In this document: positions 1 through 64,000 of the stretch, one piece after another | Layout of the letters: the number at the start of each line of letters is the position of its first letter | Numbering within the stretch: the stretch's first letter is position 1 | From: a virus | IMG/VR virus record: IMGVR_UViG_3300003155_000005 | Coordinates: 1-64,000 of that record | Direction: 5' to 3' (one strand) | Length of the DNA: 64,000 nucleotides | Position numbers and translations under genes: made by a program | The notes under the pieces: generated by a model | The model's database searches: none | Told to the model about the DNA's origin: nothing | Seen by the model: only the letters and a program-made list of their open reading frames with translations

Positions 1-525
1 GTCCATTATTATTTTTGTGGCTTGTTCGTCGTCGATATTGTCCGCCTTTTCGATTTTCCACGAATAGGCGAAACGCTCGTCGTAGTCGTCTGTATAGGCT
101 TTCGCCGTTTGGTCGTATTTATGCACTTTGACCGTTTTAGTATCCGCAACCGTTAGGAATTTCCCCGCGCAAAGTTGGTCAATAATTGTATTTTTGACCC
201 CTGCGCGGTGGATTTTGGTATTTACCATATCGGTAAATGCTAATTTTCCCTGTTTTCGCTTTTCTACCGTCGTCCCCTCCTCATCAATTCGCGCAATTTG
301 TGTTAAGTACATAGAACGCGCGAAAGGTGCGGCGGGGTCGGTAAAATCCACCATAAACAACCGTTGTTTTATTTCCGTCCCATATTGGCTAACGGTCGCA
401 ATCCAGATAGGTTTTTTGGTGATATAAAGCCGTGCGCCTTTTTCTAATGTAGGAACCGAAACAATATCATTTTGCATAAATCTAACCGTTTCACCCGTTC
501 GCGGGTCTACCATTAAATGTATCAT
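1..525 (-). CDS. hypothetical protein, N-terminal part (gene runs off the window start)
   Basis: Minus-strand ORF from ATG at 523-525 (MIHLMVDPRTGETVRFMQND...) stays open to position 1. It is absent from the track because it is truncated. The + ORF 128..427 is its antisense shadow. Composition is ~45% GC and CG-rich, unlike the rest of the window. Confidence 0.6.
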   Translation of the reverse strand, partial: MIHLMVDPRTGETVRFMQNDIVSVPTLEKGARLYITKKPIWIATVSQYGTEIKQRLFMVDFTDPAAPFARSMYLTQIARIDEEGTTVEKRKQGKLAFTDMVNTKIHRAGVKNTIIDQLCAGKFLTVADTKTVKVHKYDQTAKAYTDDYDERFAYSWKIEKADNIDDEQATKIIMD

Positions 526-543
526 TGTCGTAAAATTTAGGGG

Positions 544-714
544 TTATTTAATGAGGTTAAGGGCTTTTGCTTGCTCCTTTGTAAATTTGTAGGTTGGCAG
601 TGTTTCAGTGTCATAGTCGAAGCAATTAGCCTCTATTTCCTGCCAATTCTGCAAATTGATAATCCCATTTTCGACAATCTTAATTTTACTGTCGGTTGCA
701 ATAATAGTTACCAT
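544..714 (-). CDS. small hypothetical protein (56 aa)
   Basis: Minus-strand ATG at 712-714 and TAA at 544-546 (MVTIIATDSKIKIVENGIINLQNWQEIE...ALNLIK). Same higher-GC composition as 1..525. Confidence 0.5.
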   Translation of the reverse strand: MVTIIATDSKIKIVENGIINLQNWQEIEANCFDYDTETLPTYKFTKEQAKALNLIK

Positions 715-1015
715 AATGTAAAGTGATTAAAAGGTTTGTAAAAAATTTTATTAAAGGCTCAAACATTTCAAAGACCGTGCGCGGCTATCGTTGTTCCCTA
801 ACCGCATTACAAAGATAGCGAAAAAAGATAAAACGCCAAAAAAATCCCGAAAAAATCGCATATTTCGCATAAATGTTTAATAATTGAACCCCCACCCCGC
901 CGATTATTTCCATTTGTTAAAAAATTGAACCAAAAAAATTAAATGATTTTCCAAACGAAACGGGAGGGGGCGAAAAAAGCTAACTGTCCTCTCGTTCACA
1001 ATACCTACACAATTT

Positions 1016-1047
1016 CTTGTATTTTCCCAAAAAATTTTCTAACTTTG
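1016..1047 (+). promoter_or_regulatory. candidate Bacteroidota-type promoter (-7 box TAACTTTG 1040..1047)
   Basis: Matches TAnnTTTG 18 nt upstream of ATG 1065. The -33 element is only CTTG, so this one is weaker than the others. Confidence 0.35.
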
Positions 1048-1064
1048 CAAAAACATAAAACACT

Positions 1065-1469
1065 ATGATAAAACAAATCATTTTTCAAAATTTAGGGGGG
1101 GGGATTATTTTAAGATTTAATACAGATGCAGGAAAATTATTAGAAGAATCTTCTTATAATGGAAATCGTTTTCTTCCCGATAAAAAATTAAAGTCTATAT
1201 ATCTTTATGGAGATAAAAATTTAACAATAAATGATTTTGAACCTACTAAAAATTTGTTAGAAATTAAGTTTCCAATAGAAGATTTATCTTTAATATTTGA
1301 TAAGTTATCAACAGATATATACGGAAATGAGATTGAAATAGGATGTACATATGAAGATGATTCTGAACCACTCACCTATATTAATGTCACTCCAAATATT
1401 ATCGAAAATATGGAAGATTATGTAATATACATATCACCTGGTACTTGATATTATATAAATATAACTTAG
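1065..1469 (+). CDS. poly-G family paralog A (small protein, N-terminal QNLGGGIILR motif), G tract in frame
   Basis: ATG 1065. G9 at 1095..1103 encodes GGG in frame. Shares the LEIKFP motif with the other paralogs. The track ORF stops at TGA 1446-1448; under code 4 it runs to TAG 1467-1469. Confidence 0.6.
1095..1103 (+). repeat. G9 homopolymer inside paralog A (in frame)
   Basis: tta ggg ggg ggg att, counted directly. Such a tract is very unusual in ~30% GC DNA. Confidence 0.9.
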
Positions 1470-1471
1470 TA

Positions 1472-2923
1472 ATGCAAGCAAACAAGTATTTTCAAGTAAA
1501 AGAATTAGTATCATCAAATATCTACAAAGAATATGGAGATGATGCTATAAAATTTTTAGATCCAAAAGCACTTAAAGCTTTAGAGAACGTTAGAGAGATT
1601 TTAGGAGTTCCTCTGATTTGTAATAACTGAGCAGCAGGTGGATCTAGAAATTATAGTGGTTATAGAGAGCCAGGATGTGGAGTTGGAGTTAAAAATAGTT
1701 ACCATTGTATAGATATAAATACTGAAATACTTACAAACCATGGTTGAAAAACTTATAATACAATAGATATCCAAAATGACAAAGTATATAGTTATAATAT
1801 AGATAAGAATGGAATAGAAATAGTGCCAATTCAACAATATTTCTTTCAAAAATATGACGGAGAAATAATTCAAATACAAAATAAGTTAATTGATATTTTT
1901 GTAACAGATCAGCATAGACTTTTAACTAAGGCGAAGAATAATTATAAAGACCGTGAGTTTTATAGATTTGAACTAGCAAAAGATTCATTTGGCAAACGTA
2001 GAGAAATAATGAATGCTGCTAATAACTTAAGTGTTAGTGAAGATTTTGATTTAAATATTTGGCGATTAGCAATGGCAGTTATTGCTGATGGTTCAATTTC
2101 TAAAAAAAATATTAGAAAATATAATAATTTTGTATTTAAGTTGGTTAAAGAAAGAGATATTAATGAATTGGAAAACATTCTATATAATCTTAATCTATCT
2201 TATAGTAAAACTAAAGTTATTAGTTATTATTTATCAAATGGCGATCCTTATTATTGTTGGCAATATATACTTCCAGTAACGAAAGTCACAAAGTCGGTTT
2301 TAGATATAATTGGAAAGAATAAGAAAATACCTAATACTGTATTAGAACTTCCCTCTTATATATTGAAGGAATTATTAATTACATATGCTAAATTTGATGG
2401 AACAATTGATAAACGAACTAATTGTAACTGCATGACCATATACTCTACAGACGAACATAATATCGATATGCTGCAAAAAATGAGTATACTTGCAGGAATG
2501 CGATGTATTAAAAGATCGTTTACAAATCAGAAAGTAATATGTAATAATATTGAAACTACAATTCGTGAAATACATCATTTATATATCCACTTAAATAGGT
2601 CTGAAACTAGAATTAACGAAAAGGATTGATCTAAAAAACAATTTTCTGGATATGTTTGATGTGTTAGTAACCGTAATGAGACTATTATAACTCGAAGAAA
2701 TGGCAAAATCGCAATTATTGGAAATTGCAAAGGACAAGCTTTTGATTTAATATCAAGTAAAATGACAGCTAAAGAGATGAGAGATAAGTTAGAACAAAAT
2801 CAAGATAAACTTATCTATCCAATTCGTGTTGAGAAATGAGAGGGTAACAAAGAAATAGGTTGACTTCATATCGATATTTCTCCTAATACACATGGACAAA
2901 AATTATATTTTTTTAAAGCATAA
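1472..2923 (+). CDS. M15-family zinc peptidase (endolysin-like L-Ala-D-Glu / D-Ala-D-Ala peptidase fold) interrupted by an intein
   Basis: Single frame joins track ORFs 1445..1630 and 1823..2629 through in-frame TGAs and ends at TAA 2921-2923. Spliced exteins give ...NSYH|CKGQAFD..., restoring the S-x-H-x-x-G-x-A-x-D zinc motif. A later GWLHID histidine is also present. ATG 1472 is preferred over TTG 1445. Confidence 0.75.
1706..2725 (+). mobile_element. intein with LAGLIDADG homing endonuclease domain (340 aa)
   Basis: Starts with Cys1 (CIDINTEILT). Block B is VTDQHRLL. LAGLIDADG motifs are LAMAVIADGSI and LLITYAKFDGTI. Ends ...AIIGN followed by +1 Cys. Contains in-frame TGA codons. Confidence 0.75.
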
Positions 2924-2930
2924 AACAATT

Positions 2931-3347
2931 ATGACACAATCATTTATATCACAAAACTTAGCGGGGGGGGGCGTAAAAATTTATAGATTAATAACAGAGC
3001 CTGTCACATTTACTATAAAAGACAATGCCCAAAAACTACATCTTCCTATGGAATTAAAATCAACAGATTCTTTACTTATGGAGTATACTATAGGTAAGGT
3101 GAGTTTAAATAATGTGAATGGCCTTACTTGTTATACAACACAAAGAAATACAGCAATTTTGCCATTACAGGGCGTAGATGTACTGAAGAATATGGGGAAA
3201 CTAATAATTCCTATGTTTAGTGGTACTGAGAAAAAATTTATAGGAATACAGTACTATCCTCATGATTTTGATTTTGTCTTTATGCAATACGGTTCAGACT
3301 CAACTGGCATTCCATTTATTATACATGAATTATATCTTCTTAGATAA
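2931..3347 (+). CDS. poly-G family paralog C (MTQSFISQNLAGGGVKIYRL...), G tract in frame
   Basis: ATG 2931 lies just after the stop of the peptidase gene. G9 at 2963..2971 is in frame. Ends at TAA 3345-3347. Confidence 0.6.
   Translation: MTQSFISQNLAGGGVKIYRLITEPVTFTIKDNAQKLHLPMELKSTDSLLMEYTIGKVSLNNVNGLTCYTTQRNTAILPLQGVDVLKNMGKLIIPMFSGTEKKFIGIQYYPHDFDFVFMQYGSDSTGIPFIIHELYLLR
2963..2971 (+). repeat. G9 homopolymer inside paralog C (in frame)
   Basis: gcG GGG GGG GGc, counted directly. Confidence 0.9.
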
Positions 3348-3387
3348 CAAAACTTTAAACAATTTTTTAAAAATGATTTCTCTCTTT

Positions 3388-3721
3388 ATGGCACAAAACA
3401 TCACTAATAGGGGGGGGGTTATTTATTCGTAAGACAGTAAATACCTTTAGTACCTCCACAGTAATTGCACAGAATGGATATTTTTATAAAAATAATTCAT
3501 TTGAGGGTTTTAAATTTAACACATCCCGTTTAAATAATGGAGATAGTTTTATAATTTACCAATCAGAGGATAATGGAGGTCCTTATACATTTACTGACCC
3601 AATTGCTTCAAATACTATTATACAAAGTGGTGCAACTGAAAAGCGCAATATCGAAATTAGTTATATATTTAAATGAGATGATGAATTAAATAAATTAACA
3701 TTTATTATGCAGAACGAGTAG
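3388..3721 (+). pseudogene. poly-G family paralog D, reading frame broken at the G tract (phase-OFF state or homopolymer miscall)
   Basis: ATG 3388 reads MAQNITNRGGVIYS then stops at 3430. Removing one G (G9 to G8) opens a 110-codon frame to TAG 3719-3721 (MAQNITNRGGLFIRKTVNTF...KWDDELNKLTFIMQNE) with the family motif GG-hydrophobic-I-R. Confidence 0.5.
3410..3418 (+). repeat. G9 homopolymer in paralog D (out of frame by +1)
   Basis: Counted directly. The downstream ORF is in the frame reached by deleting 1 G or adding 2 G. Confidence 0.9.
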
Positions 3722-3755
3722 ATATACTATTATATTTTTGAAGTAATTGTCTTTT

Positions 3756-3795
3756 AAAACCGCTCTTTTATTAGGAGCGGTTTTATTTTGTTTTT
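3756..3795 (+). terminator. rho-independent terminator
   Basis: Perfect 10-bp stem AAAACCGCTC / GAGCGGTTTT followed by a T-rich run. Confidence 0.65.
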
Positions 3796-3817
3796 ACTAA
3801 AACAATAATTATATTTG
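3787..3817 (+). promoter_or_regulatory. Bacteroidota-type promoter (-33 TTTG 3787..3790, -7 TATATTTG 3810..3817)
   Basis: Both boxes present with a 19-nt spacer, 22 nt upstream of ATG 3839. The sequence TTATATTTG-N-A-N-N-GA-N-CAAATA recurs at 9109 and 37396. Confidence 0.55.
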
Positions 3818-3838
3818 TAGTGATCAAATAATGTAATT

Positions 3839-6097
3839 ATGAAAACATGGTATAGGAAAATTTCAAGAGGGCCAGATGAGCTTCAAGGTTATTTACCCAG
3901 ATTCAACACTGAAGAAAGGGAAGAACCAAGGCCTCAAACTGTTGCCTCCCCTATAATTGATAGTATTGAAACTTCAGAAGAAGAACCTAGAGCCGAGAAA
4001 GAATCAAAACCTACATATACAACTAGTGCAGATACTACTTCATCTTCATTTAAAAGTAAGAATGAATTTAAGGCTACTATGTTACCTATTTATGAGAGAA
4101 TCCTTTCTCAAATGGGTTTAAATACAGCCTATGCCAAAGCACTAGTTGCACAAGATGGACTTGAATCTGCCTGAGGAACTAAGCCTTCTGGTAAATTTAA
4201 TTTTGGAGGTATTAAAGGAAAAGGCTCTGTAAAAAGAACAAGAGAAGTTATTAATGGGAAAGATGTTTATATTAATGATAGTTTTAGAGATTTTGATTCT
4301 TTAGAAGACTATGCAAAATATAAAATTTCTCTACTTAATAATAATAGATATAAAGCTTTTACTGGAGATATATCTGGATTTGCAGATAGGGTTTTTAGAG
4401 GAGGATATGCAACTGATCCAAATTATGCAGAAACATTAAAAAGAGTAATAGCTTCTGCAAAACACGGAGGTATACTCAAATTTCAAGCAGGAGGAACTGG
4501 AGAAATTAGACCAGATAATAGATCTTGACTTAGAAGAAAGTGAGATAATGTTATTACTGCATATAATTCAAGTAGTTGGGCAAATTCTGCTCCCGCTAGT
4601 GTTATAGCAGGATTTACTCCTTATGGTTTATTTCATTATTCTGCATCAGGAGATGAAGATTCAGCTAGATTAGCTGTATTACCTGGTGCTGTGGGAACAA
4701 AAGAAGTTGCTAAAAATGCGGTAAAAGCTGCAGAAGAAGGTGTAAACTTAGTTTATAGGCATTATGGGAATGATATTTCTAAATACTTTCAAGGTGCTTT
4801 AAAATGGTTACGGAATGCTCGTAAAGGTAGTATTCCAGCTGCCGAAAGATTAGAAGTACCTAAACAAATTTCTAAAATTAGATTAGGAAATCCAAAACAT
4901 GACTATGCATTCTTTAAAGATGCAAAGACTGGAGAAACAATTTTAGAAATAAGTCAAACTGCACAAAATCCTTTACGTTCGGGAGAGAAGGCTGCATCAA
5001 AGCAGCTTCTTCAAGAATTAGTTGGAACTAAAGATGATTTTGGATTAAGAGGATTATCTTATACAGAGAAGGAATTATTTCCAAAGAAATTCTTATCTGC
5101 AATGACTCAGGAAAATAGTGCTAAAGATATCTATTCCAAAATTATGAGTTACAAAGCAGAAGCTGGAATTAGATCCTCTTTTACAGAATTAACTGAAGCA
5201 GAAGCTAGAAAAATCTTTGATATAGGTTGGGATGCTAATATGTTTTATCCAACTACAAGCTCTAATGCTTTACAAACTAAAGAAACCTTCTGGAAAGAGA
5301 ATAAGGATATCATTTTGAAACTATTTAGAAGAGTCCCTGCGATACTTGGAGCAGGTGTTCTTGGAAATGAGGTAGTATCAGAACGTAATAGAGGAATTAT
5401 TAAAGCTCAAGATGGTGCAGATACTCGAAAATGAGTTGATAATTGGCTTTCACAGAGGAAGGATAAACTTAAAAATAATTCTGTTTATTCAGGATGATTG
5501 GCAATACCTGGATTAATAGAAAATCCTTATTTTAGACAATCTGCATCTATGAGTAAATACTCTTTTAAAAGAGGAAAACTCCCAGGTAAAATTACAGGAC
5601 AGACTAATCATAAAGAGAAAACTATAACTACTTCTGATGATAGTAAGAGTACAGAAGTTCATGAATGGACCCATGCAGCCAGACCTTATGAACAAATAGC
5701 TAAGGTTAAAGAAATTATTGATAGATGAGGATTAAAGCCTGGTGTAATACGAGATGATTATTGGGATGATCCTGCAGAAATTTATTCCAGAGTAATGGAA
5801 TTTAGATATAACAATAACTTAGATCCAAATCATGACTATACTTTAGAAGAGGTACAAGAACTTAGAAATAAGAACCATACAGGCGATTATTTAATTAGAA
5901 CAGAGAATCAGTTCTATAAAAGTAATATAAACAATCCAACTATTCCTAAGAAAATTGAACCCATAGAAAAAGCTATAGATATGAATCTTTATAAAGGGCC
6001 TGAAGAACTTTTCGAAAGGCTTGATGATTCTACTATACAGAGATTACTAAATGATGTAGCATGAGTTCCTAAAAAGAACTCTACGTTACATACCTAG
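3839..6097 (+). CDS. large multidomain cell-wall hydrolase: GH73 N-acetylglucosaminidase domain plus a downstream HExxH motif region (752 aa)
   Basis: Track ORFs 3839, 4691, 5498 and 5795 are all in one frame, joined by in-frame TGAs. Ends at TAG 6095-6097. The GH73-like stretch is LVAQDGLESA-W(TGA)-GTKPSGKFNFGGIKG...YATDPNYAETLKRVI. A HEWTH motif lies near 5660. Confidence 0.8.
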
Positions 6098-6126
6098 TTT
6101 AAAATAATTTATAAATATATACATTT

Positions 6127-6375
6127 ATGTTTGCATTAAGAAAAATTACAAATGACGGTTTAGAAATGAATTTTAGTTTAGGAGACTCTTATACTTTAGT
6201 TACAAAAGATCGTTCTCCGAAAGAATTTGAAGATAAAATGAAAGACCATCCTTTTTATGATAAAGCCTATGCTTTTATTTATTGTAAGGATGAGATATTA
6301 CCGTTATATAAAACTCAGAAAAATTATATTGTTTCTGAAAACGGAACAACTTATAGTAACTTAACATATAAATAA
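6127..6375 (+). CDS. hypothetical protein (82 aa)
   Basis: Complete ATG..TAA ORF, tightly packed with neighbouring genes. Confidence 0.5.
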   Translation: MFALRKITNDGLEMNFSLGDSYTLVTKDRSPKEFEDKMKDHPFYDKAYAFIYCKDEILPLYKTQKNYIVSENGTTYSNLTYK

Positions 6376-6376
6376 T

Positions 6377-6562
6377 ATGAAACTTTCTCTTAAACACAAA
6401 TTAATCATTGCTGCAATTATACTTGGTGTATTAATTGGAGGCATTGGTATTTTCCAAGCTTTAGGCTTCTGGAAAACACTATTAATGGCCATATCATTTA
6501 TTGGCGGAGTAGCTACTGGATGGTATGCAAAATTTATTAAAGATAAATATTTTAATATATAA
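6377..6562 (+). CDS. small membrane protein, two predicted TM helices (holin-like by size and topology only)
   Basis: MKLSLKHKLIIAAIILGVLIGGIGIFQALGFWKTLLMAISFIGGVATGWYAKFIKDKYFNI has two hydrophobic segments and a charged C-terminus. Confidence 0.5.
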   Translation: MKLSLKHKLIIAAIILGVLIGGIGIFQALGFWKTLLMAISFIGGVATGWYAKFIKDKYFNI

Positions 6563-6567
6563 TCAAA

Positions 6568-6890
6568 ATGGCAAATTATAGATTTCTTAATGGGGGGGAG
6601 TTGTTATAAGACTCCTTAATATTTCCAATCCTTATACAAGATTGGAAGTTCAAGATTTAATAAGTGGTGACACAATAATAGATCAGACATTTACTAAAAC
6701 ACAAGAAAAATTAGAAATTAAGGTGCCAATAACAGAGATGCAATATGACACGGAACATTTTCGTAATTATGCTCTAGGAATATGACTATATGACGGGTCT
6801 ATTAAAAACTATGAAATTGATGAATATGTAATGGAAGATATCCCTAAAAATGGGGATAGTACTTGACATTATTACACAATTGATGAATAA
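6568..6890 (+). pseudogene. poly-G family paralog H, frame broken at the G tract
   Basis: ATG 6568 reads MANYRFLNGGELL then stops at 6607. Adding one G (G7 to G8) gives MANYRFLNGGGVVIRLLNISNPYTRLEVQD...LEIKVPITEM...WHYYTIDE, ending at TAA 6888-6890. Confidence 0.5.
6592..6598 (+). repeat. G7 homopolymer in paralog H (out of frame by -1)
   Basis: Counted directly. Confidence 0.9.
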
Positions 6891-6908
6891 AATAAATAAA
6901 GTAAATAA

Positions 6909-7311
6909 ATGGCAGAAATTATATCTAAACAGGGGGGGGCTACTAATTAGAATTGATGTAAAACAACTACTGGCCCGAATAAATAACATATCAACTTTTT
7001 CTGATATTAAATGAATCAGCATTTTATCAGGAACTACAAATTCCTTTACACAAGAATTTGATTCTGCAATGACATCAGGAATAATTGAAATAAAAATACC
7101 TAGAACAGAGTTGTTAGAAGATAACTTTATAGATCCTGATGGAATTGAAATTGAATTAGGGGCAGGTTCAAGTAAATTATCACCTGAAGAAATAGATGGA
7201 TACTATATTTATTGTTATTATACAATAACAAACGATTCTAATACAAAATATAGTTCTTTTGTAGTGCCAGTTCCAAATGGAGCATGAGCACTAGCAATAC
7301 CTCAGTATTAA
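6909..7311 (+). pseudogene. poly-G family paralog I, frame broken at the G tract
   Basis: ATG 6909 reads MAEIISKQGGATN then stops at 6948. Deleting one G (G8 to G7) gives MAEIISKQGGLLIRIDVKQLL..., continuous with track ORF 7069..7287 (IEIKIPRTEL) and on through a TGA to TAA 7309-7311. Confidence 0.5.
6932..6939 (+). repeat. G8 homopolymer in paralog I (out of frame by +1)
   Basis: Counted directly. Confidence 0.9.
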
Positions 7312-7312
7312 T

Positions 7313-7702
7313 ATGAAATGATATATTAAACTGTTAAGATGGATCTGGGAGTTCCCGCAGTGTCTCCTAGGTCTTATCTTAACTAAATGTTATAATGTCG
7401 AACGTAAAGAGACATTTAAAGAAATTCCGATTTATGCAGGAGATTTTCCTGGAGGTATTTCATTAGGATTATACATCTTAATGGGGGAATCCAGCTGGAA
7501 ATATAATAGAAATTATATTAAACAACATGAATGGGGACATACTAGACAATCTCTATATTTAGGTCCTCTTTATTTACTAATTATTGGACTTCCAAGTATT
7601 ATTTGGGCTATGATTCATACTCCAAATTCTAAGAAATCATATTATTTTTTCTACACAGAGAGATGAGCGGATAAACTTGGAGGTATACCTAAAAGATATT
7701 AA
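7313..7702 (+). CDS. membrane protein with HEWGH (HExxH) motif
   Basis: ATG 7313, second codon region contains TGA (MKW...). Same frame as track ORF 7481..7666, continuing through a TGA to TAA 7700-7702. Has hydrophobic segments and QHEWGHTRQS. Confidence 0.55.
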
Positions 7703-7873
7703 TATATGGGAAACCTTTTATATCGCAAATATTACATTAGCAACAGGAGGATTTACCTATGAAAATGGTATATTAACTCCTGCAGAAGCAAAAACTATTT
7801 ATAATCTTAATGTACCATCAAATGTATTAGTATCTGCTAACGGACTATTATGAATTAAACTAAATAATACTAA

Positions 7874-8260
7874 AACTGCCGCTCAGATTGTCATCTCTAT
7901 AATGCTACTTCTGATGAATTTGTAGATTGATCTGAGGTTAAATCTAATCTATGAGGTGGAGGCATTAAAAACGCTCCTTATTTAACCTTAAGTACTCCTG
8001 ATCGAGATATTAACACCGCTTTTACAATGATAACAGCTGATAATCAATCATTAATGTTTTTTATAGATCCAGCAGTATATACACAAATAAATTCAACTAC
8101 AGCTGTAACATTTATAGATAAAACTCAAGGATATAGACTACAATGTAACTTAGATGGTTCTTATTGAATTCCTGAATTAAAAACTAATGGAGTGTTTTTA
8201 GGTTTTAATTCTGGAAATAGTTTAGTAGAAATGCCGTTTAGAGGATTATATAAAATATAA
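7874..8260 (+). CDS. divergent member of the poly-G family with the Gly triplet encoded by non-repetitive codons (start codon unresolved)
   Basis: Open frame from 7874 to TAA 8258-8260. Contains ...SNL-W(TGA)-GGGIKNAPYL, with GGG written ggt gga ggc at 7955..7963. There is no in-frame ATG near the expected start. The upstream frame 7704..7925 (ANITLATGGFTYENG...) looks like another decayed copy. Confidence 0.35.
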
Positions 8261-8263
8261 ATA

Positions 8264-8301
8264 AAAAGGGAACCCTATTAAGGTTCCCTTTTCTATTTTT
8301 T
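8264..8301. terminator. bidirectional rho-independent terminator between convergent gene sets
   Basis: 11-bp stem AAAAGGGAACC / GGTTCCCTTTT flanked by A-rich and T-rich runs. + genes end at 8260 and minus genes end at 8373. Confidence 0.65.
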
Positions 8302-8372
8302 AGTCCACAGGAGCTACATTAAATAATAGATGTATATATGCTCTACATTTTGAAAGATAAATTGTTTTATCT

Positions 8373-8516
8373 TTATTCTTTATAATATTTTGCACTAATT
8401 AAAAAACATATTAGGCTTATTAAGACATATAATGGAGTTCCTGTAGATAATGTACTAAGGAAGAATAATCCCATAAATAACAAACCTAATACGTATCATA
8501 TCTTATATGTTTTCAT
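8373..8516 (-). CDS. small membrane protein (47 aa)
   Basis: Minus-strand MKTYKI-W(TGA)-YVLGLLFMGLFFLSTLSTGTPLYVLISLICFLISAKYYKE. Its ATG overlaps the stop of the upstream gene (TAATG). Confidence 0.45.
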
Positions 8517-8737
8517 TATTTATTTATGTTTTTATGCCAGATTCCTGTAATACTATCTATTCCTAATAAAGATGTGCTGCATATGAATAATAATTCTACA
8601 ACTTCTGGAGCTGGAATTACCATAATAGTGCAATAAATACAAATAAATAGACAAACTAGTCATCCAAAAAATCCACATACTCTTTTACTGCTTAGTCCTG
8701 AGTGTGCAGTAAACATCTTTAGGAAGAACTCTTTCAT
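8516..8737 (-). CDS. small membrane protein (73 aa), holin-like
   Basis: Minus-strand MKEFFLKMFTAHSGLSSKRVCGFFG-W(TGA)-LVCLFICIYCTIMVIPAPEVVELLFICSTSLLGIDSITGIWHKNINK. The call rests on two or three hydrophobic segments only. Confidence 0.5.
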
Positions 8738-8749
8738 TACTATTTGTTT

Positions 8750-9046
8750 TTATTTCTTATGCCATTTTTTGGCCTGTATAGCAAAATTAGCTCTTTTCTT
8801 TTGCAATGTTGTAGCGTTCGGATCATTCATTACTTTATGAGCATGCTCTTGAACACCTTCTCCTGCCCGTTTTGCACTAGCACTAAATTTTCCTCTATTT
8901 TCTTTTTTGATGTGGATCTTAGCTCCTTTCTTCATCATTAATACATACTCATCCTTACTTTCCTTAAGACTTAGAGTGTTTTCGTTATTGAATTTAGAGT
9001 ATCTCTCGTAGATACTATCTAAAATCTCGTTGTTATACTTACTCAT
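8750..9046 (-). CDS. basic small protein (98 aa)
   Basis: Complete ORF in the track. First gene of the minus-strand three-gene cassette. Confidence 0.6.
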   Translation of the reverse strand: MSKYNNEILDSIYERYSKFNNENTLSLKESKDEYVLMMKKGAKIHIKKENRGKFSASAKRAGEGVQEHAHKVMNDPNATTLQKKRANFAIQAKKWHKK

Positions 9047-9086
9047 TTTATTCTAAATGTATTTATAGTTAAATATATATCTTTGT

Positions 9087-9117
9087 TTTGCTTTTACAAA
9101 AATAATAATTATATTTG
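9087..9117 (+). promoter_or_regulatory. Bacteroidota-type promoter (-33 TTTG 9087..9090, -7 TATATTTG 9110..9117)
   Basis: 19-nt spacer. Near-identical to the promoter at 3787..3817. Confidence 0.55.
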
Positions 9118-9161
9118 CAACGAACAAATAGTTTCACATAAAATATATTATTCAATAAATT

Positions 9162-9902
9162 ATGGAAAATTTCCTTCAATGGATTGAGAAAATTCTGGAG
9201 TTTTTGAAGAACTATGGGTTTTTAAATATTATTAAGTCATGTATTTTAATAATTTTATTTGCATTTACTGTGAACATTGCCTTCAATCCAAAAGAAACTA
9301 TTAAAAACATTATTGAATGGGTTCATGCAATTGAGAAGGAAAAGCATGCTACAAGCGAAGAAATTCGCAGGCATGTTAATCCTGTTATTAATGAATTATT
9401 AGATAATTCTATACGGGATATAGGATGTGATAGGGCTTTTATTATGGAAGGGCACAATGGAAAAGCAAATGATAGCGGATTAGGTTTTTATTACGTAGAT
9501 ATGACTTATGAAAGATGTAGAAAACCCTCATTAGATCAAGCAGTATATTGGCAATACAAAGATATGCCAACCAGTATTTTCCCTTTCTTCAATTATTTGG
9601 ACAAACGCAGATATTTTTATGGGGGTTCAGATGAATTATCCCAAATAGATTCTAAGTTAGCTCAAATGATTAATATCAACGGCACACATTTCTTAGTAGC
9701 TGTTGAAATTCCAGGAAAAAATTCTGCTAATCAATTTATGGGAATACTTGGTTATTCTTTTGAAAATTCCCCCAAACTTACTCAAGAACAAATAAAAGAT
9801 TATATGCTTGAGGTGAGAAGAAGGGTTCAAATACTATTATCGTTAACTTCTTTGAAAGAAGTTGACATCAATCAATTTCGAGAAGCAATATGCCTAAATT
9901 AA
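9162..9902 (+). CDS. hypothetical protein with N-terminal TM segment (246 aa)
   Basis: Complete ATG..TAA ORF. No TGA; its Trp codons are all TGG. Confidence 0.65.
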   Translation: MENFLQWIEKILEFLKNYGFLNIIKSCILIILFAFTVNIAFNPKETIKNIIEWVHAIEKEKHATSEEIRRHVNPVINELLDNSIRDIGCDRAFIMEGHNGKANDSGLGFYYVDMTYERCRKPSLDQAVYWQYKDMPTSIFPFFNYLDKRRYFYGGSDELSQIDSKLAQMININGTHFLVAVEIPGKNSANQFMGILGYSFENSPKLTQEQIKDYMLEVRRRVQILLSLTSLKEVDINQFREAICLN

Positions 9903-11818
9903 AAAATGTTAAGGAAAAATATGTAAATGGCCTTAAAGTAGACAAAGAGACAAAGGATGTAGTATACTCTGATGAAGCTCATGTATATATAGACAAAACA
10001 GATCAACAAAAATATATTTCTGTTACTACTTTAATTGGCAAATATGAGAATCCTTTTGATGTATTTTTTTGGTCTTCCTATAAAACTTGCGAGAAGTTAA
10101 TGTCGGAAGAAACTTTTCATGTACTTAAAGAAACTTTATTAGCTACAAAGAGGTGGACAGATGATATGATTGAAAAGCTTCATCTTGATCCAATTATCTT
10201 TGATAAAACAAGAAAAGAAATACAAAAAGGATATGATGATGAGAGAAATAAATCTTGTGAAAGAGGTACAAAAATACATTCTAATTTTGAAGAGATGTAT
10301 TATACTTCAGAGAAGCAAGATTTAAAAAAGTTTGGTTTAGGAGGAGTTTTTACTTGTAAAAAAGGATATTACGAACTTGATTTAGAAAAAGGAGTATACC
10401 CAGAATTTTTGGTTAGCTTAAAATCTTCCGATGGAATATTACGAGTTGCTGGACAGATAGATTTACTAATTAAAGATGGAAATGACATCTATATTTATGA
10501 TTACAAAGGACTTCCATTAGATACTAAAATCCCTACTAAAACAGGATGGACTACAATTAGAGATATAAAGGAGGGAGAAGAAATATTTGATAAAAATGGA
10601 AACCTTACTAAGGTACTTCATAAATCAGATATTCATTATAATCCTTGCTTTAAAATTACATTTGATAATGGAGAGTCTATAATTGCGGACCATGAACATA
10701 GATGGCTAATATCTTTTAGAAATCCAGATAAAACATTTAGAGAAACTGTATTAACTACAGAAGAGTTGGCAAAATGAATAATTGAAAAGCCAAGAACTTC
10801 ATATAATATCCCAAAAATAAAAAATGCACAGCCTTTAAATCTTCCAGATATAGATTTACCTATAGATCCTTATGTTTTAGGTTGCTGGTTAGGAGATGGC
10901 AGTAAATCTAGTGGGATTATTACTAATATCAATGATAAGATATGGGAAGAAATTCAAAATAGAGGCTATTCTGTGGGAAATAATCTTTCTGGAGAGAATC
11001 ATGCAGAAATGCGAACTGTCTACAATATTAGAGGAATATTAGATGAGCTAGGAATATTACATACTAAGTTTATTCCTGATCTCTATATGAGAGCTTCTTA
11101 CCAACAAAGGTTAGACTTACTACGTGGATTAATGGATACAGATGGTTATTATCATGAATCTAGAAAAAGATTTGTGATGGGAACAACTCAAAAATGGCAA
11201 GCAGAAGATCTGTTTAAATTAGTAAGTACATTAGGTATAAAAGCCACTATTTTTGAAGTAGATAAAAAATGTAATGGAAAAATATTTAAAGGTTGGGATG
11301 TATGCTTTTCAACAAATGGTTTAAATCCATTTTTAGTTAGAAATCAAAATATTGACTTTCCAAAAACTGACAAAAATTCTTTCAGAAATATTATTTCTGT
11401 AGAAAGAGTGGATACTATAGCAACACAGTGTTTAGAAGTAGATAGTCCTTCTCATACGTTTTTGTTTGGGGATTCTATGATAGTTACACATAATACAAAT
11501 AAGGAAATAAAGAAGCGTTCTTACTACGATCAAACTAAATGATCTAATGTAATGATGAAATACCCATTAAATAATATAATGGATTGTAATTATTATCATT
11601 ACACATTACAACTATCTTTATATGCTTATTTGTTACAACAAATTAAACCTGAGCTAAATATCAAGAAATTAACATTAATACATATAGATCATAATGATAA
11701 AATTACAGAATATTCTGTAGATTATCTTAAAAATGATGTAGAAAGAATGTTAAAACACTATAAAAAGCTTTTAAAACAGACGACTATACTTGATAGAGAT
11801 CGTCCTATTATATTTTAA
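9890..11818 (+). CDS. PD-(D/E)XK (RecB/Cas4-like) exonuclease interrupted by an intein
   Basis: Track ORFs 9890, 10973 and 11552 share one frame through TGAs at 10775 and 11540. Exteins carry ERGTKIH, GQIDLLIKDGNDIYIYDYK|TNKE and QLSLYAYLL nuclease motifs. Confidence 0.8.
10508..11494 (+). mobile_element. intein (329 aa) with LAGLIDADG endonuclease domain; class 3-like W-C-T signature, Gly at position 1
   Basis: Begins GLPLDTKIPTKTGW. Block B is GESIIADHEHRW (His B10, Trp B12). LAGLIDADG motifs are LGCWLGDGSKSSG and LRGLMDTDGYYH. Block F is TQCLEVDSPSHTF (Cys F4). Block G is MIVTHN followed by +1 Thr (Thr G5). Confidence 0.7.
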
Positions 11819-11820
11819 AT

Positions 11821-12090
11821 ATGGGAAGTATATTTGATATTATAGATGGACATGTAAATGAGATGTTTAATGCTAATGAGGAGTTATATGAAAAGAGAAT
11901 GAAAGTATGTAAAGAATGTCCATTATATAAAGAAACTCCTGTTGGCCCAATATGTAATCCCAAGCTTTATATAAATAAAGAAGGTGATGTAGCAACATAT
12001 AAAAAAGATGGTTATGTCCGTGGATGTTCTTGTCGTTTATCTGCGAAGACAAGATTAAATCATGGAAAATGTATTATAGGAAAATGGTAA
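11821..12090 (+). CDS. Cys-rich small protein (putative zinc-binding)
   Basis: Complete ORF. CKECP...PICNP...GCSCR...HGKC cysteine pattern. Confidence 0.55.
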   Translation: MGSIFDIIDGHVNEMFNANEELYEKRMKVCKECPLYKETPVGPICNPKLYINKEGDVATYKKDGYVRGCSCRLSAKTRLNHGKCIIGKW

Positions 12091-12587
12091 AAAGTATGAG
12101 CAATTTAATTTTAAATGATCCCACTGGGGCAAGTGGTTACGGTGCACAATTAAGTAAAAATCTTTCTGGACTTAGTTCAACTGAAGTTAAAGAACGAATA
12201 GAAATAGAAAAATTAGCTGCTGCCTCTGCAGAATTAGAAGCAAATAAAGGGTGGAAATCTGCAGAGAATAAAAAAGTTCAGGCAACAGGATATACAGTTA
12301 TATTTACAAAATATAAACGTAATCCTTATCGAAAATATAAGTCAGGGGCAGGACTAATTATGGATGTAGATTCCTTCCATGTAAATGAAGCTGGAGAAAT
12401 GGAACAAGATGAAATGGGAGTTATCTGTTGTCATGTAGTATCTGTTGGACCAGAGTGTAAATATGTTAAGGAAGGTGATGACATTTATATAAGAAATGTT
12501 GGAGCTGCTCCTGTTCCCTTTGACTATAGAGGTTATTGGGCAATTAGTGAACAAAATGTGATATGTAGAATTGTAGACAATGATTAG
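12084..12587 (+). CDS. GroES-like (Cpn10-fold) co-chaperonin candidate with N-terminal extension
   Basis: The C-terminal ~95 aa follow the GroES pattern (ATGYTVIF..SGAGLIM..GVICCHVVSVGPECKYVKEGDDIYI..YWAISEQNVICRI). ATG 12084 overlaps the upstream stop. Assignment is by motif resemblance only. Confidence 0.45.
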   Translation: MVKSMSNLILNDPTGASGYGAQLSKNLSGLSSTEVKERIEIEKLAAASAELEANKGWKSAENKKVQATGYTVIFTKYKRNPYRKYKSGAGLIMDVDSFHVNEAGEMEQDEMGVICCHVVSVGPECKYVKEGDDIYIRNVGAAPVPFDYRGYWAISEQNVICRIVDND

Positions 12588-12813
12588 TGAAATTGAAAAA
12601 ATATTTTATAATCCTGGAGACTTAGTTAGAGTTAGACATCATAAACTAAGTAATATTCCAGTGATGTATGTTGTGGAAAAGGTAACAAGATCCTATAAAC
12701 ACAATGATGAAACAGTGAATTCCTTTAAGGGAATTAAGTGCAGATGGTTTAATGTAAATGGTGATCTTTGTGAAGAAATTTTCTCTTCTAAAGATCTTGA
12801 AAGAGTAAAATAA
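12580..12813 (+). CDS. hypothetical protein (77 aa)
   Basis: Complete ORF, overlapping start/stop with neighbours. Confidence 0.5.
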   Translation: MISEIEKIFYNPGDLVRVRHHKLSNIPVMYVVEKVTRSYKHNDETVNSFKGIKCRWFNVNGDLCEEIFSSKDLERVK

Positions 12814-13091
12814 TGAAGGTATATTTTAATAGACTAGGAAATATAGACCATGTAGATTGTACTTCTGCTGAATTTATTGAACTGCAAGATGGAAATAATC
12901 TTTTGACATGGGTTGATTTAGCTGATATCCCTAAGTGTTTAGGAGAAACCATAGAAAAACGTGTTGAACTGTGGTTAGAACTTAAAAAGAGGGGAATTAT
13001 TGTAGAAAATACTAAAAGACATCATGGACGAAACTCAATTAATGGAATTCATAAAGTGAATTCCAACGCGCATAAAAACATTGCAAAATAA
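12813..13091 (+). CDS. hypothetical protein (92 aa)
   Basis: Complete ORF with ATGA-type coupling to the upstream gene. Confidence 0.5.
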   Translation: MKVYFNRLGNIDHVDCTSAEFIELQDGNNLLTWVDLADIPKCLGETIEKRVELWLELKKRGIIVENTKRHHGRNSINGIHKVNSNAHKNIAK

Positions 13092-13110
13092 ATCTCCAGA
13101 AGAGATCGCA

Positions 13111-13737
13111 ATGACTTTAAATAAGCTTTCTAAAACTCCAGAAGGACAAAAGCAATTAGAAGCACTTATTCAGGAATTTAAATCTGAAAATGCTGCAATT
13201 CAACCAGAGGAAACTGGAATGTTTAAGAAGGGAGGAAAGCTTAACTACTTAGTTACTAAGTTTAAAAATGGAGGAAAGAAAACTATAAATACCCCTAAAG
13301 GTCCAATTCATAGTGATGGAGAAGGAGGATACAAAGACATTGATGGACGGGATGCTGGATATAGAGAAGGTTATTTTAAAGAGAGGGCTGCTCAAAGAGC
13401 CTCTGATAGATTAGCTGAACAAGAATTCAGATCTGATTCAACATATCATGCTTTACCTGGAGGTCCTATCTATACAAGAAGTACATTTTATCCTTTCTCT
13501 ACAGATACTTTAGTATCTAAAAATGGGAAATTTTACAGTAATTCTTTAGGAAGATCTATTAGAAAGTTTGTTACGGGAACTTCTCCATTTGATCAGATTA
13601 ATAGAGCTATTGATAGTATAGCTGGATACAGTACCCCAAGATATAATAATGGTGGTGAGGTTCAAGAGAAAAAACCTTTAAAATGGGAGGAACTAAGAAA
13701 AGCTACTATTATAGATAAATTCAAGAAAGTGAAATAA
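13111..13737 (+). CDS. hypothetical protein carrying K-x-G-G-K motifs
   Basis: ATG 13111 is preferred over TTG 13081. Contains MFKKGGKL, KFKNGGKK and YNNGGEV. Confidence 0.55.
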   Translation: MTLNKLSKTPEGQKQLEALIQEFKSENAAIQPEETGMFKKGGKLNYLVTKFKNGGKKTINTPKGPIHSDGEGGYKDIDGRDAGYREGYFKERAAQRASDRLAEQEFRSDSTYHALPGGPIYTRSTFYPFSTDTLVSKNGKFYSNSLGRSIRKFVTGTSPFDQINRAIDSIAGYSTPRYNNGGEVQEKKPLKWEELRKATIIDKFKKVK

Positions 13738-14315
13738 TGGTTGATTTTTTCCTTTATGATAACTCTACAGGAGCAATTACTCTAAATGAGTATGAGATAC
13801 TGTTAGTTAAGGAATTTGCAACACTCTATGATACCAGTAGGAATAAATGTAAAGAAGATCCTACTGGTATTCATAGATTAAGGGCATGGAGAGAATTTAA
13901 ATATATATTCTTAATGTTGGATTTTAAATCTCCTTATTTGGAATATATAGAGCAAGAAAGGCATGAGCAAGCTATGAAGGATAGTGAACTGACTGATAAA
14001 GAATGGGAAGATCCTGATTTTAGAGCAGCATGTCGGAAATACATGGAGATTAAAGATTCATCCAGAATTCTTAGTTTAATTAAAACTGCATTTAGAACAT
14101 TGGAAAAAATGAGGGTTTTCTTAGACAATATTGAATTCACTGATATGGATGGAAATGGAAAATACTTAAATGATCCTAAAAAGGTTCTTGAAAGTATTGG
14201 ACAGATTAAAAAGATGAATGATTACTTACGTGAATTGGAGAATGACTACAAGAAAGATCAGGAATCTACAAATACTCGTTATAGAGGAGATGTAGAGATC
14301 GGACTTGATGATTAA
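13737..14315 (+). CDS. hypothetical protein (192 aa); small-terminase candidate by position only
   Basis: Complete ORF immediately upstream of the large terminase. No motif was recognised. Confidence 0.55.
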   Translation: MVDFFLYDNSTGAITLNEYEILLVKEFATLYDTSRNKCKEDPTGIHRLRAWREFKYIFLMLDFKSPYLEYIEQERHEQAMKDSELTDKEWEDPDFRAACRKYMEIKDSSRILSLIKTAFRTLEKMRVFLDNIEFTDMDGNGKYLNDPKKVLESIGQIKKMNDYLRELENDYKKDQESTNTRYRGDVEIGLDD

Positions 14316-14333
14316 ATCCTTAATAAATAAAGT

Positions 14334-17300
14334 ATGGCTGAACTAAGATCAAAGAAAAAGAAAGACGAATTACGTAAGAGAGTTGACAGACTTCCGACCT
14401 TCACAGAAAAAACTGAGGAAGAGTTAAGGAAGGAGTTGCTTGCTTCAACTATAGATGAAGAAACTGAAGAGTCCCCATATTATTATGAAGATAAAGTAGA
14501 AGTACATAAGAAAAGGACTGAAGGGTTATGAGATGTAATATTAGAAGATGAGATTCATTATTTTGATCCAGAATTGTCTTATGAAATAACAGGATATAGA
14601 CCTATTAATGAGACTGAAGGATTAGATTTTGATCCCACTCCTTTTATAGAAGTTGGGCAGGTATATCAGAGAACTGGAAGATACACTGCACATAAAAAAG
14701 GAGGCAAACCTTATGTGGACTTTTGAAGAGAACAGATAAGGCGTTGTGTTGAAGGTTATACAGTAGGGAAATATAGGGTTACAGGAGATCATTATTTCTT
14801 CTTAAACTTCTATAGAATGGGTATTGTAGATGATAAGAAAAAAGCAGGAGCTGGCTCAGAAGAATCTTTTCCATTTTTCACATCAAAGCAATACGAGTTT
14901 TTTCATTATGTAGAAATGTGCGAATATCTTAAAAAAGATGTAGTAGCATTAAAATCTCGAGCGGTAAACTAACCTGCCGCCTTATATAGTAATATGTAAG
15001 TAAAAATTCCGCAAAATCGGTAGAAGCTACGATAACTAAATATGTGATTTTATTACGATGACAAAACAAGAACAAATTAAATTTATAGAGGATAACTATC
15101 CCGAATATACAAATCATTTTAGCAAACGCTCTATTAGACATGATTTCTTTTCTGAAATTAAAACTGAGTTACAAGCATATTTATTAGGATTTTATGCTGC
15201 TGATGGTAGTATAAATGAAAAACGAAAAACTTTACGCATTCATTTATGTGATGTGGATTCTGATATAGTAAATATGTACAAAACATATATCAGCCAGGAT
15301 GCAAGAACCTTTATTCTACAAGAACATATTACAACTGGAAGAAATGGGATGAAAGTACAAGCACATAAATCATATGGCATTGATATAACCAGTACAAAAT
15401 TATGTGAGTCCCTAGTTAATCTAGGATTTGGATATAATAAAACATATGTGGAGCATAGTTTTCCAAAAATGGACCCCTCTCTTTTTAGGCACTTTATTAG
15501 GGGTTATTTTGATGGGGATGGTTCTATTACTGGAAGCTATCGTAAAGCTCAAGAAAATAGAAAAGAGAGAATGACTATGAATTTTACAATAGATTTTAAA
15601 AAGGCTCAATTAGCATTAGAATTCCAAAAAGAGTTTGCAAGAAGAGACATAAAATCCAGTGTAATATATTTAAAAAGAGATGATATGTATAGATTAACTA
15701 CAGCATCTATTCCCAACATTAAAAAGTTATTTCATTTCTTATATGATGATTGTAATTTTTATGGTAATAGAAAATATAAAAAATTTAGTTATTATGTTAA
15801 TACCGAGGTAAGTCAGTTGATTGCTGACCACCGTAACGCGTAGGAGATGATCGCTAGAAACAGAAATAATTCTCCCAAGAGTGCGGAACATCCATTTGGA
15901 TGAAAATGTACGCTGAACTTATAGGAAACTATAAGAACTATAGGATAAAAAGCCTATAGGATAACAAAAATTGAGGATTCTCAGAAATAGGAGCCTGTTT
16001 AGGAGTTAGACCTTTTATTACTACTAGAAAATTTAGAACAGTTTACACTGCCTATTCTGACACATATGTTGATGCTGTACTAGATAAATGTTGGTACCAG
16101 CTTAACTGATTAAGTAATAATACTGACGGAGGTATGAAACGTGTTCGACAGAAGATCGATAATATTAAACAAAAACGAGCTTCTAAAGTTGATAAAGACG
16201 GAGTAGAATCTGGACGTATGGCAGAAATAGAAGGAATTCCAGCAGATAATCCTAGAAAAGTTCGTGGTGATCGTTGTGATAGGCTGATGTTCGAAGAGTT
16301 TGGTTCTAATCCAGTATCTAGAACATCTTGAACCCAAGGAACTGCCCTTGTTGAAATTGGTGGTGTACGTAGAGGCATTAAGATTGGTTGGGGAACTGGT
16401 AGGGAATTAATTTAATTTATTATATTACAAGTAATTTTTATTAGTCAATGAAAAGAGAAAGTAAACAAACTGTTATAAATATTGCTATTCAAGAGTATTT
16501 GAACATCCCTGAAAGCGATAGAAGCTTAACTCAAATAGGAAGAAAATATGGAATTAAGCGTCAAACATTATCTAAATATTTAAAATTAAGAGGCTATGAA
16601 GTTATTAATTACCAAAATATTCATAGGCTAAATGAAACAATTTTTGATACAATAGATACTGAAGAAAAAGCATACTGATTAGGATTTTTATATGCTGATG
16701 GAAATATTAGTTCTGAAGGATTTAGATTAGAGATTAATTTATCAATAACAGATTTAAATCATATGAAAAAATTAGCTACTTTTTTAAACCTTACAAATGA
16801 TATTAGATTATCGGCAAATGGAGAAATTTGCAGGATTTCTGCAAGAAGTAAGCATTTATGGGAGCAGCTAAATATTAAGGGATGTACTCCTTGTAAAAGT
16901 CTAACTTTAAAATTTCCTAATGCTGCAATTTTTTCAAATTCACAATTAATCTATGATTTTATTCGAGGTTATTGTGATGGTGATGGATGTTTAACTGTCT
17001 ACAAAAAGAATAATTCTGTAGTAACAGAATTAAATTTTGTGGGAACCGAAAATTTTTTACTTGAGGTTGAAAAAAAATTAAATATTAAAGGATATATTAG
17101 GAATAAGAGTTCTATGAAATATATTAATAGAGCCTATTCTTTGAAATATTCTGGAGTTGCAGCAAGAAGGGTTGCAAGATTATTGTATGAAAAAGCTTCA
17201 ATATATTTAGATCGAAAATATAATAAATATAAATTATTCTGCCTCCTAGAAGAGGGATCTTCTAGAAGAAAATCGAGCAAAATCGGTGAAGGCTGAGATG

Positions 17301-18622
17301 CTAATACCGAGATAACTAATTAGATTGCAAAAGGCTAATTAGTATTGTAACGCGTAGATACTGAATAAATATAATGTATCCAAGAGTGTTCGACATCCAG
17401 AACGGATGAAAATGTACGCTGAACTTATGAGAATCAAATCATAAGAACTGCAGATAAAAAACTGCAGGATAACAAATTGGGAGACCAAGGCCCTTCATTA
17501 ACAGGATTATCTGAGATATTTAGTGATCCTAAAGCTAATAATGTCTTACCTTATAAGAACTTCTACTCCTCAGATGGAACTGTTCAATATACAGGATTTT
17601 TTATTCCTGCCTATACATTTATGTTGGGATCTGAATATACAGATCATCGGGGAGTTACAAATACAGAGAAAGCAAAAAAATATTATGAAGAGCAAAGAGC
17701 TGCTAAAAGTGGCAAAAGTCTTCTTGAATATTGTTCAGAATATTGTTTTACTCCAGCTGAAGCCTTATTAAGGCAGGGTGATAATATTTTTGATGCTATT
17801 GCTATTTCAGATAGAATTACCCAAATTAGAATACACAAAATGGGAATTAAACCTAGACGTGTAGCACTTCTTTGGGACAAAAGCGAAGGGGATGAAAGTT
17901 TAAACAAAGTAAAGGTTTATGATAAGGTGGATAGTAATATTCTTATCTATGAAGAGCCCATGTTAGATGATAAAGACCCTTATAAAAATTTATATGTAGC
18001 TGGGATAGACTCTATTGACCAAGGTACAGAAGATTCTGCAACTCAAAAAGATGTATCAGATTTTTGTATTGTAATAAAAAGAAGAGCCTATGGTTTAAAA
18101 GAGCCTAAGTATGTAGCTGTATATAAAGAAAGACCAAGAGATATTAGATTGGCGTATGACAATGCAATGAAATTATTAACTTGATATAATTGCAAAGCAT
18201 TACTGGAACACACCAAAATTAGTATCTTAACCTACTTTAAAAGCAAGAAAAAAGATAATCTTTTTATGAAACGTCCAAAATCTAGTCTTAGTGATATTAA
18301 GAGAGGTAATTCACAAATGATTGGAGTCCCTGCTACAGAAACTATTATAAAGCATGGATTGGAACTTATTAATACTTATATAAATGATTATTGTTATACA
18401 ATAGATTCTGATATGATTCTGGAACAATTATTAAATTATTCTTATGAAAATAAAAGAAAATATGATATTGTTGCAGCTATGAGTATGGCAGAAATCGCTG
18501 ATGAAGAGTTAATGGGATTTAATCCAAAACCTGCGCATAGTGTAGAAAAAGAATGGAAAGATTTTGGATGATTTACTAATTCAAAAGGTTATAAACAGTT
18601 TGGAGTTATTGGTGATGAATAA
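14334..18622 (+). CDS. terL: terminase large subunit, three exons: 14334..14965, 15974..16400, 17480..18622 (733 aa after splicing)
   Basis: Spliced product reads ...FPFFTSKQYEFFHYVEMCEYLKKDVVALKSRAV|GFSEIGACLG...DRLMFEEFG...IGWGTG|GDQGPSLTGL...YVAGIDSIDQG.... Exon lengths 632+427+1143 sum to 2202 nt (3 x 734). In-frame TGAs lie in exons 1-3. Ends at TAA 18620-18622. Confidence 0.85.
14966..15973 (+). mobile_element. group I intron 1 in terL (1008 nt)
   Basis: The 5' exon ends in U. GCGGU can pair with the intron's GCCGC (14975..14979) as a P1 helix with a U-G wobble. The intron ends ...AAAAATTG (terminal G). The 3' ~130 nt are closely similar to intron 2. Confidence 0.7.
15058..15843 (+). 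CDS. LAGLIDADG homing endonuclease (intron 1 encoded)
   Basis: Two motifs, LLGFYAADGSI and IRGYFDGDGSI. The ORF runs into the conserved intron core. Confidence 0.85.
   Translation: MTKQEQIKFIEDNYPEYTNHFSKRSIRHDFFSEIKTELQAYLLGFYAADGSINEKRKTLRIHLCDVDSDIVNMYKTYISQDARTFILQEHITTGRNGMKVQAHKSYGIDITSTKLCESLVNLGFGYNKTYVEHSFPKMDPSLFRHFIRGYFDGDGSITGSYRKAQENRKERMTMNFTIDFKKAQLALEFQKEFARRDIKSSVIYLKRDDMYRLTTASIPNIKKLFHFLYDDCNFYGNRKYKKFSYYVNTEVSQLIADHRNA
16401..17479 (+). mobile_element. group I intron 2 in terL (1079 nt)
   Basis: Splits W-G-T-G|G-D. The 5' exon ends in U and the intron ends ...ACAAATTG. Shares AATACCGAG, GTAACGCGTAG, CCAAGAGTG, GGATGAAAATGTACGCTGAACTTA and a hairpin plus GATAACAAA with intron 1. 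Confidence 0.7.
16448..17323 (+). CDS. LAGLIDADG homing endonuclease with N-terminal HTH (intron 2 encoded)
   Basis: Track ORFs 16448 and 16763 are joined by in-frame TGA 16676. Motifs are LGFLYADGNI and IRGYCDGDGCL. Read through TGA 17294 to TAG 17321-17323. Confidence 0.8.
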
Positions 18623-18920
18623 TTTAGAAGATAAAATACGAAATGTGATAAAAGAAGCTTTATGCTCAGAATATATTGGTAATTTAGATATATTGCATGA
18701 TGAGGATTCTTATACTTTAAAACTGGATTTAAATCAACATGAAGCTCCAATGTATTTTTCTTATCAAGGAAGTGAAGAAGGTTTTCTTGATTACTTATTA
18801 AGAGATTTAAGACAACGACAAATCGATCGTGCTAAGTATTATAAAGGAATAATGACAGATACTGGTAACGATGATATTTATTATATTGTACTAGAATGAA
18901 CAAAACAGAAATCCAATTAA
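18615..18920 (+). CDS. hypothetical protein (~100 aa)
   Basis: ATG 18615 overlaps the terL stop. The track ORF ends at TGA 18897-18899; under code 4 it ends at TAA 18918-18920. Confidence 0.45.
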
Positions 18921-21100
18921 TAGATGATGCTATTAATGAATTAGTATATGAAAAAGTAAGGCTCAGAAAGGCTTATCAGTACTATCATTGTCATCGAGAT
19001 GCTGATCAATTTAAAAGTCTTGAATTTAATTATGGAATAGGAACTCCAACAGCAGTAAACTTCACTCCATTAATTAAAAAACATATTGATGTTTTAGTTG
19101 GAAAGTATCTTGAACTAGAGCCAGATTTAAAAATTTCTTGCAAAGATTCATTAACTGTGACTAATATAATGCGAGAAAAACAATTAAAGATAGATCAAGC
19201 ATTATATGAAAAACTACATCAATATTTACAGAATAATATAATTTCTGTATTATTGGATAATAAGGAAGTAGTTAATGATCCTTTTATAGAAAAAGAATTA
19301 AAAACTATTCAAGATAATTTAGATAGAACGTTTATTTCAGATTATGAAATAGCAGCCCAGAATATATTACGGTATTTAAAGCAATCTAGAAATATTGATA
19401 TGAAAAATAAGATGCGACTCTTATTTACAGATTTACTTATTAGTGGAACTTGCTATTATAGAACAAGACCTACTGAAAGTGGAGAGAATATCAATTTTGA
19501 GGCTTTAAATACGTTAAACACATTTATAGAAAGAAATCCCAATTCCCCTTATTTAGCAGATTCTAGACGTGTTGTTATTCGCAAAATGATGACAAGAGAA
19601 ATGATTTTGAACGAATACCGTAGTGAGTTAACTGCAGAGGCCGTTGCTAAACTAAAAGAAGCTCCTAAAATGGGGGATGTTAGAACAACCACATATTTAG
19701 TAAGAACTTCTGCTATTCCTCCTGATGGTTTACCTAGACCTGATTTAACTCCAGGTATTTTAGGGGGACTTGAAGCTTATCCTGCAATGCCAGGAGATGA
19801 AGCTTTGTTATCTAATTATAATCCTCATTTAATTACTGTTTATGAAGTAGAATGGCTTGAAGTAGATGAAAAGACAGGATACTTAACAAGACATGAAGGA
19901 GTCAAAATTGGGAATGAAATCTATATTACTAGAGGAGAAGTAGAGAATGTTGTAAGATCTACAGATTATCCAAGTAAATGTAGATTATCTGTAAATGGAA
20001 TGTTTTTCTTAGATCATAATGGAGATCCTTTTAGTTTAGTATTAAACACTATGAATCTCCAAGATAAATATGACTTATTACTCTTTTACAGGGATAATTT
20101 AATTGCATCTTCTGGAACAGTAGGAGATTGGTTAGATTTAGCTAATCTTCCAACAGCTCTTGGAGTTACTATGCCAGAAAGAATTCAAAAATGATTAGCC
20201 TACAAAAAGAATGGTGTCGGAATTCTTGATTCATCTCAAGATGGACAACCATTAAATACAATATTCAATGGATTTGATGATACAGTCAAAGCACAAAGTA
20301 TTCAAGCTATACAATTAGCTATTCAATCTATTGAACAGCAAGCCTCCTCTATTACAGGAGTACTTCCAGAAATGCTTGCACAGTATGAACAACGTGATGC
20401 TGTTAGTAATGTTAAGTTAGGAGTAACTACTTCTGGACTTTTAACCAAACAATACTTTGATTGTATGGATACAATTTATAAAGAAGTTAATTATGATTTA
20501 CTAAATCTTGCTAAATTAGTTTATCCAGACGGTCTTCAAGGAGTTATTATTTTGGGAGATAGATATTCTCAGATATTTTCAGCCCTTCCTGAGCATTATA
20601 CAGTAACAGATTTTGATGTTCATATTGAGGATAGTACAGCAACATTTAAGGATAGGGAAACTATAAAAGCTTTGAGTACTGAGCTAGTTAAAGCTGGTTA
20701 TTCTGATCCTGAAATGATTGTTAATATTGTAGCTGCAAAAAATATGACTGAACTCAAACGTTATGTTGAACAGTCAATGAAAATGAAGAAAGAAGAAGAA
20801 TCTATTGTTCAACAACTTCAACAACAGTTACAACAAACAGAACAACAAGCACAAGAGCTATTGAAACAGAATAAAGAATTACAATCTCAGTTGGCTCAAT
20901 TACAAAGTCAAGCTAGTCAAATGGAACAAGCTAAGATTGAAATTGAACAACAGAGGATTGCACTGGATCACGAAAAGATTAAGAATGATAAAGATTATCA
21001 GGATCAATCTATTGAAGTCAAAAAGCAACAATTACAAGCTCAAGTTGCACAAATGTTCGATAATAATCCTTATAATGATAAAATTAAACAAGTTGAATAA
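18896..21100 (+). CDS. portal protein candidate (734 aa) with Gln-rich coiled-coil C-terminus
   Basis: Track ORFs 18896 and 20372 share a frame through TGA 20192. The call rests on size and position directly after the terminase. No portal motif was checked beyond that. Confidence 0.65.
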
Positions 21101-21879
21101 TGGATAACAGATTAATTATTCAGACGATTGTTGAACCAAATTGCAAACTGGTTGCAGTTGATAACAGTAATTATGATTTAGGAGATGATATAAAATATTT
21201 CGTTTTTGTGGATTTCTTAAGTTATAACGAAGATAAAGTTCCTATTGATAAGACAATTAAAATTCACCATGAACAAATTAGTAGGTGACATTTATTAGGA
21301 AAGCATGTTTCTGAATTTACACTGGATAAAGATGGAACATATTACTACTATAAATTAATTATTCCAACTTTAGATTGATTTGCTAAGGAGGTTAGCTCAG
21401 GAAATTATAAAGGACTTAGTGAGGAGCTCTTTTTTGATGGAGATTCTTTATATTTTTGTAATTTAAAAGACGATGAGGAACATTCCTATAAAGAAGTTTT
21501 AGATAACAGTAGTTTAATTGATAATTATCTACTTGCATATAAAGCAGTTCAAAATAACTTAGCTTCTCAAACTTTTTATTGCCCAGCAAAAAAAGTATTT
21601 AGTGTTTGTAAGTTGCAAAGATGTTTAGTATATTTACAACGAAAATTATTGCTTACTAACTGTAAACATTGTGGATATGATAATTGCGATACAGACGCCA
21701 CTTTAAGAAGTAGAAGAGATTTTCTTTTAAGTGCAATGTATGTTTTCGACTATCTTAAAGATACAGGAAATTTTACAGAAGCTCAAAGAATTTTAGACAA
21801 CCTATCTTCTTGTGATTCTGTATGTGGAGATATGTTAGATAATTTTAATAATGATTGTGGCTGTGGAAATTCTATATAA
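21100..21879 (+). CDS. hypothetical protein with Cys-rich C-terminus (259 aa)
   Basis: Track ORFs 21100 and 21613 are joined in frame through TGAs at 21286 and 21376. Confidence 0.55.
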
Positions 21880-22073
21880 TACTTTATATCGGCTGTTTTC
21901 TAAGGAATTAGTAAATTTGAATATAGGTTACAACTTTAATTCTAACACTTTGTGCACAATGAATGAGATAGTAAATGCAATTGATTACATTAAGCATGGT
22001 TGTCCTCATAGTGAGGAAGTGATTAAACTTATACAGTACTATGAAGAACTGTAATAATTAAAAACTATTAAGC

Positions 22074-23819
22074 ATGAAAAGAAATAATATACTTCCAGAT
22101 GTTGATTTGCAAACTTCTCGTGAATGCTATGGAGCAACTAATTCCAGAGATTTTTATAAAGGAAAATCTTTCAATTTTGCTAAAGCTTGAGCTCCTGGAG
22201 TTGCCTATTATAACAGTAGCTACATTCAAGATTTTGTAGCTTATAATGGCGCTCTTTTAGCTTGTCATAGAAGCCATGTCTCAAACAATGATCTGGAACC
22301 TGTATTACTTTATACGGATCTTGAACATCCAGAAATACCTACAGGTGTAGACTCTCCTCTTTGGGAATTTGTATTTGCAGGTACTCCAGGTGCAGCTGGG
22401 GATGAAGGTAAACCTGGCCAGGTGTACGTACCTAAATACAATGAGTCTACAGGATATGTTACTTGAACTTTAGAATCAGGTGCTTCTCAAATTTCTCCAA
22501 TGTATATCAAGGGTGATAAAGGAGAAAAAGGTGATCCTGGTGCAACAGGATCAAAAGGAGAAAAAGGTGATCCTGGTTCTAGAGGAGAAAGAGGACCTCA
22601 AGGAGAACAAGGACTTAGAGGACTTCAAGGGGAGCAAGGACCCAGAGGACTTCAAGGTATTCAGGGAGAAAAAGGAAATAAAGGTGATAAGGGAGATCGA
22701 GGTGATAGAGGACCTGCTGGAACTGCGGCAACTATCAGAGTAGATTCTGTTATTACTGGAGATCCTGGTTCTCAAGCTTCTATCGTAAATGTCGGAACCG
22801 CTTCTGAAGCTGCTTTCAGATTTACTATTCCAAGAGGCCAACAAGGAGTTCAAGGTATTCAGGGAGAAAAAGGAGACAAAGGAGATAAAGGAGAACAAGG
22901 TCCTAAAGGTAAACAATTAAAGTTGTATCGAGACTTTACTGATGATACAATTAAATGAGGATATGATGGGGAACTGCCTAGTCAATGGACAGTTCTTTGT
23001 TATATGGACTATCTACGAGGAGTCAGTATTGATGATGTTGATATTACCGACGATGCTCATCTTAAAGTGACATTATCTTCTGGACATTATACATGAACCC
23101 CAGATGAAGATGGAAACCCAATTAAAGATGAAAATGGAAATATTATATATGATCGCTGAATCCCATCAACTATAATTACTAAGGGCAAAGCAGCAGCTAC
23201 ACTTACTGCTGGTAAAGTAGAAATGCTACGCCCAGGAGAAGATCCTAAAATTGAAAATGTGGGTACAATCAAAGATCCTATTTGAGATTTTTATATACCC
23301 AGAGGATTTACTGGGAATCATGCTGTACATGTTGGCCCAGAAGATCCTGTTACTTTTAGGAACTCCCATTTAGATGATGCTGACATTCAAGAAGCCTATA
23401 AGAATGCAGAGCAAATGATTTGGGTTGATACCAAAGATAAAGCAGAATTTGATCATTTAAATGCTGTATATCATGCATATAAAGAAGCTGGAGGAACTGC
23501 TTTAGATCAATCTAAGTTTGCTGAGGCTTTTGCTAATTTAACTAATGCTTCTGGATTCTCTATACAGATTGTTGAGAGCTTTGAAGCACTTGGGGAACCT
23601 ACAAAAGATAAACAAAACATAATTTGGTTAGTTCCTGCTTCTCAAACTGAAGTTAATAATCTATATGATGAATATATAGTGGTTAAATCTTCAAATACTA
23701 TGCTTGATACCTATTTTTGGGAAAAATGAGGTAATGGCACTATAACTGTAGATTTATCTAACTACTATACCAAAGCTGAAGTAGATACTATTATGATGTG
23801 AAATGATGTTACTAATTAA
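22074..23819 (+). CDS. collagen-like repeat tail fibre protein (581 aa)
   Basis: ATG 22074. Same frame as track ORFs 22500 and 23415 through about 8 in-frame TGAs. G-X-Y runs lie at ~22512..22719 and ~22833..22911. C-terminal LSNYYTKAEVD motif is shared with the other fibres. Confidence 0.7.
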
Positions 23820-23829
23820 ATATTAAACA

Positions 23830-24948
23830 ATGGCAAGTGTTATAAAATTTTATAGAGGACTTAGTTCCGCTTATAATGCTGTAACTCATGCTGATGGCAT
23901 TTTCTTTACAACAGATACACATAAAATTATGCTGAATGGCTTCGAATATGGAGGTGATTCTAGTAAAAAAGTAGCTAATGTAACTTTAAATAAGAATGCT
24001 AATGGTATTGTGATTACATACACAGATTCAACCATTACGATTTTAGACTTTGCAAAGGCAACTGCTGAAGTTGACGGTTTAATGTCGAAAGAGGATAAAG
24101 CTAAACTTGATAGTTTAGATCCTCAAGCAAGTGGTTCTTATGAGTCTTCATTAGATTCTACTGTAGCAACAGTAGAAAAATTAGGTGGTATTGCTGCTGG
24201 GACAACAGTTGCACAACTTACAGGTAAGAGCTATAATGAAATTTTTGATACTCTTATTTTCCCAACTGTTAACCCTACATTTACAGCTCCTACCGCAAGT
24301 ATTTCTTTAAAAGGTTATTCTAATATTCAAGAGATCGGAGCTACTGCCCCCACTACAGCAAACTTTACTGTAGGATTTAATGCAGGTGCAATTACTTTAG
24401 CAGGAGTTAAACAAAATAATAGAGCAGGAGCACAAGATGTAGAAGCTTCTAAGATCTTATATAGCTCAAGTAAAGTAGAAGATCTTCCAGAAAAGGTTAC
24501 TTCAGGGGCAATGGATTATTACTATCGTGCTGCTTATGCTGAAGGTCCTCAACCTAAAGATTCGAAAGGAAATAATTATTCAACTCCACTTGCTGCTGGA
24601 ACTGTAGATTCTAGTAAAGTAACAGTTACTGGTTATCGTGCAGCTTATTCAGGTTTAGTTTCTACAAATGCAATTACAGAAGAGGTTATTAAAGGAATGA
24701 CTAAAACAGTTTCTGCAAAGAAAACTATTAAAGTTTCTGGTCCTATTTCTGAACAATACATCTGTTTTGCAGCTCCTGCAGGATGGACAGTTTCAAATAT
24801 TAAAGACAGTAATAATTTTGATGTAACTAGTTCTTATACAACTAGTACAGTTTCAGTTACTGGTTTAGATGGTCAAGCTGTTGATTACACAGTATACTTA
24901 TCTGGTAAGATGACGCAACCTAATACTTACTATGTAAACTTTAACTAA
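23830..24948 (+). CDS. tail fibre / receptor-binding-type structural protein (372 aa)
   Basis: Ser/Thr/Ala/Gly-rich composition, position inside the fibre array, and no TGA. Assignment is compositional and positional. Confidence 0.65.
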   Translation: MASVIKFYRGLSSAYNAVTHADGIFFTTDTHKIMLNGFEYGGDSSKKVANVTLNKNANGIVITYTDSTITILDFAKATAEVDGLMSKEDKAKLDSLDPQASGSYESSLDSTVATVEKLGGIAAGTTVAQLTGKSYNEIFDTLIFPTVNPTFTAPTASISLKGYSNIQEIGATAPTTANFTVGFNAGAITLAGVKQNNRAGAQDVEASKILYSSSKVEDLPEKVTSGAMDYYYRAAYAEGPQPKDSKGNNYSTPLAAGTVDSSKVTVTGYRAAYSGLVSTNAITEEVIKGMTKTVSAKKTIKVSGPISEQYICFAAPAGWTVSNIKDSNNFDVTSSYTTSTVSVTGLDGQAVDYTVYLSGKMTQPNTYYVNFN

Positions 24949-24950
24949 TT

Positions 24951-26111
24951 ATGGCAGAATTTTTTGGTAAAGGTATTTCGGTAGGTTCAGGTTTTGACTT
25001 AGGTGCGAATCTACCATTAGATAATAGAACGATCCAGGCTACAGTATCGGATCGTGATGCAATGCCTACTATTCAGCTAGTAGAAGGTCTTATAGTATAT
25101 GTAAAAGAGAATAAAACTCTTTATGTACTAAAAAGCTTTGATGCTGATGGTTCTAACCGAGTTTGGGAACCTCTTGCAGTAGGTGCAGTTATAGAAATTA
25201 TTAATACACTTGAAAGTGATAGAACTGATGCTGCTCTTTCTGCAGCTCAGGGTAAAGCCTTAAAGACTCTTGTAGATGATTTGCGAGCTTCTGTGGCAGC
25301 AGCTCTTGATTATAAAGGTACTAAAGATACTTACGAAGATCTTCCTTCAGAGGATAATAAAAAAGGTGACGTTTGGAACGTAGTAGCTGCTCATGGAAGT
25401 ACTCCTGCAGGTACAAACTATGCCTGGGATGGAACTCAATGGGATCCTCTGGGAGGTACTGTAGATCTTTCAGGATATTATACTAAGTCACAAGTTGATA
25501 GTGCTATTTCTACAGCAAAGTCGGAGTTAGAAGCTGCAGATACTGCTTTAGAAGGACAAATTACTACTGTTACTAATCAACTTACAAATAAGGTTGATAA
25601 AGTTAAGGGTTCTGGTTTAATCTCTGATACTGATTTAAATCAAATCAGAACTAATAAAGCAGACATTGAAAGCTTAACTACTTCTGTTGGAGAAAAACAA
25701 GAGATTCTTACAGAAGGTAAAGCAATTTCAATTTCAGAAGAAAATGTAATTGATGTTAAACTAGATCCAGCATCCGATCCTGCACTCTCTAAATCAGCTG
25801 AGGGTCTTAAATTAGATCTGAGTGGTGTCAAAGGTTCTACTGTTAAAGTTGGAACTGCCATCACTGGAGGTGTAGAAATTGGTGCAGAGCAAACTATTGC
25901 TGCTGGAATGCAAGCTCTTAGCGATAGTATCCAGACTGCCGTTTCAGGAGGTATTACATCATTAACAAGTCCTGATAAAACTGTTACAGTAACAGGTACA
26001 GGTACTTCTAGAGGTTTAGCTGTAAATGTATCCAAATTAGTATCAACAGGTTCTGCTATCCAGGTTGGAGAAGATGGCAAACTTGATATGTTTTGGATGG
26101 AAATTGAGTAA
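24951..26111 (+). CDS. tail fibre protein (386 aa)
   Basis: Contains DLSGYYTKSQVD and coiled-coil-like segments shared with neighbouring fibre genes. Confidence 0.65.
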   Translation: MAEFFGKGISVGSGFDLGANLPLDNRTIQATVSDRDAMPTIQLVEGLIVYVKENKTLYVLKSFDADGSNRVWEPLAVGAVIEIINTLESDRTDAALSAAQGKALKTLVDDLRASVAAALDYKGTKDTYEDLPSEDNKKGDVWNVVAAHGSTPAGTNYAWDGTQWDPLGGTVDLSGYYTKSQVDSAISTAKSELEAADTALEGQITTVTNQLTNKVDKVKGSGLISDTDLNQIRTNKADIESLTTSVGEKQEILTEGKAISISEENVIDVKLDPASDPALSKSAEGLKLDLSGVKGSTVKVGTAITGGVEIGAEQTIAAGMQALSDSIQTAVSGGITSLTSPDKTVTVTGTGTSRGLAVNVSKLVSTGSAIQVGEDGKLDMFWMEIE

Positions 26112-26136
26112 ATAATTCTTCTCCCTCCCTGAAAAT

Positions 26137-26145
26137 GGGGGGGGG
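26137..26145 (+). repeat. G9 homopolymer at the 5' end of a fibre gene
   Basis: atG GGG GGG GGa. Preceded by the complementary CTCCCTCCC (26121..26129), which can form a 9-bp hairpin. Confidence 0.9.
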
Positions 26146-26161
26146 AGTTAATTTAAAAAGA

Positions 26162-27796
26162 ATGCAATTAAGTTTTCAAAAAATCGCTACAGTTCCTGAA
26201 AGTGGTCTTGTAGCTGGTAGAATATATTTTGAAACATCAACTGGAATGATTAAAGTAGCTACAAGTGCTACCGCAGTTGATAAATTTGGTGATGGCGTTA
26301 AATCTGCAAGTTGGGATGAGGGAGCCAAAACCCTTAAAATTATTAATGAAAGCGGAGAAGAGATTTCTCTAAATCTATCAGATGTAGCCTCAGCTTCTGC
26401 AGTTACTACAGAGCTAGCAAAGAAGTTAAATATTGGAGCATCTGGAGATGCCTCAACTGTACAGAGTTATTATGGACTGAAGAAATATACAGATGAAGCA
26501 AAATCATCTGCAATTAGTTCAGCTAAATCATATACAGACACCGAGATTGGCAAAATTCCTGCCGCTATTGTTTATAAGGGAGATGGCACAACAGTTACTC
26601 AGTCTGGAACTAGTACTGTTACATTTGCTGTAGGAGAAATTCCTCAAAGTAAAGTAACTAGTCTAACTACAGACTTAGCTGCTAAAGCTACTACAACTGC
26701 TCTTAATGCAGTTAAAGCTACGGCTGAAGCAGCAGCTCCTCAAGCTACTACATACACTAAAATAGAAGTTGACAATAAAGTAGCTTCTGCTGTTGGTAGT
26801 GTGTACAAGATGAAGGGTTCTGTAGATGACGCCACAGCTCTTCAAGCTTTAACAGGAGTAGCTATTGGTGATACATATAATGTAATTGCTGCAGGCTCTT
26901 TAAATGGAGAACCTTTTGAAGCAGGCTCAAATTTTGTAGCTATTAAAGCTGGTGCAGGTAATCAAGAAGGAATGTGGGATAAGCTAGGCGGAACCATTGA
27001 CTTATCTGCTTATGCTAGAAGCGCAGATGTGGCTAATACTTACGCTACTAAAACTGCAGTAACTTCTGAAATTGCTACTAAGATCGGAACTTTAGACAAA
27101 GCTGATACTGCTGTCGAAGGTCAGGTTGTTTCTGCAGTTTCTGAAACGGATGGTATTATTACTGTCTCTCGTAGAGCACTTGTAGAAACGGATATTCCAA
27201 CTATTGGAATGACTAAGATTTCTGGATTATCTACTGCACTTTCTGGAAAGGTTGGAACTTCTACAACAGTTAATGGTAAAGCTCTTAGTCAAAATATTAC
27301 TTTAGCTGGAGAAGATATTTTAGTAGGAGGAACAGGAACATATAAAGATGATGATCTCCAAGCTGCTATTGAAGCAATGGATAGCAGAATAACTTCTGCT
27401 GCAGCTGCAGGTGTTCAGTCATTTGGAGGAAAAACAGGAGCCATTACATTAAAAGCAACAGCCTCAGCTAATGGTTCAGTTAATTTAACAATGAGTAATA
27501 ATGAGCTCCAAGCGGCTATTGTTGGTTTAGGTTCTGCTGCATATACTGCATCTACTGCTTATGCAACTGCTGCTCAAGGAGCAAAAGCTGATTCTGCCCT
27601 TCAAAAAGCAAATATTGTTTCTGGCTCTGCTAATGGTACAATCTCTGTTAGTGGTACAGATGTTGCTGTCAAAGGTCTAGGTTCTGCTGCGTATGTTGCA
27701 ACTTCAGCATTTGATGCTGCTGGTTCTGCAAACAGTGCTCTTACCTCTGCTAAGTCTTATGCCGATGGCTTAATGGCTTGGGCTGAGTTTGAATAA
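26162..27796 (+). CDS. tail fibre protein (544 aa from ATG 26162; 553 aa if ATG 26135 is used)
   Basis: Long Ala/Thr/Ser-rich ORF. MQLSFQKIATV at 26162 resembles the other fibre N-termini. The alternative start at 26135 gives MGGGVNLKR through the G9 tract. Confidence 0.7.
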   Translation: MQLSFQKIATVPESGLVAGRIYFETSTGMIKVATSATAVDKFGDGVKSASWDEGAKTLKIINESGEEISLNLSDVASASAVTTELAKKLNIGASGDASTVQSYYGLKKYTDEAKSSAISSAKSYTDTEIGKIPAAIVYKGDGTTVTQSGTSTVTFAVGEIPQSKVTSLTTDLAAKATTTALNAVKATAEAAAPQATTYTKIEVDNKVASAVGSVYKMKGSVDDATALQALTGVAIGDTYNVIAAGSLNGEPFEAGSNFVAIKAGAGNQEGMWDKLGGTIDLSAYARSADVANTYATKTAVTSEIATKIGTLDKADTAVEGQVVSAVSETDGIITVSRRALVETDIPTIGMTKISGLSTALSGKVGTSTTVNGKALSQNITLAGEDILVGGTGTYKDDDLQAAIEAMDSRITSAAAAGVQSFGGKTGAITLKATASANGSVNLTMSNNELQAAIVGLGSAAYTASTAYATAAQGAKADSALQKANIVSGSANGTISVSGTDVAVKGLGSAAYVATSAFDAAGSANSALTSAKSYADGLMAWAEFE

Positions 27797-27804
27797 TATA
27801 TTTA

Positions 27805-27838
27805 GAGGAGGTGGGAGAAATCCCATCTCCTTATTTTT
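27805..27838 (+). terminator. rho-independent terminator
   Basis: Stem GGAGGTGGGA / TCCCATCTCC with one G-T pair, followed by TTATTTTT. Confidence 0.6.
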
Positions 27839-27859
27839 AATTTTTTAAATAAGGTTAAA

Positions 27860-30067
27860 ATGGCAAAAATTACAAATAGATTCGTTCATTTTAAGACGAA
27901 AGCCAGTTTCACTTCACGATTGGAAGCTGGTGATATCCAGGAATCAAGTGTTGTGTTCATCCAGGATGCAAATGAAATTTGGACACACGGAACATATTAT
28001 AAATGTAATATTAGTAGAGCTGAAGTTGAAGCTTTAATAATTTCTAAAGGTTATATTACTGAAGCAGATATTCCTTCATTAACAGGAGGGGCGGCTGCAA
28101 CTTCAGGTCAATATGTATCAGGAGTTACAGTATCAGGACATACTGTAACTGTCACTAAGGCTGCTTTACCTAGTGCGGCCACAGTTGCTCCTAAAGCATC
28201 TGGAACAGCGGACGTTGGTACCTCAACTAAATATGCAAGAGAAGATCACGTTCATCCTTCACAAACTACAATAAGTGGAAATGCAGGAACTGCAACAAAA
28301 TTAGCTACACCAAGAGTTATAGCAATAGCTGGAGCAGTATCTGGTAGTGCTACTTTTGATGGTTCTGACAATGTATCTATTAATAGTACATTAAATAATT
28401 TTGATGCTTCAAAGATTACTTCTGGCACTCTTAGTGCTGATAGACTTCCAGAAATTCCCATTTCTAAAATTCCTGCAGCTGCATTAGAGAGATTATATGT
28501 AGTAGAATCTGAATCCGCTGCAGTTGCTTTGAAGATACAAGAAGGTGATGTAGTTCAAATTGGCTCAGGAGGACCTATGTACTTCTGTATATCAGAATCT
28601 GCATCTACTTTTGCAACTAAATTTAAAGTATTTACAGCTGGAGCTGCAACAAGTGTACCCTGGTCTGGTGTAACTGGAGCACCTACAAAATTAAGTCAGT
28701 TTACTAATGACTCTGGTTTTATAACAAGTGTACCTGCTCAGACATGGGATAGTATTACAGGAAAACCTTCTACCTTTACTCCAAGCGCGCATACTCAAGC
28801 ATATACAACATTAACTGGTTCAACAACAACTGCAAATCAGGCTATTGTATCTAGTGGTACAGCTAATGGTTGAACATTGAAAACTCTTGGCAGTCTTGCT
28901 TTTAGTAGTGCAACAATACCTACAAAGACTTCACAATTAACTAATGATAGTGGATTTTTAACATCTGTGCCTGCGCAATCTTGGTCTTCAATTACAGGTA
29001 AACCTACTACATTAGATGGATATGGAATAACAGATGCTATTAAAAATACTACAACAGCTACAGCTACTACATTAGCAGCTGGAGCATCAGCAACTGCTGT
29101 TTATGACAAGGCTACTAATAAATTTACTTTTGGTATTCCAAAAGGAGCAACTGGTGCAACAGGAAGTACTGGTGCACAAGGTCCTAAAGGAGACAAAGGC
29201 GATACAGGGGCCACTGGAGCAACGGGTCCTAAAGGTGATACAGGAGCAAAAGGAGCAGATGGTATTACTCCAACTATTGGAACTAATGGTAACTGGTATT
29301 TAGGATCTACTGATACTGGAAAACCTTCTCGTGGTGCAACAGGTGCTACTGGAGCTAAAGGAGATAAAGGTGATACTGGATCTCAAGGCCCAACTGGACC
29401 TACTGGTCCTGCAGGAGCAGCAGCTGGATTTGGTACACCTACCGTAGATAATTCTGCAGCTGGAAATGTTGGAACTCCAAGTGTAACTGTTACAGCTTCA
29501 GGAGCTAATACTAGTAAAGTATTTAACTTTAAATTTAGTAACTTAAAAGGAGCTACGGGTGCGCAAGGACCGAAAGGTGATAAAGGAGACAAGGGTGATA
29601 CTGGAGCAACGGGTCCTGCTGGAACTTATACAGCTGGTTCAGGAATATCAATTAGTGGTAATACTATTTCTGCAGATATTCCAGTTGCATTACCTAATCC
29701 TTATGCGTTAACAATTAATGGACAGTCATATACTGGTTCTTCTTCAGTATCTATAAATACTGAATTAGATCCTACTATATTATCGTCTGCTCTTATAGAT
29801 GCTGGCAATAGTTATTCATTCTCGGCCAGTAATAAACAAACTTTACGTCTTAGAAATTTTTCAGCTAACAACAGTACCGCAATATTATATAGTATGGCAA
29901 CTTATGACCATACATTTACAGTCTATTCTGGAGCTAGTATTCCTATCTATGAACAGCAATTAGGTAGCTATTCAGCAGAAAGTATTATAAAATATACTAT
30001 TATTTATCATCCTTATGCAAAATCTACAGGAGCCTTCTTTATTGAAAAGACTGTTCTAAATCCTTAG
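27860..30067 (+). CDS. collagen-like repeat tail fibre protein (735 aa)
   Basis: Track ORFs 27860 and 28877 are joined through TGA 28871 (TANG-W-TLKTLG). Three G-X-Y blocks lie at ~29138..29267, ~29330..29429 and ~29546..29621. Contains an internal duplicated TNDSGF(I/L)TSVPAQ(T/S)W module. Confidence 0.75.
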
Positions 30068-30128
30068 ATTTAAAATAATACAATAAATACACGAAAATAT
30101 TGTGCATAATTTTAAATTTAAAAATAAT

Positions 30129-32357
30129 ATGACTACATACTCAAAAAAATATTTCAATAAAGAGACTGGTAAATGGGAGCCTTTGTATTCAACAGAAGGA
30201 ATGTCTGCATATGAAACTGCAAAGTTAAATGGATATACAGGAACAGAAGAGGAGTTTAATAAAGTATTATCTAAAATACCAGTAATAATCTCATCAATTG
30301 AAAACTATCCTACTGAAGGAAGCAAAAATTTAATTACTTCTGGAGGAGTATATCAGGCATTAAAGGATTCAGAAACCTCTGCTGAGGAAACTCATCAAGA
30401 GCTCCTAAATGAAATTTCTAATGTAAATAGTACACTATCTACTGAAATTTCAACTGTAAACACTAATCTTACTACTAAGATTACTCAGATAGAAACAACT
30501 ACCATTCCTAATGCAATTAAGGCTGCAATTGTAGATAATTTAGACACAGAAGATTCAAATAAAGCTTTATCTGCAACTCAAGGAAAAATTTTAAAAACTA
30601 TGATTAGTAATTTAGCTAATCTTAGGATTGAAGTTGTGTCAGAACTTCCTGAAACTGGGGAAACTAATATAATTTACCTTGTTAAGAAGAGTGGAACAAA
30701 TCCTGATACGCACGACGAATATGTTTATGTAGAAGGAAGTTGGGAAAAAATAGGAAATACAGAAATAGATCTTTCTAATTATTATACAAAAGATCAAGTA
30801 TATTCTAAATCTGAAACCTATAACCAAAATGAAGTAAATGCTTTAATTACAGAAATTGAGGGAAATATTCCAACTATTCCTAATGTAGAAACCAGTATGT
30901 CTGGGTCTGGAAATGTTATTACTTCCATCGAAGTAGATGCTACTAATAAACATAAGATGAATGCAGTAAAAGGAATCTCTGTATATTCTAAAACTGAAGT
31001 AGATGAAAAATTATCTGATGAAAGTTTAGGAGATGTTATTGCAGAAGCTCCTTTTACGACAGCTGATAGAGTAATTATATCTGGAAGCGCAGGGAAAACT
31101 GTTAAAGATTCAGGAATTTTATTAACTAATCTTGCTACAAAGGAATTTGTAAATCAATTTGAGCCTGAGTGGAATAAAATAGCTAATAAACCTGAAACTT
31201 TTGTGCCTTCCGCACATACTCATACAATATCTCAAATAACGGATTTCCCAAAACTTGGGACACTGGCTTCTAAAGACAAAATTGATGAATCAGATCTTAA
31301 TTTTGATATACCTGAAGAAGTTACAATTGACTCTTCATTAAGTACATCTTCTGTTAATCCCGTTCAGAATAAAGTAATTACAGCAGCTTTGAATAATAAA
31401 GCCGAAGCTTCGAGTTTAAATAATTACTATACTAAATCTGAAGTTGATGAGAAGATTGGTTCAGCAGGAGATGTAATGGCTAGTGGAGATCTTGTTACTG
31501 ATTATATTATAGTCGGAGCAGGAACTAAATCTATCAAAAACTCAGGACAAACACTTTCTAATTTAGCATTAAAAAATGAAATTCCATCTTTAGAAGGTTA
31601 TGCTACTCAAAGTTGGGTTACAAATCAAGGATATTTAACAACTATACCTGCAGCTACCAGTAGTTCATATGGAGGAATTCAAATTGGATACTCGACAAGT
31701 GGTAAAAACTACGCAGTACAATTAAGTAATGGTAAAGCATATGTTAATGTTCCTTGGACTGATACCAATACTACATATAGTGCTGGTACTAATATTAGTA
31801 TTAGTGGTACTACAATTAATTGTACATATGCTTATACTTTGCCAGCCGCAACTAGCTCCTCATTGGGTGGAGTTAAAATTGGAAGTAATATTACAGTAGC
31901 TTCTGGAACTATATCATTAACTAGCGGAAATGTGACTTCAGCTTTAGGTTACACACCTGCAAAAACTAGTGATATCCCAGAAATTCCTATTGCATTACCT
32001 AATCCTTATGCATTAAGTATTATTGCGGGAGGATCAACTACTAAGTATACAGGATCTTCTGCATCTAATCTTAATTTAGATAACATTTTTGCTAAAACCT
32101 TATCAAGTGTAGATACCCCAGGTAAAGTGGGTATATTTTATGGGGATGCATCAGCATATTCAGTAAATAATGTATATGTAACAAGTAATAATCCTGATGC
32201 AGTTATTGTAGTTCCTACAGCTACAACTGTAACATTTGGAAGTAATTATGTAATAATGGATGGATTAGATGTGTTATCTGGAGGAAGTTATAAATGTTAT
32301 TGTATAACCTATATTAAGGTTGGATTAGTTCTAGTTAATGGTGCCATTTATGGCTAA
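30129..32357 (+). CDS. tail fibre protein (742 aa)
   Basis: ATG 30129 is preferred over GTG 30102. Shares the YYTK(D/S)(Q/E)V, PSAHTH and IALPNPYAL modules with the other fibres. Confidence 0.7.
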   Translation: MTTYSKKYFNKETGKWEPLYSTEGMSAYETAKLNGYTGTEEEFNKVLSKIPVIISSIENYPTEGSKNLITSGGVYQALKDSETSAEETHQELLNEISNVNSTLSTEISTVNTNLTTKITQIETTTIPNAIKAAIVDNLDTEDSNKALSATQGKILKTMISNLANLRIEVVSELPETGETNIIYLVKKSGTNPDTHDEYVYVEGSWEKIGNTEIDLSNYYTKDQVYSKSETYNQNEVNALITEIEGNIPTIPNVETSMSGSGNVITSIEVDATNKHKMNAVKGISVYSKTEVDEKLSDESLGDVIAEAPFTTADRVIISGSAGKTVKDSGILLTNLATKEFVNQFEPEWNKIANKPETFVPSAHTHTISQITDFPKLGTLASKDKIDESDLNFDIPEEVTIDSSLSTSSVNPVQNKVITAALNNKAEASSLNNYYTKSEVDEKIGSAGDVMASGDLVTDYIIVGAGTKSIKNSGQTLSNLALKNEIPSLEGYATQSWVTNQGYLTTIPAATSSSYGGIQIGYSTSGKNYAVQLSNGKAYVNVPWTDTNTTYSAGTNISISGTTINCTYAYTLPAATSSSLGGVKIGSNITVASGTISLTSGNVTSALGYTPAKTSDIPEIPIALPNPYALSIIAGGSTTKYTGSSASNLNLDNIFAKTLSSVDTPGKVGIFYGDASAYSVNNVYVTSNNPDAVIVVPTATTVTFGSNYVIMDGLDVLSGGSYKCYCITYIKVGLVLVNGAIYG

Positions 32358-32364
32358 TGAATCA

Positions 32365-32414
32365 AAAATTTTTTGGTGCAAGAATTTTAGTATTTTTTGC
32401 ACCAAAAAATTTTG
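32365..32414 (+). terminator. long hairpin terminator after the fibre array
   Basis: AAAAATTTTTTGGTGCA ... TGCACCAAAAAATTTT forms a ~16-bp stem. Confidence 0.6.
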
Positions 32415-32441
32415 ATATTATAAATATATTTTCTACTTTTG
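32411..32441 (+). promoter_or_regulatory. Bacteroidota-type promoter (-33 TTTG, -7 TACTTTTG 32434..32441)
   Basis: Both boxes present with a 19-nt spacer, upstream of ATG 32467. Confidence 0.5.
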
Positions 32442-32466
32442 TAGAGATAGAAAAAATGAAATTTTA

Positions 32467-32775
32467 ATGGTTATGAAAATGAATGTTGCAACCAGATTAG
32501 CTATTTTAACTAATCTGCCAGAACAAGGAAGTGTTCTTGAGATGATTTCTTCTAGAAATATCCGCAAGAAAATAGACTTTTCAAGTGAAGAAATTACTGC
32601 TCTAAACTTGAAAGAGGCTGATGGAAAAATTTCATGGACTCCAAACGTAGAGGACATTGAAGTTGAGTTTAATGATTCTGAGACAGAGTTCTTACGAACT
32701 GTTATAAATATAATGGATCAGAAGCATGTCATTACAGATAATATTCTTGATTTTGTAGAGTTGATTCAAAATTAA
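32467..32775 (+). CDS. hypothetical protein (102 aa)
   Basis: Complete ATG..TAA ORF. Confidence 0.55.
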   Translation: MVMKMNVATRLAILTNLPEQGSVLEMISSRNIRKKIDFSSEEITALNLKEADGKISWTPNVEDIEVEFNDSETEFLRTVINIMDQKHVITDNILDFVELIQN

Positions 32776-32982
32776 GTTTATTCTACTACATATTTAATTT
32801 TAAAGTTATATCATATAACGCAAAACAAGTTCTTTGAGGGTTTATACATACAAGGATTCGAGAATATGTTTTGTAGTGATATAGTATCAGACTGAGGGAA
32901 GATTTTAACGAAAATTCGTAATTAGACAAGGTGAGTTCCCAAAATGTCCATGTATGATGTTATAAAACGTGTTATTTGATAA

Positions 32983-33011
32983 CTATACTGAATTCAGTAT
33001 AGGATTTTTTT
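32983..33011 (+). terminator. palindromic hairpin plus T-run
   Basis: CTATACTGAATTCAGTATAG is a perfect palindrome, followed by GATTTTTTT. It lies 26 nt before ATG 33037. Confidence 0.55.
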
Positions 33012-33036
33012 CATTAACTTTAAAATTAAACAAATT

Positions 33037-34694
33037 ATGGACGTAGTAGAAAAACAGATTGTACATGAGTACGACGAAAATCACAAGGAGTATGCATCAA
33101 AAGGTGTTGCTGGTACTGGATTAGGCTTAATATACTAGGTCCTTATAATAGTAATATTATATGCAAAACTCCCTTAATTGCTGGAACCTCCAGAAATGGA
33201 CAATCAGCAGCTAAGCTTTATGTTCCCACAATACTTGTTTGTTCCAATTATTCTTTATATCTTTGTATATTAATAATTTAAATTTTTATTATGATAAGAG
33301 GTATAATTTATAAATATACATCACCTTCAGGTAAAGTGTATATTGGGCAAACAATTAATGAAAAGGATAGAAGAAAACACTTTTTAATTCAGAAACTTAG
33401 CTATGGCGGTATTAAAATTGATACTGCACGTGCAAAGTACAATCCAGAAAATTTTAAATATGAAATTTTGGAAACAAGATTTTATATGACGAAGAAAGCT
33501 GCTGCTAAAGAGTTAGATATATTAGAATCGTATTATATTGGCTTATATGATAGTTATAAATATGGTTATAATATGACACTTGGTGGCGGAACAACAACTG
33601 GATTAAAATTTACTGAAGAACAAAAAGAAAAATGTCGAAAGAGAATGTTAGAACATAATCCATTTAAAGGAAAACGACATACTCAACAGACAAAGAATAC
33701 TATCTCTAATGCTAATAGTATCCCTGTAATACAGATAGATCCAATAACAAATGAAGTAATTAAAGAATTTAAATCTGCAAGAGAAGCAGCAAGATCTTTT
33801 GGTAAAGAACGATCAAATTCTGAAATTATAAAAGTTTGTAAAGGATATATCTCTCCATCAGGAAGACATTATAATACAGCATTAGGTTTTAAATGGAAAT
33901 ATAAAGAAAGTTCAACGACTATCTCGGAAGAGAGTAGCACTAAGTAGTGCGAAATGGGGAGCATCCAAATTGGATGAAGATATAGTCTTAACTACATGTA
34001 TATATAAAGATGTAGAAGTTCATAAGAGAACTGCATAAGATTAACGACCTTATGTGAAAATATTGTAGGTATCGCTGGAACTGCTCTTGGACTTTTAGCT
34101 CTTAGTGGAAGAGGCTTATTTGGCCTTGGAAATGCAGGCAGTGCTGCAGCAGGTGCATTAGCAGCTGAAGCTATTACTGGAGGCCCTACGGCTTTCCAAG
34201 CTTGGCAACATTCTTGCAATGCTAAGTTAGCAGATCAAAAAGCACTTTATGATTTTGCTTTGTTATCAGCAAATGCTCGTTTTAATGATCGTCAAACGAT
34301 CAATTCAGAGATGTTTGGTTTATACAAAAGCCAAATTGATGCAGATTTCGGACTGTACAAAAATCAGAGAGACCAATTCGACGTATTAGCCGATCGTATT
34401 GGAAAACTTGAGACTGCTGCTGCTGTACAAGCTGCTGTAGAACCTTGGAGAAGTAAAGTAACTAAGATGGAGATTGCTAATGTAGCTGGCATGGTAGGAC
34501 TTGAAGCTGAGCGCAGAATGTGTGCTGACAATAAGATAGTAAATTATGCAAATAATACATTCTATCCTATTCGTATAGCTGCTGTTGAAGTAGGTACAGA
34601 TACAGTACAGCGTTCACTGTATAATCCACTTTGCCCTTGCTCAGGATACTCAAATAGCATCTTATTTGAGCCTACAACAACTCCTGCAGCTTAG
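33037..34694 (+). CDS. Gly/Ala-rich membrane-associated protein, two exons (about 33037..33127 and 34066..34694; ~239 aa)
   Basis: Exon 1 is MDVVEKQIVHEYDENHKEYASKGVAGTGLGL. Exon 2 is GIAGTALGLLALSGRGLFGLGNAGSAAAG...QAWQHSCNAKL..., continuous with track ORF 34260..34694. 91+629 = 720 nt. A junction 6 nt upstream (ending 33121) is also in frame. Confidence 0.6.
33128..34065 (+). mobile_element. group I intron 3 (~938 nt) carrying a GIY-YIG endonuclease
   Basis: Interrupts an otherwise continuous Gly-rich reading frame. Ends ...AAAATATTG like the terL introns. The 3' segment CATCCAAATTGGATGAAGAT...ATAAGAGAACTGCATAAG resembles their 3' cores, and the 5' CCTTATAATAGTAATAT resembles intron 1. Confidence 0.6.
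33291..33947 (+). CDS. GIY-YIG homing endonuclease (intron 3 encoded)
   Basis: MIRGIIYKYTSPSGKVYIGQT...YGYN has the GIY..YIG motifs plus a C-terminal NUMOD/IENR-like DNA-binding repeat (EFKSAREAARSFG). Confidence 0.8.
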   Translation: MIRGIIYKYTSPSGKVYIGQTINEKDRRKHFLIQKLSYGGIKIDTARAKYNPENFKYEILETRFYMTKKAAAKELDILESYYIGLYDSYKYGYNMTLGGGTTTGLKFTEEQKEKCRKRMLEHNPFKGKRHTQQTKNTISNANSIPVIQIDPITNEVIKEFKSAREAARSFGKERSNSEIIKVCKGYISPSGRHYNTALGFKWKYKESSTTISEESSTK

Positions 34695-34712
34695 TTAAAA
34701 TCTTAGTTTAAG

Positions 34713-35177
34713 ATGTATCCTGTAAATCAAGTTTTCCTAGGTAATCCAGATCCATTATTGGCTTCTGATATTACCGATCAACTTCAAAGGGTAAAGGCCT
34801 ATGAATCTCAATTAATGCAATTACAGAAAACAGCTACAAAAGAGCTTATTTGAGATTCTATTGATAATGAAATGAACACTTTAACCGAAAGTCAAAAGAA
34901 TCGATTCTTTGAAGATAAAGAATATAGTGAAATCACTACCTCTCTTCAAAAGATGGTTCAAATAGAGCTTTTAAACTTAGTTAAAGCTAAAATTGAGAAT
35001 ACACAAGAAGGTAAAGAGTTATTACAAAAACAGTTATCAATTGTTAAGAAGTTGAAGACTAAGATCGTCCAAGAGACTGACAATGAGATGGCTATCTTTA
35101 ATAAATTCCGCGAATTTTCTAAGGATAACCCAAGTCTAACCTATGAAGAATTCTGTAAGCAATGGCGCAACATGTAG
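34713..35177 (+). CDS. hypothetical coiled-coil protein (154 aa)
   Basis: ATG 34713 is joined to track ORF 34872 through TGA 34851. Confidence 0.5.
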
Positions 35178-35539
35178 ACGTTATAATGAATAATTTGCGA
35201 AATTTTGTGAGTGTTAAATTAACCTCGTTATCGCAAAACAATCCTATGATGGCTTTAATAAAGCCCTTAGCATCTAGAGTGATTGATAATAACATGTACA
35301 AAGTTGAAACTTTGCTAAAACAGATTTCAGATAAAGATGGATTAGTTGATATTGAAGGTATCTTAACAGAAATGTCAGATAATATTATCAATACCAAACC
35401 ATTTAAAGTGGAAACTGGATTACTTGGGCAACTTGAAATAGGTGCAGGAAAAATAAAGATGGATATCCCAATGGTTAATAAATCTTTGGTTTTGAATCAA
35501 CAAGATCTAAATGAATTAAAAGACATGCTATCGCATTAG
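35162..35539 (+). CDS. hypothetical protein (125 aa)
   Basis: Complete ATG..TAG ORF. Confidence 0.55.
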   Translation: MAQHVDVIMNNLRNFVSVKLTSLSQNNPMMALIKPLASRVIDNNMYKVETLLKQISDKDGLVDIEGILTEMSDNIINTKPFKVETGLLGQLEIGAGKIKMDIPMVNKSLVLNQQDLNELKDMLSH

Positions 35540-35551
35540 AAATCAGAAGAT

Positions 35552-35592
35552 GGAAAGGAATGGTATTTTTTATATCATTCCTTTCTTTTTTA
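35552..35592 (+). terminator. rho-independent terminator
   Basis: Stem GGAAAGGAATG / CATTCCTTTC followed by TTTTTTAT. Confidence 0.65.
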
Positions 35593-35613
35593 TAAGATAT
35601 ATAAAGTTATATA

Positions 35614-37353
35614 ATGTCTGACCCAATATATAAAAATTCAGTAAGTCTTGGAAATAGTAAATCGGATGTAATTATAAATACAGCAGGAAAAGTAATTATT
35701 AAAGTTAAGGATAGGTATTATACTTTGAACTATAATACTGATTCTGGAAAAACAGAAGAAAAAGAAACAGAAATTTTAACTGACTTAATTATTCTTAAAA
35801 CTGACAGTGAAGTTGAAGAAGTAATTAATACACTAACTAAAGATAGTGTAATTATTACTGCTGAAAACACTATGTATTTATATTTAGACAGTGCCATTTA
35901 TCCATTTGATTTTAATAATACAGGCAGTACGGTCTTTAATGACCTTACAGTTAATAATAAGCTTTCTATAAATGGAACTCTTGAAATAAAAAGTTCTAGT
36001 TTAGTTCAAAATTTAAATGCACAATATTTAAATGGAAATACAGCTGATGTTTTTGTTAGAGTAAATTTACCTCAAACAATATCTGAGACATGAACTTTTG
36101 TTAGTAATATATTCTTTAATAAGGGTATCAGTGACCCTGCACAAAAAACATTATTAGATTTTGAAACCAGCAGTTTAGTTATTGATAATATAACTGTCAA
36201 AAATTTAACTGTCACATCTGAAGAAAATTCTGAAGATAATGAGGCAGATGATAATAGTATAGAAATTGATTATATAAAAGCACAAACTTTTTTAGGCGAA
36301 GGTTCAAAAATTCTCTCTTCTGAGGAATCTTTAAAAGAAGAGGTTAGTTGAAATGAAAACTGGGCTAATGGTGGAGATGCTATTATTGAACTTATAATTA
36401 ATGCTATTAACGAGGAACAATTGGAAGAGCATTACACAAATGAAGAAGATGATAGTTACTCCTATTATGTAAATAGACTTTTAGATGTTAGTACAAATTC
36501 CTCGTTTTCAGATTTAATATCTGCAACAGAAGATATGTTTTATGAAAATGATGAAACAGAAGATATTCCATATCAATCCTATTATTATAGACCTAAAAAT
36601 ATAGATTCTGTGTGAGTAAATACACCTTATGGAGATTCTTCAAATGCTAAAATAGGAATATATGATAATTGGTTTGATAAAAATAATTATACAACAGAAT
36701 TAGCTACATTTACAGGATTAATATGAAACATAGAGCTTTCAGGTAATCCATATAAAATTGGGGAAGAAGTAAAGTATGAAACTGATTTTGGAACAATATA
36801 TGGATTAGTTACTAAATCTTCGGAAAAAAGAGTTGTGATTATTACAGATGGAGAAGATTGTGATGCATTATATGAACAAGATAGTAATGAATATGAAACT
36901 TGTTATACTAATTATACACCAATTACAAATTCAGTATTGCTGCCAGCTAAATCTGGACAATCTGTTATAGGTAATATTTCAGGTATAGAAAATTCTATCT
37001 TTGGAACTTTAGAAGGCTATGGTTTAACATCTGAAGGTAATTGTTACTTTGTAAATCCTGGAATTGCATTAGTTAATACTGAGGGGTTAAATTACTTAAA
37101 GTTATATAATAAAGAACAATCCTTTATTGGTATTAATAAAAAAAATGAAAAGTGAATTACTATTGAAACAAATGGAGGATGTGATTTACAGAGGGATAAG
37201 ATGTATAATATTAATAATCACATTTCATTTTGTAATTTTGGACCATTAGTAGTTCAAGAGGATGGTTCTGCAACAATTGGCAGCGGAGAAACTCAAATTA
37301 CTATTACTGCAGATGGCAAAGTTCAAATTCCAGAAGCATGTATTCTGAAATAA
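35614..37353 (+). CDS. structural protein (579 aa)
   Basis: Track ORFs 35614, 36421 and 36835 share one frame through about 6 TGAs. Ends at TAA 37351-37353. Confidence 0.6.
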
Positions 37354-37372
37354 AAAATATTCCATTATTTTA

Positions 37373-37404
37373 TTTGGACATTTAAATAAATGTGGTTATA
37401 TTTG
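37373..37404 (+). promoter_or_regulatory. Bacteroidota-type promoter (-33 TTTG 37373..37376, -7 TATATTTG 37397..37404)
   Basis: 20-nt spacer. Same extended sequence as the promoters at 3810 and 9110. Confidence 0.55.
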
Positions 37405-37447
37405 CAGCGAATAGATAATCTATAACTAATAAGGAAAAATAGGAAAT

Positions 37448-38512
37448 ATGCAATTTGAACACAATCAATTTGATAATTTGCTGGATGACGAAGTCGTTGA
37501 AGGAGTAAATACAGAAACTCAAGAAGAGATTATTGAACCAGCACTTAATTCTACTGAAGGAGAGGAAGAAGAACCTTCCACTTCTGAGGGAGAACAAGAA
37601 GAAACAGAAGAAGAAAATGATCTGGATGCATTTTCGACTTTCTTAAAGAATAGGGGAATTCGAGATGGGAAAACTATCATTTATGAAAATGAAGAGACTG
37701 GAGAAACTGAAGAGGTAGACTTTGAAACTCTAAGTAAGGAAGAACAGCTTTCAATTCTTGAATCTCTAACTGATCCAGGTCTTTCAGAAGATGAAATTGA
37801 GACTATCAATCTACTTCGTAAGACAAATTCATCATTTCAAGATATAATTGCTTATTATCAACAACAGGCTATTGATGAGTATAAAGCCAAAAATAGTGGA
37901 CAAGAAACTTATACTGTTGATAGTTATTCTGATGATGAGCTATATTTGGCCGATCAAAAAGCCAAATTTCCAGAAATGACTGAAGAAGAATTAAAAATTG
38001 AATTAGATGTAGCTAAATCTAATGAAGATCTCTTTAAAAAGAAAGTAGATTTAATTAGAAAACAATATAAGGAACAAGAAGAAAATCATATCAAGGAGCA
38101 AGAAGAAGCTGAGAAAAAGCAACAGGAGGCCTACCAAAATATGTTTGTAGATACATTAAATGGATTTAATTATATTTCTTTGGATTATAAAGATCCTAAG
38201 AGTGATAGTTTAATTCTTGAAGAAAAAGATAAGAATCGGATCTACGACTATGTATTTAAACAAACTCCAGAGGGAATGACTAAATTTGTTGAGGATTTAT
38301 CAAAACCCGAGGTAATAGTTGAGCTAGCTTGGTATAGATTATTTGGCAAAGATGCAATTTCAGACATTAGTAATTATTGGAAAGAAGAGCTGAAGAAAAC
38401 TCGTAAATCAACTCCAGCAAAACCAAAATCTAATGTTACTGTTAAAAAAGACACTAAATCCCAATCACAACAGGGGACCTCTCTTAGTTCCAAATGGGAC
38501 GAACTATTATAA
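37448..38512 (+). CDS. highly acidic protein (354 aa), scaffolding-protein candidate
   Basis: Glu/Asp-rich with coiled-coil character, directly upstream of the putative capsid gene. The functional call is positional. Confidence 0.55.
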   Translation: MQFEHNQFDNLLDDEVVEGVNTETQEEIIEPALNSTEGEEEEPSTSEGEQEETEEENDLDAFSTFLKNRGIRDGKTIIYENEETGETEEVDFETLSKEEQLSILESLTDPGLSEDEIETINLLRKTNSSFQDIIAYYQQQAIDEYKAKNSGQETYTVDSYSDDELYLADQKAKFPEMTEEELKIELDVAKSNEDLFKKKVDLIRKQYKEQEENHIKEQEEAEKKQQEAYQNMFVDTLNGFNYISLDYKDPKSDSLILEEKDKNRIYDYVFKQTPEGMTKFVEDLSKPEVIVELAWYRLFGKDAISDISNYWKEELKKTRKSTPAKPKSNVTVKKDTKSQSQQGTSLSSKWDELL

Positions 38513-38538
38513 ATAAAATAAAATAAATAATTTAGTAT

Positions 38539-39954
38539 ATGAGAATTACAGGTTTTACTACCATACGCCCTGAAATGGCTTCTACAAGAACGTATGAAGA
38601 CTTTTCGAAGTTCTTAGGCGCTAATCCTGCCAGACTAGGTATTGTATCGTCATTATATGATCAGTATACAGCATCTTATCTTACAGAGTCGCTGATGAAC
38701 ATTTATACGATGGAGAAAGATCGTAAGAATGCATTCCAATCAGTTAACTCATTCATGGTTGAGTGGGATATTGATGTGAATTTTATCAAACGTGTTCCTT
38801 TCTTATCTGTACCAGAAGGCGATGGTGCACAGGGAACAGACATCGTAGTTCATTTCCCTGAGAACTACTATCAAAAAAATGACGTGTTTATTATCGAAGG
38901 TTCACGTCAGCAATTAATCGTTCTTAGCCGTCCAGTTCGCAGAAGCGATGCTGACTTTGAGCTGATTTGTAAGATTCAGGATTCTGACTATTCTGCAACG
39001 CTAGATCTCTCAGCTTGCCAGCCTGGTATGAATACCCGTTTCTTAACAAACTATCAGCCTGAGCTGCATGAGGAAGGTTATACGAAATATCAGAGCAATA
39101 CTGAGAAACATAGAACTTTCATCTCAATGCACCGTTGTGATGTTTCCTACTCAGCTAAATATGCTGCAATGGAAGATCAGTTTATCACAATTGGTAAGGG
39201 TGATGGAAAAGATGATGTAACATATAAGATGAATCCTGCTGCTAAGGATTGTTTGGATACTTTCATGTTAGCTCGTAACAACTCATTACTTTGGGGTAAA
39301 ACTAACGTAGATAAGTATGGCAAAGCTAAGATTTTTGATCCAGAAACTGGTCAGCCTATTATCTCTGGTGATGGTATTATTCCTCAGATTGAGCGTTTTG
39401 CAGGTAAATATATCTTTACAAAACTGAATATGCGTGTCTTTGAGACTGCTCTGCAGGCAATGGTTGCTAAGTCAGAGAAGCCTACTGGAAATCAGTACAT
39501 CTTCATTTGCAATACTGCAATGTGGAATGACGTTCAAAGAGTAATGTCAAATTGGATTCGTGACTACAAGACTAATGGTGCATTTATTTATTCAAAGGCT
39601 ACTAATGGTTACATTAATCTTGGTGCAACCTACAATGCATATGAATTTGCAGGTAACACTATTGCATTCAAGATTGACCGTTCCTTTGATATTGAGTTCC
39701 CATCTCCTCGTAGATTTGGTATCTTCCTTGACTTAACAGCTGACGGAAAAACTGGACGTCCTGCACTTTCTATGTTCACATTCAAAGGTCTGCAGATTGT
39801 TCATAACTGGTTAACTGGTCCTGGTGGACGCGATGGTAAGTCAGGTGGAGAGGTTTCAACTCCTGTTGCAGGAGCTAAACTCATCAACTGGGGATATGCT
39901 GGAGTAGGTGTATTCAATCCTTACAGATCGTTCATCCTGATGTCAGAGAACTAA
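38539..39954 (+). CDS. major capsid protein candidate (471 aa)
   Basis: Locally higher GC and distinct codon usage (CTG, CGT, ATC). No TGA; all six Trp are TGG. Follows the scaffold-like gene and is followed by a strong hairpin. Not verified by homology. Confidence 0.6.
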   Translation: MRITGFTTIRPEMASTRTYEDFSKFLGANPARLGIVSSLYDQYTASYLTESLMNIYTMEKDRKNAFQSVNSFMVEWDIDVNFIKRVPFLSVPEGDGAQGTDIVVHFPENYYQKNDVFIIEGSRQQLIVLSRPVRRSDADFELICKIQDSDYSATLDLSACQPGMNTRFLTNYQPELHEEGYTKYQSNTEKHRTFISMHRCDVSYSAKYAAMEDQFITIGKGDGKDDVTYKMNPAAKDCLDTFMLARNNSLLWGKTNVDKYGKAKIFDPETGQPIISGDGIIPQIERFAGKYIFTKLNMRVFETALQAMVAKSEKPTGNQYIFICNTAMWNDVQRVMSNWIRDYKTNGAFIYSKATNGYINLGATYNAYEFAGNTIAFKIDRSFDIEFPSPRRFGIFLDLTADGKTGRPALSMFTFKGLQIVHNWLTGPGGRDGKSGGEVSTPVAGAKLINWGYAGVGVFNPYRSFILMSEN

Positions 39955-39968
39955 AAAGAAATGTGTGA

Positions 39969-39996
39969 AAGATTCCCCTTGTAATAGGGGAATCTT
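39969..39996 (+). terminator. hairpin downstream of the capsid gene
   Basis: Stem AAGATTCCCCT / AGGGGAATCTT. There is no clear T-run, so terminator function is uncertain. Confidence 0.4.
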
Positions 39997-40049
39997 ATCA
40001 CCATTAAATAGATTATATGATGTATAGATAAATTTGAATAAGACAAAAT

Positions 40050-40904
40050 ATGAATAATATGAATAATAATGATCCCAGTAATATTATAACACTTAGAAGT
40101 GTATATGGAAAAGTAAAAACATACTACTTTAACCCAATGAGGGGAAAAAATGGAACATATCCTCCTTTTGTAAAGAGGGTTAGAGTAAGTGCAGATGGTC
40201 GTGATACAGAAATGATTTTGAGTGAACAAGAATTAAATAGTGATCAAAGAGACTTTTTTATTCCAGAGGATCTCGAAATTATTGTAACTGATGGAACGAC
40301 ATTTGATTTAAGTAATCAATATCAAAAAAATATCTGGGAGTGCATTAAAGATTCTCATTTAATTGCTCCAGAAAGAGGTGCAAAAGATGAACATGGCAAT
40401 CTTCTTATTGATGGAGACATTAGACGTTATGGATTAGCAGAATTATATGTTGAACGTCCTGGAGTTGAATCCAAGAAACGTGTATCCCGTATTAAGTTAG
40501 TAACAAAGGCTTACACATTTATTGAACAAGATACCTCAGAACACAGAAAGGTTATTTGTAAACTTCTGGGAAAATCAATGAGAAATGCTCCTGATACTGA
40601 CATTCAGGATTATCTATATCAAAAAGCAGAGAAAGACCCAAATCTCATTATTGATATTTATACCAGTGCAGATCAGGCTTTGAAATTATTGCTAATTGAT
40701 GGCAAACAAAAAAATATTATTAGAACACAAAGTGGTGTTTTAATGTATTCCGATACGGCTCTTGGAGTTACTGATGAAGCCGCAATTTTATTCTTAAAAG
40801 ATCCGAAGAATAAGGCTATTTATGATTCAATTGTTTACGAGGTTTTTGGAGACATGAAAACAGATGATCTCGAAACGAAGCCCAGAGAGTCTAAAAAGAA
40901 ATAA
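40050..40904 (+). CDS. hypothetical structural-module protein (284 aa)
   Basis: Complete ORF with no TGA. Confidence 0.6.
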   Translation: MNNMNNNDPSNIITLRSVYGKVKTYYFNPMRGKNGTYPPFVKRVRVSADGRDTEMILSEQELNSDQRDFFIPEDLEIIVTDGTTFDLSNQYQKNIWECIKDSHLIAPERGAKDEHGNLLIDGDIRRYGLAELYVERPGVESKKRVSRIKLVTKAYTFIEQDTSEHRKVICKLLGKSMRNAPDTDIQDYLYQKAEKDPNLIIDIYTSADQALKLLLIDGKQKNIIRTQSGVLMYSDTALGVTDEAAILFLKDPKNKAIYDSIVYEVFGDMKTDDLETKPRESKKK

Positions 40905-40918
40905 TAAATTAGAATATT

Positions 40919-41806
40919 ATGACCGCTAGAGATTTATATGAATATGGTTTGATAGAACTTAATAAGTTAGAAGCGCCAAGTCTCTTAACTGAAGACTATG
41001 TTTATTTTTTAAATAAAGCGGTTCAACAATACATAAATTTAACATATAATAGATATGATATTAATCAGCAATCTACTGACGATTTAAGAGTTCTAAAAGC
41101 CACAGCGTTGTTTAAAGACGAAGATATTAAAAAGTTAAAAAGTGCTGATAATTTGGTATCTATTCAAGACAAAATAAACTATGGGATTTTATCATCAACT
41201 TATTATGTAGATCTTCCAAAAGACTATATGCATATGCTTAATTGTATTGTAGGCTTTGCAAGAACCGAAAATCCTAATAAGAAAACTCATTGTGATAGTG
41301 AGGTAGGAACCAAAGTTTATTTTACTGCTAAACGACTTACTGCAGACATGTATGGAGGGGTAATTAATAATTACTACCAAAAACCTTCATATAAAAGGCC
41401 TTATTACTATTTAAATACTATTAATACAAGTAATGAAATAGTTACCAATAAGGAACAAGATGATTCTATATTAAATTATATAGCAGATATAGAATCTTTA
41501 AGAGATTCTGAAGCCAAAGAAGGTGAGCGTATAGCAAACCCCTCTAATGTACGACTGGAATTAAGATTCGGAGATGATACTTTATATACTCCATCTGAAG
41601 TATATATTGAATATATTAAAGCTCCTATGTACATTAGATTGAGTCAGACTGATATTGATAATTCAATTAATGACTCATCTCAAATTTTAGAATTCCCAGA
41701 TTATGTATGCTACGAAATCTTGAATATTTTTGTTAGATTAATTATGGAAAATGCAAGTGATCCTCGATTACAAACAAATATTCCACTTAATCAGACCATT
41801 CCTTAA
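40919..41806 (+). CDS. hypothetical structural-module protein (295 aa)
   Basis: Complete ORF with no TGA. Confidence 0.6.
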   Translation: MTARDLYEYGLIELNKLEAPSLLTEDYVYFLNKAVQQYINLTYNRYDINQQSTDDLRVLKATALFKDEDIKKLKSADNLVSIQDKINYGILSSTYYVDLPKDYMHMLNCIVGFARTENPNKKTHCDSEVGTKVYFTAKRLTADMYGGVINNYYQKPSYKRPYYYLNTINTSNEIVTNKEQDDSILNYIADIESLRDSEAKEGERIANPSNVRLELRFGDDTLYTPSEVYIEYIKAPMYIRLSQTDIDNSINDSSQILEFPDYVCYEILNIFVRLIMENASDPRLQTNIPLNQTIP

Positions 41807-41853
41807 GCACAATCTAGGAATTAATAGTATTAATTTTAAATAAATACACAAGT

Positions 41854-43113
41854 ATGTTTGATTTTTTTAAAGAGGTAATAATCAACTCAGATATTCTTCC
41901 TAGAGAGGAAGGTATTGATGCTGCTGGCAATCCTTTCAAACGTTTCTATGCATTAACTCCTACAACTTCTGCAGAAACTATTGGAGCTGATCCAGCTAGT
42001 TATCGTGCTCCTAAAGAAGGTATTCTTCGTGTTCTTCGTTGTGCAGATTATGTTAAATCTGGCATTAAAGATGCAAAAGTTTATAAAACAGTAGGTCGTA
42101 GAGGAAAAGTTGCTGAAGTTGAGTTTAACTTAGCTCCTCTTGCAGATAGTGTAACTGAACCTGTACAATATCGTATTTTAGTCGATATTAGCTTACAGAA
42201 CCGTTACTACAGCGATTATAAATATCCCTGGTCAGAGTTCCACAAGCCAATTATAGCAGAATTTGAGGTAACTCCTGGAATGGATGCAAATGCTATTGCA
42301 GAGGCTGCTAAGAATGTATTAAAATTATATATTCCTTCAGACTATAAATATGCAGTTGCAACACTTCCAGCAGAGGCAGGAAAAGTTGTTCTTCGCTGCT
42401 CAGATCCTTACCAGGTTATTAAAGCTGCTAAGGTTCAGTATTTATCAGAGGAAGGTTGTATGCATGGATGCGCTAATCCTGTTTACTATGATAAAAATAT
42501 TGACATAGAGATTACAGAGAACATTGCTCCTTTTGGAACTGGTGAATGGCTGGTTGAGAATTTACGCTTCCCAACATATCCTAATTTACGTTATGCAGGA
42601 GTTAATGATGATGAGAAACCTATTAATGGAGCTTTATATACACAGTTTGCATTTGAGTATGTATCTCCTCGTAGAGGTCTACATGGTCAAGGAACAGTTG
42701 GACAAGCTCTGGTTTCTGTAACTCATCATGTTTTCTATGTATTAGATTCATTAGCTAGTGCATTTGAGAAAGCTATCACAGATGCTTTTGGAGCTGATGT
42801 AGACGTAATTCCTATGGATGCTAAACTTACAATCCTAAATGCAAGTAAGGAGTTTGCAGGTCCTATGGTTGTTTCTGCAGATCCTGTAAATAAGGGAGTG
42901 GAAGGAAATAGTGTAGCTCTACAGGCAACTTTTAGTGGAGAGTCTGGCAATGTTACTCCAGAATGGTCTGTAACTGGACCTTTCAAAATTGGAAAGCTTG
43001 ATGAACAGCCTATCTTAACTAAGCTTGATAGAGATGTTGTGGCTGGAGATGTTGGCACATTAACCGCTTCCTATAAAGGAATTTCAACAACTGTACAGGT
43101 AGTTGTTAAGTAA
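41854..43113 (+). CDS. virion protein with C-terminal Ig-like (Big_2-type) domain (419 aa)
   Basis: The C-terminal ~80 aa (VALQATFSGESGNVTPEWSVTGPF...GTLTASYKGISTTVQVVVK) fit the bacterial Ig-like pattern. Capsid-like codon usage and no TGA. Confidence 0.6.
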   Translation: MFDFFKEVIINSDILPREEGIDAAGNPFKRFYALTPTTSAETIGADPASYRAPKEGILRVLRCADYVKSGIKDAKVYKTVGRRGKVAEVEFNLAPLADSVTEPVQYRILVDISLQNRYYSDYKYPWSEFHKPIIAEFEVTPGMDANAIAEAAKNVLKLYIPSDYKYAVATLPAEAGKVVLRCSDPYQVIKAAKVQYLSEEGCMHGCANPVYYDKNIDIEITENIAPFGTGEWLVENLRFPTYPNLRYAGVNDDEKPINGALYTQFAFEYVSPRRGLHGQGTVGQALVSVTHHVFYVLDSLASAFEKAITDAFGADVDVIPMDAKLTILNASKEFAGPMVVSADPVNKGVEGNSVALQATFSGESGNVTPEWSVTGPFKIGKLDEQPILTKLDRDVVAGDVGTLTASYKGISTTVQVVVK

Positions 43114-43131
43114 ATATATAATTTACACAGT

Positions 43132-43172
43132 AATGGCAGGTGGGAGTCTTTTCCTGCCTGCCATTAATTTTA
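43132..43172 (+). terminator. rho-independent terminator
   Basis: Stem AATGGCAGG ... CCTGCCATT followed by AATTTTAAT. Confidence 0.5.
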
Positions 43173-43184
43173 ATATTACAACCT

Positions 43185-43853
43185 ATGACAATAGAAGCCA
43201 TAGCTAGTGCCGTGTGGAACAATGTCTACGACGGCCTAAAAGGAACTGTAAGTAACCCAGCAATGTCATTAGAACAATTAACTGATGAGGTTGTTGCAGA
43301 AAGAAATAATATTGCAAAAGAATATCTTTTAAAAGGAGTTATGACTTTACAAGAACTTTATAATGCAGTAAATTGTGTTGAAGTTAATTGTGATTTTATG
43401 TCAAAGTGTTGTGATCTTCCAGTTGGAAAGAAAGCTTTGCACTTTGAAATTCCTCCTATTCTTCTTATGAATGGAGTTTCCACAATTCAATTTGTAGGAA
43501 GTATAGATAGACAAGAACAATATAGTGTTTATACTGATGTAAGTTATAAATTTCATTTCTTTAGAAAGAGAGGAGCTGATAAACCATTTGTTTATATAGA
43601 TCCTACAATAAACTCTAATGGCAACATTGATGGTTATATCTTTAATGTTCCTTTTGTAAAATATATTTCAGTAATTGCAATTTTTTTAGATCCAAGAAAA
43701 CTATTAGAATTTGATTGCTGTAATGATTCTGAAACTATAACAGAATGTGGAATTATCTCTAATGATATTATTCATAGACTTACTGAGAAAAAGATTAGAT
43801 ATTACAGAACTGCGATGTTACCTGCACAACCAAATACTCAAACACCTTTATAA
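43185..43853 (+). CDS. hypothetical structural-module protein (222 aa)
   Basis: ATG 43185 lies downstream of the terminator and is preferred over GTG 43140. Confidence 0.55.
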   Translation: MTIEAIASAVWNNVYDGLKGTVSNPAMSLEQLTDEVVAERNNIAKEYLLKGVMTLQELYNAVNCVEVNCDFMSKCCDLPVGKKALHFEIPPILLMNGVSTIQFVGSIDRQEQYSVYTDVSYKFHFFRKRGADKPFVYIDPTINSNGNIDGYIFNVPFVKYISVIAIFLDPRKLLEFDCCNDSETITECGIISNDIIHRLTEKKIRYYRTAMLPAQPNTQTPL

Positions 43854-44689
43854 TGATTAGGGGTATTATTTACAAATATACATCTCCTTCTGGAAAAGTA
43901 TATATAGGACAAACTTTAAATGAGAAGAAAAGACGCCAAAGTTGATTTAATTTAAATCGCCCATATGCGGGCCCAAAAATTAATGCTGCGAGAAAGAAAT
44001 ATTTATCTGAAAATTTTGAGTATGAAGTAATATTTAGAATAGAGTCCTTAATTAAAGAAGAGGTAATTGAGATGTTAAATAATAAAGAAAGACAATATAT
44101 TCAATTGTTTGATTCTATCTATAACGGATATAATATTTCAATAGGTGGAGATTCAACTCTTCATATCTATTCCTCAGAAACCAAGAAAAAAATTTCAGAG
44201 CGTGCAAAACTGAGATATAAAGATTCTCGTAATAGACATATAACTTCGGAAGCAATAAAAGAATATTATACTACACATAAGAGTGTTGTTAGAAAACCTG
44301 TACTACAATTTTCTATTGAAGGTATATTTATTAGAGAATGGGAGTCTGCGAAGGCAGCTGGAGAAGCATTAGGAATACATGCAAATAGAATAACCACTTG
44401 TTGCAAAGGGCATAGAAACTATGCAGGGAGTTCTATATGAAAATATAAAACAGATTTCATAGAAATCCCATTAAAGATCTCTATAGGAGTTCAAAAAGGA
44501 TCCACACTTCCTGTATATCAATATAATTCAGATGGAATTTTATTAAAACAATGAACTTCTATTACAGAGGCAGCTAAGGAATTAGGATATAGTTTAAGTA
44601 ATTTTAGTACCTACTGTAATGGGAGAAATAATCATGAATATAAAGGGTTTTATTACTTTAGAGGACAACACAAATATGAAACTACATAA
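43853..44689 (+). CDS. free-standing GIY-YIG homing endonuclease (278 aa)
   Basis: ATG overlaps the upstream TAA. The N-terminus MIRGIIYKYTSPSGKVYIGQT is identical in protein to the intron 3 enzyme. Three in-frame TGAs (43942, 44438, 44552). NUMOD-like repeats are present. Ends at TAA 44687-44689. Confidence 0.75.
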
Positions 44690-45365
44690 TTTTAACTCAG
44701 TTTATTCCATGGCAAGTACTGTTTATGGGATTACTGTAGATCCTACCAACTTTGAGGATGTTGCAATGTTAGGATGGGAATTAATCGGAAATAGACACAC
44801 AAAATTATATAGATACGTTACCAATACAATAAATAAACGTATTAAACTACCTTGTAATTTAGTGGAAATAGAATCAGTCACAATTCCTTATATGGATGCT
44901 CAAATGACATCCAATCAAACCACTTATCCTCAAGTATATAATCAATATGTTGAAAAATATATTGAAGCTTGAAAGTGAGATGAGTCCACTTTATATGAAG
45001 CTGGAAAAATGATTAAATATAGAGAGGAAGGGGACGAGATTGTTTTTGATAGGGATTTTTCAGAAGTAATTATTCTTTATCACGGAATTATTGCTGATGA
45101 AGAAGGGTTGCCACTTTTGAATGATAAAGAAGTTCGAGCTTTAGCAGCTTATATTGTGTACTCCGATACTTATAAACAAGCATTAATGAGAAAAGATGGA
45201 AATCTTGTACAACTTGCACAAGTAGCTAAAGCAGATTGATTAAAAGCCTGCACCGCAGCTAGAATTCCAGATGTATTTACGCAAAATGATATGGATGCTA
45301 TTCTCGATGTGAAAACTCGTTGAGATCGTAAACAATATGGAAAAAGTTATCATCCAGTATTATAA
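44676..45365 (+). CDS. hypothetical structural-module protein (~229 aa)
   Basis: Track ORFs 44619 and 45009 are joined through TGAs. The start is ambiguous (44619, 44634 or 44676). Ends at TAA 45363-45365. Confidence 0.5.
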
Positions 45366-45366
45366 T

Positions 45367-46326
45367 ATGATAGGATATGTTTATTTAAGTACCTGTATAG
45401 TAACTCAGAAAGTTTATATCGGAATAACTATTCAAGATTATACAAAGAGATGAAAAGATCACATAAAATATTCATTTAATCCTAATTCTAATACTTATAA
45501 TCATCATTTTCATAGAGCTATTCGAAAATACGGAAAAGATAATTTTGTATGAACTATAATAGAAACCGTGCAATCTGAATCTAAAGAAGAATTGATAAAT
45601 TTATTAAAAGAATTAGAAATTAAATATATTAAGCATTATAATTCATATAATAAAGGATATAATTCTACAAAAGGAGGAGACACTTCAAGAAAAGAATGTA
45701 AGGGAATAGATGTCTACAATGAAGAAGGCATTTTATTAACCTCATTTTCTAATGCTAAGGAAGCCTCTGATTATTATGGTATTTCTAAATCCACAATTTA
45801 CCAATGTTGTGGAAGATTCACTACATATAACCTTTGAAAAGATTCTAGACTTATATTTAGATATAACACTGATATAGTTACAGAACAAGATCTAAGAGAT
45901 CTTTCACAAAATCACTATGATGCTACTGTAAATATGTATGATAGGAATGGGAAGCTGTTATATACATTTACAACTATTACAGAAGCAGCTAAAATATTAA
46001 AGCTCTCTCGTATTAGAATTACTGACAATTGCTCGAAACGAACTTCTTTTGTATTAGTAAATGGAGTTAGATATTTATTTAGATATTTTAATGAAGTACC
46101 TACTAAAGCAGAACTTCAAAAACTTAATAAAATAAAATCAGACCCAAAAATAAAAGTAAGAGCTATAGATGCTGTTACAAATAAAATACTTGGTGATTTT
46201 GAATCACAACAAGTTGCAGGAAAATATTTTAAAGTTAGACCTAATAATATTAGTGAAGTATGTTCAGGAAAGCGTAAAAGTGCGGGTAAATATAATGGAC
46301 ATGCTATCTTATGAATAAAAATATAA
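45367..46326 (+). CDS. free-standing GIY-YIG homing endonuclease (319 aa)
   Basis: MIGYVYLSTCIVTQKVYIGIT...YNKGYN plus three NUMOD-like repeats. Track ORFs 45568 and 45934 are joined by 4 in-frame TGAs. Confidence 0.75.
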
Positions 46327-46330
46327 ATAA

Positions 46331-46774
46331 ATGCGATATTTTACTAATCATTGTATAACTTCTACTGAATTATTTAGAAAATTTAAGAAGGATAAAATAA
46401 AGCTTTCAAAAAAACAATACTTAAAAGAATATAAAGCAGATACAAGGCAAGAATTAGCTGCTAAGGTTCTTAATTATTGTTTATATTTAGTACTATTGGA
46501 TATTATAAATAATAATATTATTTTTGCATTACCTGATACATTTGGATTTGATTCTGAGATCTCTATGAAAACATTCCAGGGAGATGAGTTCAAAGAAATG
46601 TGAAGAAAAGGTAAATTTAGAGACATTGATTTTGTATTATCTGGATTTAGAGGACATCAAATATTCTACACTTTTGAAACTAAATCTGGAGTGAAAGAAA
46701 AACCCATCTATGTCAATAAGAAGCTAAAAGATATTATTAGTGATAATACGAATGCAGGAAAAAATTACTTCTAA
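46331..46774 (+). CDS. hypothetical protein (147 aa)
   Basis: Track ORF 46331 extended through TGA 46601 to TAA 46772-46774. Confidence 0.5.
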
Positions 46775-47322
46775 TGGATATTATTAAATACTATACAGAT
46801 TATATTGATGAAGTGAATGAGAAGTTTCCTTCTTTGAGTAAACATGAGATAAAGCAAATATTAAATTATGGATTAAAAATGTTTAATACCTGTCACAGAA
46901 ATGGTTTGGATACTATTAATATAACATCCTACTATACTATGTATACGGGTAAATTGTTTAATGATGATTTTACACATTATCATTATTGAAGAGTGAAGTA
47001 TAAGAAGAAGTTGAGATTTCTTTATAAAAGGCAAAAAACAATCTATGATGGCCATTATTATTTTGGGATGACAGAAAAAGAATTTGAATATTATCAATCT
47101 CAAAAGAAAAATAGAGGTACTCGACGTCAAGTTTTCCATTATCCATATATGTTTGCTTATAAAATAAAAGAAGAGGCTTTTTCTGATCGCGGTCGTAAAT
47201 ATTTCTTTATAGTAGATTATCCAGAAGATGTAGGATGGATGTTTTACAAAGAAAATTGAACCACTCGAAGAGCAAGATATTTTGCTTATAGAGATGATTA
47301 CGGAAATATACAAATGATTTAA
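46774..47322 (+). CDS. hypothetical protein (182 aa)
   Basis: Track ORFs 46774 and 46993 are joined in frame and extended through TGA 47257 to TAA 47320-47322. Confidence 0.5.
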
Positions 47323-47324
47323 GT

Positions 47325-50300
47325 ATGGCAAATAATACTAAACAACAAGCGATAAATACTTTTACAGGTGGTTTGAATACTGATTTACATCCATTAACAA
47401 CACCTAATAATATTTTAACTGACTGCATTAATGGCACAATTATAACATATAATGGCAATGAATATATTCTCCAAAATGATATGGGTAATTATCAATTGCA
47501 AAATGCAGTCTTAACCCCAAACTATATACCAATTGGAGTAAAGGAATATGCAGGAGTAATATATATAGTCTCTTATAATCCTATTGAAAAACTAACAGAA
47601 ATTGGTTCATATCCATCTCCACAAACTATATTTGACTCTGAACATAATAATGAAAGAGAAGCAAAATACATTGAGTTAAAAGAAGAATACAGTAAATATA
47701 CTGTATTATCAAAGCAGCAAGCAATTCAATTATATTCTACAGAAGAGACATTTATATTAAATCCTGGAGATAAATATTACCTATATTTACAATTAGAACA
47801 AAATAAGGTATATCAAACTATTGAATTTTATGTACTAAGTCAGGAAAAAAACTTATTCCCATTAGAAGATGAACAAGTAAAAAAACATACAGTAAATAAT
47901 CCTGATAGAGATGATTATTCTCCTGTAACCTGAGAAATACCTGGATGATTAGCATATAAATTCAGACTTGCTACAATTGATCAATTTAATTTATATTTAA
48001 CTAAGTTAAACCAACCTGGATTCACCAAAGGGGCTGAAAATATTGACTTAGATTATTCTGTTACAGCTCAAGCAATAACTTCTGATCTACTATTTGATAA
48101 CAGCAACTTATTAGAAAAGCTGAAAGTGTGGCTAGCTGTTGGATATATTGATGATACAGGTACTAAAAATTATATATTTGATTCTAAGATAAAAAGGGTT
48201 GTAAAAACTGACGATTTTGCATCAAAAGTTGACTATGGCCTAATATGTGATATATCAGATATTAAGTATACTTCTGTTAATAAATTTTTGTTTACAAAAG
48301 ATATAGACCCCTCAATAAATGAGGAATTTTTTAAATTAAATATACCTGTTAATTCAAGTACCAAAACTGTTTTTATTGAAGCTATTCCATTAATACAAGA
48401 GGCTGAAGTAGGACAGCATATTATTTATGATAATTTTGAAACGACATTAACAATTGATTTAGATAATATTAAAGATGTTACAGATATTACAGTTTTTGAT
48501 ACATATAAATATCTAGTATCAACTGAAGATGTAACATTAAATTATACTATTACAAGTCCGTTAACAGCTGTATCTAATTTACTTACAGAATTAAGAATAT
48601 ATAAAATAACAAAAGGAACGGGAGATAATTATGATTTAAAGCTTGCTTGGGCTCAAGAGCTAAATGAAATTAATTATTTAGGCCAAAATATCACAACTTG
48701 TAACTTTAATGATAACTCAGCAATAATAGATGAAGAACAAGAACCTTTATTAGAAAAGTTTGAGAAAGAGGAAATTTATTTATTACAGCTAAGGATATAT
48801 ATTGATGGAGAAAAGAAGACACAATATCAAAATTGGCATAAATTATTAATTACAAGTGAGTTAATGAATCCATTTTATAATACAATACAAGATTTTTCTA
48901 CAATTGAGCTTTTAAATTGAATGAATCAATTAAAAAATTATGTAGATTTACCTGATGTTGTATTAGATGATAAAAATGATATTAATGATAATATGTCAAT
49001 TTATAGAAATTCAGGTCCAGATACTAGAATTTATAGATTGGCAAAAGAAACAAATGGGGAAACTTGACAAAGTAAGTATAAAGTTGAGACAGATATATTA
49101 TTAGAGTCAAATGTTTTCCCAGCAATTGGAGTAGATTCTTCAGATACTTTGGAAGTTAAGAATTACGAAGTGTCTATTTTAAATAAGGATGGCATTTGAA
49201 AAAATGATATTGATTGAAACTTTTCATTTGATGTAAAAACAAATAAAGGAACATTAAATTTTAATAAGGATCACTTAGAAAACTATATTACTTTATATAA
49301 ACGATATAGATTAGATTTAATGCAACAAGCTCGAGAAGAGAAAAATTGAGATAGAGTTTATATATATGATTATAGTCAATGTACAAAGAGGCCCGAACGA
49401 ACTAAATTAATTGGAAATATGATCAATGAATATTATTATTGAGGATGGCAAACATATGACTATGCAAGTGGAGGTTCTAGAGAGAATCACTTAGAACGTA
49501 GAAAAATATCTAATGCTGATAGCAACCCCCCAACATTATCTAACAATTATTGAAAAAAGAGTGATCCAAACGGACAAGGTAGTAGAGACGGACATTATAA
49601 TTGATGGACAAATGAACAAACTATAGTAAGTCCATATATGTTTATTTGATTTGATGCTATAGGTAGTAAACAATGGTGAAGAATGCAATCCTATTTTGAT
49701 CATACAGATCAAATCATGGGCCTCAGAATTGGAACAAAAATATCTACAGATATGGCATGGTGCATTGTTCCAATGAATGGAGGTAAAATGGATGTTGCTG
49801 GATCATATAGTAGTGAGGAAGTAAAAAAACAACTTCTTGGTATAGCCAATCAGTTTTCTGTACATATTTTTACATATGCTCCTCCAACTAGCTCATTAAC
49901 ATCAAGATATTATTTACTTATTCCAAATTATATAATAACTGATGAAAAACTGTCAGAAACAATAACCACAGGCAATTACACATGGAAATTTTATAATGTA
50001 AAATGGAATGGCAAAAACATAACAGAAAATACGGTAAATAAAAATACATTACGTTTAAATAATTTACAAATTATTAGTGATTCTGAAAATGTAGATTTCA
50101 GTAATTTAAAACCCACAACACTTAATGTAGAAAAAAGCAAATTTAAAAATATTAATCTTCTAATTTCAAGTGAATTAACAAATTCTTTTAACTACAAAGA
50201 TTATGATACAGATACAATAAGAGAAACTAATATTGATTCAATTAAATTAGATATTGATAATTTTCTATATACACTAAAAGACTTAAGTGCAAAACGTCAA

Positions 50301-50636
50301 GAAGTAACAGATAAATTAAATTCTATTAGTGCATATACAGTAGCTCATGATTTAGATGAATTAACAATTAATATTAGATCAGAGCTTAAAACATCTTATG
50401 ATACATTTGTATCATCATTACGAGCTGAAAAAACAACATCTAATAGTATTCGTTTTTATTCAATCTATGCAAACAATATTGATGTAGTACATGCATTAAA
50501 AATTGGTTCTGGAGGAGGAAATAAGGGCGAAACTGATCATGGATATTATTTACCTCCCACATCATCTTTTCAATTACCAATATATGAAGAACAATTGTGA
50601 AATAATGTTAGCGAAAATTTTATAAAAAATAAATAA
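47325..50636 (+). CDS. large virion/tail structural protein (1103 aa)
   Basis: Track ORFs 47325, 48126 and 49683 share a frame. At least 13 in-frame TGAs and no TAA/TAG until 50634-50636. Confidence 0.7.
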
Positions 50637-50638
50637 TT

Positions 50639-53600
50639 ATGGCAGATCAAAACAATACAAATTTGTATGTTCTGAAATATCAAACTAAAGGAGATATCGC
50701 TCATGAGTATCAACCATTACAAACAATGGTTAGTACTCAGGGCGAAATCATACCATTTAGAACAGATAAGATACAATCTAGTTTAAATAACCCTGTTGAT
50801 ATTCAATGTCAGCCTTCATATGATGGAACTGTTAATTTAATTATAAATGATGATTTAAATCCTCCAAGAATAATTAATAACAGATTTACTAAAATTGAAA
50901 ACAATAGATATGAGATAAAAACTAGAGATCAGTTTATGCAAACAAATTTATATTCAGAAGAGAAAGTTGATGCACAAACTAGATTATTTAGGAACATAAA
51001 TAAAATACCAAAAATTGATCTATATAATGTAACGTACTATGGACAGTTAGAAGGTGGAAACTATACGTTTTATCTTAAATTGGCAGACAATGATTATAAT
51101 AAAACAGATGTAGTTGCAGAATCTAGTCTAATTAGTATTTTTAATGGCACAATAACAGATATTCCTTCTATTTCTGGAACTTTAGTAGATCAACGAACAG
51201 ATAAGGCCATTATTCTAAATTTAAAAAACCTAGATACAAGTTTCTCATATGCATATTTATATTACAAAAGAGAAACAAGTGACTTAAATGGAGTATTAGT
51301 TTCTAAAACATATGCTGTAAATCAACCATATAAACTTAAATCCTCAACATTATCTATTTGTTTTAATGGTTATGAAGAAGTAACAGAAATAAATCAAGAA
51401 GATCTTAATATTAAATATAATATTTGTACAGCTGTAAAAACACAAGCTCAAGTACAAAATATGCTATTTTTTGGTAATGTACAGCAAACAATAGTAGATA
51501 ATAAAAATTTACAAAACCTTTCATATTACATTGAAGTATCCTGTGGGCGAAAAGAGGATAGCATTGGTTATATTGACTCTACATATAAGAAAAAATTAAA
51601 TGATGATGTTGATCAAACAGAATACTATAATCCATTACAGATATATTATTCATTGGGTTATTGGCCAGATGAAATATATCGTTTAGGTGTAGTATATATA
51701 TTTAATGATGATTCATTAAGTCCTGTATATAATTTAAGAGGATGTAGATTTGAAAATCTTAATACACCAAATTTTGAATATAAAGGACAAATAAAACCTG
51801 AAGATGAAACAACAAACCTATATAATTATCTAAAATTATCTGAGTCTGAATATAATTATCTTCCAAAAGAAACATTTGTTGGTACAGAATATTTACTAAA
51901 TACAAAAGGTGTTTTTAAAATGCCTGATTATGATGTATGTAATATTAAAGATGAAGAATTTAAGGAGATTCATCCTATCTTTCTTAAGTTTAAGTTGCCA
52001 ATTGATGTAAAAAATGAATTAAATAAGTATAATATAAAAGGATTATTTTTTGTTAGGCAAAAAAGAATACCTATTACATTAGCACAGGGATTTACAGTTG
52101 GAATTGATCCAAATAGTTATTGTCCAATGCTATATGAAAATAATGAAAATTATATATTTGAATCATTTATATCTAAAGATGGAATCTTAACAACCAACTA
52201 TAAAGACAGAAAGCGAACAACTTCGTTAAGTCAATCAAGTGGGTTACTTTGTTTAGATGCAAATGTAAATTCACAAATGCAATCATTATTTGATAATAGT
52301 AAATTTATATTGGAGCTTAAAGCTAGATATAAGACTGTAGCATCTAAATCAGATTTAAGACATTATATATGTGAATATGATAAGGAATTAAATACAGGGT
52401 TACAAAATTATGGGGGAATAAGTTCAAACTTATTGTACATTCCAAGTGATATACCTTTAAAATATGTTAACAAATATGGATTTTCAACTCGTGTTGGATC
52501 TGCCGAAGATGTTAAGCAATTTGGTTTTATCGGACAAAAAGATTACTCTAAGGATTATAAAAATATAATTCGAGGAATATTTTGCCCATTTGTTGGAACA
52601 CAAAGTATATTAAATGATTCCGCAATTTATTCTATTAAAATAAGTAATTATTCTTCAATTTATTTTGATAAATATTTTGAAATTAGGGGCAATGATTTAT
52701 CTCCATTTATGAGTATCTCTAACCGTTATGAATTATTAAATGATTCAGAAACTACAACAGATGATAAATATATAATTTTTCCTGATATTTATCGAGGAGA
52801 TTGCTATACAAATACGGTAACAATTAGGATACATACAAACTTTATTGATTCAGAGGTGCCCACAAATCAAATTATTGTTAATCCAAATACTTGAAAAAAT
52901 GGATATAAAGGGTATAAAGAAACAACAATGGATGAATGGAAAGATATAAATAGAGCCGATATCAATAGTGTTCCAATTGGCACCTGAATAACATATAAAT
53001 GTTTGTCTAACTATAATCTAGGTTTAAGAGCGGAAAATAGACAAAATGTGGAAGAAATGGCATTAATGGGAAATCCAAGAAGTTTCTATCCACTATCAGG
53101 TTTATTAACAGCGCCTTCAGGAAAAATAGAAGAATCCTGACTTTTAAACGCAGGTTATAGTGTTACATTGCCATTCAAAAAGTATTTTACTGCTCCAGAT
53201 GTACCATATGTAAAAGATATATTTGATAATCGAATTATGTTTAGCAATGTGCAGATTAATGATGATTTTAAAAATGCATATCGCGTATTCCAAGGATTGG
53301 CTTATAAAGATATAGAAAGACAATATGGTGCAATTGTTAAATTAATTCCATTAGGGGTTAATTTATTCTGTGTATTTGAGCATGGTTGTGCAATTATTCC
53401 TATTAATGAAAAAGCCTTAATATCTACCAATACAGGACAAGCCATTCATATGTATGGAGCAGGAGTATTACAAAATCAAGTTACTCCCATATCTCCAGAC
53501 TATGGTAGTATTTGGCAAGAATCAATTATTCGTACACCAAACGGTATTTATGGGGTTGATACTTATGCTAAGAAAATATGACGATTTAATGAAAAAGAAG

Positions 53601-55120
53601 GTTTCGTATTAATATCAGATACTAAGGTCCAAAGATTTTTAAATGATAATATAGAATTATCGGAGCTTGATAAATATCCAATTGTTGCAGCTAAAAATGT
53701 AAAAGCTCACTATAATAATTATAAAGGGGATGTAATGTTCACATTTTATAATAAGGACAGAATATGGAATCTTTGTTTTAATGAACGTATGGGAACATGA
53801 ATTACAAAATACTCATGAACACCATTATGTTCAGAAAATATTGATAATATATTTTATTCATTAGATCAAAATAGGGCTAGTTTGCTTGGAATATTATGAA
53901 ATAATCAAAACACAGAAAAAGGTTTACGAATTGATAATCATAAAATACCTGCAGAAAAACCATTAAATTTTTCAGAGTGTGGTAATGTTTGAAATAATGA
54001 ATCAATAGACTATGAAGGCACTATTTCATATGTAGGATATAACTTATCAGATAAATTTAAAATACAACTAAAAAAGGTTACAACATCTTATATTAAAGAT
54101 TCAATAGAGGTATTCGAGGAATGGGTCAATTATAATAATCCAGATGAATATCAAAGTATAATTGTAGATGACGTTACTGGAACTTGAGTAGCCAAAGGCA
54201 TTAGTAATGATTCTCGCACAAATATTTTACAGTTAAATAAAGATATATTTAAAAACCGCTATTACATTAAGATAGATGTAAAAATAACTTCAGAAGTTGT
54301 AATTACTGATGAGTATGGTTATACTGATATTAATGCAAATGCTTTCTCTGCATCTATAGTAATTGTTAAAAACAGAGAACAACTTTCAGATGCAGATAAA
54401 CAAGCCTATGATGAACTGCTGCAAAATGGATTTTATGTACATGGTCGTGCTGGGATATTTGATGAGTTAGATTATTCGGATCTGAATCAAGCTAATAATA
54501 TATTACCTACTAAATGGTATAATAAACAAGAACCTTTTGAATTTGAATTTGTCGTAAATACTCCAGCTGGAATTCATAAAATTTTTGATAATTTAGTTAT
54601 GATTTCTAATAATGTAGAGCCAGAATCTTTGGAATTTGAAATTATTGGAGATGTATATGATTTTAATAAAGCAGGACTATATAAATCAGAACATGTTAAT
54701 GTAGATGATTTTTGAAATGCTGATGGCAGCTTTGATAATAAAGGATATATTGCTAAAAAAATTGATCTTGAGAAGGAAACTGCAAAAGAAGGCAAATATT
54801 CTCAAATTTTTGAGAAGCAACAAGTAGAAATTGAAAAAGACCATATCTTAAATCAATATATATTAAAAGTCAAACAACCAATTAAGAATATAAAAACTTA
54901 TGGAAGAAGACTAGGTAATATTGAATATAAAGAAGACAGATGGTTTACCACAATTACTCCCATTTATTATAAAGATAGAATTGTAGGTACTAACAATTTT
55001 ACTGATTTAAAAAGTACAAGAATTAGAGACAAATGGATTAAAATTAGGATTAAATATACTGGAGAAAAACTAGTAGTAATTAATGCTATTCAATCATTAT
55101 TACGATTAAGCTATGCATAA
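50639..55120 (+). CDS. giant virion/tail structural protein (1493 aa)
   Basis: Track ORFs 50639 and 53168 share a frame. It stays open through at least 10 TGAs to TAA 55118-55120, including 53581..55113 where the standard-code track shows no + strand ORF. Confidence 0.7.
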
Positions 55121-56249
55121 TATAAATTATTTACAACCTGGAGGCGCATTTGATATGAAAGCTCTTAACAAAGACATGAATAAAGTGTTTAAACAAGGGC
55201 AAAAGGAAATAAAACAAGCTTCTAATCTTGCATCTACAGGTAATAAGATGGGAATGTCTGGAGGATTACAGGCAGGTTTAGGTGCAGCAAGTTCTATACT
55301 TGGAGGCCTATCGACTTCAGGACTATCTCAAGAACAAGCTTCAACAAGAGAAGGCCTCCGCAGTGCAATCAGCTCTGCGGGCCCTATTGGAGCTATTATT
55401 GGAGCTGCTTCAGGAGTAGTAGATGCTATTGGTTCTGCTACAGGTTTAAACTTAGACAATATTGATGCAGATGCTGCAAAAAGAGCAGGGATTGGAGGAA
55501 AAGCCGCTGCTCAAGGATTTATTAATAGTCTTCCTGGTGTATCAATGCTAGTTGGTATGTTTGGAGGAAAAACTGCAAAATCTTATAAATCTGCAGAAAT
55601 TGATCAAATGACTACTGCCTATGGGGGATCAGTTGCGGATATTAATGCAGCTCAGGCATTAAGTGGCAAAAGAATGTTAGGAACTGGCAAAGCTAATAAA
55701 TTTATTAGAGAACAGAACAGAGTTAATGGTTTAATAACAGATATTAGTTTAGAAAGCAAACTTAGAAAATCTAATTCTATTGCAGACACTTATATTTCTC
55801 AGAATCAAAATATGTATTCTGGTTATACTCCACAACTACTTCTATCTCGTAAAGGTATGAAATTTCCAGAACTTGATAATGCAAGATTATTGCTGCAAAA
55901 GTTGTCTAAGCCTATTCAAGAGCCTCCAAAATTTAAAGATGGAGGTAAACTAAATGTTATTGCAGAAGGATCTTTGCATGCAAGAAAGCATGATTTAGAA
56001 AAAACTAATCCAGAATTGAAAGGAGTTATTACTCATAAAGGAATTCCAGTAATTTCTCACAGTGAAGGAGGGGAAATTATTCAACATGCTGAAATTGAAG
56101 GAGGAGAATTAATTTTGAATAAAGATTTAACTGTAAAGCTTGAAGAATTATTTAAAGATGGTTCTGAAGAAGCAATGATTAAAGCTGGAAAATTATTAAC
56201 AACAGCTATCTTACGAGATACTGAAGATCGCACTAAATCAATTATATAA
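55113..56249 (+). CDS. virion-associated protein (378 aa) with N-terminal YLQPGG and internal KFKDGGK motifs
   Basis: Complete ORF with a Gly/Ala/Ser-rich N-terminal half. Confidence 0.6.
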   Translation: MHNINYLQPGGAFDMKALNKDMNKVFKQGQKEIKQASNLASTGNKMGMSGGLQAGLGAASSILGGLSTSGLSQEQASTREGLRSAISSAGPIGAIIGAASGVVDAIGSATGLNLDNIDADAAKRAGIGGKAAAQGFINSLPGVSMLVGMFGGKTAKSYKSAEIDQMTTAYGGSVADINAAQALSGKRMLGTGKANKFIREQNRVNGLITDISLESKLRKSNSIADTYISQNQNMYSGYTPQLLLSRKGMKFPELDNARLLLQKLSKPIQEPPKFKDGGKLNVIAEGSLHARKHDLEKTNPELKGVITHKGIPVISHSEGGEIIQHAEIEGGELILNKDLTVKLEELFKDGSEEAMIKAGKLLTTAILRDTEDRTKSII

Positions 56250-56827
56250 TGGATATTTTAGTAGGAAATAAGAAATACGATGTAGAGGTTGCAGAAAATG
56301 AAGAGGAAAGAATGAAAGGTCTTCAAGAAGTTATTGAAATGGATGACGATGAGGGAATGTTATTTATATTTCCTGAACCTCAACATGTAGACTTTTGAAT
56401 GAAAGATACTGAGATACCATTGGATATAATTTTTATAAATTCAGATCTGGAGGTAATTTCAGTAAAACAAGGAGAGCCTATGTCCGAAGATTTTATAAGT
56501 GAAGATAATGTACAATATGTTTTAGAAGTAAATCAAAACTCTGGAATTGAGGAAGGGGATGATGTTATCTTAGATTATGAAGAAGATGACGAAGAGGATG
56601 AAGCTGCTAAAATGTATGTGTTAGGGAGTGATGGGCAGGCACAATATGAGCTTGTTGGAGGAGAACGAATCTTTAGCCGACCTAACACAAAAGTTCTTGT
56701 ATCTAAAGCCAAAAAAGCATACAAAACAAAATCGGACTCAGATTATAAAGCTTTGGGAAGACAGGTTTTTAAATATTTAGAGAAGCAAAACTCAAACGAA
56801 CCAGAATATGTAGAATCTCCAAATTAA
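56249..56827 (+). CDS. DUF192-domain protein with acidic linker (192 aa)
   Basis: ATG overlaps the upstream TAA. GMLFIFPEPQHVDF-W(TGA)-MKDTEIPLDIIFI matches the DUF192 GMLF...FWM(K/R)NT..PLD pattern. Confidence 0.65.
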
Positions 56828-56837
56828 ATTTAAATTA

Positions 56838-56869
56838 TTTGGATTATTTAAATAATATATGTAATTTTG
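56838..56869 (+). promoter_or_regulatory. Bacteroidota-type promoter (-33 TTTG 56838..56841, -7 TAATTTTG 56862..56869)
   Basis: Both boxes present with a 20-nt spacer. Confidence 0.45.
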
Positions 56870-56947
56870 GGAAGTAAAAGAGTATACGACAATATGTCTT
56901 TATAAAGAGTAAAACTAAATTATATTAATAAAATAACAATAAGTAAT

Positions 56948-57274
56948 ATGGCTTATATTAAGAAATTCCAAGAAGGTGGAGCCGCTCCTGCAGCTGCTCC
57001 CGCTGGTGCTCCTGCAGGTGATGAGCAAGATCCTATTCAGATGTTAGCAGAAATGGCAATGCAAGCCTTACAAGGACAGGACTGCCAAATGGCTATGCAG
57101 GTTTGTGAAGGTTTCGTTGCTTTGATTCAGCAAGCTATGGGAGGTGGACAAGCTCCAGTTGGACAAGCTCCAGAAGGAGAACCTGTATTTAAGAAAGGTG
57201 GAAAAATTGCTGGACGTAAGAAATGCGGAAAGAAAGAGAAAGGCGGAGACTTAAATATCATTAAGAAGAAATAA
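56948..57274 (+). CDS. low-complexity Ala/Pro/Gly/Gln-rich small protein (108 aa) with N-terminal KKFQEGG
   Basis: Complete ORF with higher local GC, followed by a terminator. Confidence 0.6.
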   Translation: MAYIKKFQEGGAAPAAAPAGAPAGDEQDPIQMLAEMAMQALQGQDCQMAMQVCEGFVALIQQAMGGGQAPVGQAPEGEPVFKKGGKIAGRKKCGKKEKGGDLNIIKKK

Positions 57275-57301
57275 ATCTAACTAATGATTAATAAAGATAG
57301 A

Positions 57302-57334
57302 AGGGAGATTGTAAGTAGTCAATCTCCCTTTTTA
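57302..57334 (+). terminator. rho-independent terminator
   Basis: Stem AGGGAGATTG / CAATCTCCCT followed by TTTT. Confidence 0.65.
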
Positions 57335-57353
57335 AGTATAACACATTGATAAA

Positions 57354-60300
57354 ATGGCACAGGTAAATATACAAAAACTCCAAGAGGGAGGGTCTGTAAA
57401 AAAATATGGGACCTTCACTAAGGATGGTGTGACATATCAAGTTGACGACGACTTTCTACAGGCTATGGCGGCACACGGTAGTTCAATCACGGATGATAGA
57501 GCTAGAGCTGATTATGGAGCTATTGTTAATGCTCTTAGATCTGGTGCCGATTTATCATATGATTCTAACACTAATGAGTTAAGAGGAGATGTAACGTTTG
57601 ACAACATGAATGCCCGCCAAAGAAGACGTGCTGCAAGACGTACCTCAAAAACTGGAGAAGCATTAGATAGTACTTTTAATGGAAGAGTAAATCAAGTTAA
57701 AAATGCAACAAACGCTTTACGTGGGTTTAATTATAACCGAGTTACTCCTCAGAAAAATAAAAATAAATCTGTAGATTTTTCTAAGGCATTATATCTTTCT
57801 TATAGTAGAGATAAGGACGGAAAACTACTACTTGATGATAAAGGACGTAGAATTTATAATAATGACGCAGATAACGCACGTATTCTTAATAGATTAGATT
57901 TTTTCAGAAATCTTGAAAATGAAGAAAATATAGTTGATTGGAAAGGTTATAACGGACTCACAAAAGAAGGTGCACTAAGGTTTGTTAAAGAGTATACGGA
58001 TTGAGATGGTTTGTATCAAAGATTCAAAGATGGAAGTATTACAGATAGTGATATTAATACATTATCTAAATTAGGCATTCTTGATAAAAAAACCTCTGAA
58101 GAAGGCGGTACTCAGTCAAATCAGGATAAATGGGATAAAGATAATAACTTTACTACTGATTTTAGAAATCAATTTAAAATTTCCTATGGGCCAAAAGGAG
58201 AACTATTAACTGAAGGATTTGGATTAGAAGGCTACGGAAAGGATTGAAGAAATGCATATTTCGGAGAAAACTTTGTCACTATTCACCCAGAATTAAAAAG
58301 ATTCAAAGACTATATTCTTTATAATGGCAGATTATATAGTAAAAATGAGTGGGCTAATCCAGAATCAGAAATTAATCAGATTTTGAATTCTCCGAATGTT
58401 GACATTTTTAATAAGATGCGTCAAAATTTATTTGATCCTGTTAAGAATGGGCAGTGGCAAGTATTATGGACAAATAATCCCTTTCAGAGATATAATTCAC
58501 AACTTCAATACAATCCATACTTCAATAAAACATATAAAAATGATGATAATGTATTATATACTTACACATCACCTTTATATGAGAATCTTCCTAAAGGAGT
58601 TACAGTAATGGATATTATTGATAATAATACTCCTAGAAATGAGTTCGGAGTACCTACTTCTATCTCTTCTATAGGGTTAGATGAGAATGGGAATGTTGTT
58701 GATATTTCTAAATATATTAGGGCTGCAGGATATAATGGAGAAGCTACAGGGAATGCTTTTTATTCAAGAATTGATCCAACAGATAAAATTTTAGGTGGTT
58801 ATATTTGGGATGATTTTGATCCTTCTGGAAGATATAGTTTTGCGTATAATCCAGAGGATGAGACTCAAGGATTCTTTTATGATACCGAAAGTAAAAAATT
58901 ACATCCTTTTAATAGAAACTGATTCAAATCTCTACTTAATGATAATTATTTAAGTGCAGATGAAATAAATGCTATTAAACATAGGGAATGGTCTGGATTT
59001 AGAAGATGGTTGAATACAGGATTTTTTAATGATGAATACGCTGGGAAAAGAGTTCCAGCCATTCATTACAATCGTCAAGTTCCAAAACAACAAACTGGAG
59101 GATTAATTAATTGGATTTCTAAGGATACTGAGAAAACAACCCCAAAGGTAGAGACTCGTGATGAAAAAAAGGCTGCGACTACATCTCAAATAAAAAGTGG
59201 AGATTTAACTGCTGCTGATAAATGACAACTTGGAGCATTAGCAGCTGATTTAGGAGCACTAGTAGCTGCTATACCAACGGGAGGAAATCCTGTAGCAGCA
59301 GCTTTGGGAGTAGGCTCTACTGCAACTCAGTTTATTTCTGATGTTAAAAGAGATGGTTTTGATTTAGGTGATTTAGGAAATGCAGCTTTGGGGCTTGGAC
59401 TAGATGTTGTTTCATTCCTACCAGGTGTTGGAATAGCTGGAAAAGCAGCTAAAACCGCTAGGATAATTAAACGAATTAAACCACTACTAACAGCAGGATT
59501 CTCTGCTTTAGGTCTATCAGCAGCTCTAAACTCTATTAATAAAGAAGGAGAATGGACTCTTGATGATTATAGAAATATATTAATGGGTGTTCAAGGATTA
59601 ATAGGTGGAAAGAGAGCTTTAGATAGAACAATAGGATATAAGAAAACTGGAAGAACAGCAGATATTTCTGGAAAAGCCACTCCTGAAAAATTAATAGATA
59701 TTCAAAAAAGAGCATTAAATGATGCTGTTTCACAAAATCCAGGTCAATTTAAGGGAAAGGCTTGGTATGATGCAAAAACTGGCAATATTAATTATGAAGA
59801 TGCTTTAAAGGATGCCGATGTACTATCTAATCTGCCAAAGAACAAGCTTTATCAGGAAGGACTGTCTAAGATTAAGACGGCAACAAAGAATCTAAACTCT
59901 TCTATTACTGATAGATTAACAGGGGATAGAAAAGAATTAAGAGCCAGAACTGAAGATGAACTTCCTTGGTTCTTACAAAACAGATTTGGTCGTAGTTGGA
60001 TGAGAGGGGCTCAAAATAGAGAATTTGGAAATGTAGTTGAAAGATTAGAAAATAGAGCTGATTTTAGAAAAGAATTTGATGCTCCTAGTGTTAGAGGTCT
60101 TAATATCTTTGAAAGAGGTTATAGAACTACAGGAGAACTTATTAATGGAGATCAAGCTTACTTTAATCCCTACTGGTTTCCTAATCCTATTCCAGCTAAG
60201 CCTATTAAAATTCGCACCGCCAAACCTAGATTAATGTTACCAAAAACTGCAGGTTCTTGAGTACAGTTACCTAATGATGGGGGAATGGTTTATAGACCTC

Positions 60301-61649
60301 AGAGTTTATATAAAAAAGGAGGCAAAATTCTTAAAGCTCAAGGTGGATCAAAATTCTTTGGTAAATCTATGGATAATCAAGGAGCTTATGGTTCCTTCGA
60401 GGTTGATCCTGTAAGTGTAGTGGCAAAAAGTACTTTTACAAGACCTACTATAAATCTTGGAAATAAGGTAGCTGGAGTTCAAAGAGATTCTAATCTGGAA
60501 GCTCAGATAAAAGCTTCAACACAACCTGCCATGGAGGCTCAGAAGGAAAAGGCTCTTAAAAACATAAAAGCCAATACAGTAGTTTCTACTGGAAGTGCCT
60601 CTAATGGAAGAGGCTTTTCGTTCAACCCTAAAAATCTATTAGATTTAGGTTCATTAGCAGGAGGATTAATTTCAAATGCTCGTCAGAGACGTGAGTTAGC
60701 AAGAGGAATCAGAGCAGCAGCTCAAGGTCAATTAAGATCTATGCCAACAGAAATCTATGCTCCATACACAGATATGGGAATTGCTCGTATGTATGGGGAT
60801 AGAATAAAGGATATTCGCCAGTTTAAAACTGTCACAAGTGATCCTAATCAGGTAATGGCTGAAAGACTTATGAGAGATCAGCAAGCTGATCAATTGGCTA
60901 ATGAAAGAGATACTAGATTATCTCAAACTATTAGTGAATTTAATGATAAGGATCTTGCTGCAAGAAGAGAATATGCTAATCAACGTACTCAAATAGCAGA
61001 TTATAATAAGGCAGTTCTTGGCCAAATGGAAAATATGTTAGCTCAAAACAAAGCAGCTAAACAATTTACAGCTTGGAATCAGATCATAAATCCTTTCATT
61101 GATCAAAAGAGAATGGAGTTAGTAAGAGACCAGCAGGATGAACAATTGGCTAATACAGCTAAAGAAAATATTATTGCTCAACAAGATTACCAAAAATCAA
61201 TTCACGATTTATTTAATTCTCAAGAGGCGCAAGATGCATGAGAAAATGAGCAAAATACTAATACAAATTGGAAAACTGAACATGGAGAAGGGGATGCAGG
61301 GAAAATGGCCTTCTTACAAAAATATTATCAAGGTACACTTCAGAATTTACAAAATGATTTAATTAGTAGACAACTTTTAAATTCTTACATAACTGGGTAT
61401 AGTAGATTTACAGGAAGGCGTAGACATATAGATATACCTAGAAGTAACTTACAAAATTATTATGTACCCCATTCTACATATGATTTAAATTACATAAATT
61501 TGAATAAAAAAGGAGGAACTATAACTAAAACTCAGCGATATCGTGATTTTGATGAGCAGGCAATCTTAGATAAAGCAAAGGATTATAGAAAAGCTGTTCA
61601 GAAAATGGATGATAATTTAATAAAGTTATTATTAAAAATGCTTTCGTAA
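57354..61649 (+). CDS. giant virion (cargo/ejection-type) protein candidate (1431 aa)
   Basis: Seven track ORFs (57354, 58011, 58383, 59010, 59304, 60285, 61305) are all in one frame, separated only by single TGAs. Ends at TAA 61647-61649. N-terminus is MAQVNIQKLQEGG. Confidence 0.7.
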
Positions 61650-63523
61650 TGAAAATTCAAAAATATCAATATGGAGCTTCATATACTCCAATTTCAAGAG
61701 AAGTAATGGGACAGTCGCAGGGAGAACCTGCGACTTCTCCTTCTTCTGAAAAGAAAGACGATAAACTAATAGAACAAGAGATCATTAAAGTATTAGGAGA
61801 GAATGGAATTCCTACTGATGTTGATTATTTTCTAAGCCAAGCACAATCTTTCTTGCAAGATTCAACTAATATCTTCTCTGGAAAAAAGACAAATACAATG
61901 AGTCAATTAATTAGACTCAGATCATTAGCAAATAGATTACAACATAATAATGCACTATATAAAAATGCAATAGATAGAATTAAGGTAGAAAATACTGGTT
62001 CTGATGTTGCTATTTCCAATGATGGAAATTTATATGTATATGATGGGGAATCAGTAAAAAAGGTAACTCCAACAGATTATAGTAAGAATCCAGAAGAGTA
62101 TCAAGTTTTAACTAATGCAGAACTAATACATCTAAGGGAAAGAGATCCTAATTTAAAATTTGATGAATCTATCCTACATGATTTATCAAATTCAATAGGA
62201 ATGAAAACTATTATAGACCAAGTAATAGGTACTATTAAAAAATTTGGAACCACTTCCCAAAAAGGTTATACCATTAAGGCTGGAGGCCAAGTTCAAAGGG
62301 GGTTAGAAGCGTTGATGGGTTTAGGTCCTGATGGACTTTATGAAATAGAGGGTTCAGATTCAAAAGCTGCTCAGGATATAAATGCAGCTATTATATACCT
62401 TTATAAGAATTTAAATAATAATGCTAAACATGTATTACGTGCAACTACAGCTGCTGAGGGGTTAAACCCAGAGAGTATGGAGGATGTTACAAGTATTCTA
62501 AAAGCTGCCTTATTTGAACATACAGACACTTCAAGAAAAGTAGGATATGTTAAAGATCCACTAGGAAAAGGTAGTAAAAGTGGTTCAGGAGAAGGTTCAG
62601 GTCCAGGAGATAAAGAAGGTTATGGACAAAGTCTTATTAGTGGCTTTGGTGCTAGTAGAACTCGTAGGGTTAGAACTCGGGATGGAATTGCAGATTTTAC
62701 AGTAGAAGTTAAGCATAATCCAATAAGGGATAAGAATAATGAAATAGTAACTGGCATAGCTACTTTAGATGAGGTTTTTAATGATCTCGCTAAAAATGGA
62801 GTAGTTATGGATAGGGATAAAATGTATTTCGGAGGCATGTACAATGCAAAGGGTTCTAATGGAAGTGTTATTGGAGATAATCAAGATACTTTATTCATTG
62901 ACCCGAATAAAGCTAGAGAAGTTATTGTAGATGCTTCAGATGGTGTAGAAACTATAGATGTTCCTGTTGATTATACTGGAAAGCCTGATTTTGGAGCTAT
63001 TAATAGATATCAGATGGCTGTTGATGAAATAGCTAAAAATAAAATTACTGATCCAAGAGAAATTTTTGAAATATATAAGAAATATGCTTTAGATAATAAT
63101 TTAGATCAGGATGGAAATTTAATGACTGGACGTTTTCTTGCTGTACATGCTAAAATGTCAGAAGATGAAGGAGCAGTTGCTGGATATACCTCGGACAATC
63201 CTACTATTGATAGACTTACAGGTCAAGATAGAGATAAATTTATGAATGATGTAAATTATGCTAATCAGAATAGAGAAAAGAAGAATAAAATTAAAATTAA
63301 TTATGGTTGGATTTGAAATAGAGGAATCTTAAGCGGTACAGTATTCATTCCTTTATATGTTAATCAAGCATCTCAGGCAATATCTGATGAACGAGCAAGA
63401 ACAGATAAGAGAACTGGCTCAGAATATCAAATGATGCAAGAAGCTTATGTTGATCCAAGATATAATAATGGAACATATAATCCAAGACAAACTAGGCTAC
63501 AAACCTCATTTGGAGATTTATAA
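61649..63523 (+). CDS. large virion protein (624 aa), N-terminus MKIQKYQYGA
   Basis: Track ORF 61649..63316 extended through TGA 63314 to TAA 63521-63523. Confidence 0.65.
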
Positions 63524-63528
63524 AAAAT

Positions 63529-64000
63529 ATGGATAATAACGTTAAACAAAATGATTGGGTTGCTATAAATCTGTTAAATACAGATGTTACAATTGACAAA
63601 TTAGCAGCAGATGGTATAAACTCTTTAAATACAAGTATCCGTCCGAAAGAAGATTATCTTAAATCGGACAAAGTACAAGAGTTTTTTAAAGATGATAGTG
63701 GAAAATTTAATGAGGCTTTATTTGATCAATTTTATACAAAAGCATTACAGGACTATACTAGTTTTTCAGCTTTAGATACAGAAAAGTGGTTAAAAGATAC
63801 ATATGAATATGATGCCTTTGATATAAATAGAGATGCCAAAAGTAATATCAAAAAAGGACCTACTTTTGAAATTAGAAAAGTATCCAATCCTTTTGAAACA
63901 ACTTCATATTTCCATGAGGGAACTGAGGGACCTAGAGCCTTGAGTATTGCTGAGCTTGCACAAAAAAACAAATACTTTGATACAGAGAGTGGAACATGGT
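63529..64000 (+). CDS. hypothetical protein, N-terminal part (continues beyond window end)
   Basis: ATG 63529 (MDNNVKQNDWVAINLLNTDV...) stays open to the end of the window. Confidence 0.55.
   Translation, partial: MDNNVKQNDWVAINLLNTDVTIDKLAADGINSLNTSIRPKEDYLKSDKVQEFFKDDSGKFNEALFDQFYTKALQDYTSFSALDTEKWLKDTYEYDAFDINRDAKSNIKKGPTFEIRKVSNPFETTSYFHEGTEGPRALSIAELAQKNKYFDTESGTW

What the first reader, a model, noticed from the sequence alone, without database searches (positions are those of the whole stretch)
1065..8260. Paralogous small-gene family with a G7-G9 homopolymer at the same N-terminal position; three copies are off by exactly one G
At least six small genes (starts 1065, 2931, 3388, 6568, 6909, plus a divergent copy around 7874) share an N-terminal pattern M-x(6-9)-G-G-(G)-hydrophobic-hydrophobic-(I/L)-R. 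They also share a later (L/I)-E-I-K-(F/V/I)-P motif.

In five of them the Gly codons are written as a pure G run:
- G9 at 1095..1103
- G9 at 2963..2971
- G9 at 3410..3418
- G7 at 6592..6598
- G8 at 6932..6939

Two are in frame as given. Three terminate after 13-14 codons, yet each regains a full-length family-like ORF with a one-G change (3388: -1 G; 6568: +1 G; 6909: -1 G). The divergent copy encodes the same GGG as ggt gga ggc (7955..7963). So the protein motif does not require a homopolymer, and the G runs are a nucleotide-level property.

Runs of 7-9 G are very unexpected in ~30% GC DNA. The pattern is what slipped-strand contingency loci (or programmed transcriptional slippage) look like: a bank of ON/OFF-switchable variants. 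The family is interleaved with cell-wall hydrolases, which suggests a host-surface or lysis-related role. I know of no described system of this kind in Bacteroidota phages.
Basis: partly seen in the sequence, partly recalled or inferred. Interest (0 to 1): 0.9.

Follow-up and report, generated by a model that had tools for sequence, protein, structure and literature searches.

The report
Poly-G on/off switches in gut-phage genes
A large uncultured human-gut phage carries runs of 7-9 G just after the start codon of five small genes, and the same runs differ in length (6-13 G) between near-identical phage genomes from other people, switching each gene in or out of frame; this looks like the heritable "contingency" switching known from Campylobacter phages.

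Summary
The five G runs are at the stated coordinates, on the coding strand, 22-32 nt after a start codon. F1 and F2 are in frame; F3, F4 and F5 are one G out. Runs of G7 or longer give 15 hits against 1.0 expected, and GGG is only 8.4% of Gly codons here.

In about 70 related contigs from independent human-gut assemblies, orthologous tracts range from G6 to G13. The same gene is ON in some samples and OFF in others, with the downstream ORF intact. Every interrupted ("locked") tract is in frame. Contigs break at tracts more often than expected. General homopolymer error is excluded.

Two corrections. The "divergent copy" at 7874-8260 is the C-terminal remnant of a 363-aa member, so its ggt-gga-ggc is not a valid control. 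The shared element is a short N-terminal module (leader, Gly linker, first beta-strand) on partly unrelated beta-sandwich proteins.

A sixth G9 (26137) is the arm of an intergenic hairpin, not coding.

Best reading: slipped-strand contingency loci, confidence about 0.68. Read-level switching and protein function remain untested. Poly-G switching in phages is already known (Campylobacter Fletchervirus; T-even contingency loci), so this is a new variant in a distantly crAss-like gut phage clade.

The parts
1065..1469 (+). F1, 134 aa (code 4), leader MIKQIIFQNL + GGG + IILR; ON as given
   Evidence: The product is identical to P0171. Orthologous tract lengths are 6, 8, 9, 11, 12 and 13. ON products are recorded on about 32 contigs and truncated OFF calls on about 41.
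1095..1103 (+). G9 tract of F1, 30 nt after the ATG
1472..2923 (+). Context: endolysin-like protein (483 aa) interrupted by an intein/LAGLIDADG-like insert
   Evidence: PHROG 894 endolysin, E=1.3e-16 over residues 1-80; LAGLIDADG_3 match is weak. Relatives without the insert are 143-158 aa.
2931..3347 (+). F2, 138 aa, leader MTQSFISQNLA + GGG + VKIYR; ON as given
   Evidence: Orthologues are G9 ON in eight genomes counting the window, G8 OFF in two, and interrupted GGGGGGAGG (ON) in five. The body is very variable between close relatives.
2963..2971 (+). G9 tract of F2, 32 nt after the ATG
   Evidence: Contig L075 starts exactly at this tract.
3388..3721 (+). F3: the frame is broken at the tract. 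As given it encodes MAQNITNRGGVIYS*. With -1 G or +2 G it gives a 110/111-aa protein
   Evidence: There is no start codon in the downstream frame between the stop at 3368 and the tract (read). ON alleles exist elsewhere: P0019, P0020, P0022, P0025, L075 with G11, and L085 with an interrupted tract.
3410..3418 (+). G9 tract of F3, 22 nt after the ATG
   Evidence: The flank-anchored count gives G9 in 7 genomes, G10 in 5, G7 in 2, G6 in 1 and G11 in 1.
3755..3785 (+). Terminator-like hairpin that ends the F1-endolysin-F2-F3 unit
   Evidence: 13-pair stem followed by a T run.
3839..6097 (+). Context: 752-aa protein with an N-acetylglucosaminidase domain; used as the anchor to fetch relatives
   Evidence: Pfam PF01832, E=7e-17.
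6568..6890 (+). F4: the frame is broken at the tract. As given it encodes MANYRFLNGGELL*. With +1 G it gives 107 aa. A second ATG (6590-6592) abuts the tract and gives MGGGVVIR... when n=6, 9 or 12
   Evidence: Leaderless ON products P0008, P0215-217 and P0224 are on about 10 contigs, and 82-aa OFF calls are on about 10. L074 and L077 have G9 and are ON from the abutting ATG.
6592..6598 (+). G7 tract of F4, 24 nt after the ATG
6909..7311 (+). F5: out of frame from ATG 6909 (MAEIISKQGGATN*). With -1 G it gives 133 aa. With G8 the body is in frame with the upstream ATGs at 6850 and 6883
   Evidence: Orthologues are G6, G8 and G9. In L078 the F4 leader and tract are joined directly to this body.
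6932..6939 (+). G8 tract of F5, 23 nt after the ATG
7874..8260 (+). Start-less C-terminal remnant of a ~363-aa family member; not an N-terminal copy
   Evidence: Identical to the C-terminus of L002 +13133 / P0026. LWGG is an internal conserved motif.
8264..8292 (+). Bidirectional terminator-like hairpin that ends the second unit
26118..26147 (+). Separate element: an intergenic hairpin whose 3' arm is the sixth G9 (26137-26145). It lies between two tail-fibre-like genes, and the fibre gene most likely starts at the ATG of MQLSFQK downstream
   Evidence: In relatives the tract (G6-G10) lies 20-35 nt upstream of the fibre ATG and pairs with a C/T-rich arm.

Best explanation
The five coding G tracts are slipped-strand contingency switches.

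Anatomy. Each tract sits 22-32 nt after the start codon in the window, and up to 45 nt in relatives. It lies inside a Gly-Gly-(Gly) linker between a 7-11 residue leader (MIKQ(F/I)I.QN.. or MA.....) and the first beta-strand of a small beta-rich protein.

Mechanism. During phage DNA replication the G7-G13 run gains or loses bases. Changes of 3 only alter the number of glycines and are tolerated. Other changes move the body out of frame, leaving a 13-25 residue peptide (OFF), or bring it back in frame (ON). Where an ATG abuts the tract (F4 and several relatives) there is a third state, a leaderless protein starting MGGG. With 3-5 such genes per genome, every burst would contain a mixture of expression combinations that selection can sort.

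Protein function. The proteins are fast-evolving. The large members are tandem Ig/FN3-like beta-sandwiches with hypervariable surface patches. I therefore infer a role at an interface with the host or environment: virion decoration or adhesion, or a target of host defence.

Shown: the tracts, their non-random position and codon choice; heritable length polymorphism between genomes; ON and OFF alleles of the same gene; intact bodies in OFF alleles; in-frame state of all interrupted tracts.

Inferred: that switching is fast and reversible within one phage population; that it is adaptive; and what the proteins do.
For: 1. Tract excess and codon choice. G7 or longer gives 15 hits against 1.0 expected. 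GGG is 8.4% of Gly codons, and other GGG tripeptides avoid runs.

2. Same position in bodies that are not demonstrably homologous. hhalign aligns only residues 1-22 between the small and large groups. Synonymous differences in the leader (ATA/ATT, AAA/AAG, CAA/CAG) show that it is translated.

3. Length polymorphism among 98-99% identical genomes from independent SPAdes, MEGAHIT and Logan assemblies.
- F1: 6, 8, 9, 11, 12, 13.
- F2: 8, 9, or interrupted.
- F3: 6, 7, 9, 10, 11.
- Cluster 0: 7, 8, 10, 12.
- Cluster 1: 6, 9, 10, 12.

4. ON/OFF balance.
- After removing duplicate loci there are 61 tract instances in 21 orthologue clusters, 30 ON and 31 OFF.
- F1 products are ON on about 32 contigs and OFF on about 41.
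- F4 is about 10 ON and 10 OFF.

5. OFF alleles need +1 in some genomes and -1 in others (F3: G9, G10, G7), so there is no fixed recoding direction.

6. All interrupted tracts are in frame: F2 GGGGGGAGG in five genomes, L009 gggggaGGGGGG, L062 twice, and L085.

7. Invariant Trp columns of the family are TGA codons in the OFF copies F4 and F5. More diverged orthologues give pN/pS of 0.4-0.65.

8. Seven of 49 contig termini lie within 130 nt of a tract, three of them inside one.

9. This is not general homopolymer error. A/T runs of 5-6 vary in 4 of 143 cases, and the long ORFs, which contain many A7-A8 runs, are intact.

10. Fold. The AF2 model of P0026 has pLDDT 81.6, with residues 1-13 disordered and three all-beta domains. 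Foldseek hits are tandem Ig/FN3-like adhesins and phage tail-fibre or tip proteins. The 366-aa family has six hypervariable patches.
Against: - No read-level data. Differences between consensus assemblies show heritable polymorphism, not the switching rate within a population.
- Long A/T runs (7-9) also vary between genomes, so instability is a general property of long runs rather than special to these tracts.
- The ON fraction of pure tracts, about 23 of 51, is only weakly above the 1/3 expected if frame did not matter.
- F3 is OFF in 15 of the 17 genomes examined.
- Several clusters give pN/pS above 1 with very few synonymous changes. This fits diversifying selection but also relaxed constraint.
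- G tracts of 9 or more could also make RNA polymerase slip, so OFF alleles may be leaky.
- Virion association is untested, and the Foldseek TM-scores are low (0.14-0.25).
- The AF2 model of the small family was poor (pLDDT 52).
Confidence: 0.68

Rival explanations
1. Recoding rather than genetic switching. The G tract is a site of transcriptional slippage (or ribosomal frameshifting), so every allele yields some full-length protein whatever the DNA tract length. The DNA length then drifts neutrally.
For: - Tracts of 9 or more equal the length of the RNA-DNA hybrid, and long homopolymers are known slippage sites (established knowledge for A/T runs).
- The modal length is 9-10 whether the allele is ON or OFF.
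- The ON fraction of pure tracts, about 45%, is not far from one third.
- F3 is OFF in nearly all genomes yet keeps an intact ORF.
Against: - There is no conserved tract length and no constant shift direction: lengths run from 6 to 13, and both +1 and -1 are needed.
- The zero-frame product is only a 13-25 residue peptide, so there is no two-product logic.
- All interrupted tracts, which cannot slip, are in frame. That outcome is expected only if the DNA frame matters.
- G7 (F4) and G6 alleles are short for efficient slippage.
Confidence: 0.15
2. Mutational hot spots without a switching function. The G run persists because it encodes the Gly linker or promotes recombination, and the OFF alleles are simply broken accessory genes on their way to loss.
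For: - pN/pS is 1 or above in several clusters.
- Leader-plus-tract remnants without bodies exist (L003 8656, L007 9321, L050).
- The window carries the remnant at 7874-8260.
- In L074 the F5 start is lost.
- L078 has a deletion running between two tracts.
Against: - The codon choice is far from the genome's usage and is maintained in at least 21 orthologue clusters.
- ON and OFF alleles of the same gene coexist across many samples, with intact 100-365 codon bodies.
- More diverged orthologues are under purifying selection, with pN/pS of 0.4-0.65.
- A Gly linker does not need a homopolymer.
Confidence: 0.12
3. Sequencing or assembly artefact: homopolymer miscalls in the source assembly create apparent frameshifts.
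For: - Three genes are off by exactly one G.
- Long G runs are hard for some platforms.
- Contigs break at tracts.
Against: - The same OFF length recurs in independent assemblies: F3 is G9 in the window and in L042, L077, L078, L081, L082 and L084.
- Differences of up to 5-7 bases separate samples (G7 against G12, G6 against G13).
- The many A7-A8 runs inside long ORFs cause no frameshifts.
- Several assemblers and cohorts agree.
Confidence: 0.04
4. Nucleic-acid structural element. The G runs are arms of hairpins, terminators or G-rich regulatory motifs rather than coding switches.
For: This is true for the sixth tract at 26137 and for a G-rich/CT-rich pair upstream of F1.
Against: - The five coding tracts have no C/T-rich partner. 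The only C run of 5 or more near them is at 889-893.
- They sit between a translated, conserved leader and a conserved beta-strand motif.
Confidence: 0.02

Closest known systems
Hypermutable poly-G tracts in Campylobacter Fletchervirus phages (Sorensen et al. 2021, Cell Rep 35:109214; cited in PMC10877375 and PMC12823448)
   Same: These are poly-G runs inside phage protein-coding genes. Their length variation switches expression and creates phenotypically mixed progeny. Several tract genes occur per genome, in an AT-rich genome.
   Different: - The phage lineage is unrelated. This one is a ~170-kb, TGA-recoded, distantly crAss-like human-gut phage. P0026 has no tblastn hit in 50,697 GenBank phage records.
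- Here the tract lies in a shared leader/Gly-linker module at the extreme 5' end of small Ig-like proteins of unknown role.
- Switching and its phenotype are shown experimentally in Campylobacter phages, and only comparatively here.
Phage contingency loci in T2/T4 and other cultured phages (Gomez, Barrick and Waters 2025, bioRxiv, PMC12633550)
   Same: Simple-sequence repeats in phage genes give reversible frameshifts by polymerase slippage, interpreted as bet-hedging.
   Different: - Those are mostly short runs (6 or more, often poly-A) scattered through ordinary genes of all classes. Mutant frequencies measured from reads average about 3e-4 per run, though phenotypic reversion assays gave higher values.
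- Here the G7-G13 runs go strongly against composition and codon usage. They sit at one fixed position of a dedicated gene set, and OFF alleles dominate whole assemblies.
Bacterial contingency genes with 5' homopolymers (Campylobacter, Haemophilus, Neisseria poly-G/C; general knowledge, reviewed in PMC4235727)
   Same: - The homopolymer lies near the 5' end, so the OFF product is a short peptide.
- There are multigene sets with conserved 5' ends.
- ON/OFF polymorphism occurs between isolates, and alternative start codons give intermediate states.
   Different: Here the carrier is a lytic-type phage genome rather than a cell. Replication is by a phage polymerase, and there is no mismatch-repair context.
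Programmed frameshifting or transcriptional slippage that adds Ig-like domains or makes two products in phages (for example tail chaperone G/GT; Ig-like domains added by frameshift, Fraser et al. 2006; from memory)
   Same: A slippery homopolymer, a frame change, and Ig-like beta-sandwich proteins in phages.
   Different: Those sites have a fixed sequence and direction and yield two functional products in a set ratio. Here length and direction vary, and the alternative product is a 13-25 residue peptide.
Diversity-generating retroelements of gut and crAss-like phages (for example PMC12386605)
   Same: A phage-encoded way to diversify host-interaction proteins in the gut. The targets are often Ig-like or lectin-like surface domains.
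   Different: DGRs rewrite codons through reverse transcription. Here diversity is presence or absence of whole proteins through tract length. I did not look for an RT or a TR/VR pair.

Membership tests
Simple-sequence-repeat contingency locus (slipped-strand phase variation) | Homopolymer or short repeat inside the coding region (or promoter) of the regulated gene | tested here: met
   G7-G9 lies 22-32 nt after the ATG in five genes.
Simple-sequence-repeat contingency locus (slipped-strand phase variation) | The repeat is not explained by base composition or codon usage | tested here: met
   15 hits against 1.0 expected. GGG is 8.4% of Gly codons, and other GGG tripeptides avoid runs.
Simple-sequence-repeat contingency locus (slipped-strand phase variation) | Repeat length is polymorphic among otherwise near-identical genomes | tested here: met
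   G6-G13 at orthologous sites in backgrounds 98-99% identical.
Simple-sequence-repeat contingency locus (slipped-strand phase variation) | Length changes toggle an otherwise intact ORF between in-frame and out-of-frame | tested here: met
   30 ON and 31 OFF instances with intact bodies. ON and OFF products of F1 and F4 are in public data.
Simple-sequence-repeat contingency locus (slipped-strand phase variation) | High-frequency, reversible switching within a clonal population | not testable with these tools
   This needs reads or propagated phage. The only indirect hint is that 7 of 49 contig termini lie at tracts.
Simple-sequence-repeat contingency locus (slipped-strand phase variation) | The switch changes a selectable phenotype | not testable with these tools
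   Function is unknown. There is only fold-level evidence and hypervariability.
Fletchervirus poly-G receptor-binding-protein system | Sequence homology to the Campylobacter phage tract genes | tested here: not met
   No tblastn hit of P0026 in the phage collection. Only one unrelated DNA hit for the region. No PHROG family.
Fletchervirus poly-G receptor-binding-protein system | The tract genes encode receptor-binding or structural proteins | tested here: inconclusive
   The large member is predicted as tandem Ig/FN3-like beta-sandwiches. Foldseek hits to adhesins and tail-fibre/tip proteins have low TM-scores.
Programmed recoding site (transcriptional slippage / ribosomal frameshift) | Conserved slippery sequence of fixed length with one required shift direction | tested here: not met
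   Lengths are 6-13, and both +1 and -1 are required in different genomes.
Programmed recoding site (transcriptional slippage / ribosomal frameshift) | Heterogeneous RNA, or two proteins, made from one DNA sequence | not testable with these tools
   No RNA or proteome data.
Crassvirales (crAss-like phages), context only | Hallmark structural proteins homologous to crAss-like phages | tested here: inconclusive
   The portal is 25-27% identical over 33-43% of its length to cr113_1, cr109_1, cr60_1, cr4_1 and cr10_1. The MCP hits only two unclassified 'Bacteriophage sp.' records. The virion RNA polymerase was not examined.

The most novel reading that the evidence does not exclude
A widespread clade of ~170-kb human-gut phages carries a heritable combinatorial 'switchboard'.
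- It consists of three to five Ig-like surface or host-interaction proteins per genome.
- Each is gated by a poly-G tract in a portable leader/Gly-linker module.
- Each has up to three states: with leader, leaderless, or absent.
- The tracts also serve as recombination junctions that swap leaders and bodies or delete cassettes, as in the F4-leader/F5-body fusion in L078 and the leader remnant in L050.

This would be a phage counterpart to the phase-variable surface of gut Bacteroidota. It would also be a second diversification route alongside DGRs.
Probability: 0.35. Interest if true: 0.8.

Novelty: new variant of a known kind. Interest (0 to 1): 0.65.

Why it matters
Gut phages and their hosts coexist for years, and host phase variation is one accepted reason. 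The known phage-side counterpart is the diversity-generating retroelement. If these tracts switch as the comparative data suggest, a common uncultured gut phage lineage hedges its bets by turning whole proteins on and off.

This has practical consequences. Annotation pipelines call these genes as truncated or as pseudogenes. Assemblies break at the tracts. Strain tracking would miss functionally different subpopulations.

The idea is directly testable with existing deep metagenomes. It also identifies a small set of proteins worth locating in the virion.

Tried and rejected
- Pfam and PHROG scans of all window members and eight members from relatives found no family.
- The AF2 model of the F1 orthologue with a 16-sequence alignment had pLDDT 52, so it was not used for a fold search.
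- hhalign of the small family against the large family aligned only the first 22 residues (E=0.02). I therefore dropped the idea that the small proteins are the N-terminal domain of the large ones.
- I first read the sixth G9 (26137) as a phase-variable tail-fibre start. Relatives show the tract 20-35 nt upstream of the real ATG, in a conserved hairpin, so I rejected that reading.
- I accepted the 'divergent copy' at 7874 provisionally and then rejected it.
- Rfam gave no hit in the window. ARAGORN found no tRNA in the window.
- The sigma-70 promoter scan was uninformative: 53 sites against 47 expected.
- GenBank phages hold no close relative. The distant MT835470 has two G9 runs inside tail-fibre-like ORFs.
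- I considered a double-glycine leader or lipoprotein signal for the N-terminal peptide and dropped it on sequence grounds (from memory, not tested).
- I considered a DGR as the cause of the hypervariable patches. I did not test this.

Full report
**1. The observation**

The window is 32% G+C and is read with TGA as Trp. Long ORFs appear only with code 4. For example, the Pfam glucosaminidase domain of the 752-aa protein runs through the TGA at 4172-4174.

All are on the coding strand.

- F1 (1065-1469) and F2 (2931-3347) are in frame.
- F3, F4 and F5 stop after 14, 13 and 13 codons. Each regains a 107-133 codon ORF with -1, +1 and -1 G.

Chance is excluded.
- GGGGGGG occurs 15 times against 1.0 expected in dinucleotide-preserving shuffles.
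- GGG is only 8.4% of 1196 Gly codons in the long ORFs.
- The two ordinary Gly-Gly-Gly sites of the window are written GGTGGCGGA and GGAGGAGGA.

The 'divergent copy' at 7874-8260 has no start codon. It is the C-terminal ~115 residues of a 363-aa member seen intact in a relative (L002 +13133, P0026). Its WGGG is an internal conserved LWGG motif.

**2. What is shared**

The small proteins form a real but very divergent family, about 25% identical. Its motifs are GGG-(L/V/I)(I/V)IR, (L/I)EIK.P.ED and G.W.Y. F3 is the weakest member. It lacks the LEIK.P motif and matched the others only at its N-terminus in pairwise BLASTP. The invariant Trp columns are TGA codons in the window copies, including the OFF copies F4 and F5.

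Relatives also carry tract genes of 182-366 aa. Profile-profile comparison aligns these to the small family only over the first 22 residues.

The common element is therefore a short 5' module with three parts:
- a leader, either MIKQ(F/I)I.QN.. or MA.....;
- a Gly run;
- a first beta-strand.

Leaders differ by synonymous changes (ATA/ATT, AAA/AAG, CAA/CAG), so they are translated.

No Pfam or PHROG family matches any member. The small family is rare: 15 clusters in 1.84 billion representatives.

**3. Related genomes**

Using the neighbouring glucosaminidase protein as an anchor, I fetched three sets of loci:
- 18 loci from IMG/VR;
- 28 from metagenome assemblies;
- 16 more through exact protein look-ups.

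All are human-gut contigs, many 145-178 kb long, made with several assemblers. Five pairs are duplicates and were removed.

Tract genes occur at 3-5 per locus, on either strand, always with G on the sense strand.

Orthologous tracts differ in length.

| Gene or cluster | Tract lengths seen |
|---|---|
| F1 | 6, 8, 9, 11, 12, 13 |
| F2 | 9 (ON, eight genomes counting the window), 8 (OFF, two genomes), interrupted GGGGGGAGG (ON, five genomes) |
| F3 | 6, 7, 9, 10 (all OFF), 11 (ON), one interrupted ON allele |
| Cluster 0 | 7, 8, 10, 12 |
| Cluster 1 | 6, 9, 10, 12 |

 The genomes being compared are 98-99% identical around the tracts.

ON and OFF counts:
- Over 21 orthologue clusters I count 30 ON and 31 OFF instances. 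The modal length is 9.
- In the protein collection, F1 products with an intact N-terminus are recorded on about 32 contigs. Truncated calls that start downstream of the tract are on about 41.
- F4 is about 10 ON and 10 OFF.
- ON alleles of F3 exist: P0019, P0020, P0022, P0025.

Further points:
- Every interrupted tract is in frame.
- The direction of the shift needed by OFF alleles is not constant.
- Seven of 49 true contig termini lie within 130 nt of a tract, three of them inside one.

**4. Controls and limits**

- A/T runs of 5-6 almost never differ between the same genomes: 4 of 143, and 2 of 406 in the wider set.
- A/T runs of 7-9 often differ, by one to three bases.
- All G runs of 9 or more differ, and over a much wider range.

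Instability is therefore a property of long runs in general. What is special is that long G runs exist at all in this genome, and exist at this one position.

General homopolymer error is excluded by three facts. The long ORFs are intact despite many A7-A8 runs. The same OFF length recurs in independent assemblies. Samples differ by five to seven bases.

I could not see reads, so the switching rate inside one population is inferred, not shown.

**5. Extra anatomy**

- F4 has an ATG overlapping the first G of the tract. With n=6, 9 or 12 it gives a leaderless MGGGVVIR... protein. This is the only ON form of F4 found in public data. With n=8 or 11 the full leader would be in frame. The window's n=7 is the fully OFF class.
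- F5 with G8 is out of frame from its family-type start at 6909, but in frame with ATGs at 6850 and 6883. Its state is therefore ambiguous.
- The tracts also mark rearrangement junctions.
  - In L078 the F4 leader and tract are joined directly to the F5 body.
  - In L050 a leader plus G9 sits immediately upstream of the endolysin ATG, with the F1 body gone.
  - L003 and L007 carry leader-plus-tract remnants without bodies.
- Terminator-like hairpins at 3755-3785 and 8264-8292 divide the region into two units: F1-endolysin-F2-F3, and glucosaminidase...F4-F5...remnant.

**6. The proteins**

- The AF2 model of the 363-aa member P0026, built from a 91-sequence alignment, has pLDDT 81.6 and pTM 0.77. 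Residues 1-13 (leader and glycines) are disordered, followed by three all-beta domains.
- Foldseek finds tandem Ig/FN3-like adhesins and phage tail-collar fibre, tip-attachment and BIG2-type proteins. Probabilities reach 0.97 but TM-scores are low, 0.14-0.25, as expected for multi-domain chains.
- The ~366-aa family has 141 relatives at 90% clustering. It shows six hypervariable patches in an otherwise conserved sequence, plus many micro-variants around the tract: GGG, GGGG, GEG, EGGG, RGGG, GWGG.
- pN/pS is 0.4-0.65 for the more diverged orthologue sets. It is above 1, with very few synonymous changes, for the closest sets.
- The model of the small family was poor.

I infer, with low confidence, exposed proteins at a host or environmental interface.

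**7. The sixth tract**

In 17 relatives the G6-G10 run near the tail-fibre gene lies in the intergenic spacer. It sits 8-12 nt after the upstream stop and 20-35 nt before the fibre ATG (MQLSFQK or MTTNLSFQK). It pairs with a C/T-rich arm: eight predicted pairs, nearly all kept as C-G or U-G.

The apparent MGGGVNLKR start in the window is incidental. This tract is a hairpin arm whose length also varies. It is not part of the coding switch set.

**8. Comparison with what is known**

- Poly-G tracts that switch phage genes are established for Campylobacter Fletchervirus phages (Sorensen et al. 2021, cited in PMC10877375 and PMC12823448).
- Contingency loci in T-even and other cultured phages were reported in 2025 (PMC12633550).
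- Papers on crAss-like phages, including the zeta group, describe recoding, inteins and DGRs but no homopolymer switching.
- The present phage is only distantly crAss-like. Its portal is 25-27% identical to cr113_1 and others. It has no close relative, and no homologue of the tract proteins, in GenBank phage records.

**9. Verdict**

The contingency-locus reading is well supported by comparative data. It is a new variant of a known kind rather than a new kind.

Confidence that heritable slipped-strand switching is the main mode is about 0.68. The main rival, transcriptional slippage making frame irrelevant, is at about 0.15.

Noticed in passing
window 26118-26147: An intergenic hairpin between two tail-fibre-like genes: a C/T-rich arm, a 7-nt loop, and G9 plus AG. 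In relatives the G arm is G6-G10 and always lies upstream of the fibre start codon. It could be a terminator, attenuator or stability element whose strength varies with tract length.
   Followed up: partly
window 943-1000 (G5 at 966-970); L013 3707-3715 (G9); L017 8172-8177 (G6): A second G-rich / CT-rich inverted pair lies in the intergenic region upstream of F1, between divergent gene blocks. Its G run is 5 in the window but 9 in a relative.
   Followed up: no
L078 12321 (F4 leader + G7 + F5 body); L050 8355 (leader + G9 just upstream of the endolysin ATG); L003 8656 and L007 9321 (leader + tract remnants): Deletions and fusions have their junction at the G tracts. This suggests that the tracts act as recombination or misalignment points that shuffle leaders and bodies.
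   Followed up: partly
window 7677-8260: The start-less C-terminal fragment of a 363-aa family member is preceded by an ORF in another frame (7677-7931, TTG start). This looks like a rearranged or decaying cassette.
   Followed up: partly
whole window, e.g. 4172-4174, 1446-1448, 6785-6787: TGA is read as Trp throughout, at conserved Trp positions and inside Pfam domains. No tRNA gene lies in these 64 kb, so any suppressor tRNA must be elsewhere in the genome.
   Followed up: partly
window 1472-2923 and 9890-11818: Two proteins are interrupted by intein-like inserts with weak LAGLIDADG matches. One is the endolysin-like gene, which is 143-158 aa in relatives that lack the insert. The other is a 642-aa protein.
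   Followed up: no
window 2633-2638: An A6 run inside the intein-bearing endolysin ORF is A8 or A9 in three related genomes. The gene is called in two pieces in L081 and L082. I did not check whether the split coincides with the longer run.
   Followed up: no
window 33291-33947, 43853-44689, 45271-46326: Repeated ORFs start MIRGIIYKYTSPSGKVYIGQT or contain GYVYLSTCIVTQKVYIGIT. From memory they resemble GIY-YIG homing endonucleases. They are scattered among structural genes, which fits a genome rich in mobile introns and inteins.
   Followed up: no
P0026-P0125 alignment A8 (relatives of the remnant at window 7874-8260): The ~366-aa family has six sharply localised hypervariable patches in an otherwise >90% conserved sequence. 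I did not test whether this reflects diversifying selection or a DGR.
   Followed up: partly
MT835470.1 112042-112050 and 112715-112723 (L022): A distant relative (MCP 54% identical, 36% G+C) has exactly two G9 runs. Both are internal to tail-fibre-like ORFs, next to a TKQQ(V/F)ND.L-type motif.
   Followed up: no
window 22074-23819 and 27860-30067: Tail-fibre-like proteins contain collagen-like Gly-X-Y repeats (GEKGDPGATGSKGEKGDPG...).
   Followed up: no
protein look-up: The exact F1 product (P0171) and the F4 OFF product (P0214) are recorded from NCBI WGS JFBN01 on a 178,906-bp contig. That contig is probably the source of this window.
   Followed up: no

Follow-up and report, generated by a model that had tools for sequence, protein, structure and literature searches.

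Under the standard code, many open reading frames (ORFs) in the 64-kb stretch of viral DNA analyzed here (the window, taken at its full length) end at TGA only to resume in the same frame, which raises the questions whether this triplet is a stop codon in this virus, which amino acid it would otherwise specify, and what molecule would decode it. The explanation that we favor as a whole, with a probability of about 90%, is that UGA is read as tryptophan in the late arm of a crAss-like phage and is decoded by a tRNA(UCA), the latter being predicted from related phages.

Phage identity and gene content

Judging by its genes, the virus is a crAss-like phage, one of the large phages of the gut. The Pfam domains CrAss_Ring_1 and P22-like portal are present, the large terminase subunit (TerL) matches PHROG 6681 and Crassvirales records, and the crAss_MUZ domain is precomputed for a 91%-identical homologue of the muzzle protein and for nearly all listed homologues; the major capsid protein (MCP) has a weak PHROG match only. 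A megablast comparison of 22 kb with GenBank phages yielded no genuine match, and the best GenBank match of TerL is 43% identical. A look-up of one gene product of the window by exact protein identity was also negative. Pfam returned no match for 10 structural proteins, including those of 1103 and 1431 aa, and a PDB sequence search with the muzzle protein retrieved nothing. Relatives that are 85-97% identical to the window, none of the fetched contigs being identical to it, are found in IMG/VR as independent contigs from several samples; their lengths are 163-178 kb, one of them being circularly permuted. This size and a TerL with two introns fit the published 'Zeta' group, a placement by features. 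The GC content of the window is 32%. Its main features are as follows.

1..543, - strand: end of the opposite-strand module; the ORF leaves the window, no TGA
1065..64000, + strand: late module (virion, packaging and lysis-type genes), 59 co-directional genes called with TAA/TAG stops only
3839..6097, + strand: GH73 glucosaminidase-domain protein, 752 aa, 7 TGA
18896..21100, + strand: portal protein (P22-like portal Pfam domain), 1 TGA (20192)
23830..32357, + strand: tail and tail-fibre block, nearly without TGA
37448..43853, + strand: block of the MCP-like gene (38539-39954) with its five neighbours, TGA-free
44619..45365, + strand: crAss ring protein 1 (Pfam CrAss_Ring_1), 4 TGA
47325..50636, + strand: virion protein, 1103 aa, 13 TGA
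50639..55120, + strand: crAss muzzle protein, 1493 aa, 10 TGA
56249..56827, + strand: DUF192 protein, with TGA 56396
57354..61649, + strand: 1431-aa protein, 6 TGA, split into seven ORFs under the standard code

Several GIY-YIG ORFs are also present, and a LAGLIDADG domain lies inside a PD-(D/E)XK gene. In the relatives, TGA-free early and metabolic genes and a tRNA array follow in the direction in which the ORF at 1..543 leaves the window.

Gene calls with and without TGA as a stop

Genes on the + strand of the window were called with TAA and TAG as the sole stops (code 4) and with the standard code (code 11). The former procedure yields 59 genes and a coding density of 0.91, compared with 0.70 under code 11, when ATG is the only start, and 0.93 compared with 0.78 when ATG, GTG and TTG starts are allowed, a gain that far exceeds the criterion of Borges et al. 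(more than 5-10% over code 11). The mean gene length is 337 aa with TAA/TAG stops and 187 aa with code 11. Altogether, 97 in-frame TGA codons are spread over 31 of the 59 genes, among them conserved essential ones (the TerL exons, portal, ring and muzzle, with none in the MCP-like gene), and the parallel use of TGG that the initial annotation had pointed out amounts to 130 codons in this gene set. When TGA is counted, tryptophan accounts for 1.15% of the codons (0.65% without TGA), compared with 1.19% in homologues.

The ORF coordinates from which the initial annotation had argued (3839/4691/5498/5795, 47325/48126/49683 and seven same-frame ORFs in 57354-61649) were recovered exactly under the standard code, and the interval 53581-55113 indeed has no + strand ORF of at least 60 aa under that code, recoding turning it into part of a single 1493-aa protein, the muzzle gene product. 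The broader statement that every TGA-ended ORF has a same-frame successor is accurate insofar as the frame always continues; an adjacent same-frame ORF follows 31 of the 49 TGA-ended code 11 ORFs, compared with 5 of the 39 that end at TAA or TAG (Fisher p = 1.3e-6), strict adjacency being interrupted by short pieces in the ORF list. The idea that TAG, too, might be a sense codon or be read through, suggested by the CUA tRNA of some relatives, was dropped: a TAG-sense code brings little gain in density, and TAG-ended genes have no unusual stops downstream. Genes of the late arm terminate at UAA and UAG only.

TGA at tryptophan positions

The amino acid was identified by comparison with L004, a contig from a Bacteroidales MAG at NCBI that represents a 74%-identical relative and, with no in-frame TGA, conforms to the standard code. 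At 22 of the 28 aligned codons TGA of the window is matched by TGG in L004 (binomial p about 2e-37), the remaining six positions being occupied by non-aromatic codons. The same correspondence is apparent in individual genes, with TGG in L004 at 3 of the 4 TGA positions of ring protein 1, 10 of the 13 in the 1103-aa virion protein and 9 of the 10 in the muzzle gene. Six of these 10 muzzle codons fall in alignment columns where 97 or more of the 120 homologues have W, and in four of the six columns all 120 do. Comparison with L001, a relative 85-91% identical to the window, reveals 22 positions with TGA in both, 15 TGA-to-TGG and 13 TGG-to-TGA differences; the swaps run both ways, as in a synonymous-type exchange of codons, and the same two-way exchange is seen with L008-L014.

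Two motif assignments of the initial annotation are borne out by solved structures: TGA 4172, in the LESAWG motif of the GH73 catalytic region, aligns with the W of 'LETGWG' in FlgJ, and TGA 56396, in the F-W-M-K motif of the DUF192 protein, aligns with W in two solved DUF192 proteins. These tests, along with the comparison with L004 and that of the terminase exons below, are independent of databases translated with code 4 and support the reading of TGA as tryptophan. Judged from the sequence, UGA in the late arm is a tryptophan codon beside UGG.

The terminase gene is split into three exons that join without a gap on an intact TerL.

14406..14966, + strand: TerL exon 1, aligned to aa 13-199 of uninterrupted TerL
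14967..15974, + strand: intron 1, with a LAGLIDADG endonuclease ORF (15058-15843)
15975..16400, + strand: TerL exon 2, aa 200-341
16401..17479, + strand: intron 2, with a LAGLIDADG endonuclease ORF (16448-17323) that contains 2 TGA
17480..18619, + strand: TerL exon 3, aa 342-729

The terminase TGAs, too, had been placed at tryptophan positions, and in uninterrupted standard-code terminases they face TGG or Tyr/Phe codons: TGA 14529 and 14724 of exon 1 are opposite TGG, TGA 16107 and 16329 of exon 2 are opposite Tyr/Phe/Trp codons, and TGA 18182 and 18569 of exon 3 are opposite Tyr codons. At the boundaries of intron 1, T is the last base of the 5' exon and G is the last base of the intron. Both introns appear to be of the group I type; this assignment, like that of the tRNA intron described below, is by features, given that the Rfam group I model gave no match to either (E <= 1-10), and the TerL introns were not called by Rfam at permissive thresholds.

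Uneven distribution of TGA and the early region

Contrary to the assertion that TGA is a sense codon throughout, which holds for 31 genes, 28 of the 59 genes contain none, and two blocks avoid this codon. The tail and capsid blocks (23830-32357 and 37448-43853) contain 2 TGA and 35 TGG codons, compared with 95 of each elsewhere (p = 9e-8). GC content as the cause was ruled out, GC3 being 0.18 in both sets of genes. The recoding is uneven, with the capsid block and the tail-fibre block avoiding TGA, and adds a well-documented case in which recoding is partial and specific to modules.

The early region of a relative (contig 161691) consists of long code 11 ORFs that end at TAA or TAG and contain no in-frame TGA. 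On this evidence, recoding appears confined to the late genes and the early region compatible with the standard code, the assignment to early and late being inferred from gene content. From the relatives and the published model, the opposite-strand region with the early, metabolic and tRNA genes would be written without TGA, either as sense codon or as stop, and would therefore be readable by an unmodified standard-code host. This region would supply a phage tRNA with the anticodon UCA that, as it accumulates, would be charged with tryptophan by the tryptophanyl-tRNA synthetase (TrpRS) of the host, allowing full translation of the terminase, portal, ring, muzzle and lysin-type proteins and of the homing endonucleases.

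A candidate decoder in related phages

A search of the window found neither a tRNA nor a release factor or TrpRS, and Rfam at the gathering threshold detected nothing there either; among ten early-region proteins, from about 50 kb of the relatives, there is likewise no release factor or TrpRS. About 40 kb to the left, the close relatives have a large tRNA array (more than 25 genes); relatives also encode a canonical tRNA-Trp(CCA). At the end of this array, a tRNA(UCA)-like gene is present in every close relative in which the locus is covered, including the four contigs nearest to the window, and the late genes of contigs with this gene also contain in-frame TGA. It is non-canonical and, in some relatives, is split by a group-I-like intron. 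In relatives 85-97% identical to the window, this odd-looking tRNA(UCA) probably decodes TGA, and it is the predicted decoder for the window as well.

The gene exists in two allelic forms. The nearest relatives have allele A, which is divergent and GC-rich (91 nt, 61% GC), with a perfect CUUCAAA loop, a non-canonical T loop and UCCA in the variable loop; it is folded by ARAGORN and is not matched by the Rfam tRNA model, permissive thresholds included. Only two variants of it exist, so that one compensatory stem change is the support for the predicted structure. Allele B is a well-formed tRNA(UCA), and the cloverleaf predicted for its family of 25 sequences is backed by covariation, with 98.1% of cells paired, 11 pairs with double changes, and 79 compensatory cells compared with 17 expected. 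Both alleles are class-II-like, with a long variable arm and G73, and are labelled 'SeC' by ARAGORN.

The wider family has the acceptor stem of bacterial tRNA-Trp (A1-U72, AGGGGC.../...GCCCCU, G73), and its extra arm copies the anticodon arm of tRNA-Trp(CCA), being capped by CUCCAAA, the tryptophan anticodon loop. An unbiased metagenome scan for long-armed tRNA(UCA) returned environmental tRNA-Sec genes, which served as a background control; among the matches listed, CUCCAAA occurs in 0 of 119 and UCCA in 1 of 119. The long-arm family is represented in 49 IMG/VR contigs; a genome collection covering 185,579 species of bacteria and archaea yielded about 2 matches, both phage-contig-like. Most matches to the two-arm pattern in the genome collection were rejected, being either regular tRNA-Trp genes or chance occurrences within coding sequence. 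The intron is inserted between positions 34 and 35, with U at the end of the 5' exon and G at the end of the intron; it is polymorphic for presence or absence, contains a J8/7-like core motif (GAUAUAGUCC / AAGAUAUGG) and optionally encodes a PD-(D/E)XK-like endonuclease.

The main identity element for TrpRS is the anticodon. We tentatively propose, as a possibility that we consider rather doubtful in its full form, that the decoder is an overlooked, tRNA-Trp-derived tRNA(UCA), often split at 34/35 by a mobile group-I-like intron, in which the host TrpRS would encounter 'CCA' on the CUCCAAA mimic arm, so that charging with tryptophan would be kept while the real anticodon reads UGA. Splitting by an intron and odd shapes would explain the apparent absence of a suppressor from most code 4 phages.

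Alternative explanations and the host

Among the alternatives, the least improbable, and still quite unlikely, is that the UCA element does not work and that tRNA-Trp(CCA), of the phage or the host, reads UGA as a near-cognate codon by wobble. The canonical tRNA-Trp of the relatives, the aberrant T loop of allele A and its escape from Rfam are compatible with this view, as are published surveys, in which a suppressor with the anticodon UCA was detected in no more than about 35% of code 4 phages. However, the UCA element lies inside the tRNA array, retains a perfect anticodon loop, shows a compensatory stem change, has a group-I-like intron at 34/35 and is allelic with a well-formed, strongly covarying tRNA(UCA) family; furthermore, wobble would be too inefficient for genes with 10-13 TGAs.

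Somewhat less probable is a host whose own code is code 4, as in Mycoplasmatota and certain reduced symbionts, in which case the phage would share the host code and need no machinery of its own. TGA as tryptophan at low GC (32%) is the classic code 4 setting, and Bacillota hosts (Holdemanella and Faecalibacillus) have been predicted for opal-recoded Zeta phages (PMC12386605). The related tRNA also occurs in two contigs that were assigned to MAGs of Bacilli or Lactobacillus. Against this possibility, Holdemanella and Faecalibacillus are standard-code organisms, a tRNA(UCA) is encoded by the relatives themselves, and their early genes fully avoid TGA, one ending in TGA followed by TAA, which a code 4 host would not impose. 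The TGA-free L004, moreover, belongs to a Bacteroidales MAG, and promoter-like sites of the Bacteroidota type are located upstream of genes.

3787..3817, + strand: promoter-like site of the Bacteroidota type, TTTG ... TAnnTTTG, upstream of the GH73 gene
9087-9117: promoter-like site, near-identical to the preceding one
37373-37404 and 56838-56869: further promoter-like sites
810-840, - strand: further promoter-like site

A Bacteroidota host had been deduced from such promoter boxes. The five matches in intergenic gaps upstream of genes speak for it, whereas window-wide the pattern is not significantly enriched (9 matches compared with 5.1 expected), so that a Bacteroidota host is weakly supported.

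A different amino acid, Gly (code 25) or Ser, is less probable again. Serine comes into consideration because the long variable arm and G73 of both tRNA(UCA) alleles are identity features for SerRS, an enzyme that ignores the anticodon. Nevertheless, TGA is found opposite TGG or aromatic codons and never preferentially opposite Gly or Ser, the six muzzle positions are W in the great majority of homologues, and the wider tRNA family combines a tRNA-Trp acceptor stem with an arm that copies the tryptophan anticodon arm and is not Ser-type. The least probable view, that the TGAs are true stops (in pseudogene fragments or through assembly errors, low readthrough, selenocysteine or frameshifting), can point to the many ORFs that code 11 still yields and to the 'SeC' label of ARAGORN, but several facts speak against it: all 97 TGAs keep the frame, in essential genes such as TerL, portal and muzzle; they occupy columns in which Trp is conserved, and strains differ in having TGA or TGG there; 97 selenocysteines, at sites of Trp and not Cys, would be far too many; and the pattern is common to independent contigs from several samples.

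Implications and comparison with known systems

For annotation, reading of UGA as tryptophan means that the late arm needs table 4; otherwise, 31 genes fragment and the annotation lacks the muzzle, ring, terminase and lysin-type proteins. Avoidance of the recoded codon by the genes of the most abundant virion proteins bears on the choice between a timing switch and translation cost. Published surveys leave the tryptophan charging of the UCA suppressor unexplained, and the intron-split tRNA(UCA) of the relatives, with its mimic of an anticodon arm, would be a testable answer to both this question and the missing suppressor, which matters more than the recoding itself.

Ivanova et al. (2014) are said to belong with Borges et al. 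among the studies of stop-codon recoding in phages. The same recoding pattern is on record for crAss-like phages (PMC7886860; PMC12386605; bioRxiv 10.1101/2021.08.26.457843), and, as TGA-to-Trp recoding of late genes has already been described for the Zeta group, the window is an additional case. The Zeta phages (Yutin et al., 2021, PMC7886860; Lera, ct1yV3, c815351, ctvkg4 and others, PMC12386605) are alike in size (~170-180 kb) and GC content (~32%). They share 18-26 tRNAs in one block in the opal-recoded members, TGA read as Trp chiefly in the lysis genes and the structural genes, those for muzzle, ring and TerL among them, introns or inteins that split TerL and other genes, a CUA suppressor without amber recoding in some members, and a suppressor tRNA that is not always detected (PMC7886860; PMC12386605). 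The difference is that the 'missing' suppressor of the relatives of the window was traced to a tRNA(UCA) that is non-canonical or split by an intron.

With the lytic-switch recoding of Borges et al. (bioRxiv 10.1101/2021.08.26.457843), the phage shares recoded late genes and, judging by its relatives, early genes compatible with the standard code, as well as a density gain far above 5-10% and TGA-rich homing endonucleases; the gene-level statistics of that study come from Agate phages (TGA) and ~105-kb crAss-like phages (TAG). Unlike those phages, the window avoids the recoded codon in the genes of its most abundant virion proteins, and the parts examined contain no 'code change module' of TrpRS or RF1. 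For code 15, proteomic proof exists in gut phages (PMC9523058).

The tRNA intron resembles the group I introns of cyanobacterial tRNA-Leu(UAA), tRNA-fMet (with I-Ssp6803I) and Azoarcus tRNA-Ile in its insertion in the anticodon loop, the U...G splice rule, the J8/7-like motif, polymorphism and the optional endonuclease, but the gene that hosts it is a phage opal-suppressor tRNA. The long paired variable arm is shared with class II or allo-tRNAs (Mukai et al., 2017, PMC5389517) and with bacterial tRNA-Sec, the latter also having the anticodon UCA; in contrast to these, the phage tRNA has the usual 7/5 acceptor/T branches, a tRNA-Trp-like acceptor and a variable arm capped by CUCCAAA. With code 4 of Mycoplasmatota and mitochondria, the phage shares UGA and UGG as tryptophan codons and a UCA tRNA with the acceptor features of tRNA-Trp, whereas its code covers part of a single phage genome, presumably in a standard-code cell, and its tRNA has an extra long arm.

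Reassignment of TGA to tryptophan

Under the standard code (code 11), the + strand of the window is called as 79-89 short ORFs at a coding density of 0.70-0.78, versus 58-61 genes of almost doubled mean length at a density of 0.91-0.93 when only TAA and TAG are stops (code 4), in agreement with the initial annotation, which had read TGA as a Trp codon. Treating TAG instead of TGA as a sense codon brought little benefit in density. The working list, called with TAA and TAG as stops, comprises 59 genes, 31 of which contain a total of 97 in-frame TGA codons; TGG is used beside them, as had been noted (130 codons). The Trp content is 1.15% if TGA is counted and 0.65% if it is not, compared with 1.19% in the homologues. 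The ORF series starting at 3839/4691/5498/5795 and 47325/48126/49683, the seven ORFs in one frame from 57354 to 61649 and the absence of + strand ORFs of at least 60 aa from 53581-55113 under the standard code, all reported previously, were reproduced. The accompanying claim that every TGA-ended ORF is followed by another in frame holds only insofar as the frame itself stays open beyond each TGA: a same-frame ORF follows 31 of the 49 code 11 ORFs that end in TGA, versus 5 of the 39 that end in TAA or TAG (p = 1.3e-6).

More than 1,400 homologues were retrieved for the 1493-aa protein encoded at 50639-55120, and nearly all of those listed contain the crAss muzzle Pfam domain. In an alignment of this protein with 120 homologues, four of the ten TGA columns are occupied by W in 120/120 sequences and two further columns in 118/120 and 97/120, whereas the remaining positions fall in aromatic or variable columns. 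Given that the homologue database translates part of the contigs with code 4, the comparison was repeated at the DNA level. In a standard-code relative (L004, from a Bacteroidales MAG at NCBI), the genes of which lack in-frame TGA, the codon at the muzzle TGA positions is TGG in 9 of 10 cases, and across four genes TGG is found opposite 22 of 28 window TGA codons, with about 0.3 of 28 expected by chance. The TGA-free muzzle gene of MT835470.1, whose product is 38% identical, has TGG at four TGA positions and Phe/Tyr codons at three. In the close relative L001 (85-91% identical), TGA and TGG are exchanged both ways (22 kept, 15 changed in one direction and 13 in the other), and such interchange was detected in seven more IMG/VR relatives. 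The conserved Trp positions named in the initial annotation held up as well: TGA 4172 in the GH73 region lies opposite W in the 'LETGWG' motif of FlgJ glucosaminidases of known structure, TGA 56396 lies opposite W in two solved DUF192 proteins, and the six TGAs in the terminase exons lie opposite TGG or Tyr/Phe codons. Nowhere are Gly, Ser or gaps favoured at TGA positions.

Thus, in the late genes, TGA occupies Trp positions and only TAA and TAG serve as terminators; the assignment of TGA to Trp is as firm as an assignment based purely on sequence can be. The interpretation in the initial annotation was right, save for the extension of recoding 'throughout' the phage part and for the host call, and the recoding itself is already documented in this phage group. 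The muzzle homologue in another relative (L003, GenBank phage MT835492.1 99499-104581) is fragmented when both TAA and TAG are stops, which suggests that this relative is TAG-recoded.

Uneven distribution of TGA

Recoding is uneven along the window, with two nearly TGA-free blocks:

23830-32357, tail and tail-fibre block
37448-43853, capsid block

Together, these blocks contain 2 TGA and 35 TGG codons, versus 95 and 95 in the rest of the window (Fisher p = 9e-8). Base composition does not explain the avoidance because GC3 is 0.18 in both sets. This pattern suggests that the most strongly expressed virion genes shun a suppressor-dependent codon; alternatively, the blocks could be expressed earlier or could have been recently exchanged with standard-code relatives. 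Two proteins with collagen-like Gly-X-Y repeats, probably fibres, are encoded at 22074-23819 (8 TGA) and 27860-30067 (1 TGA).

The Bacteroidota host proposed from promoter boxes is weakly founded, with 9 matches versus 5.1 expected, five of them upstream of genes. Near-identical promoter-like sites, TTTG(T/C)TTTTAC(T/A)AAAA(C/T)AATAATTATATTTG, are located immediately upstream of genes at 3787-3817 and 9087-9117.

Phage identity and interrupted genes

The window has a GC content of 32%, a steadily positive GC skew and nearly all of its long ORFs on the + strand; it contains no tRNA detectable by ARAGORN and no Rfam match at gathering thresholds. Searches of Pfam and PHROGs identified a P22-like portal, crAss ring protein 1, a GH73 domain protein, a collagen-repeat fibre protein, a major-head protein (weak match), a PD-(D/E)XK nuclease with an internal LAGLIDADG domain, GIY-YIG/NUMOD endonucleases and a terminase in pieces. 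At the DNA level, the window is closest to a set of IMG/VR contigs 105-178 kb long, with 85-97% identity over the aligned parts; one of them (172,095 bp) is circularly permuted with respect to the window.

The terminase pieces tile without gap or overlap onto the intact, 762-aa terminase of MT835470.1, which indicates that the window gene is interrupted twice, each time by about 1 kb; further terminase matches are Crassvirales records.

Terminase large subunit gene in the window
14406-14966, piece 1 (aa 13-199 of the MT835470.1 terminase)
14967-15974, insertion with LAGLIDADG endonuclease ORF
15975-16400, piece 2 (aa 200-341)
16401-17479, insertion with LAGLIDADG endonuclease ORF
17480-18619, piece 3 (aa 342-729)

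Both insertions, which were unscored by Rfam, are preceded by T, terminate in ...ATTG and share the 3' end GGATAACAAA(A)ATTG. Two probable inteins lie within 1472-2923 (in a 483-aa protein, where the intein would extend from '...SYH|CIDINTEIL' to '...IAIIGN|C') and within 9890-11818 (in the PD-(D/E)XK nuclease, with an internal Pfam LAGLIDADG_3 match and the end '...IVTHN|T'). Three GIY-YIG/NUMOD homing-endonuclease ORFs, two of them TGA-rich, were also found:

33291-33947, GIY-YIG/NUMOD ORF
43853-44689, GIY-YIG/NUMOD ORF, missing from the 91%-identical L001
45271-46326, GIY-YIG/NUMOD ORF

Given the group-I-core-like motif AAGATATAGTC at 33977, downstream of the first of these, ORFs 32338-32775 and 34026-34694 may be parts of a single interrupted gene.

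A two-arm tRNA(UCA) in the relatives

In all close relatives with the locus covered, a tRNA(UCA)-like gene, which occurs in two alleles, sits at the end of a tRNA array, past tRNA-Leu(UAG).

tRNA(UCA)-like genes and their insertions (L numbers are contigs)
Allele A: L077 19253-19343; L078, L080, L082, L083, L088-L090, L106, L107, L193-L205
Allele A, second variant: L086 13376-13466
Allele B type, joined exons: L079 18955-19653; family L113-L161 (alignment A1)
Insertions at positions 34/35: L085 19372-19971; L079 18988-19592; L084; L087; L113-L161

Allele A (91 nt, 61% GC, within an AT-rich spacer; the same sequence in ten contigs) has a 7-bp acceptor and a 6-bp anticodon stem, the loop CUUCAAA, G73, an unusual T loop (AUCGUUA) and a long variable arm whose loop, UCCAUCU, includes UCCA. 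It goes unrecognised by the tRNA model of Rfam. In the second variant, a G-C pair of the anticodon stem is replaced by A-U, a compensatory change, and one contig has a 600-nt insertion between U34 and C35. Allele A is present in the four contigs closest to the window, and their late genes contain TGA. Allele B is always split at the same U34/C35 point, by about 605 nt in close relatives; the joined exons form a tRNA of 94 nt in which the D and T arms are normal, with the loop CUUCAAA, G73 and a long variable arm (GGGGU-CUCCAAA-ACUCC), the loop of which, CUCCAAA, exactly matches the anticodon loop of tRNA-Trp(CCA) of the same phages.

A pattern search for such two-arm genes in IMG/VR retrieved 49 contigs from many samples, 17 of them without interruption; the others, such as the intron-split gene in L129 (IMGVR_UViG_3300045988_171911), are all interrupted at that one site, by 186-706 nt. 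We aligned 25 distinct joined sequences, most of which have the acceptor stem of bacterial tRNA-Trp (A1-U72, AGGGGC.../...GCCCCU, G73), to a five-helix structure. In this structure, 98.1% of cells are paired and double changes occur in 79 cells, versus 17 ± 3 in shuffled alignments; the extra arm by itself has four pair types at each of three pairs. Given that both loops and the T loop were set by the search pattern, their constancy is no evidence, and it is the covariation of the stems that counts. Among the 119 matches listed for tRNA-Sec controls (long-armed, UCA, environmental), CUCCAAA was found in none and UCCA in the variable arm in one. The family is almost absent from bacterial genomes: across the genomes of 185,579 species of bacteria and archaea, only about two matches have this layout, both on short or phage-like MAG contigs. 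A full-text literature search found no description of such a tRNA, which does not prove that it is unpublished.

The boundaries of the insertions are exact when set against intron-less copies. The insertions are preceded by U, end in G and contain core motifs of the GAUAUAGUCC or AAGAUAUGG type, and some contain a PD-(D/E)XK-like ORF with an in-frame TGA at codon 4; the Rfam group I model gave them no score.

Early region of the relatives

In the relatives, the region left of the window carries, on the opposite strand, genes that form long ORFs when read with the standard code, end in TAA or TAG and have zero in-frame TGA (one gene has the stop TGA with TAA directly behind). TGA-free early genes occur in the relatives together with tRNA(UCA).

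Early-region products, all TGA-free: L038 11675-19551; L077 10797-15283; L018 8573-10248
tRNA(CUA): L021 18626-18706; L024 18188-18268; L027, L028, L031-L033, L035, L037, L052, L053, L066
Odd-loop tRNA-like genes: L018 8057-8130; L032 11369-11441 (also L035, L039, L083-L085)

The products include NAMPT, NAD synthase, NADAR and an isochorismatase-type enzyme, a set that looks like NAD salvage, along with adenylosuccinate synthetase, an IMPDH/GMP-reductase-type enzyme, an SPFH protein and the permease and ATPase of an ABC transporter. More than 25 tRNAs, including a normal tRNA-Trp(CCA), are arrayed amid these genes; neither a TrpRS nor a release factor was detected in the roughly 50 kb of the relatives that was covered. 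The array also contains tRNA-like genes with a 6-nt anticodon loop (CUGAGG) or an 8-nt loop (four-base 'anticodon' GUGU or GCGU), the latter kind accepted as tRNA by Rfam. A subset of close relatives has a tRNA with a CUA anticodon (amber suppressor; 'Pyl' in ARAGORN). There is no sign of TAG read-through within the window, and a CUA tRNA without amber recoding is a puzzle discussed for Zeta phages (PMC12386605).

Possible decoding mechanism and comparison with known systems

The window phage probably carries the same tRNA(UCA) as its relatives. This tRNA would be spliced, would receive its Trp from the host enzyme and would be produced ahead of late-gene need, and the CCA-mimicking arm might aid recognition by TrpRS of a tRNA whose true anticodon has lost C34. 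The suppressor tRNA of the relatives is the part that deserves follow-up.

The tRNA(UCA) insertions behave similarly to the group I introns of cyanobacterial tRNA genes (U before, G last), and the arrangement in the relatives, in which early genes are code-neutral and late genes recoded, is the one that has been proposed for code-switching phages. In its size and composition, its load of introns and inteins, and its recoding, the phage agrees with the 'Zeta' crAss-like group of Yutin et al. (PMC7886860) and with the opal-recoded clade tabulated in PMC12386605, where the opal-recoded phage 'c815351' is listed with a TCA suppressor.

Follow-up and report, generated by a model that had tools for sequence, protein, structure and literature searches.

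The stretch of DNA analysed here (the window) covers 64,000 nucleotides, positions 1 to 64,000 of the IMG/VR virus record IMGVR_UViG_3300003155_000005, and all of the features discussed below lie on its plus strand. At 9890..11818 is the precursor gene for a RecB/Cas4-like PD-(D/E)XK nuclease that is interrupted by an intein. Translated with TGA read as tryptophan (Trp), it has 642 sense codons followed by a TAA stop at 11816-11818. The first 206 residues make up the N-extein (9890..10507), which carries ERGTKIH as motif I, GQIDLL as motif II, and the part of motif III that ends in its lysine (IYDYK), the last codon being that of Lys-1 (AAA, 10505-10507). This is followed by an intein of 329 residues (10508..11494) that begins with Gly1 (GGA, 10508-10510), ends with Thr327-His328-Asn329 (ACA-CAT-AAT, 11486-11494), and consists of a HINT splicing domain divided by a LAGLIDADG homing endonuclease. 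The C-extein, with 107 residues and the stop codon (11495..11818), starts at Thr+1 (ACA, 11495-11497) with the sequence TNKEI and contains the QxxxY motif (LQLSLYAY).

Both boundaries of the intein are fixed, because intein-less alleles of the gene read DYK/TNKEI at this place (the slash marks the insertion point). These alleles are exactly 313 residues long, share 91-95% DNA identity and a conserved gene order with the window, and read ...IYIYDYK/TNKEIKK... where the intein is inserted. Two of them, P0121 and P0137 (98 and 93% amino acid identity, respectively), lie on contigs as long as ~177 kb, with their genes ordered as in the window. The predicted spliced gene aligns with the intein-less alleles without gaps. 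The gene structure and the exact intein boundaries are established, and the initial annotation, which had described an intein starting with Gly inside a PD-(D/E)XK nuclease after the Lys of D-Y-K (IYDYK, 329 residues, TNKE), agrees in every coordinate with the alignments and with the boundary set by these alleles.

Public gene calls treat this locus in two ways. Some (L010 and L012) contain the same 642-residue product, while those made with the standard code (L011 and L013) break the precursor into three pieces of 295, 189, and 88 residues. A correct annotation is now supplied for a gene that standard-code pipelines fragment. One in-frame TGA (10775..10777, intein codon 90) had been pointed out initially and is confirmed; a second one in the C-extein (11540-11542) had been overlooked. 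In the 82-sequence alignment described below, the column of codon 90 is variable and mostly Tyr, and gives no meaning for TGA. Its reading as Trp is settled by the two nearest relatives, L024 and P0001, which have Trp there (TGG in L024, W in the P0001 protein), and by the polymorphism between alleles, in which TGA and TGG alternate at Trp positions. The L024 intein has TGA as the codon for residues 14, 66, and 127; residue 66 is the invariant Trp of block B, position 12 (B:12), and provides clean evidence that TGA stands for Trp. Elsewhere on the plus strand, open reading frames of 1114, 1495, and 1435 residues hold 14, 10, and 6 TGA codons. The window is recoded throughout, with TGA read as Trp.

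The spliced product matches Pfam PDDEXK_1 (7.9e-8) and PHROG 298, "exonuclease" (4e-28). On the precursor, the PDDEXK_1 match has an E-value of only 1.5e-4, and upon removal of the intein it extends across the junction. Among 42 intein-less sequences (alignment A3), G126, H130, G188, Q189, D191, D204, K206, Q245, and Y249 are invariant. The protein thereby shows motif II (D191), motif III (D204-Y-K206), the Q245...Y249 pair, and the core fold of RecB-like PD-(D/E)XK nucleases. When PDB sequences were searched with an extein profile, only noise came back (E >= 0.2), and the extein had to be placed by its fold. In an AF2 model of the intein-less allele P0121 (pLDDT 91), the strands at 185-196 and 199-206 bear the motifs, and the best Foldseek matches of the model were Cas4 SSO0001, ACE1, MGME1, EXO5, AddAB, and RecE. 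The four-Cys Fe-S arrangement of Cas4, with one Cys near the N terminus and three near the C terminus, was not found, as the 313-residue sequence has no C-terminal CxxC-type trio; the cysteines seen in A3 are C123, which is invariant, and C237, which is nearly so. Because the C-terminal trio is absent, "Cas4-like" is meant here as a fold and not as a family.

Class 3 signature and proposed splicing route

Class 3 inteins have been defined, and their mechanism described, in previous work (PMC2807308, PMC7664689). Since Pfam Intein_splicing scored the precursor below threshold (13.8 bits, cut-off 35.8), block assignment in this study rests on alignments to characterised inteins. The columns were assigned from an alignment (A1) that takes in the intein of phage Bethlehem, whose residue numbers (P1, S62, H65, W67, C320, and T339-N341) were reproduced from the phage genome. 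Block B (GESIIADHEHRWLI, 10670..10711) contains Asp61 (B:7), His64 (B:10), and Trp66 (B:12), with the His and Trp in the columns of those of the Bethlehem, MchDnaB1, and MsmDnaBi1 inteins. His64 (CAT, 10697-10699) falls in the column of Bethlehem H65, and Trp66 (TGG, 10703-10705), two residues further on, in that of W67. Block B position 7 is occupied by Asp here and by Ser62 in the Bethlehem intein. Cys308 (F:4; TGT, 11429-11431) aligns with Bethlehem Cys320 and with the corresponding residue of both crystallised class 3 inteins, which is numbered Cys124 in MchDnaB1 and Cys118 in MsmDnaB-1 in the respective papers. The end of block G and the splice junction (11486..11497) hold Thr327 (G:5), His328 (G:6), Asn329 (G:7), and Thr+1. 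The spacing from F:4 to G:5 is 19 residues, equal to that in Bethlehem (320 to 339), and A1 shows no variation in the H, W, C, and T-H-N-T columns.

A phmmer search of the PDB with the intein returned MchDnaB1 (6rix/6riy) and MsmDnaBi1 (6bs8) at the top (9e-18 to 4e-17), with ADxxHxW, xxCxEVD, and xTHN in register. A tblastn search with the insert found matches in 845 phage records, and 373 metagenomic proteins match the intein at E <= 1e-10. With these numbers and an E-value of 9e-18 to crystallised class 3 inteins, the insert is not a chance resemblance. In a set of 82 sequences, composed of the window protein and 81 full-length metagenomic homologues, every member has D-x-K/G1, D(B:7), H(B:10), W(B:12), C(F:4), and T-H-N (82/82 each); at +1, 81 have Thr and one has Ser. 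The intein thus shows the features by which class 3 is defined, with no Ser, Thr, or Cys nucleophile at its first position (Gly in 82/82), Trp at B:12 two residues past His at B:10, Cys at F:4, and Thr at G:5 followed by His-Asn and a Ser/Thr/Cys residue at +1. The alignments show homology to experimentally characterised class 3 inteins with all diagnostic residues in register. The triplet of Trp B:12, Cys F:4, and Thr G:5 was already recognised in the initial annotation, and in A1 these three residues land on the diagnostic positions, in register with Bethlehem and the PDB class 3 inteins. Gly1 had been regarded as odd; it is invariant in the 82 sequences and occurs also in Frankenweenie gp79 and Traft412 gp72. 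We know of no Gly-starting class 3 intein with demonstrated splicing.

The splicing mechanism that we propose is carried over from Bethlehem, MsmDnaBi1, and MchDnaB1, and the homologues are 27-45% identical. Translation of the precursor would require UGA to be read as Trp. Cys308 is predicted to act as the nucleophile that starts the reaction and as the first point of branching; it would attack the peptide bond between Lys206 and Gly1, with His64 assisting and Trp66 and Thr327 in positioning roles, and the attack would yield a branched intermediate held by a thioester at block F. Such a block F thioester branch through Cys F:4 has been demonstrated in homologues (PMC2807308, PMC5222942). Cyclisation of Asn329 would then release the intein, and an O-to-N acyl shift would restore the D-Y-K-T motif in an active nuclease of 313 residues.

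[quoted passage not shown] The intein resembles class 2 in having no nucleophile at position 1 and keeping a hydroxyl nucleophile at +1, and the first attacking atom cannot be read from sequence alone. However, class 2 inteins are without the W-C-T triplet (PMC2807308), which is invariant here (82/82), and the nearest solved structures are class 3 inteins. Furthermore, mutation of Cys F:4, His B:10, or Trp B:12 in the Bethlehem intein stops all N-terminal cleavage (PMC2807308). A class 2 route is therefore very improbable, and attack by Cys308 is the preferred reading.

It could also be argued that the intein has decayed and lost splicing, in which case this copy of the nuclease gene would be dead. 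There is precedent in a homologous Gly1 element, Arsp-FB24 Arth_1007, which is a pseudogene; when assayed, this intein, with a W-D-T triplet, was inactive (PMC3196547). Under the standard code, two codons of the precursor gene would also terminate translation, but TGA is a sense codon genome-wide. In the window, the catalytic residues H64, W66, C308, T327, H328, N329, and T+1 are all intact, no frameshifts are found, and dN/dS is ~0.09. No nuclease motif has been lost from the extein, whose identity with the intein-less alleles is 93-98%, and several samples contain the allele with the intein. Decay has, in our estimate, hardly any chance of being correct. The locus very probably carries a full-length class 3 intein with a LAGLIDADG endonuclease, inserted in motif III (D-Y-K/T) of a RecB/Cas4-like PD-(D/E)XK exonuclease of a ~172-kb, low-GC phage that reads TGA as Trp.

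Homing endonuclease and mobility

Both of the LAGLIDADG motifs noticed initially were located and are intact. Motif 1 (LGCWLGDGS, 10877..10903) contains the putative catalytic Asp130, and motif 2 (LRGLMDTDG, 11120..11146) the putative catalytic Asp212; the assignments come from conservation and, for motif 2, also from Pfam (LAGLIDADG_3, 5.2e-7, intein residues 201-254). Among the 82 sequences, D130 is kept in 78 and G125 in all, while for motif 2 these counts are 78 for D212 and 82 for both D210 and G213. The arrangement is that of a two-motif LAGLIDADG enzyme, with two intact motifs, each ending in an acidic residue, in one chain. Compared with the intein of L024, an 80%-identical relative, dN/dS is 0.085 overall and 0.10 for the endonuclease part, figures that are rough as dS is saturated (~1.5). 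These values point to purifying selection on both intein domains.

Near-identical phages are polymorphic for the presence or absence of the intein. At the intein-less site of one allele, L014, the sequence is ...ATTTATGATTATAAA/ACAAATAAGGAAATA... The cut made by a working endonuclease in intein-less alleles would fall across ...TATGATTATAAA/ACAAATAAGGAA..., and in a co-infection, repair from the intein-bearing copy would spread the element. In the window allele, a recombination breakpoint lies within ~20-40 nt of the insertion site and is followed by a 1.7-kb tract of other ancestry, the pattern expected from co-conversion after endonuclease cleavage. The intein is also more alike than the extein in 81/81 homologues (mean identity 47% vs 23%).

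Alternatively, splicing may be active while the endonuclease has ceased to work as a homing enzyme; the intein would then pass on vertically alone, and its patchy presence would result from losses through ordinary recombination. As co-inheritance predicts, intein and exteins have diverged equally in L024 (77% and 76-78% nt identity, respectively), and 4/4 near-identical strains bear the intein. The third-position GC is also in agreement between the intein (0.16) and its host gene (0.18), and the intein would therefore be a long-term resident of AT-rich genomes. On the other hand, both catalytic Asp residues are retained in an endonuclease region under the constraint described above, the conservation of intein over extein is universal among the homologues and pronounced in P0001 (80% vs 47% identity), and the mosaic breakpoint coincides with the insertion site. 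We consider this explanation unlikely. As to the direction of gain or loss, the co-divergence seen in L024 stands against the P0001 intein, which is far more similar than its extein.

A broader proposal can be put forward only tentatively. The clade might be a natural population with class 3 homing in progress, in which maturation of the nuclease is tied to the code switch of the phage and the invariance of Gly1 reflects an unstudied mechanistic requirement. The tie to the genetic code is suggested because read-through of TGA is needed to make the precursor and, in relatives, even to supply the signature Trp at B:12. The matched intein-bearing and intein-less alleles could serve for measuring homing.

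The phage and its relation to known inteins

The phage is ~172 kb in size with 30% GC and TGA=Trp, and is found in chicken and other gut samples. None of the isolate phages searched is similar, and relatives in the phage collection searched are unannotated human faecal contigs only. No tRNAs were found in the window, and an Rfam scan of it had no matches. A crAss-like identity was considered and rejected, as the portal, capsid, and terminase match other PHROG families. The initial assignment to a Bacteroidota phage finds no support. The sole hints come from a genome scan that gave only three contigs of metagenome-assembled genomes, with relatives on contigs binned with Erysipelotrichaceae and Ca. 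Coprovivens; both are Bacillota, toward which the host evidence leans weakly.

Class 3 inteins had been called rare, but in phages they are not: among the inteins of actinobacteriophages, 287/784 are class 3, and 138 inteins lie in Cas4 exonucleases (bioRxiv 10.1101/2025.01.02.630785). Earlier, Kelley et al. (2016) had counted 40 inteins in RecB-like PD-(D/E)XK nucleases (PMC5050341, mBio). The closest in arrangement are those in actinophage Cas4/RecB-like exonucleases (Catera gp206, ScoobyDoobyDoo, Traft412 gp72, and Frankenweenie gp79), which share the insertion point between the motif III Lys and Thr. The junctions read VDYK/G...THN/T in Traft412 and VDWK/G...THN/T in Frankenweenie, and the same point is found in ScoobyDoobyDoo with the site EFK/T (bioRxiv 10.1101/2025.01.02.630785). 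These inteins have the same architecture, a similar size of ~330 residues, 32-45% identity over the full length, and the W-C-T triplet. Gly1 is shared with Mycobacterium phage Traft412 gp72 and Streptomyces phage Frankenweenie gp79, whereas the Catera intein starts with Ser. The actinophage exteins are only remotely similar to that of the window (hhalign E = 4.6e-4); in the hhalign comparison, DYKT is paired with DYKT and QLSLYAY with QLAVYAL in the extein of the Traft412 Cas4 exonuclease. The actinophages are high-GC, and the window phage, an AT-rich gut phage with a reassigned TGA, is unrelated.

The Bethlehem intein, the founding member of class 3, is 27% identical over its full length, also has a LAGLIDADG endonuclease, and agrees with the window intein column by column at His B:10, Trp B:12, Cys F:4, Thr-His-Asn, and Thr+1. 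It differs in its host, a terminase ATPase with another insertion site, in beginning with Pro1 rather than Gly1, and in having Ser rather than Asp at B:7. Its splicing has been demonstrated, and its T+1A mutant is cleaved at both junctions, while splicing of the window intein is a prediction. Bethlehem gp61, annotated as a DnaB-like helicase, was considered as the host of that intein and contains none; the published intein lies in gp10, the terminase large subunit. For MchDnaB1 and MsmDnaBi1 (6rix, 6riy, and 6bs8), both HINT halves align with the window intein (xLxLxTPxPTxxGWTT, ADxxHxW, CxEVDxPxH, and xTHN). Unlike it, they are mini-inteins without an endonuclease, reside in bacterial DnaB, and have Ala1 and a +1 Ser.

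Actinobacteriophages were thus already known to carry class 3 LAGLIDADG inteins in motif III of their Cas4/RecB-like exonucleases, and the understanding of the class 3 mechanism is unchanged by the present finding. What is new is the setting, a ~172-kb gut phage with 30% GC and TGA=Trp. The class 3 intein of Cas4/RecB exonucleases extends beyond actinobacteriophages: it is widespread among AT-rich gut phages and has been kept in genomes with a reassigned TGA.

The nuclease gene and its intein

Positions 9890-11818 on the plus strand form a single open frame of 642 codons, given read-through of two TGA codons (10775-10777 and 11540-11542). Within it lies an insert of 329 residues (10508-11494, plus strand) that begins with GLPLDT and ends with IVTHN, with IYDYK before and TNKE after it, and each codon position named in the initial annotation was found at its assigned place. 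Pfam detects a LAGLIDADG_3 domain within the insert (5.2e-7), and removing the insert strengthens the PD-(D/E)XK match (7.9e-8, against 1.5e-4 with the insert in place), which then spans the junction. When the predicted spliced protein was used as query, many matches of exactly 313 aa were recovered; they share 93-98% identity with it and lie on contigs as long as ~177 kb. These intein-less loci and the window have a common gene order of a 246-aa gene, the nuclease, and then genes of 89, 163/165, 77 and 92 aa. Because the intein-less genes match the window gene nucleotide by nucleotide when 10508-11494 is left out (junction ...GATTATAAA/ACAAATAAG...), the intein extends from Gly1 to Asn329, with Thr as the first C-extein residue (+1). 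These boundaries are independent of the motif reading, and a corrected model for the nuclease gene is a by-product of the analysis.

The spliced protein matches the PHROG 298 'exonuclease' family at 4e-28. An AlphaFold model of a 98%-identical intein-less allele has a mean pLDDT of 91, and the structures that Foldseek matches to it best are Cas4 SSO0001, the putative exonuclease 3l0a, ACE1, MGME1, EXO5, AddAB and RecE. Invariant in the aligned intein-less sequences (n=42) are motif II (GQID191LL), motif III (D204-Y-K206) and the QxxxY motif (Q245...Y249). This nuclease lacks the four-cysteine cluster found in true Cas4. The insertion point is the end of the D-Y-K strand, immediately past the catalytic Lys.

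Class 3 signature and endonuclease domain

In a phmmer search of all PDB chains, the top three matches of the insert are class 3 inteins (9e-18 to 4e-17), namely Mycobacterium chimaera DnaB1 (6rix, 6riy) and M. smegmatis DnaBi1 (6bs8), and the alignments extend over both splicing-domain halves. The founding member of class 3, the intein of mycobacteriophage Bethlehem, was recovered from the phage genome, where it is now annotated within terminase gp10; the DnaB-like gp61 was rejected as its host, as the published intein is located in gp10. Its residues P1, S62, H65, W67, C320, T339, H340 and N341 agree with the published numbering (Tori et al., 2010, PMC2807308). The window intein was then aligned with the Bethlehem intein, three actinophage exonuclease inteins and one human-gut phage intein. 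The invariant columns are His B:10, Trp B:12, Cys F:4, Thr G:5, His, Asn and Thr+1, occupied in the window by H64, W66, C308, T327, H328, N329 and T+1; the W, C and T are all in register with the diagnostic columns of Bethlehem, and F:4 and G:5 are 19 residues apart in both inteins. Among 82 sequences (the window protein and 81 full-length metagenomic homologues), D-x-K/Gly1, Asp B:7, His B:10, Trp B:12, Cys F:4 and Thr-His-Asn are each conserved in 82/82; at +1, 81 sequences have Thr and one has Ser. The insert has all the sequence features that define class 3 (PMC2807308; PMC3196547), and the biochemical hallmark of the class, a branched intermediate at block F, would be expected here. The original reading of a class 3 intein in a PD-(D/E)XK nuclease is correct.

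Both LAGLIDADG motifs (LGCWLGDGS and LRGLMDTDG) retain their terminal Asp, as do 78/82 sequences at each site. Against L024, a contig with a related intein (CASEWH010000063.1, 1362-2348, 80% identical in protein), dN/dS for the whole intein is 0.085 (endonuclease part, 0.10; splicing parts, ~0.05), values that are rough because dS is saturated.

Genetic code, gene content and host

With TGA as a sense codon, the plus strand of the window becomes a near-continuous run of long ORFs, among them ORFs of 1114, 1495 and 1435 aa with 14, 10 and 6 TGA codons, respectively. TGA is read as Trp throughout the window, because Trp61 is encoded by TGA in the intein-less allele of contig L014 and by TGG in the window, because intein codon 90 is TGA in the window, TGG in L024 and W in P0001 (a metagenomic homologue), and because L024 intein residues 14, 66 and 127, invariant or near-invariant Trp positions, are encoded by TGA. 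Residue 66 of L024 corresponds to Trp B:12 in the class 3 triplet; the standard code would therefore truncate this precursor before block B is complete. This comparison provides direct evidence for TGA as Trp. No tRNA genes were found in the 64-kb window, so a suppressor tRNA, if there is one, must be encoded in another part of the ~172-kb genome.

Other genes in the window code for portal, capsid, terminase and lysin proteins. A second intein candidate (1706-2725) lies in a Peptidase_M15-type lysin ORF with six in-frame TGA codons (1472-2923, plus strand); it has 340 aa, Cys1 and Cys+1, with junctions ...KNSYH/CIDINTEILT...KIAIIGN/CKGQAFD..., and looks like class 1. The spliced 143-aa lysin has a Peptidase_M15_3 match across the junction (2.6e-5, Pfam), and the unspliced protein has none. 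The terminase large subunit (14331-18622, plus strand) is apparently in three coding pieces (14331-14972, 15960-16415 and 17375-18622). Because two free-standing LAGLIDADG endonuclease ORFs (15040-15843 and 16445-17323) separate these pieces, interruption by two group I introns is suggested; Rfam reported no intron in this region at the gathering threshold. Segments 15921-15968 and 17279-17365 are 84-96% identical to Clostridium/Clostridioides phages and to the human faecal phage contig MT835492. Two large structural proteins with collagen-like Gly-X-Y repeats (GDKGDKG...; 22062-23819 and 27806-30067, plus strand) are probably tail fibres.

Two independent contigs of 172,383 bp carry the capsid protein, which also occurs in assemblies from chicken gut and elsewhere. 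No close isolate phage was found, and the relatives in the phage collection searched are unannotated human faecal contigs only. Related loci in the genome collection number three, all in MAGs; one of these has no label beyond 'uncultured bacterium', and the others are labelled Erysipelotrichaceae and Ca. Coprovivens. As host evidence these loci are weak, at the level of binning, and do not point to Bacteroidota, so that the host initially proposed is not supported.

Mobility of the intein and its known relatives

The intein is present in four near-identical strains and absent from alleles 91-95% identical in DNA. Compared with the intein-less alleles of contigs L014 and L018, the window allele is a mosaic (about 10470-13200). 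The part upstream of the junction resembles L018 (96-99% identity, compared with about 90% to L014). The switch to L014-type sequence (97-100%, compared with 70-90% to L018) comes ~20-40 nt ahead of the junction, and this tract continues 1.7 kb past it before L018-type sequence resumes. The pattern agrees with co-conversion tied to gain or loss of the intein; a breakpoint at this point would be left by co-conversion in homing as well as by recombinational loss. A further by-product is a set of matched alleles with and without the intein, whose breakpoint coincides with the homing site. The intein is more similar than the extein in 81/81 homologues (mean 47% versus 23%; in P0001, 80% versus 47%), which favours transfer between diverged nuclease genes. 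In L024 intein and exteins are equally diverged (~77% nt), as would be expected from co-inheritance. Third-position GC in the intein (0.16) equals that of the host gene (0.18), so the intein did not arrive recently from a GC-rich source.

Kelley et al. (2016, PMC5050341) described 40 inteins at one point of the PD-(D/E)XK motif in Cas4/RecB-like exonucleases of cluster C1 mycobacteriophages and assigned them to class 3. Of 784 actinobacteriophage inteins, 138 are in Cas4-exonuclease and 287 are class 3, and the ScoobyDoobyDoo insertion lies at motif III, EFK/T (2025 preprint, bioRxiv 10.1101/2025.01.02.630785); the rarity initially ascribed to class 3 inteins is not supported. Full-length tblastn matches of the window element include Frankenweenie gp79 (44.5%), Traft412 gp72 (36%) and Catera gp206 (32%). 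The first two share Gly1 with the window (VDWK/G...THN/T and VDYK/G...THN/T), whereas Catera has Ser1 (VELK/S...THN/T), and the nuclease motifs of Traft412 pair with those of the window extein family (hhalign). Precedents exist for the intein type, the architecture, the insertion site and even Gly1; no description of a class 3 intein in a TGA-recoded gut phage was found in the literature searched. The window element belongs to a known intein allele, and its genomic and ecological setting is new.

Follow-up and report, generated by a model that had tools for sequence, protein, structure and literature searches.

Results

Organization of the terL locus

The essential packaging gene for the large terminase subunit (terL) in the window analyzed here, the first 64,000 nt of IMG/VR record IMGVR_UViG_3300003155_000005, is divided into three exons by two insertions, each of which contains a LAGLIDADG endonuclease gene; all of these features lie on the plus strand. 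Exon 1 (14334..14965) encodes amino acids 1 to 210 and contributes two bases to codon 211 (Val), exon 2 (15974..16400) the rest of this codon and amino acids 212 to 353, and exon 3 (17480..18622) amino acids 354 to 733, followed by a TAA stop (18620-18622). The exon lengths (632 + 427 + 1143 = 2202 nt) are divisible by three in sum, and the joined TerL comprises 733 aa. It is readable only with TGA as tryptophan (six in-frame TGAs in terL, two per exon), and long open reading frames in the window cover 62.7 kb with genetic code 4 versus 42.9 kb with code 11. The first-pass annotation of this DNA made no mention of this requirement of terL.

The exon joins proposed in that annotation (14965/15974 and 16400/17480) are exact, as they restore the 733-aa frame and agree with the intron-less locus L001. 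Exon 2 does resume at 15974, but the codons for GFSEIG, with which it was said to restart, begin at 15975, since base 15974 is still the last base of the divided Val codon. The predicted ligated junctions read ...CGAGCGGU|AGGAUUC... at the site of intron 1 and ...AACUGGU|GGAGACC... at that of intron 2. PHROG 6681 (terminase large subunit) matches the joined protein in one stretch (residues 75-720, E=2.7e-64). Furthermore, over 30 homologues that are not interrupted are colinear with the joined TerL without any gap (95-97% identity), and an alignment with 16 uninterrupted homologues (56-97% identity) is free of gaps over both junctions, which is the outcome expected if the joins are right. Searches of PDB sequences with TerL and with the endonuclease of intron 1 (HEG1) gave nothing useful. 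The two insertions lie, as had been claimed, in conserved motifs: LK[AS]R[AG][VIL]G[FWL]SE for intron 1 and GTGGD for intron 2, both invariant. Judged from its motif, TerL insertion site A may correspond to the Walker A.

Intron boundaries and splice-site elements

Intron 1 (14966..15973) has 1008 nt and intron 2 (16401..17479) 1079 nt. L001, which is contiguous across 16400|17480, fixes the borders of intron 2 without ambiguity and those of intron 1 save for a 1-nt A/A ambiguity, which was settled as first proposed because this makes U the last base of the 5' exon and G the last base of the intron. Both 5' exons indeed end in U (14965 and 16400) and both introns in ...AUUG (15973 and 17479); a terminal G, here G15973 and G17479, is present in each of the 24 family members for which the contig includes the 3' end of the intron. 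The host frame is closed by a TAA two codons into intron 1 and by a stop four codons into intron 2.

The internal guide of intron 1, CCU|GCCGC (14973..14980), forms P10 with AGG of the 3' exon and a P1 of 5 bp with GCGGU of the 5' exon, with U14965·G14976 at the splice site. This P1 had been predicted correctly as a pairing, with GCCGC placed at 14975, one base off its actual position (14976-14980). With 8 contiguous base pairs, the guide is the joint best of 171 G positions in the intron, tied with a G inside the open reading frame (15262), and it is the only one of the 171 located just 5' of P2. Guides of this type covary with the exon in L005, L014, L009, L021, and L034. The guide of intron 2, UUCU|GCC (17237..17243), occupies the homologous position immediately upstream of P2 and is the joint top of 182 G positions. 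It forms P10 with GGAG of the 3' exon (4 bp) and a P1 of only 3 bp with GGU of the 5' exon (U16400·G17241). As P1 has only three canonical pairs, splicing of intron 2 may be inefficient or protein assisted. Relatives with an intron at the same TerL site have a P1 of 5 to 6 bp (CUGGU/GCCAG in L110 and L101, GGUGGU/GCCACC in L108). Across at least 10 relatives, guide and exon covary, with members such as GCGGU/GCCGC, GGGGU/GCCCU, GGAGAU/GUCUCC, CAGGU/GCCUG, CGGGU/GCCCG, CCCGAU/GUCGGG, and AGCGGU/GCCGUU.

A shared group I ribozyme core

Both introns contain the helix order P3-P4-P5-P6-P7-P7.1-P3'-P8-P7'-P9 and thus form the P3/P7 pseudoknot that characterizes group I introns. In intron 1, the 5' part of the core (14981..15027) comprises P2 (14981-85/14996-15000), the 5' strand of P3 (15007-13, UUCCGCA), J3/4 (AAA), the 5' strand of P4 (15017-20), J4/5, and the 5' strand of P5 (15025-27). 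The 3' part (15796..15973) continues with P5' (15796-98), J5/4 (AAUA), P4' (15803-06), P6/P6a (15807-32), J6/7 (GUA), P7 (A15836, bulged C15837, and GCGUA at 15838-42), P7.1 (15843-47/15871-75), the linker CAAGAG, P3' (15882-88), P8 (15889-93/15898-902), J8/7 (AAAAUG), P7' (15909-14), P9 (15918-35), and P9.1 (15938-59) and ends with the terminal G15973. The core of intron 2 (17246..17479) is uninterrupted: P2 (17246-53/17258-65), P3 (17273-79), J3/4 (AAA), P4 (17283-86), P5 (17291-93/17300-02), P4' (17307-10), P6/P6a (17311-46), P7 (A17350, bulged C17351, and 17352-56), P7.1 (17357-61/17376-80), P3' (17387-93), P8 (17394-98/17404-08), J8/7, P7' (17415-20), P9 (17424-45), P9.1 (17448-67), and the terminal G17479. 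The joiners are A-rich (J3/4 AAA, J8/7 AAAAUG). The minimum free energy fold of intron 2 by itself gives P2, P3, P4, P5, P6a, P7.1, P8, P9, and P9.1 (z = -4.86).

When 16 family members were aligned with MAFFT in an unbiased way (A1), 94.3% of cells were paired, compared to 71% after shuffling and 29-41% after sliding, and both sides have changed in 34 of 51 pairs. In a second alignment of 27 distinct model matches (A4), 95.6% of cells are paired, with 29-46% in the slid controls over both alignments. Each helix covaries in A1 and/or A4, including all seven pairs of the long-range helix P3, although its span reaches ~980 nt. P7, predicted to be the guanosine-binding helix, is 100% paired in the 27 distinct matches, and three of its six pairs are compensatory. 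Its form here is A(C)GCGUA/UACGCU, with a closing pair that is A-U or G-C, a bulged nucleotide that is C or A, and an invariant G-C as the second pair in all 27 sequences. P7.1 is one hairpin of 5 bp (four to five pairs compensatory) in which an inner stem, P7.1a, can be present; there is no separate P7.2.

Group I architecture, covariation, and the matches of a family-specific covariance model (see below) bear out the view that the two introns are related group I introns. The homology of their 3' ends had been noticed for the last ~130 nt; it is real and extends further, over the whole core from P3 to the end. The 5' parts look unlike because the open reading frame occupies L5 of intron 1 but L1 of intron 2. 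An initial hand-made model with the reading frame of intron 1 in P6 was dropped in favor of L5 after alignment with relatives lacking a reading frame.

Detection by covariance models

A covariance-model search had been suggested in the first-pass annotation, and its outcome depends on the model. Rfam RF00028, at its gathering score and at E<=10, gave no match to this intron family in the window, in 15 related loci, or in the compact introns without a reading frame of L005, L004, and L026. The same model does detect an unrelated intron in L007 (81.9 bits). In contrast, our model R1, which was built without any sequence of the window and trimmed to P3-P7', matches intron 2 (17273-17423, 143.9 bits, E=6e-33) and intron 1 (15760-15917, 102.7 bits) and nothing else in the window.

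Endonuclease genes

There are five homing endonuclease genes within the window. The two in terL encode double-motif LAGLIDADG proteins with matches to phrog_4645, so that, as annotated, there is one such gene per intron. HEG1 (15058..15843, 261 aa, no TGA), in L5 of intron 1, matches phrog_4645 (1e-35), PF14528 (40.2 bits, cut-off 22.5), and PF00961 (26.9 bits, cut-off 23.1). HEG2 (16448..17323), in the P1 loop (L1) of intron 2, matches phrog_4645 (2e-48) and reaches 21.4 bits with PF14528, just under the cut-off. The motifs, each with the conserved acidic residue, are LLGFYAADG and IRGYFDGDG in HEG1 and WLGFLYADG and IRGYCDGDG in HEG2. The two open reading frames had been described as different; they do occupy different loops, yet the proteins are homologous (26% identity, E=3e-13). 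Both genes run into the ribozyme: the last ~17 codons of HEG1 overlap P5'-P4'-P6-P7, and the 3' end of HEG2 overlaps the guide, P2, and P3-P5 of intron 2. HEG2 requires TGA to be read as tryptophan, with an in-frame TGA (16676-78) just upstream of its first motif that is conserved in the endonucleases of L101 and L099. It ends at a TGA (17294-96, 282 aa) or, if this TGA is read through, at a TAG (17321-23, 291 aa).

Distribution of the introns in relatives

Both introns are polymorphic in presence. Among relatives at least 94% identical, six are without both introns and five have intron 1 only; L002 and L003 contain intron 1 and not intron 2. Five independent IMG/VR contigs carry intron 1 at exactly this position, and intron 2 occurs with the same guide in an independent sample (L022/L083). 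The terL allele with both introns and the 5' junction of intron 2 were not found in IMG/VR. The spliced junction 1 had no match in JGI metagenome contigs, a null that is uninformative because these contigs are mostly DNA. Five TerL insertion sites were mapped in relatives; the intron family occupies four of these and is also present in many other genes. Inteins are also found in the TerL of relatives, even at the GTG|GD site (L104 and L112, with in-frame C...HTY[LI]ANN open reading frames), and P0061, P0095, and P0119 have intein Pfam domains.

Nucleotides ~500-900 of the spliced terL share only 76-83% identity with any of the close relatives, carriers of intron 1 included, and intron 1 itself is 88% identical in the relatives that carry it. 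The divergent tract is at most suggestive of co-conversion, for which no donor was found. TerL is ~30% identical to that of the Crassvirales cr55_1, cr1_1, and others, and the close relatives are on contigs of 145-177 kb. The phage is crAss-like and probably of the Zeta group, whose members are reported to have genomes of 145-192 kb, to use TGA for tryptophan, and to contain as many as 14 introns each (PMC7886860).

Discussion

In sum, our data point toward a terL gene of a TGA-recoded crAss-like (probably Zeta-group) phage into which two mobile group I introns from a single ribozyme family have inserted, a reading to which we assign a probability of about 90%. That both introns are spliced is suggested by the sequence together with the predicted RNA structure.

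The competing explanations differ in how much of this evidence they can accommodate. It is imaginable, although improbable, that the introns are real and this allele is defective, so that intron 2, whose P1 has only 3 bp, has lost the ability to splice and the genome is non-viable or helper dependent. The degenerate P1 of intron 2 (GCCUCC, compared to GCCAG in L101/L110) and the absence of the double-intron allele from IMG/VR could be read in this way. However, intron 2 and its guide recur in the independent sample, its core is fully paired and scores higher than that of intron 1, P1 and P10 together form seven contiguous pairs with the ligated junction, and the exons are intact and, around site D, 99-100% identical in nucleotide sequence to functional alleles.

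Phage genes that are truly split and separated by endonuclease genes exist, and both endonuclease reading frames have their own ATG; terL could in principle encode three separate polypeptides that assemble as the terminase, with free-standing homing endonuclease genes between them. We consider this still less probable than a defective allele, since junction 1 divides a codon (GU|A), neither exon 2 nor exon 3 opens with a start codon, and the insertions are precisely excisable, with a conserved, covarying ribozyme core and guides complementary to both exon ends. Protein-level splicing of inteins, for which the inteins in the TerL of relatives set a precedent, is excluded by the window sequence: host-frame stops follow within a few codons, the endonuclease reading frames are not fused to the host frame, and no Hint domain was found in the insertions. 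An assembly chimera or artefact has hardly any probability either, given that both insertions excise to a perfect open reading frame and recur in independent contigs or samples, even though assemblers evidently struggle here (contigs L002, L003, and L022 break within introns). A group II intron was considered as well and rejected.

In our model of two group I introns, each intron would fold into its P3-P9 core on the late pre-mRNA. An external guanosine, bound in P7, would attack after U14965 (intron 1) or U16400 (intron 2), which the guide of the intron would hold in P1, and the freed exon would then attack behind the terminal G (15973 or 17479), with P10 providing the alignment. Removal of both introns in this way would yield the continuous 733-aa frame, to be translated with TGA as tryptophan. 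In mixed infections, the endonuclease may cut an intron-less terL within the conserved motif, and the intron would be copied into the break during repair (homing). The sequences directly show the exact junctions, the RNA architecture with its covariation, membership in one family, the variable presence of both introns, and the endonuclease domains, whereas catalysis by the RNA, cleavage by the endonucleases, and homing are inferred.

Subgroup IA phage introns such as that of T4 td have P7.1 plus P7.2 between P7 and P3'. The introns described here resemble T4 td in the extra helix P7.1, the short P4-P6 domain, and the reading frame that is looped out of a peripheral helix and overlaps the core with its 3' end. 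They differ from it in having one hairpin (P7.1, with the optional P7.1a) and in their R/S elements, which are GUAACGCGUAG / AAAAUGUACGC here and GUUCAxAGACUA / AAGAUAUAGUC in introns of the T4 td type. BLAST relatives of the introns are found in Staphylococcus phage ROSA and in the Lactobacillus delbrueckii phage JCL1032, and a set that includes the ROSA and JCL1032 introns has been called IA1/IA2 (PMC2504315).

The terL intron of JCL1032 belongs to the same ribozyme family and interrupts the same host gene (R1 83 bits, E=4e-19), inside a coding sequence that is annotated with join() in GenBank. According to PMC6669764, which cites Riipinen and Alatossava (2004), self-splicing of group I introns has been proven for JCL1032. 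The JCL1032 insertion follows a GGU glycine codon within an NTPase motif (GRKNG|KT); its guide is GCCGUU, its P1 AACGGU/GCCGUU, and it, too, has a P10 and a terminal G. However, the JCL1032 intron is short, without a reading frame, and located at the canonical P-loop of a Gram-positive siphovirus with the standard code, whereas our introns contain reading frames and occupy two other TerL sites in a TGA-recoded crAss-like phage. The terminase large subunit genes of Bastillevirinae (PMC11878797) and Bacillus cereus prophages (PMC2504315) also contain one to three group I introns (type IA), with internal guide sequences adapted to each site and stop codons soon after the 5' splice site. Those introns mostly have HNH or VSR-like endonucleases and were found with Rfam/GISSD; here, the endonucleases are of the LAGLIDADG type and the introns are invisible to RF00028. 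Zeta and Delta crAss-like phages (Yutin et al. 2021, PMC7886860) are probably of the same phage type: they read TGA as tryptophan, are rich in homing endonuclease genes, and have core genes that group I introns with LAGLIDADG genes interrupt, TerL being a frequent target of invasion. In that study, introns were recognized by their endonuclease domains and inteins were illustrated for TerL, whereas we define the RNA and resolve a two-intron TerL to the base. Since phage terminase introns are known, also in this phage group, and intron-rich, TGA-recoded Zeta crAss-like phages with TerL introns have been published, the locus is a well-supported yet ordinary case.

A broader interpretation is possible, although we regard it as rather doubtful. 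The introns would represent a large, RF00028-invisible group I lineage of gut and Gram-positive phages that prefers GGU glycine codons of NTPase motifs and tolerates an endonuclease in at least three loops (L1, L5, and P7.1). In recoded phages, one endonuclease lineage would have gained the conserved TGA before the first catalytic motif, by which a late suppressor tRNA would gate endonuclease production and homing, and intron 2, with its 3-bp P1, may need its own protein as a maturase.

In any case, if the introns are left in place and TGA is read as stop, the terminase, a standard phage marker, looks like about nine fragments, and such genomes are then mis-annotated or lost from TerL-based phylogenies. 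Virion production would depend on two splicing events. With matched intron-plus and intron-minus alleles, and with intron and intein competing for the same TerL site, the locus lends itself to studies of homing. Because the intron family is invisible to RF00028, surveys relying on this model undercount phage group I introns; the A1 and A4 alignments and the R1 model would recover them. In the survey of Bastillevirinae, GISSD subgroup models were needed for most IA matches (PMC11878797).

terL is split by two related group I introns

Our data show that terL is split by two related group I introns, each with a LAGLIDADG gene. This finding of the first-pass annotation is correct and rests on exact junctions, a group I structure backed by covariation, an independently built model and a homologous intron that has been studied experimentally; splicing and homing of both introns are predicted from sequence. 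Under the standard code, the ORF listing breaks the terL frame (14334-18622) many times, six times at an in-frame TGA. With TGA read as Trp, long-ORF coverage of the window rises from 42.9 to 62.7 kb, and the sole breaks left in terL are the two already proposed (14965/15974 and 16400/17480), at exactly these positions. TGA is a sense codon (Trp) throughout the late and structural genes of the window; ARAGORN found no tRNA in the 64 kb, and the gene for the suppressor tRNA must lie in another part of the genome. Joining 14334-14965, 15974-16400 and 17480-18622 (632 + 427 + 1143 = 2202 nt) indeed gives the postulated 733-amino-acid terminase, which matches PHROG 6681 (terminase large subunit) in one unbroken segment (residues 75-720, E = 2.7e-64). 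Protein searches revealed about 30 clusters of uninterrupted homologues of 730-733 amino acids (95-97% identity, 100% coverage) and remoter TerL homologues down to 56% identity. In an alignment with 16 uninterrupted homologues, both junctions are gap-free and, as anticipated, lie inside conserved motifs, the invariant LK[AS]R[AG][VIL]G[FWL]SE and GTGGD.

In the intron-less allele L001, a Logan contig of 167.6 kb, the positions equivalent to 16400 and 17480 adjoin, and therefore, intron 2 is unambiguously 16401-17479. Intron 1 is 14966-15973 by the same comparison, with an A/A ambiguity of one base that the rule of U before and G last settles in favor of the boundary first suggested. Two contigs (L002 and L003) start within the 3' end of intron 1 and lack intron 2; hence, the two insertions vary independently. 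Of the IMG/VR relatives with at least 94% identity, six are free of both introns, five have intron 1 only, and none has both together; intron 2 was found again in the related loci L022/L083. The exons around the intron 1 site contain a patch of mostly synonymous divergence (spliced nt ~500-900; 14834-14965 plus 15974-16240), with 76-83% nucleotide identity to all close relatives, intron 1 carriers included, compared to 95-100% in the flanks. Either co-conversion from a donor not yet sampled or mosaic recombination of the ordinary kind could account for the patch.

A ribozyme family outside Rfam

Rfam gave no match in the window, either at the gathering score or at E ≤ 10, and therefore, the RNA structure was derived from relatives. 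As a positive control, RF00028 finds an unrelated ordinary group I intron (81.9 bits) at 2110-2372 of contig L007, which also holds a member of the Rfam-invisible family. A 20-mer from the region common to the 3' parts of both introns, GGATGAAAATGTACGCTGAA, is present in 34 IMG/VR loci in many host genes. In every member, a conserved CAAGAG is followed by 7 nt that are the complement of a 7-mer located 5' of a conserved AAA-(U/A)CGG-UGAA; this pairing, whose sequence differs from member to member, is the long-range P3. The order of elements is P1 and its loop, guide sequence, P2, P3, J3/4 (AAA), P4, J4/5 (UGAA), P5 with L5, P5', J5/4 (AAUA), P4', P6/P6a, J6/7, P7 with a single bulged nucleotide, P7.1, CAAGAG, P3', P8, J8/7 (AAAAUG), P7', P9, P9.1 and GAUAACAAAUUG with G last, and the aligned family has group I topology with its P3/P7 pseudoknot. 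In a plain MAFFT alignment of 16 members, 94.3% of cells are paired, compared to 71% after shuffling and 29-41% with the 3' partners slid; both sides change in 34 of 51 pairs, and P3 is compensatory in all 7 of its pairs. P7 is invariant there because members were chosen by a P7' word. In a second set of 27 distinct model-derived hits, including members reached via TerL, P7 is paired in 100% and covaries in three pairs (GCGUA/UACGC, GCAUA/UAUGC and GCGCA/UGCGC), its closing pair alternating between A-U and G-C and the G-C pair adjoining the bulge remaining constant. Thermodynamic folding of 17237-17479 alone recovered P2, P3, P4, P5, P6a, P7.1, P8, P9 and P9.1 (z = -4.86).

A family-specific covariance model (R1; P3 to P7', 167 positions) built from 14 relatives, with the window sequence excluded, matched the window exactly twice, at 17273-17423 in intron 2 (143.9 bits, E = 6e-33) and at 15760-15917 in intron 1 (102.7 bits, E = 5e-23). 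The covariance-model search suggested at first thus succeeds with R1 and fails with Rfam.

The proposed P1 of intron 1, exon GCGGU with intron GCCGC, is retained: the guide CCU|GCCGC (14973-14980) pairs with AGG of the 3' exon and GCGGU of the 5' exon. Of 171 G positions considered as candidates, it shares first rank with one G within the ORF and is the sole top-ranked candidate immediately 5' of P2. In relatives, the guide follows the exon (GGGGU/GCCCU, GGAGAU/GUCUCC, CAGGU/GCCUG, CGGGU/GCCCG, CCCGAU/GUCGGG and AGCGGU/GCCGUU). The homologous guide of intron 2, UUCU|GCC (17237-17243), forms a P10 of GGAG/UUCU and a P1 of just GGU/GCC. Relatives at the same TerL site, ORF-less or ORF-bearing, have CUGGU/GCCAG or GGUGGU/GCCACC, which makes the P1 of intron 2 the weakest part of the model.

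Intron endonucleases

One LAGLIDADG gene per intron had been claimed, and both ORFs contain two LAGLIDADG motifs. HEG1 (15058-15843, + strand) exceeds the Pfam cut-offs for LAGLIDADG_3 and LAGLIDADG_1; HEG2 (16448-17296/17323, + strand) scores 21.4 bits, below the cut-off of 22.5, and matches phrog_4645 (2e-48). The two are 26% identical, and the 3' parts of both extend into the ribozyme core. L5 contains HEG1 and the P1 loop contains HEG2; the P7.1 loop is a further ORF position found in the family. HEG2 has an in-frame TGA directly before motif 1 that is shared with related endonucleases of two loci, L101 and L099, and therefore, this lineage relies on the recoded translation of its hosts. 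Just 5' of the HEG2 start, ACAAGTAATTTTTATT (16428-16443), also conserved before the related endonuclease of L101, is a possible promoter or translation signal of the intron ORF.

Relatives and insertion sites

Distant BLAST searches with the intron 2 core found relatives in TerL of Staphylococcus phages, in the crAss-like phages cr118_1, cr131_1 and cr7_1, in Clostridium and Clostridioides phages and in Lactobacillus phage JCL1032, which one paper cites as a proven carrier of self-splicing group I introns (PMC6669764). R1 matches JCL1032 with 83 bits within a TerL CDS annotated as a join in GenBank; the intron is inserted at GRKNG|KT, with P1 AACGGU/GCCGUU and a P10 of 6 bp. In Bastillevirinae, TerL genes with two or three interrupting group I introns have been described (PMC11878797), and in Bacillus cereus prophages, IA1/IA2-type terminase introns linked by BLAST to ROSA and JCL1032 (PMC2504315). 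The terL introns add to an already known kind of system; of some interest are that Rfam does not see the family, that the ORF changes its position on a single ribozyme scaffold, that the endonuclease depends on TGA and that intron 2 has a weak P1. Zeta crAss-like phages are reported to have genomes of 145-192 kb, TGA or TAG recoding, up to 14 introns and up to 3 inteins (PMC7886860); close relatives of our phage are found on contigs of 145-177 kb, and its TerL shares ~30% identity with those of Crassvirales.

Relatives have five TerL insertion sites (amino acids 211/212, ~292, 321, 351-354 and 689/690), four of which are used by this intron family. At 351-354 (GTG|GD), the site of intron 2, the loci L104 (5047-6134) and L112 (2899-4001) have in-frame inteins (C...HTY[LI]ANN) with LAGLIDADG motifs, and therefore, intron and intein share a target motif; an insertion of the same size in a third locus, L113, gave no R1 match. 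In a human fecal phage (MT835539.1) with a TerL ~40% identical to ours, the protein is in three pieces with two same-family introns (1557-1738 and 3122-3271), and thus, the two-intron arrangement recurs. Clostridium phage CB452P1 (OP172752.1) has an unannotated same-family intron at 2303-2545 (R1, 98.6 bits) that ends at the exact start of a CDS annotated as "hypothetical protein"; the CDSs on either side probably represent exons of a single gene. On other gut phage contigs, the family occurs in multiple copies within 12-14 kb (885-1089, 2729-2891 and 4007-4163 of L030; 6132-6290 and 7378-7552 of L009), several of them inserted after a GGU codon within P-loop motifs (GSG|KS, KSG|KS, KG|SGK and GTG|KT).

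The structural-gene block of the window also contains three ORFs for GIY-YIG homing endonucleases (33291-33947, 43853-44689 and 45271-46326, all + strand; phrog_314/7168/5123), around which neither R1 nor Rfam gave a match. Two of the three have the N-terminus MIRGIIYKYTSPSGKVYIGQT in common.
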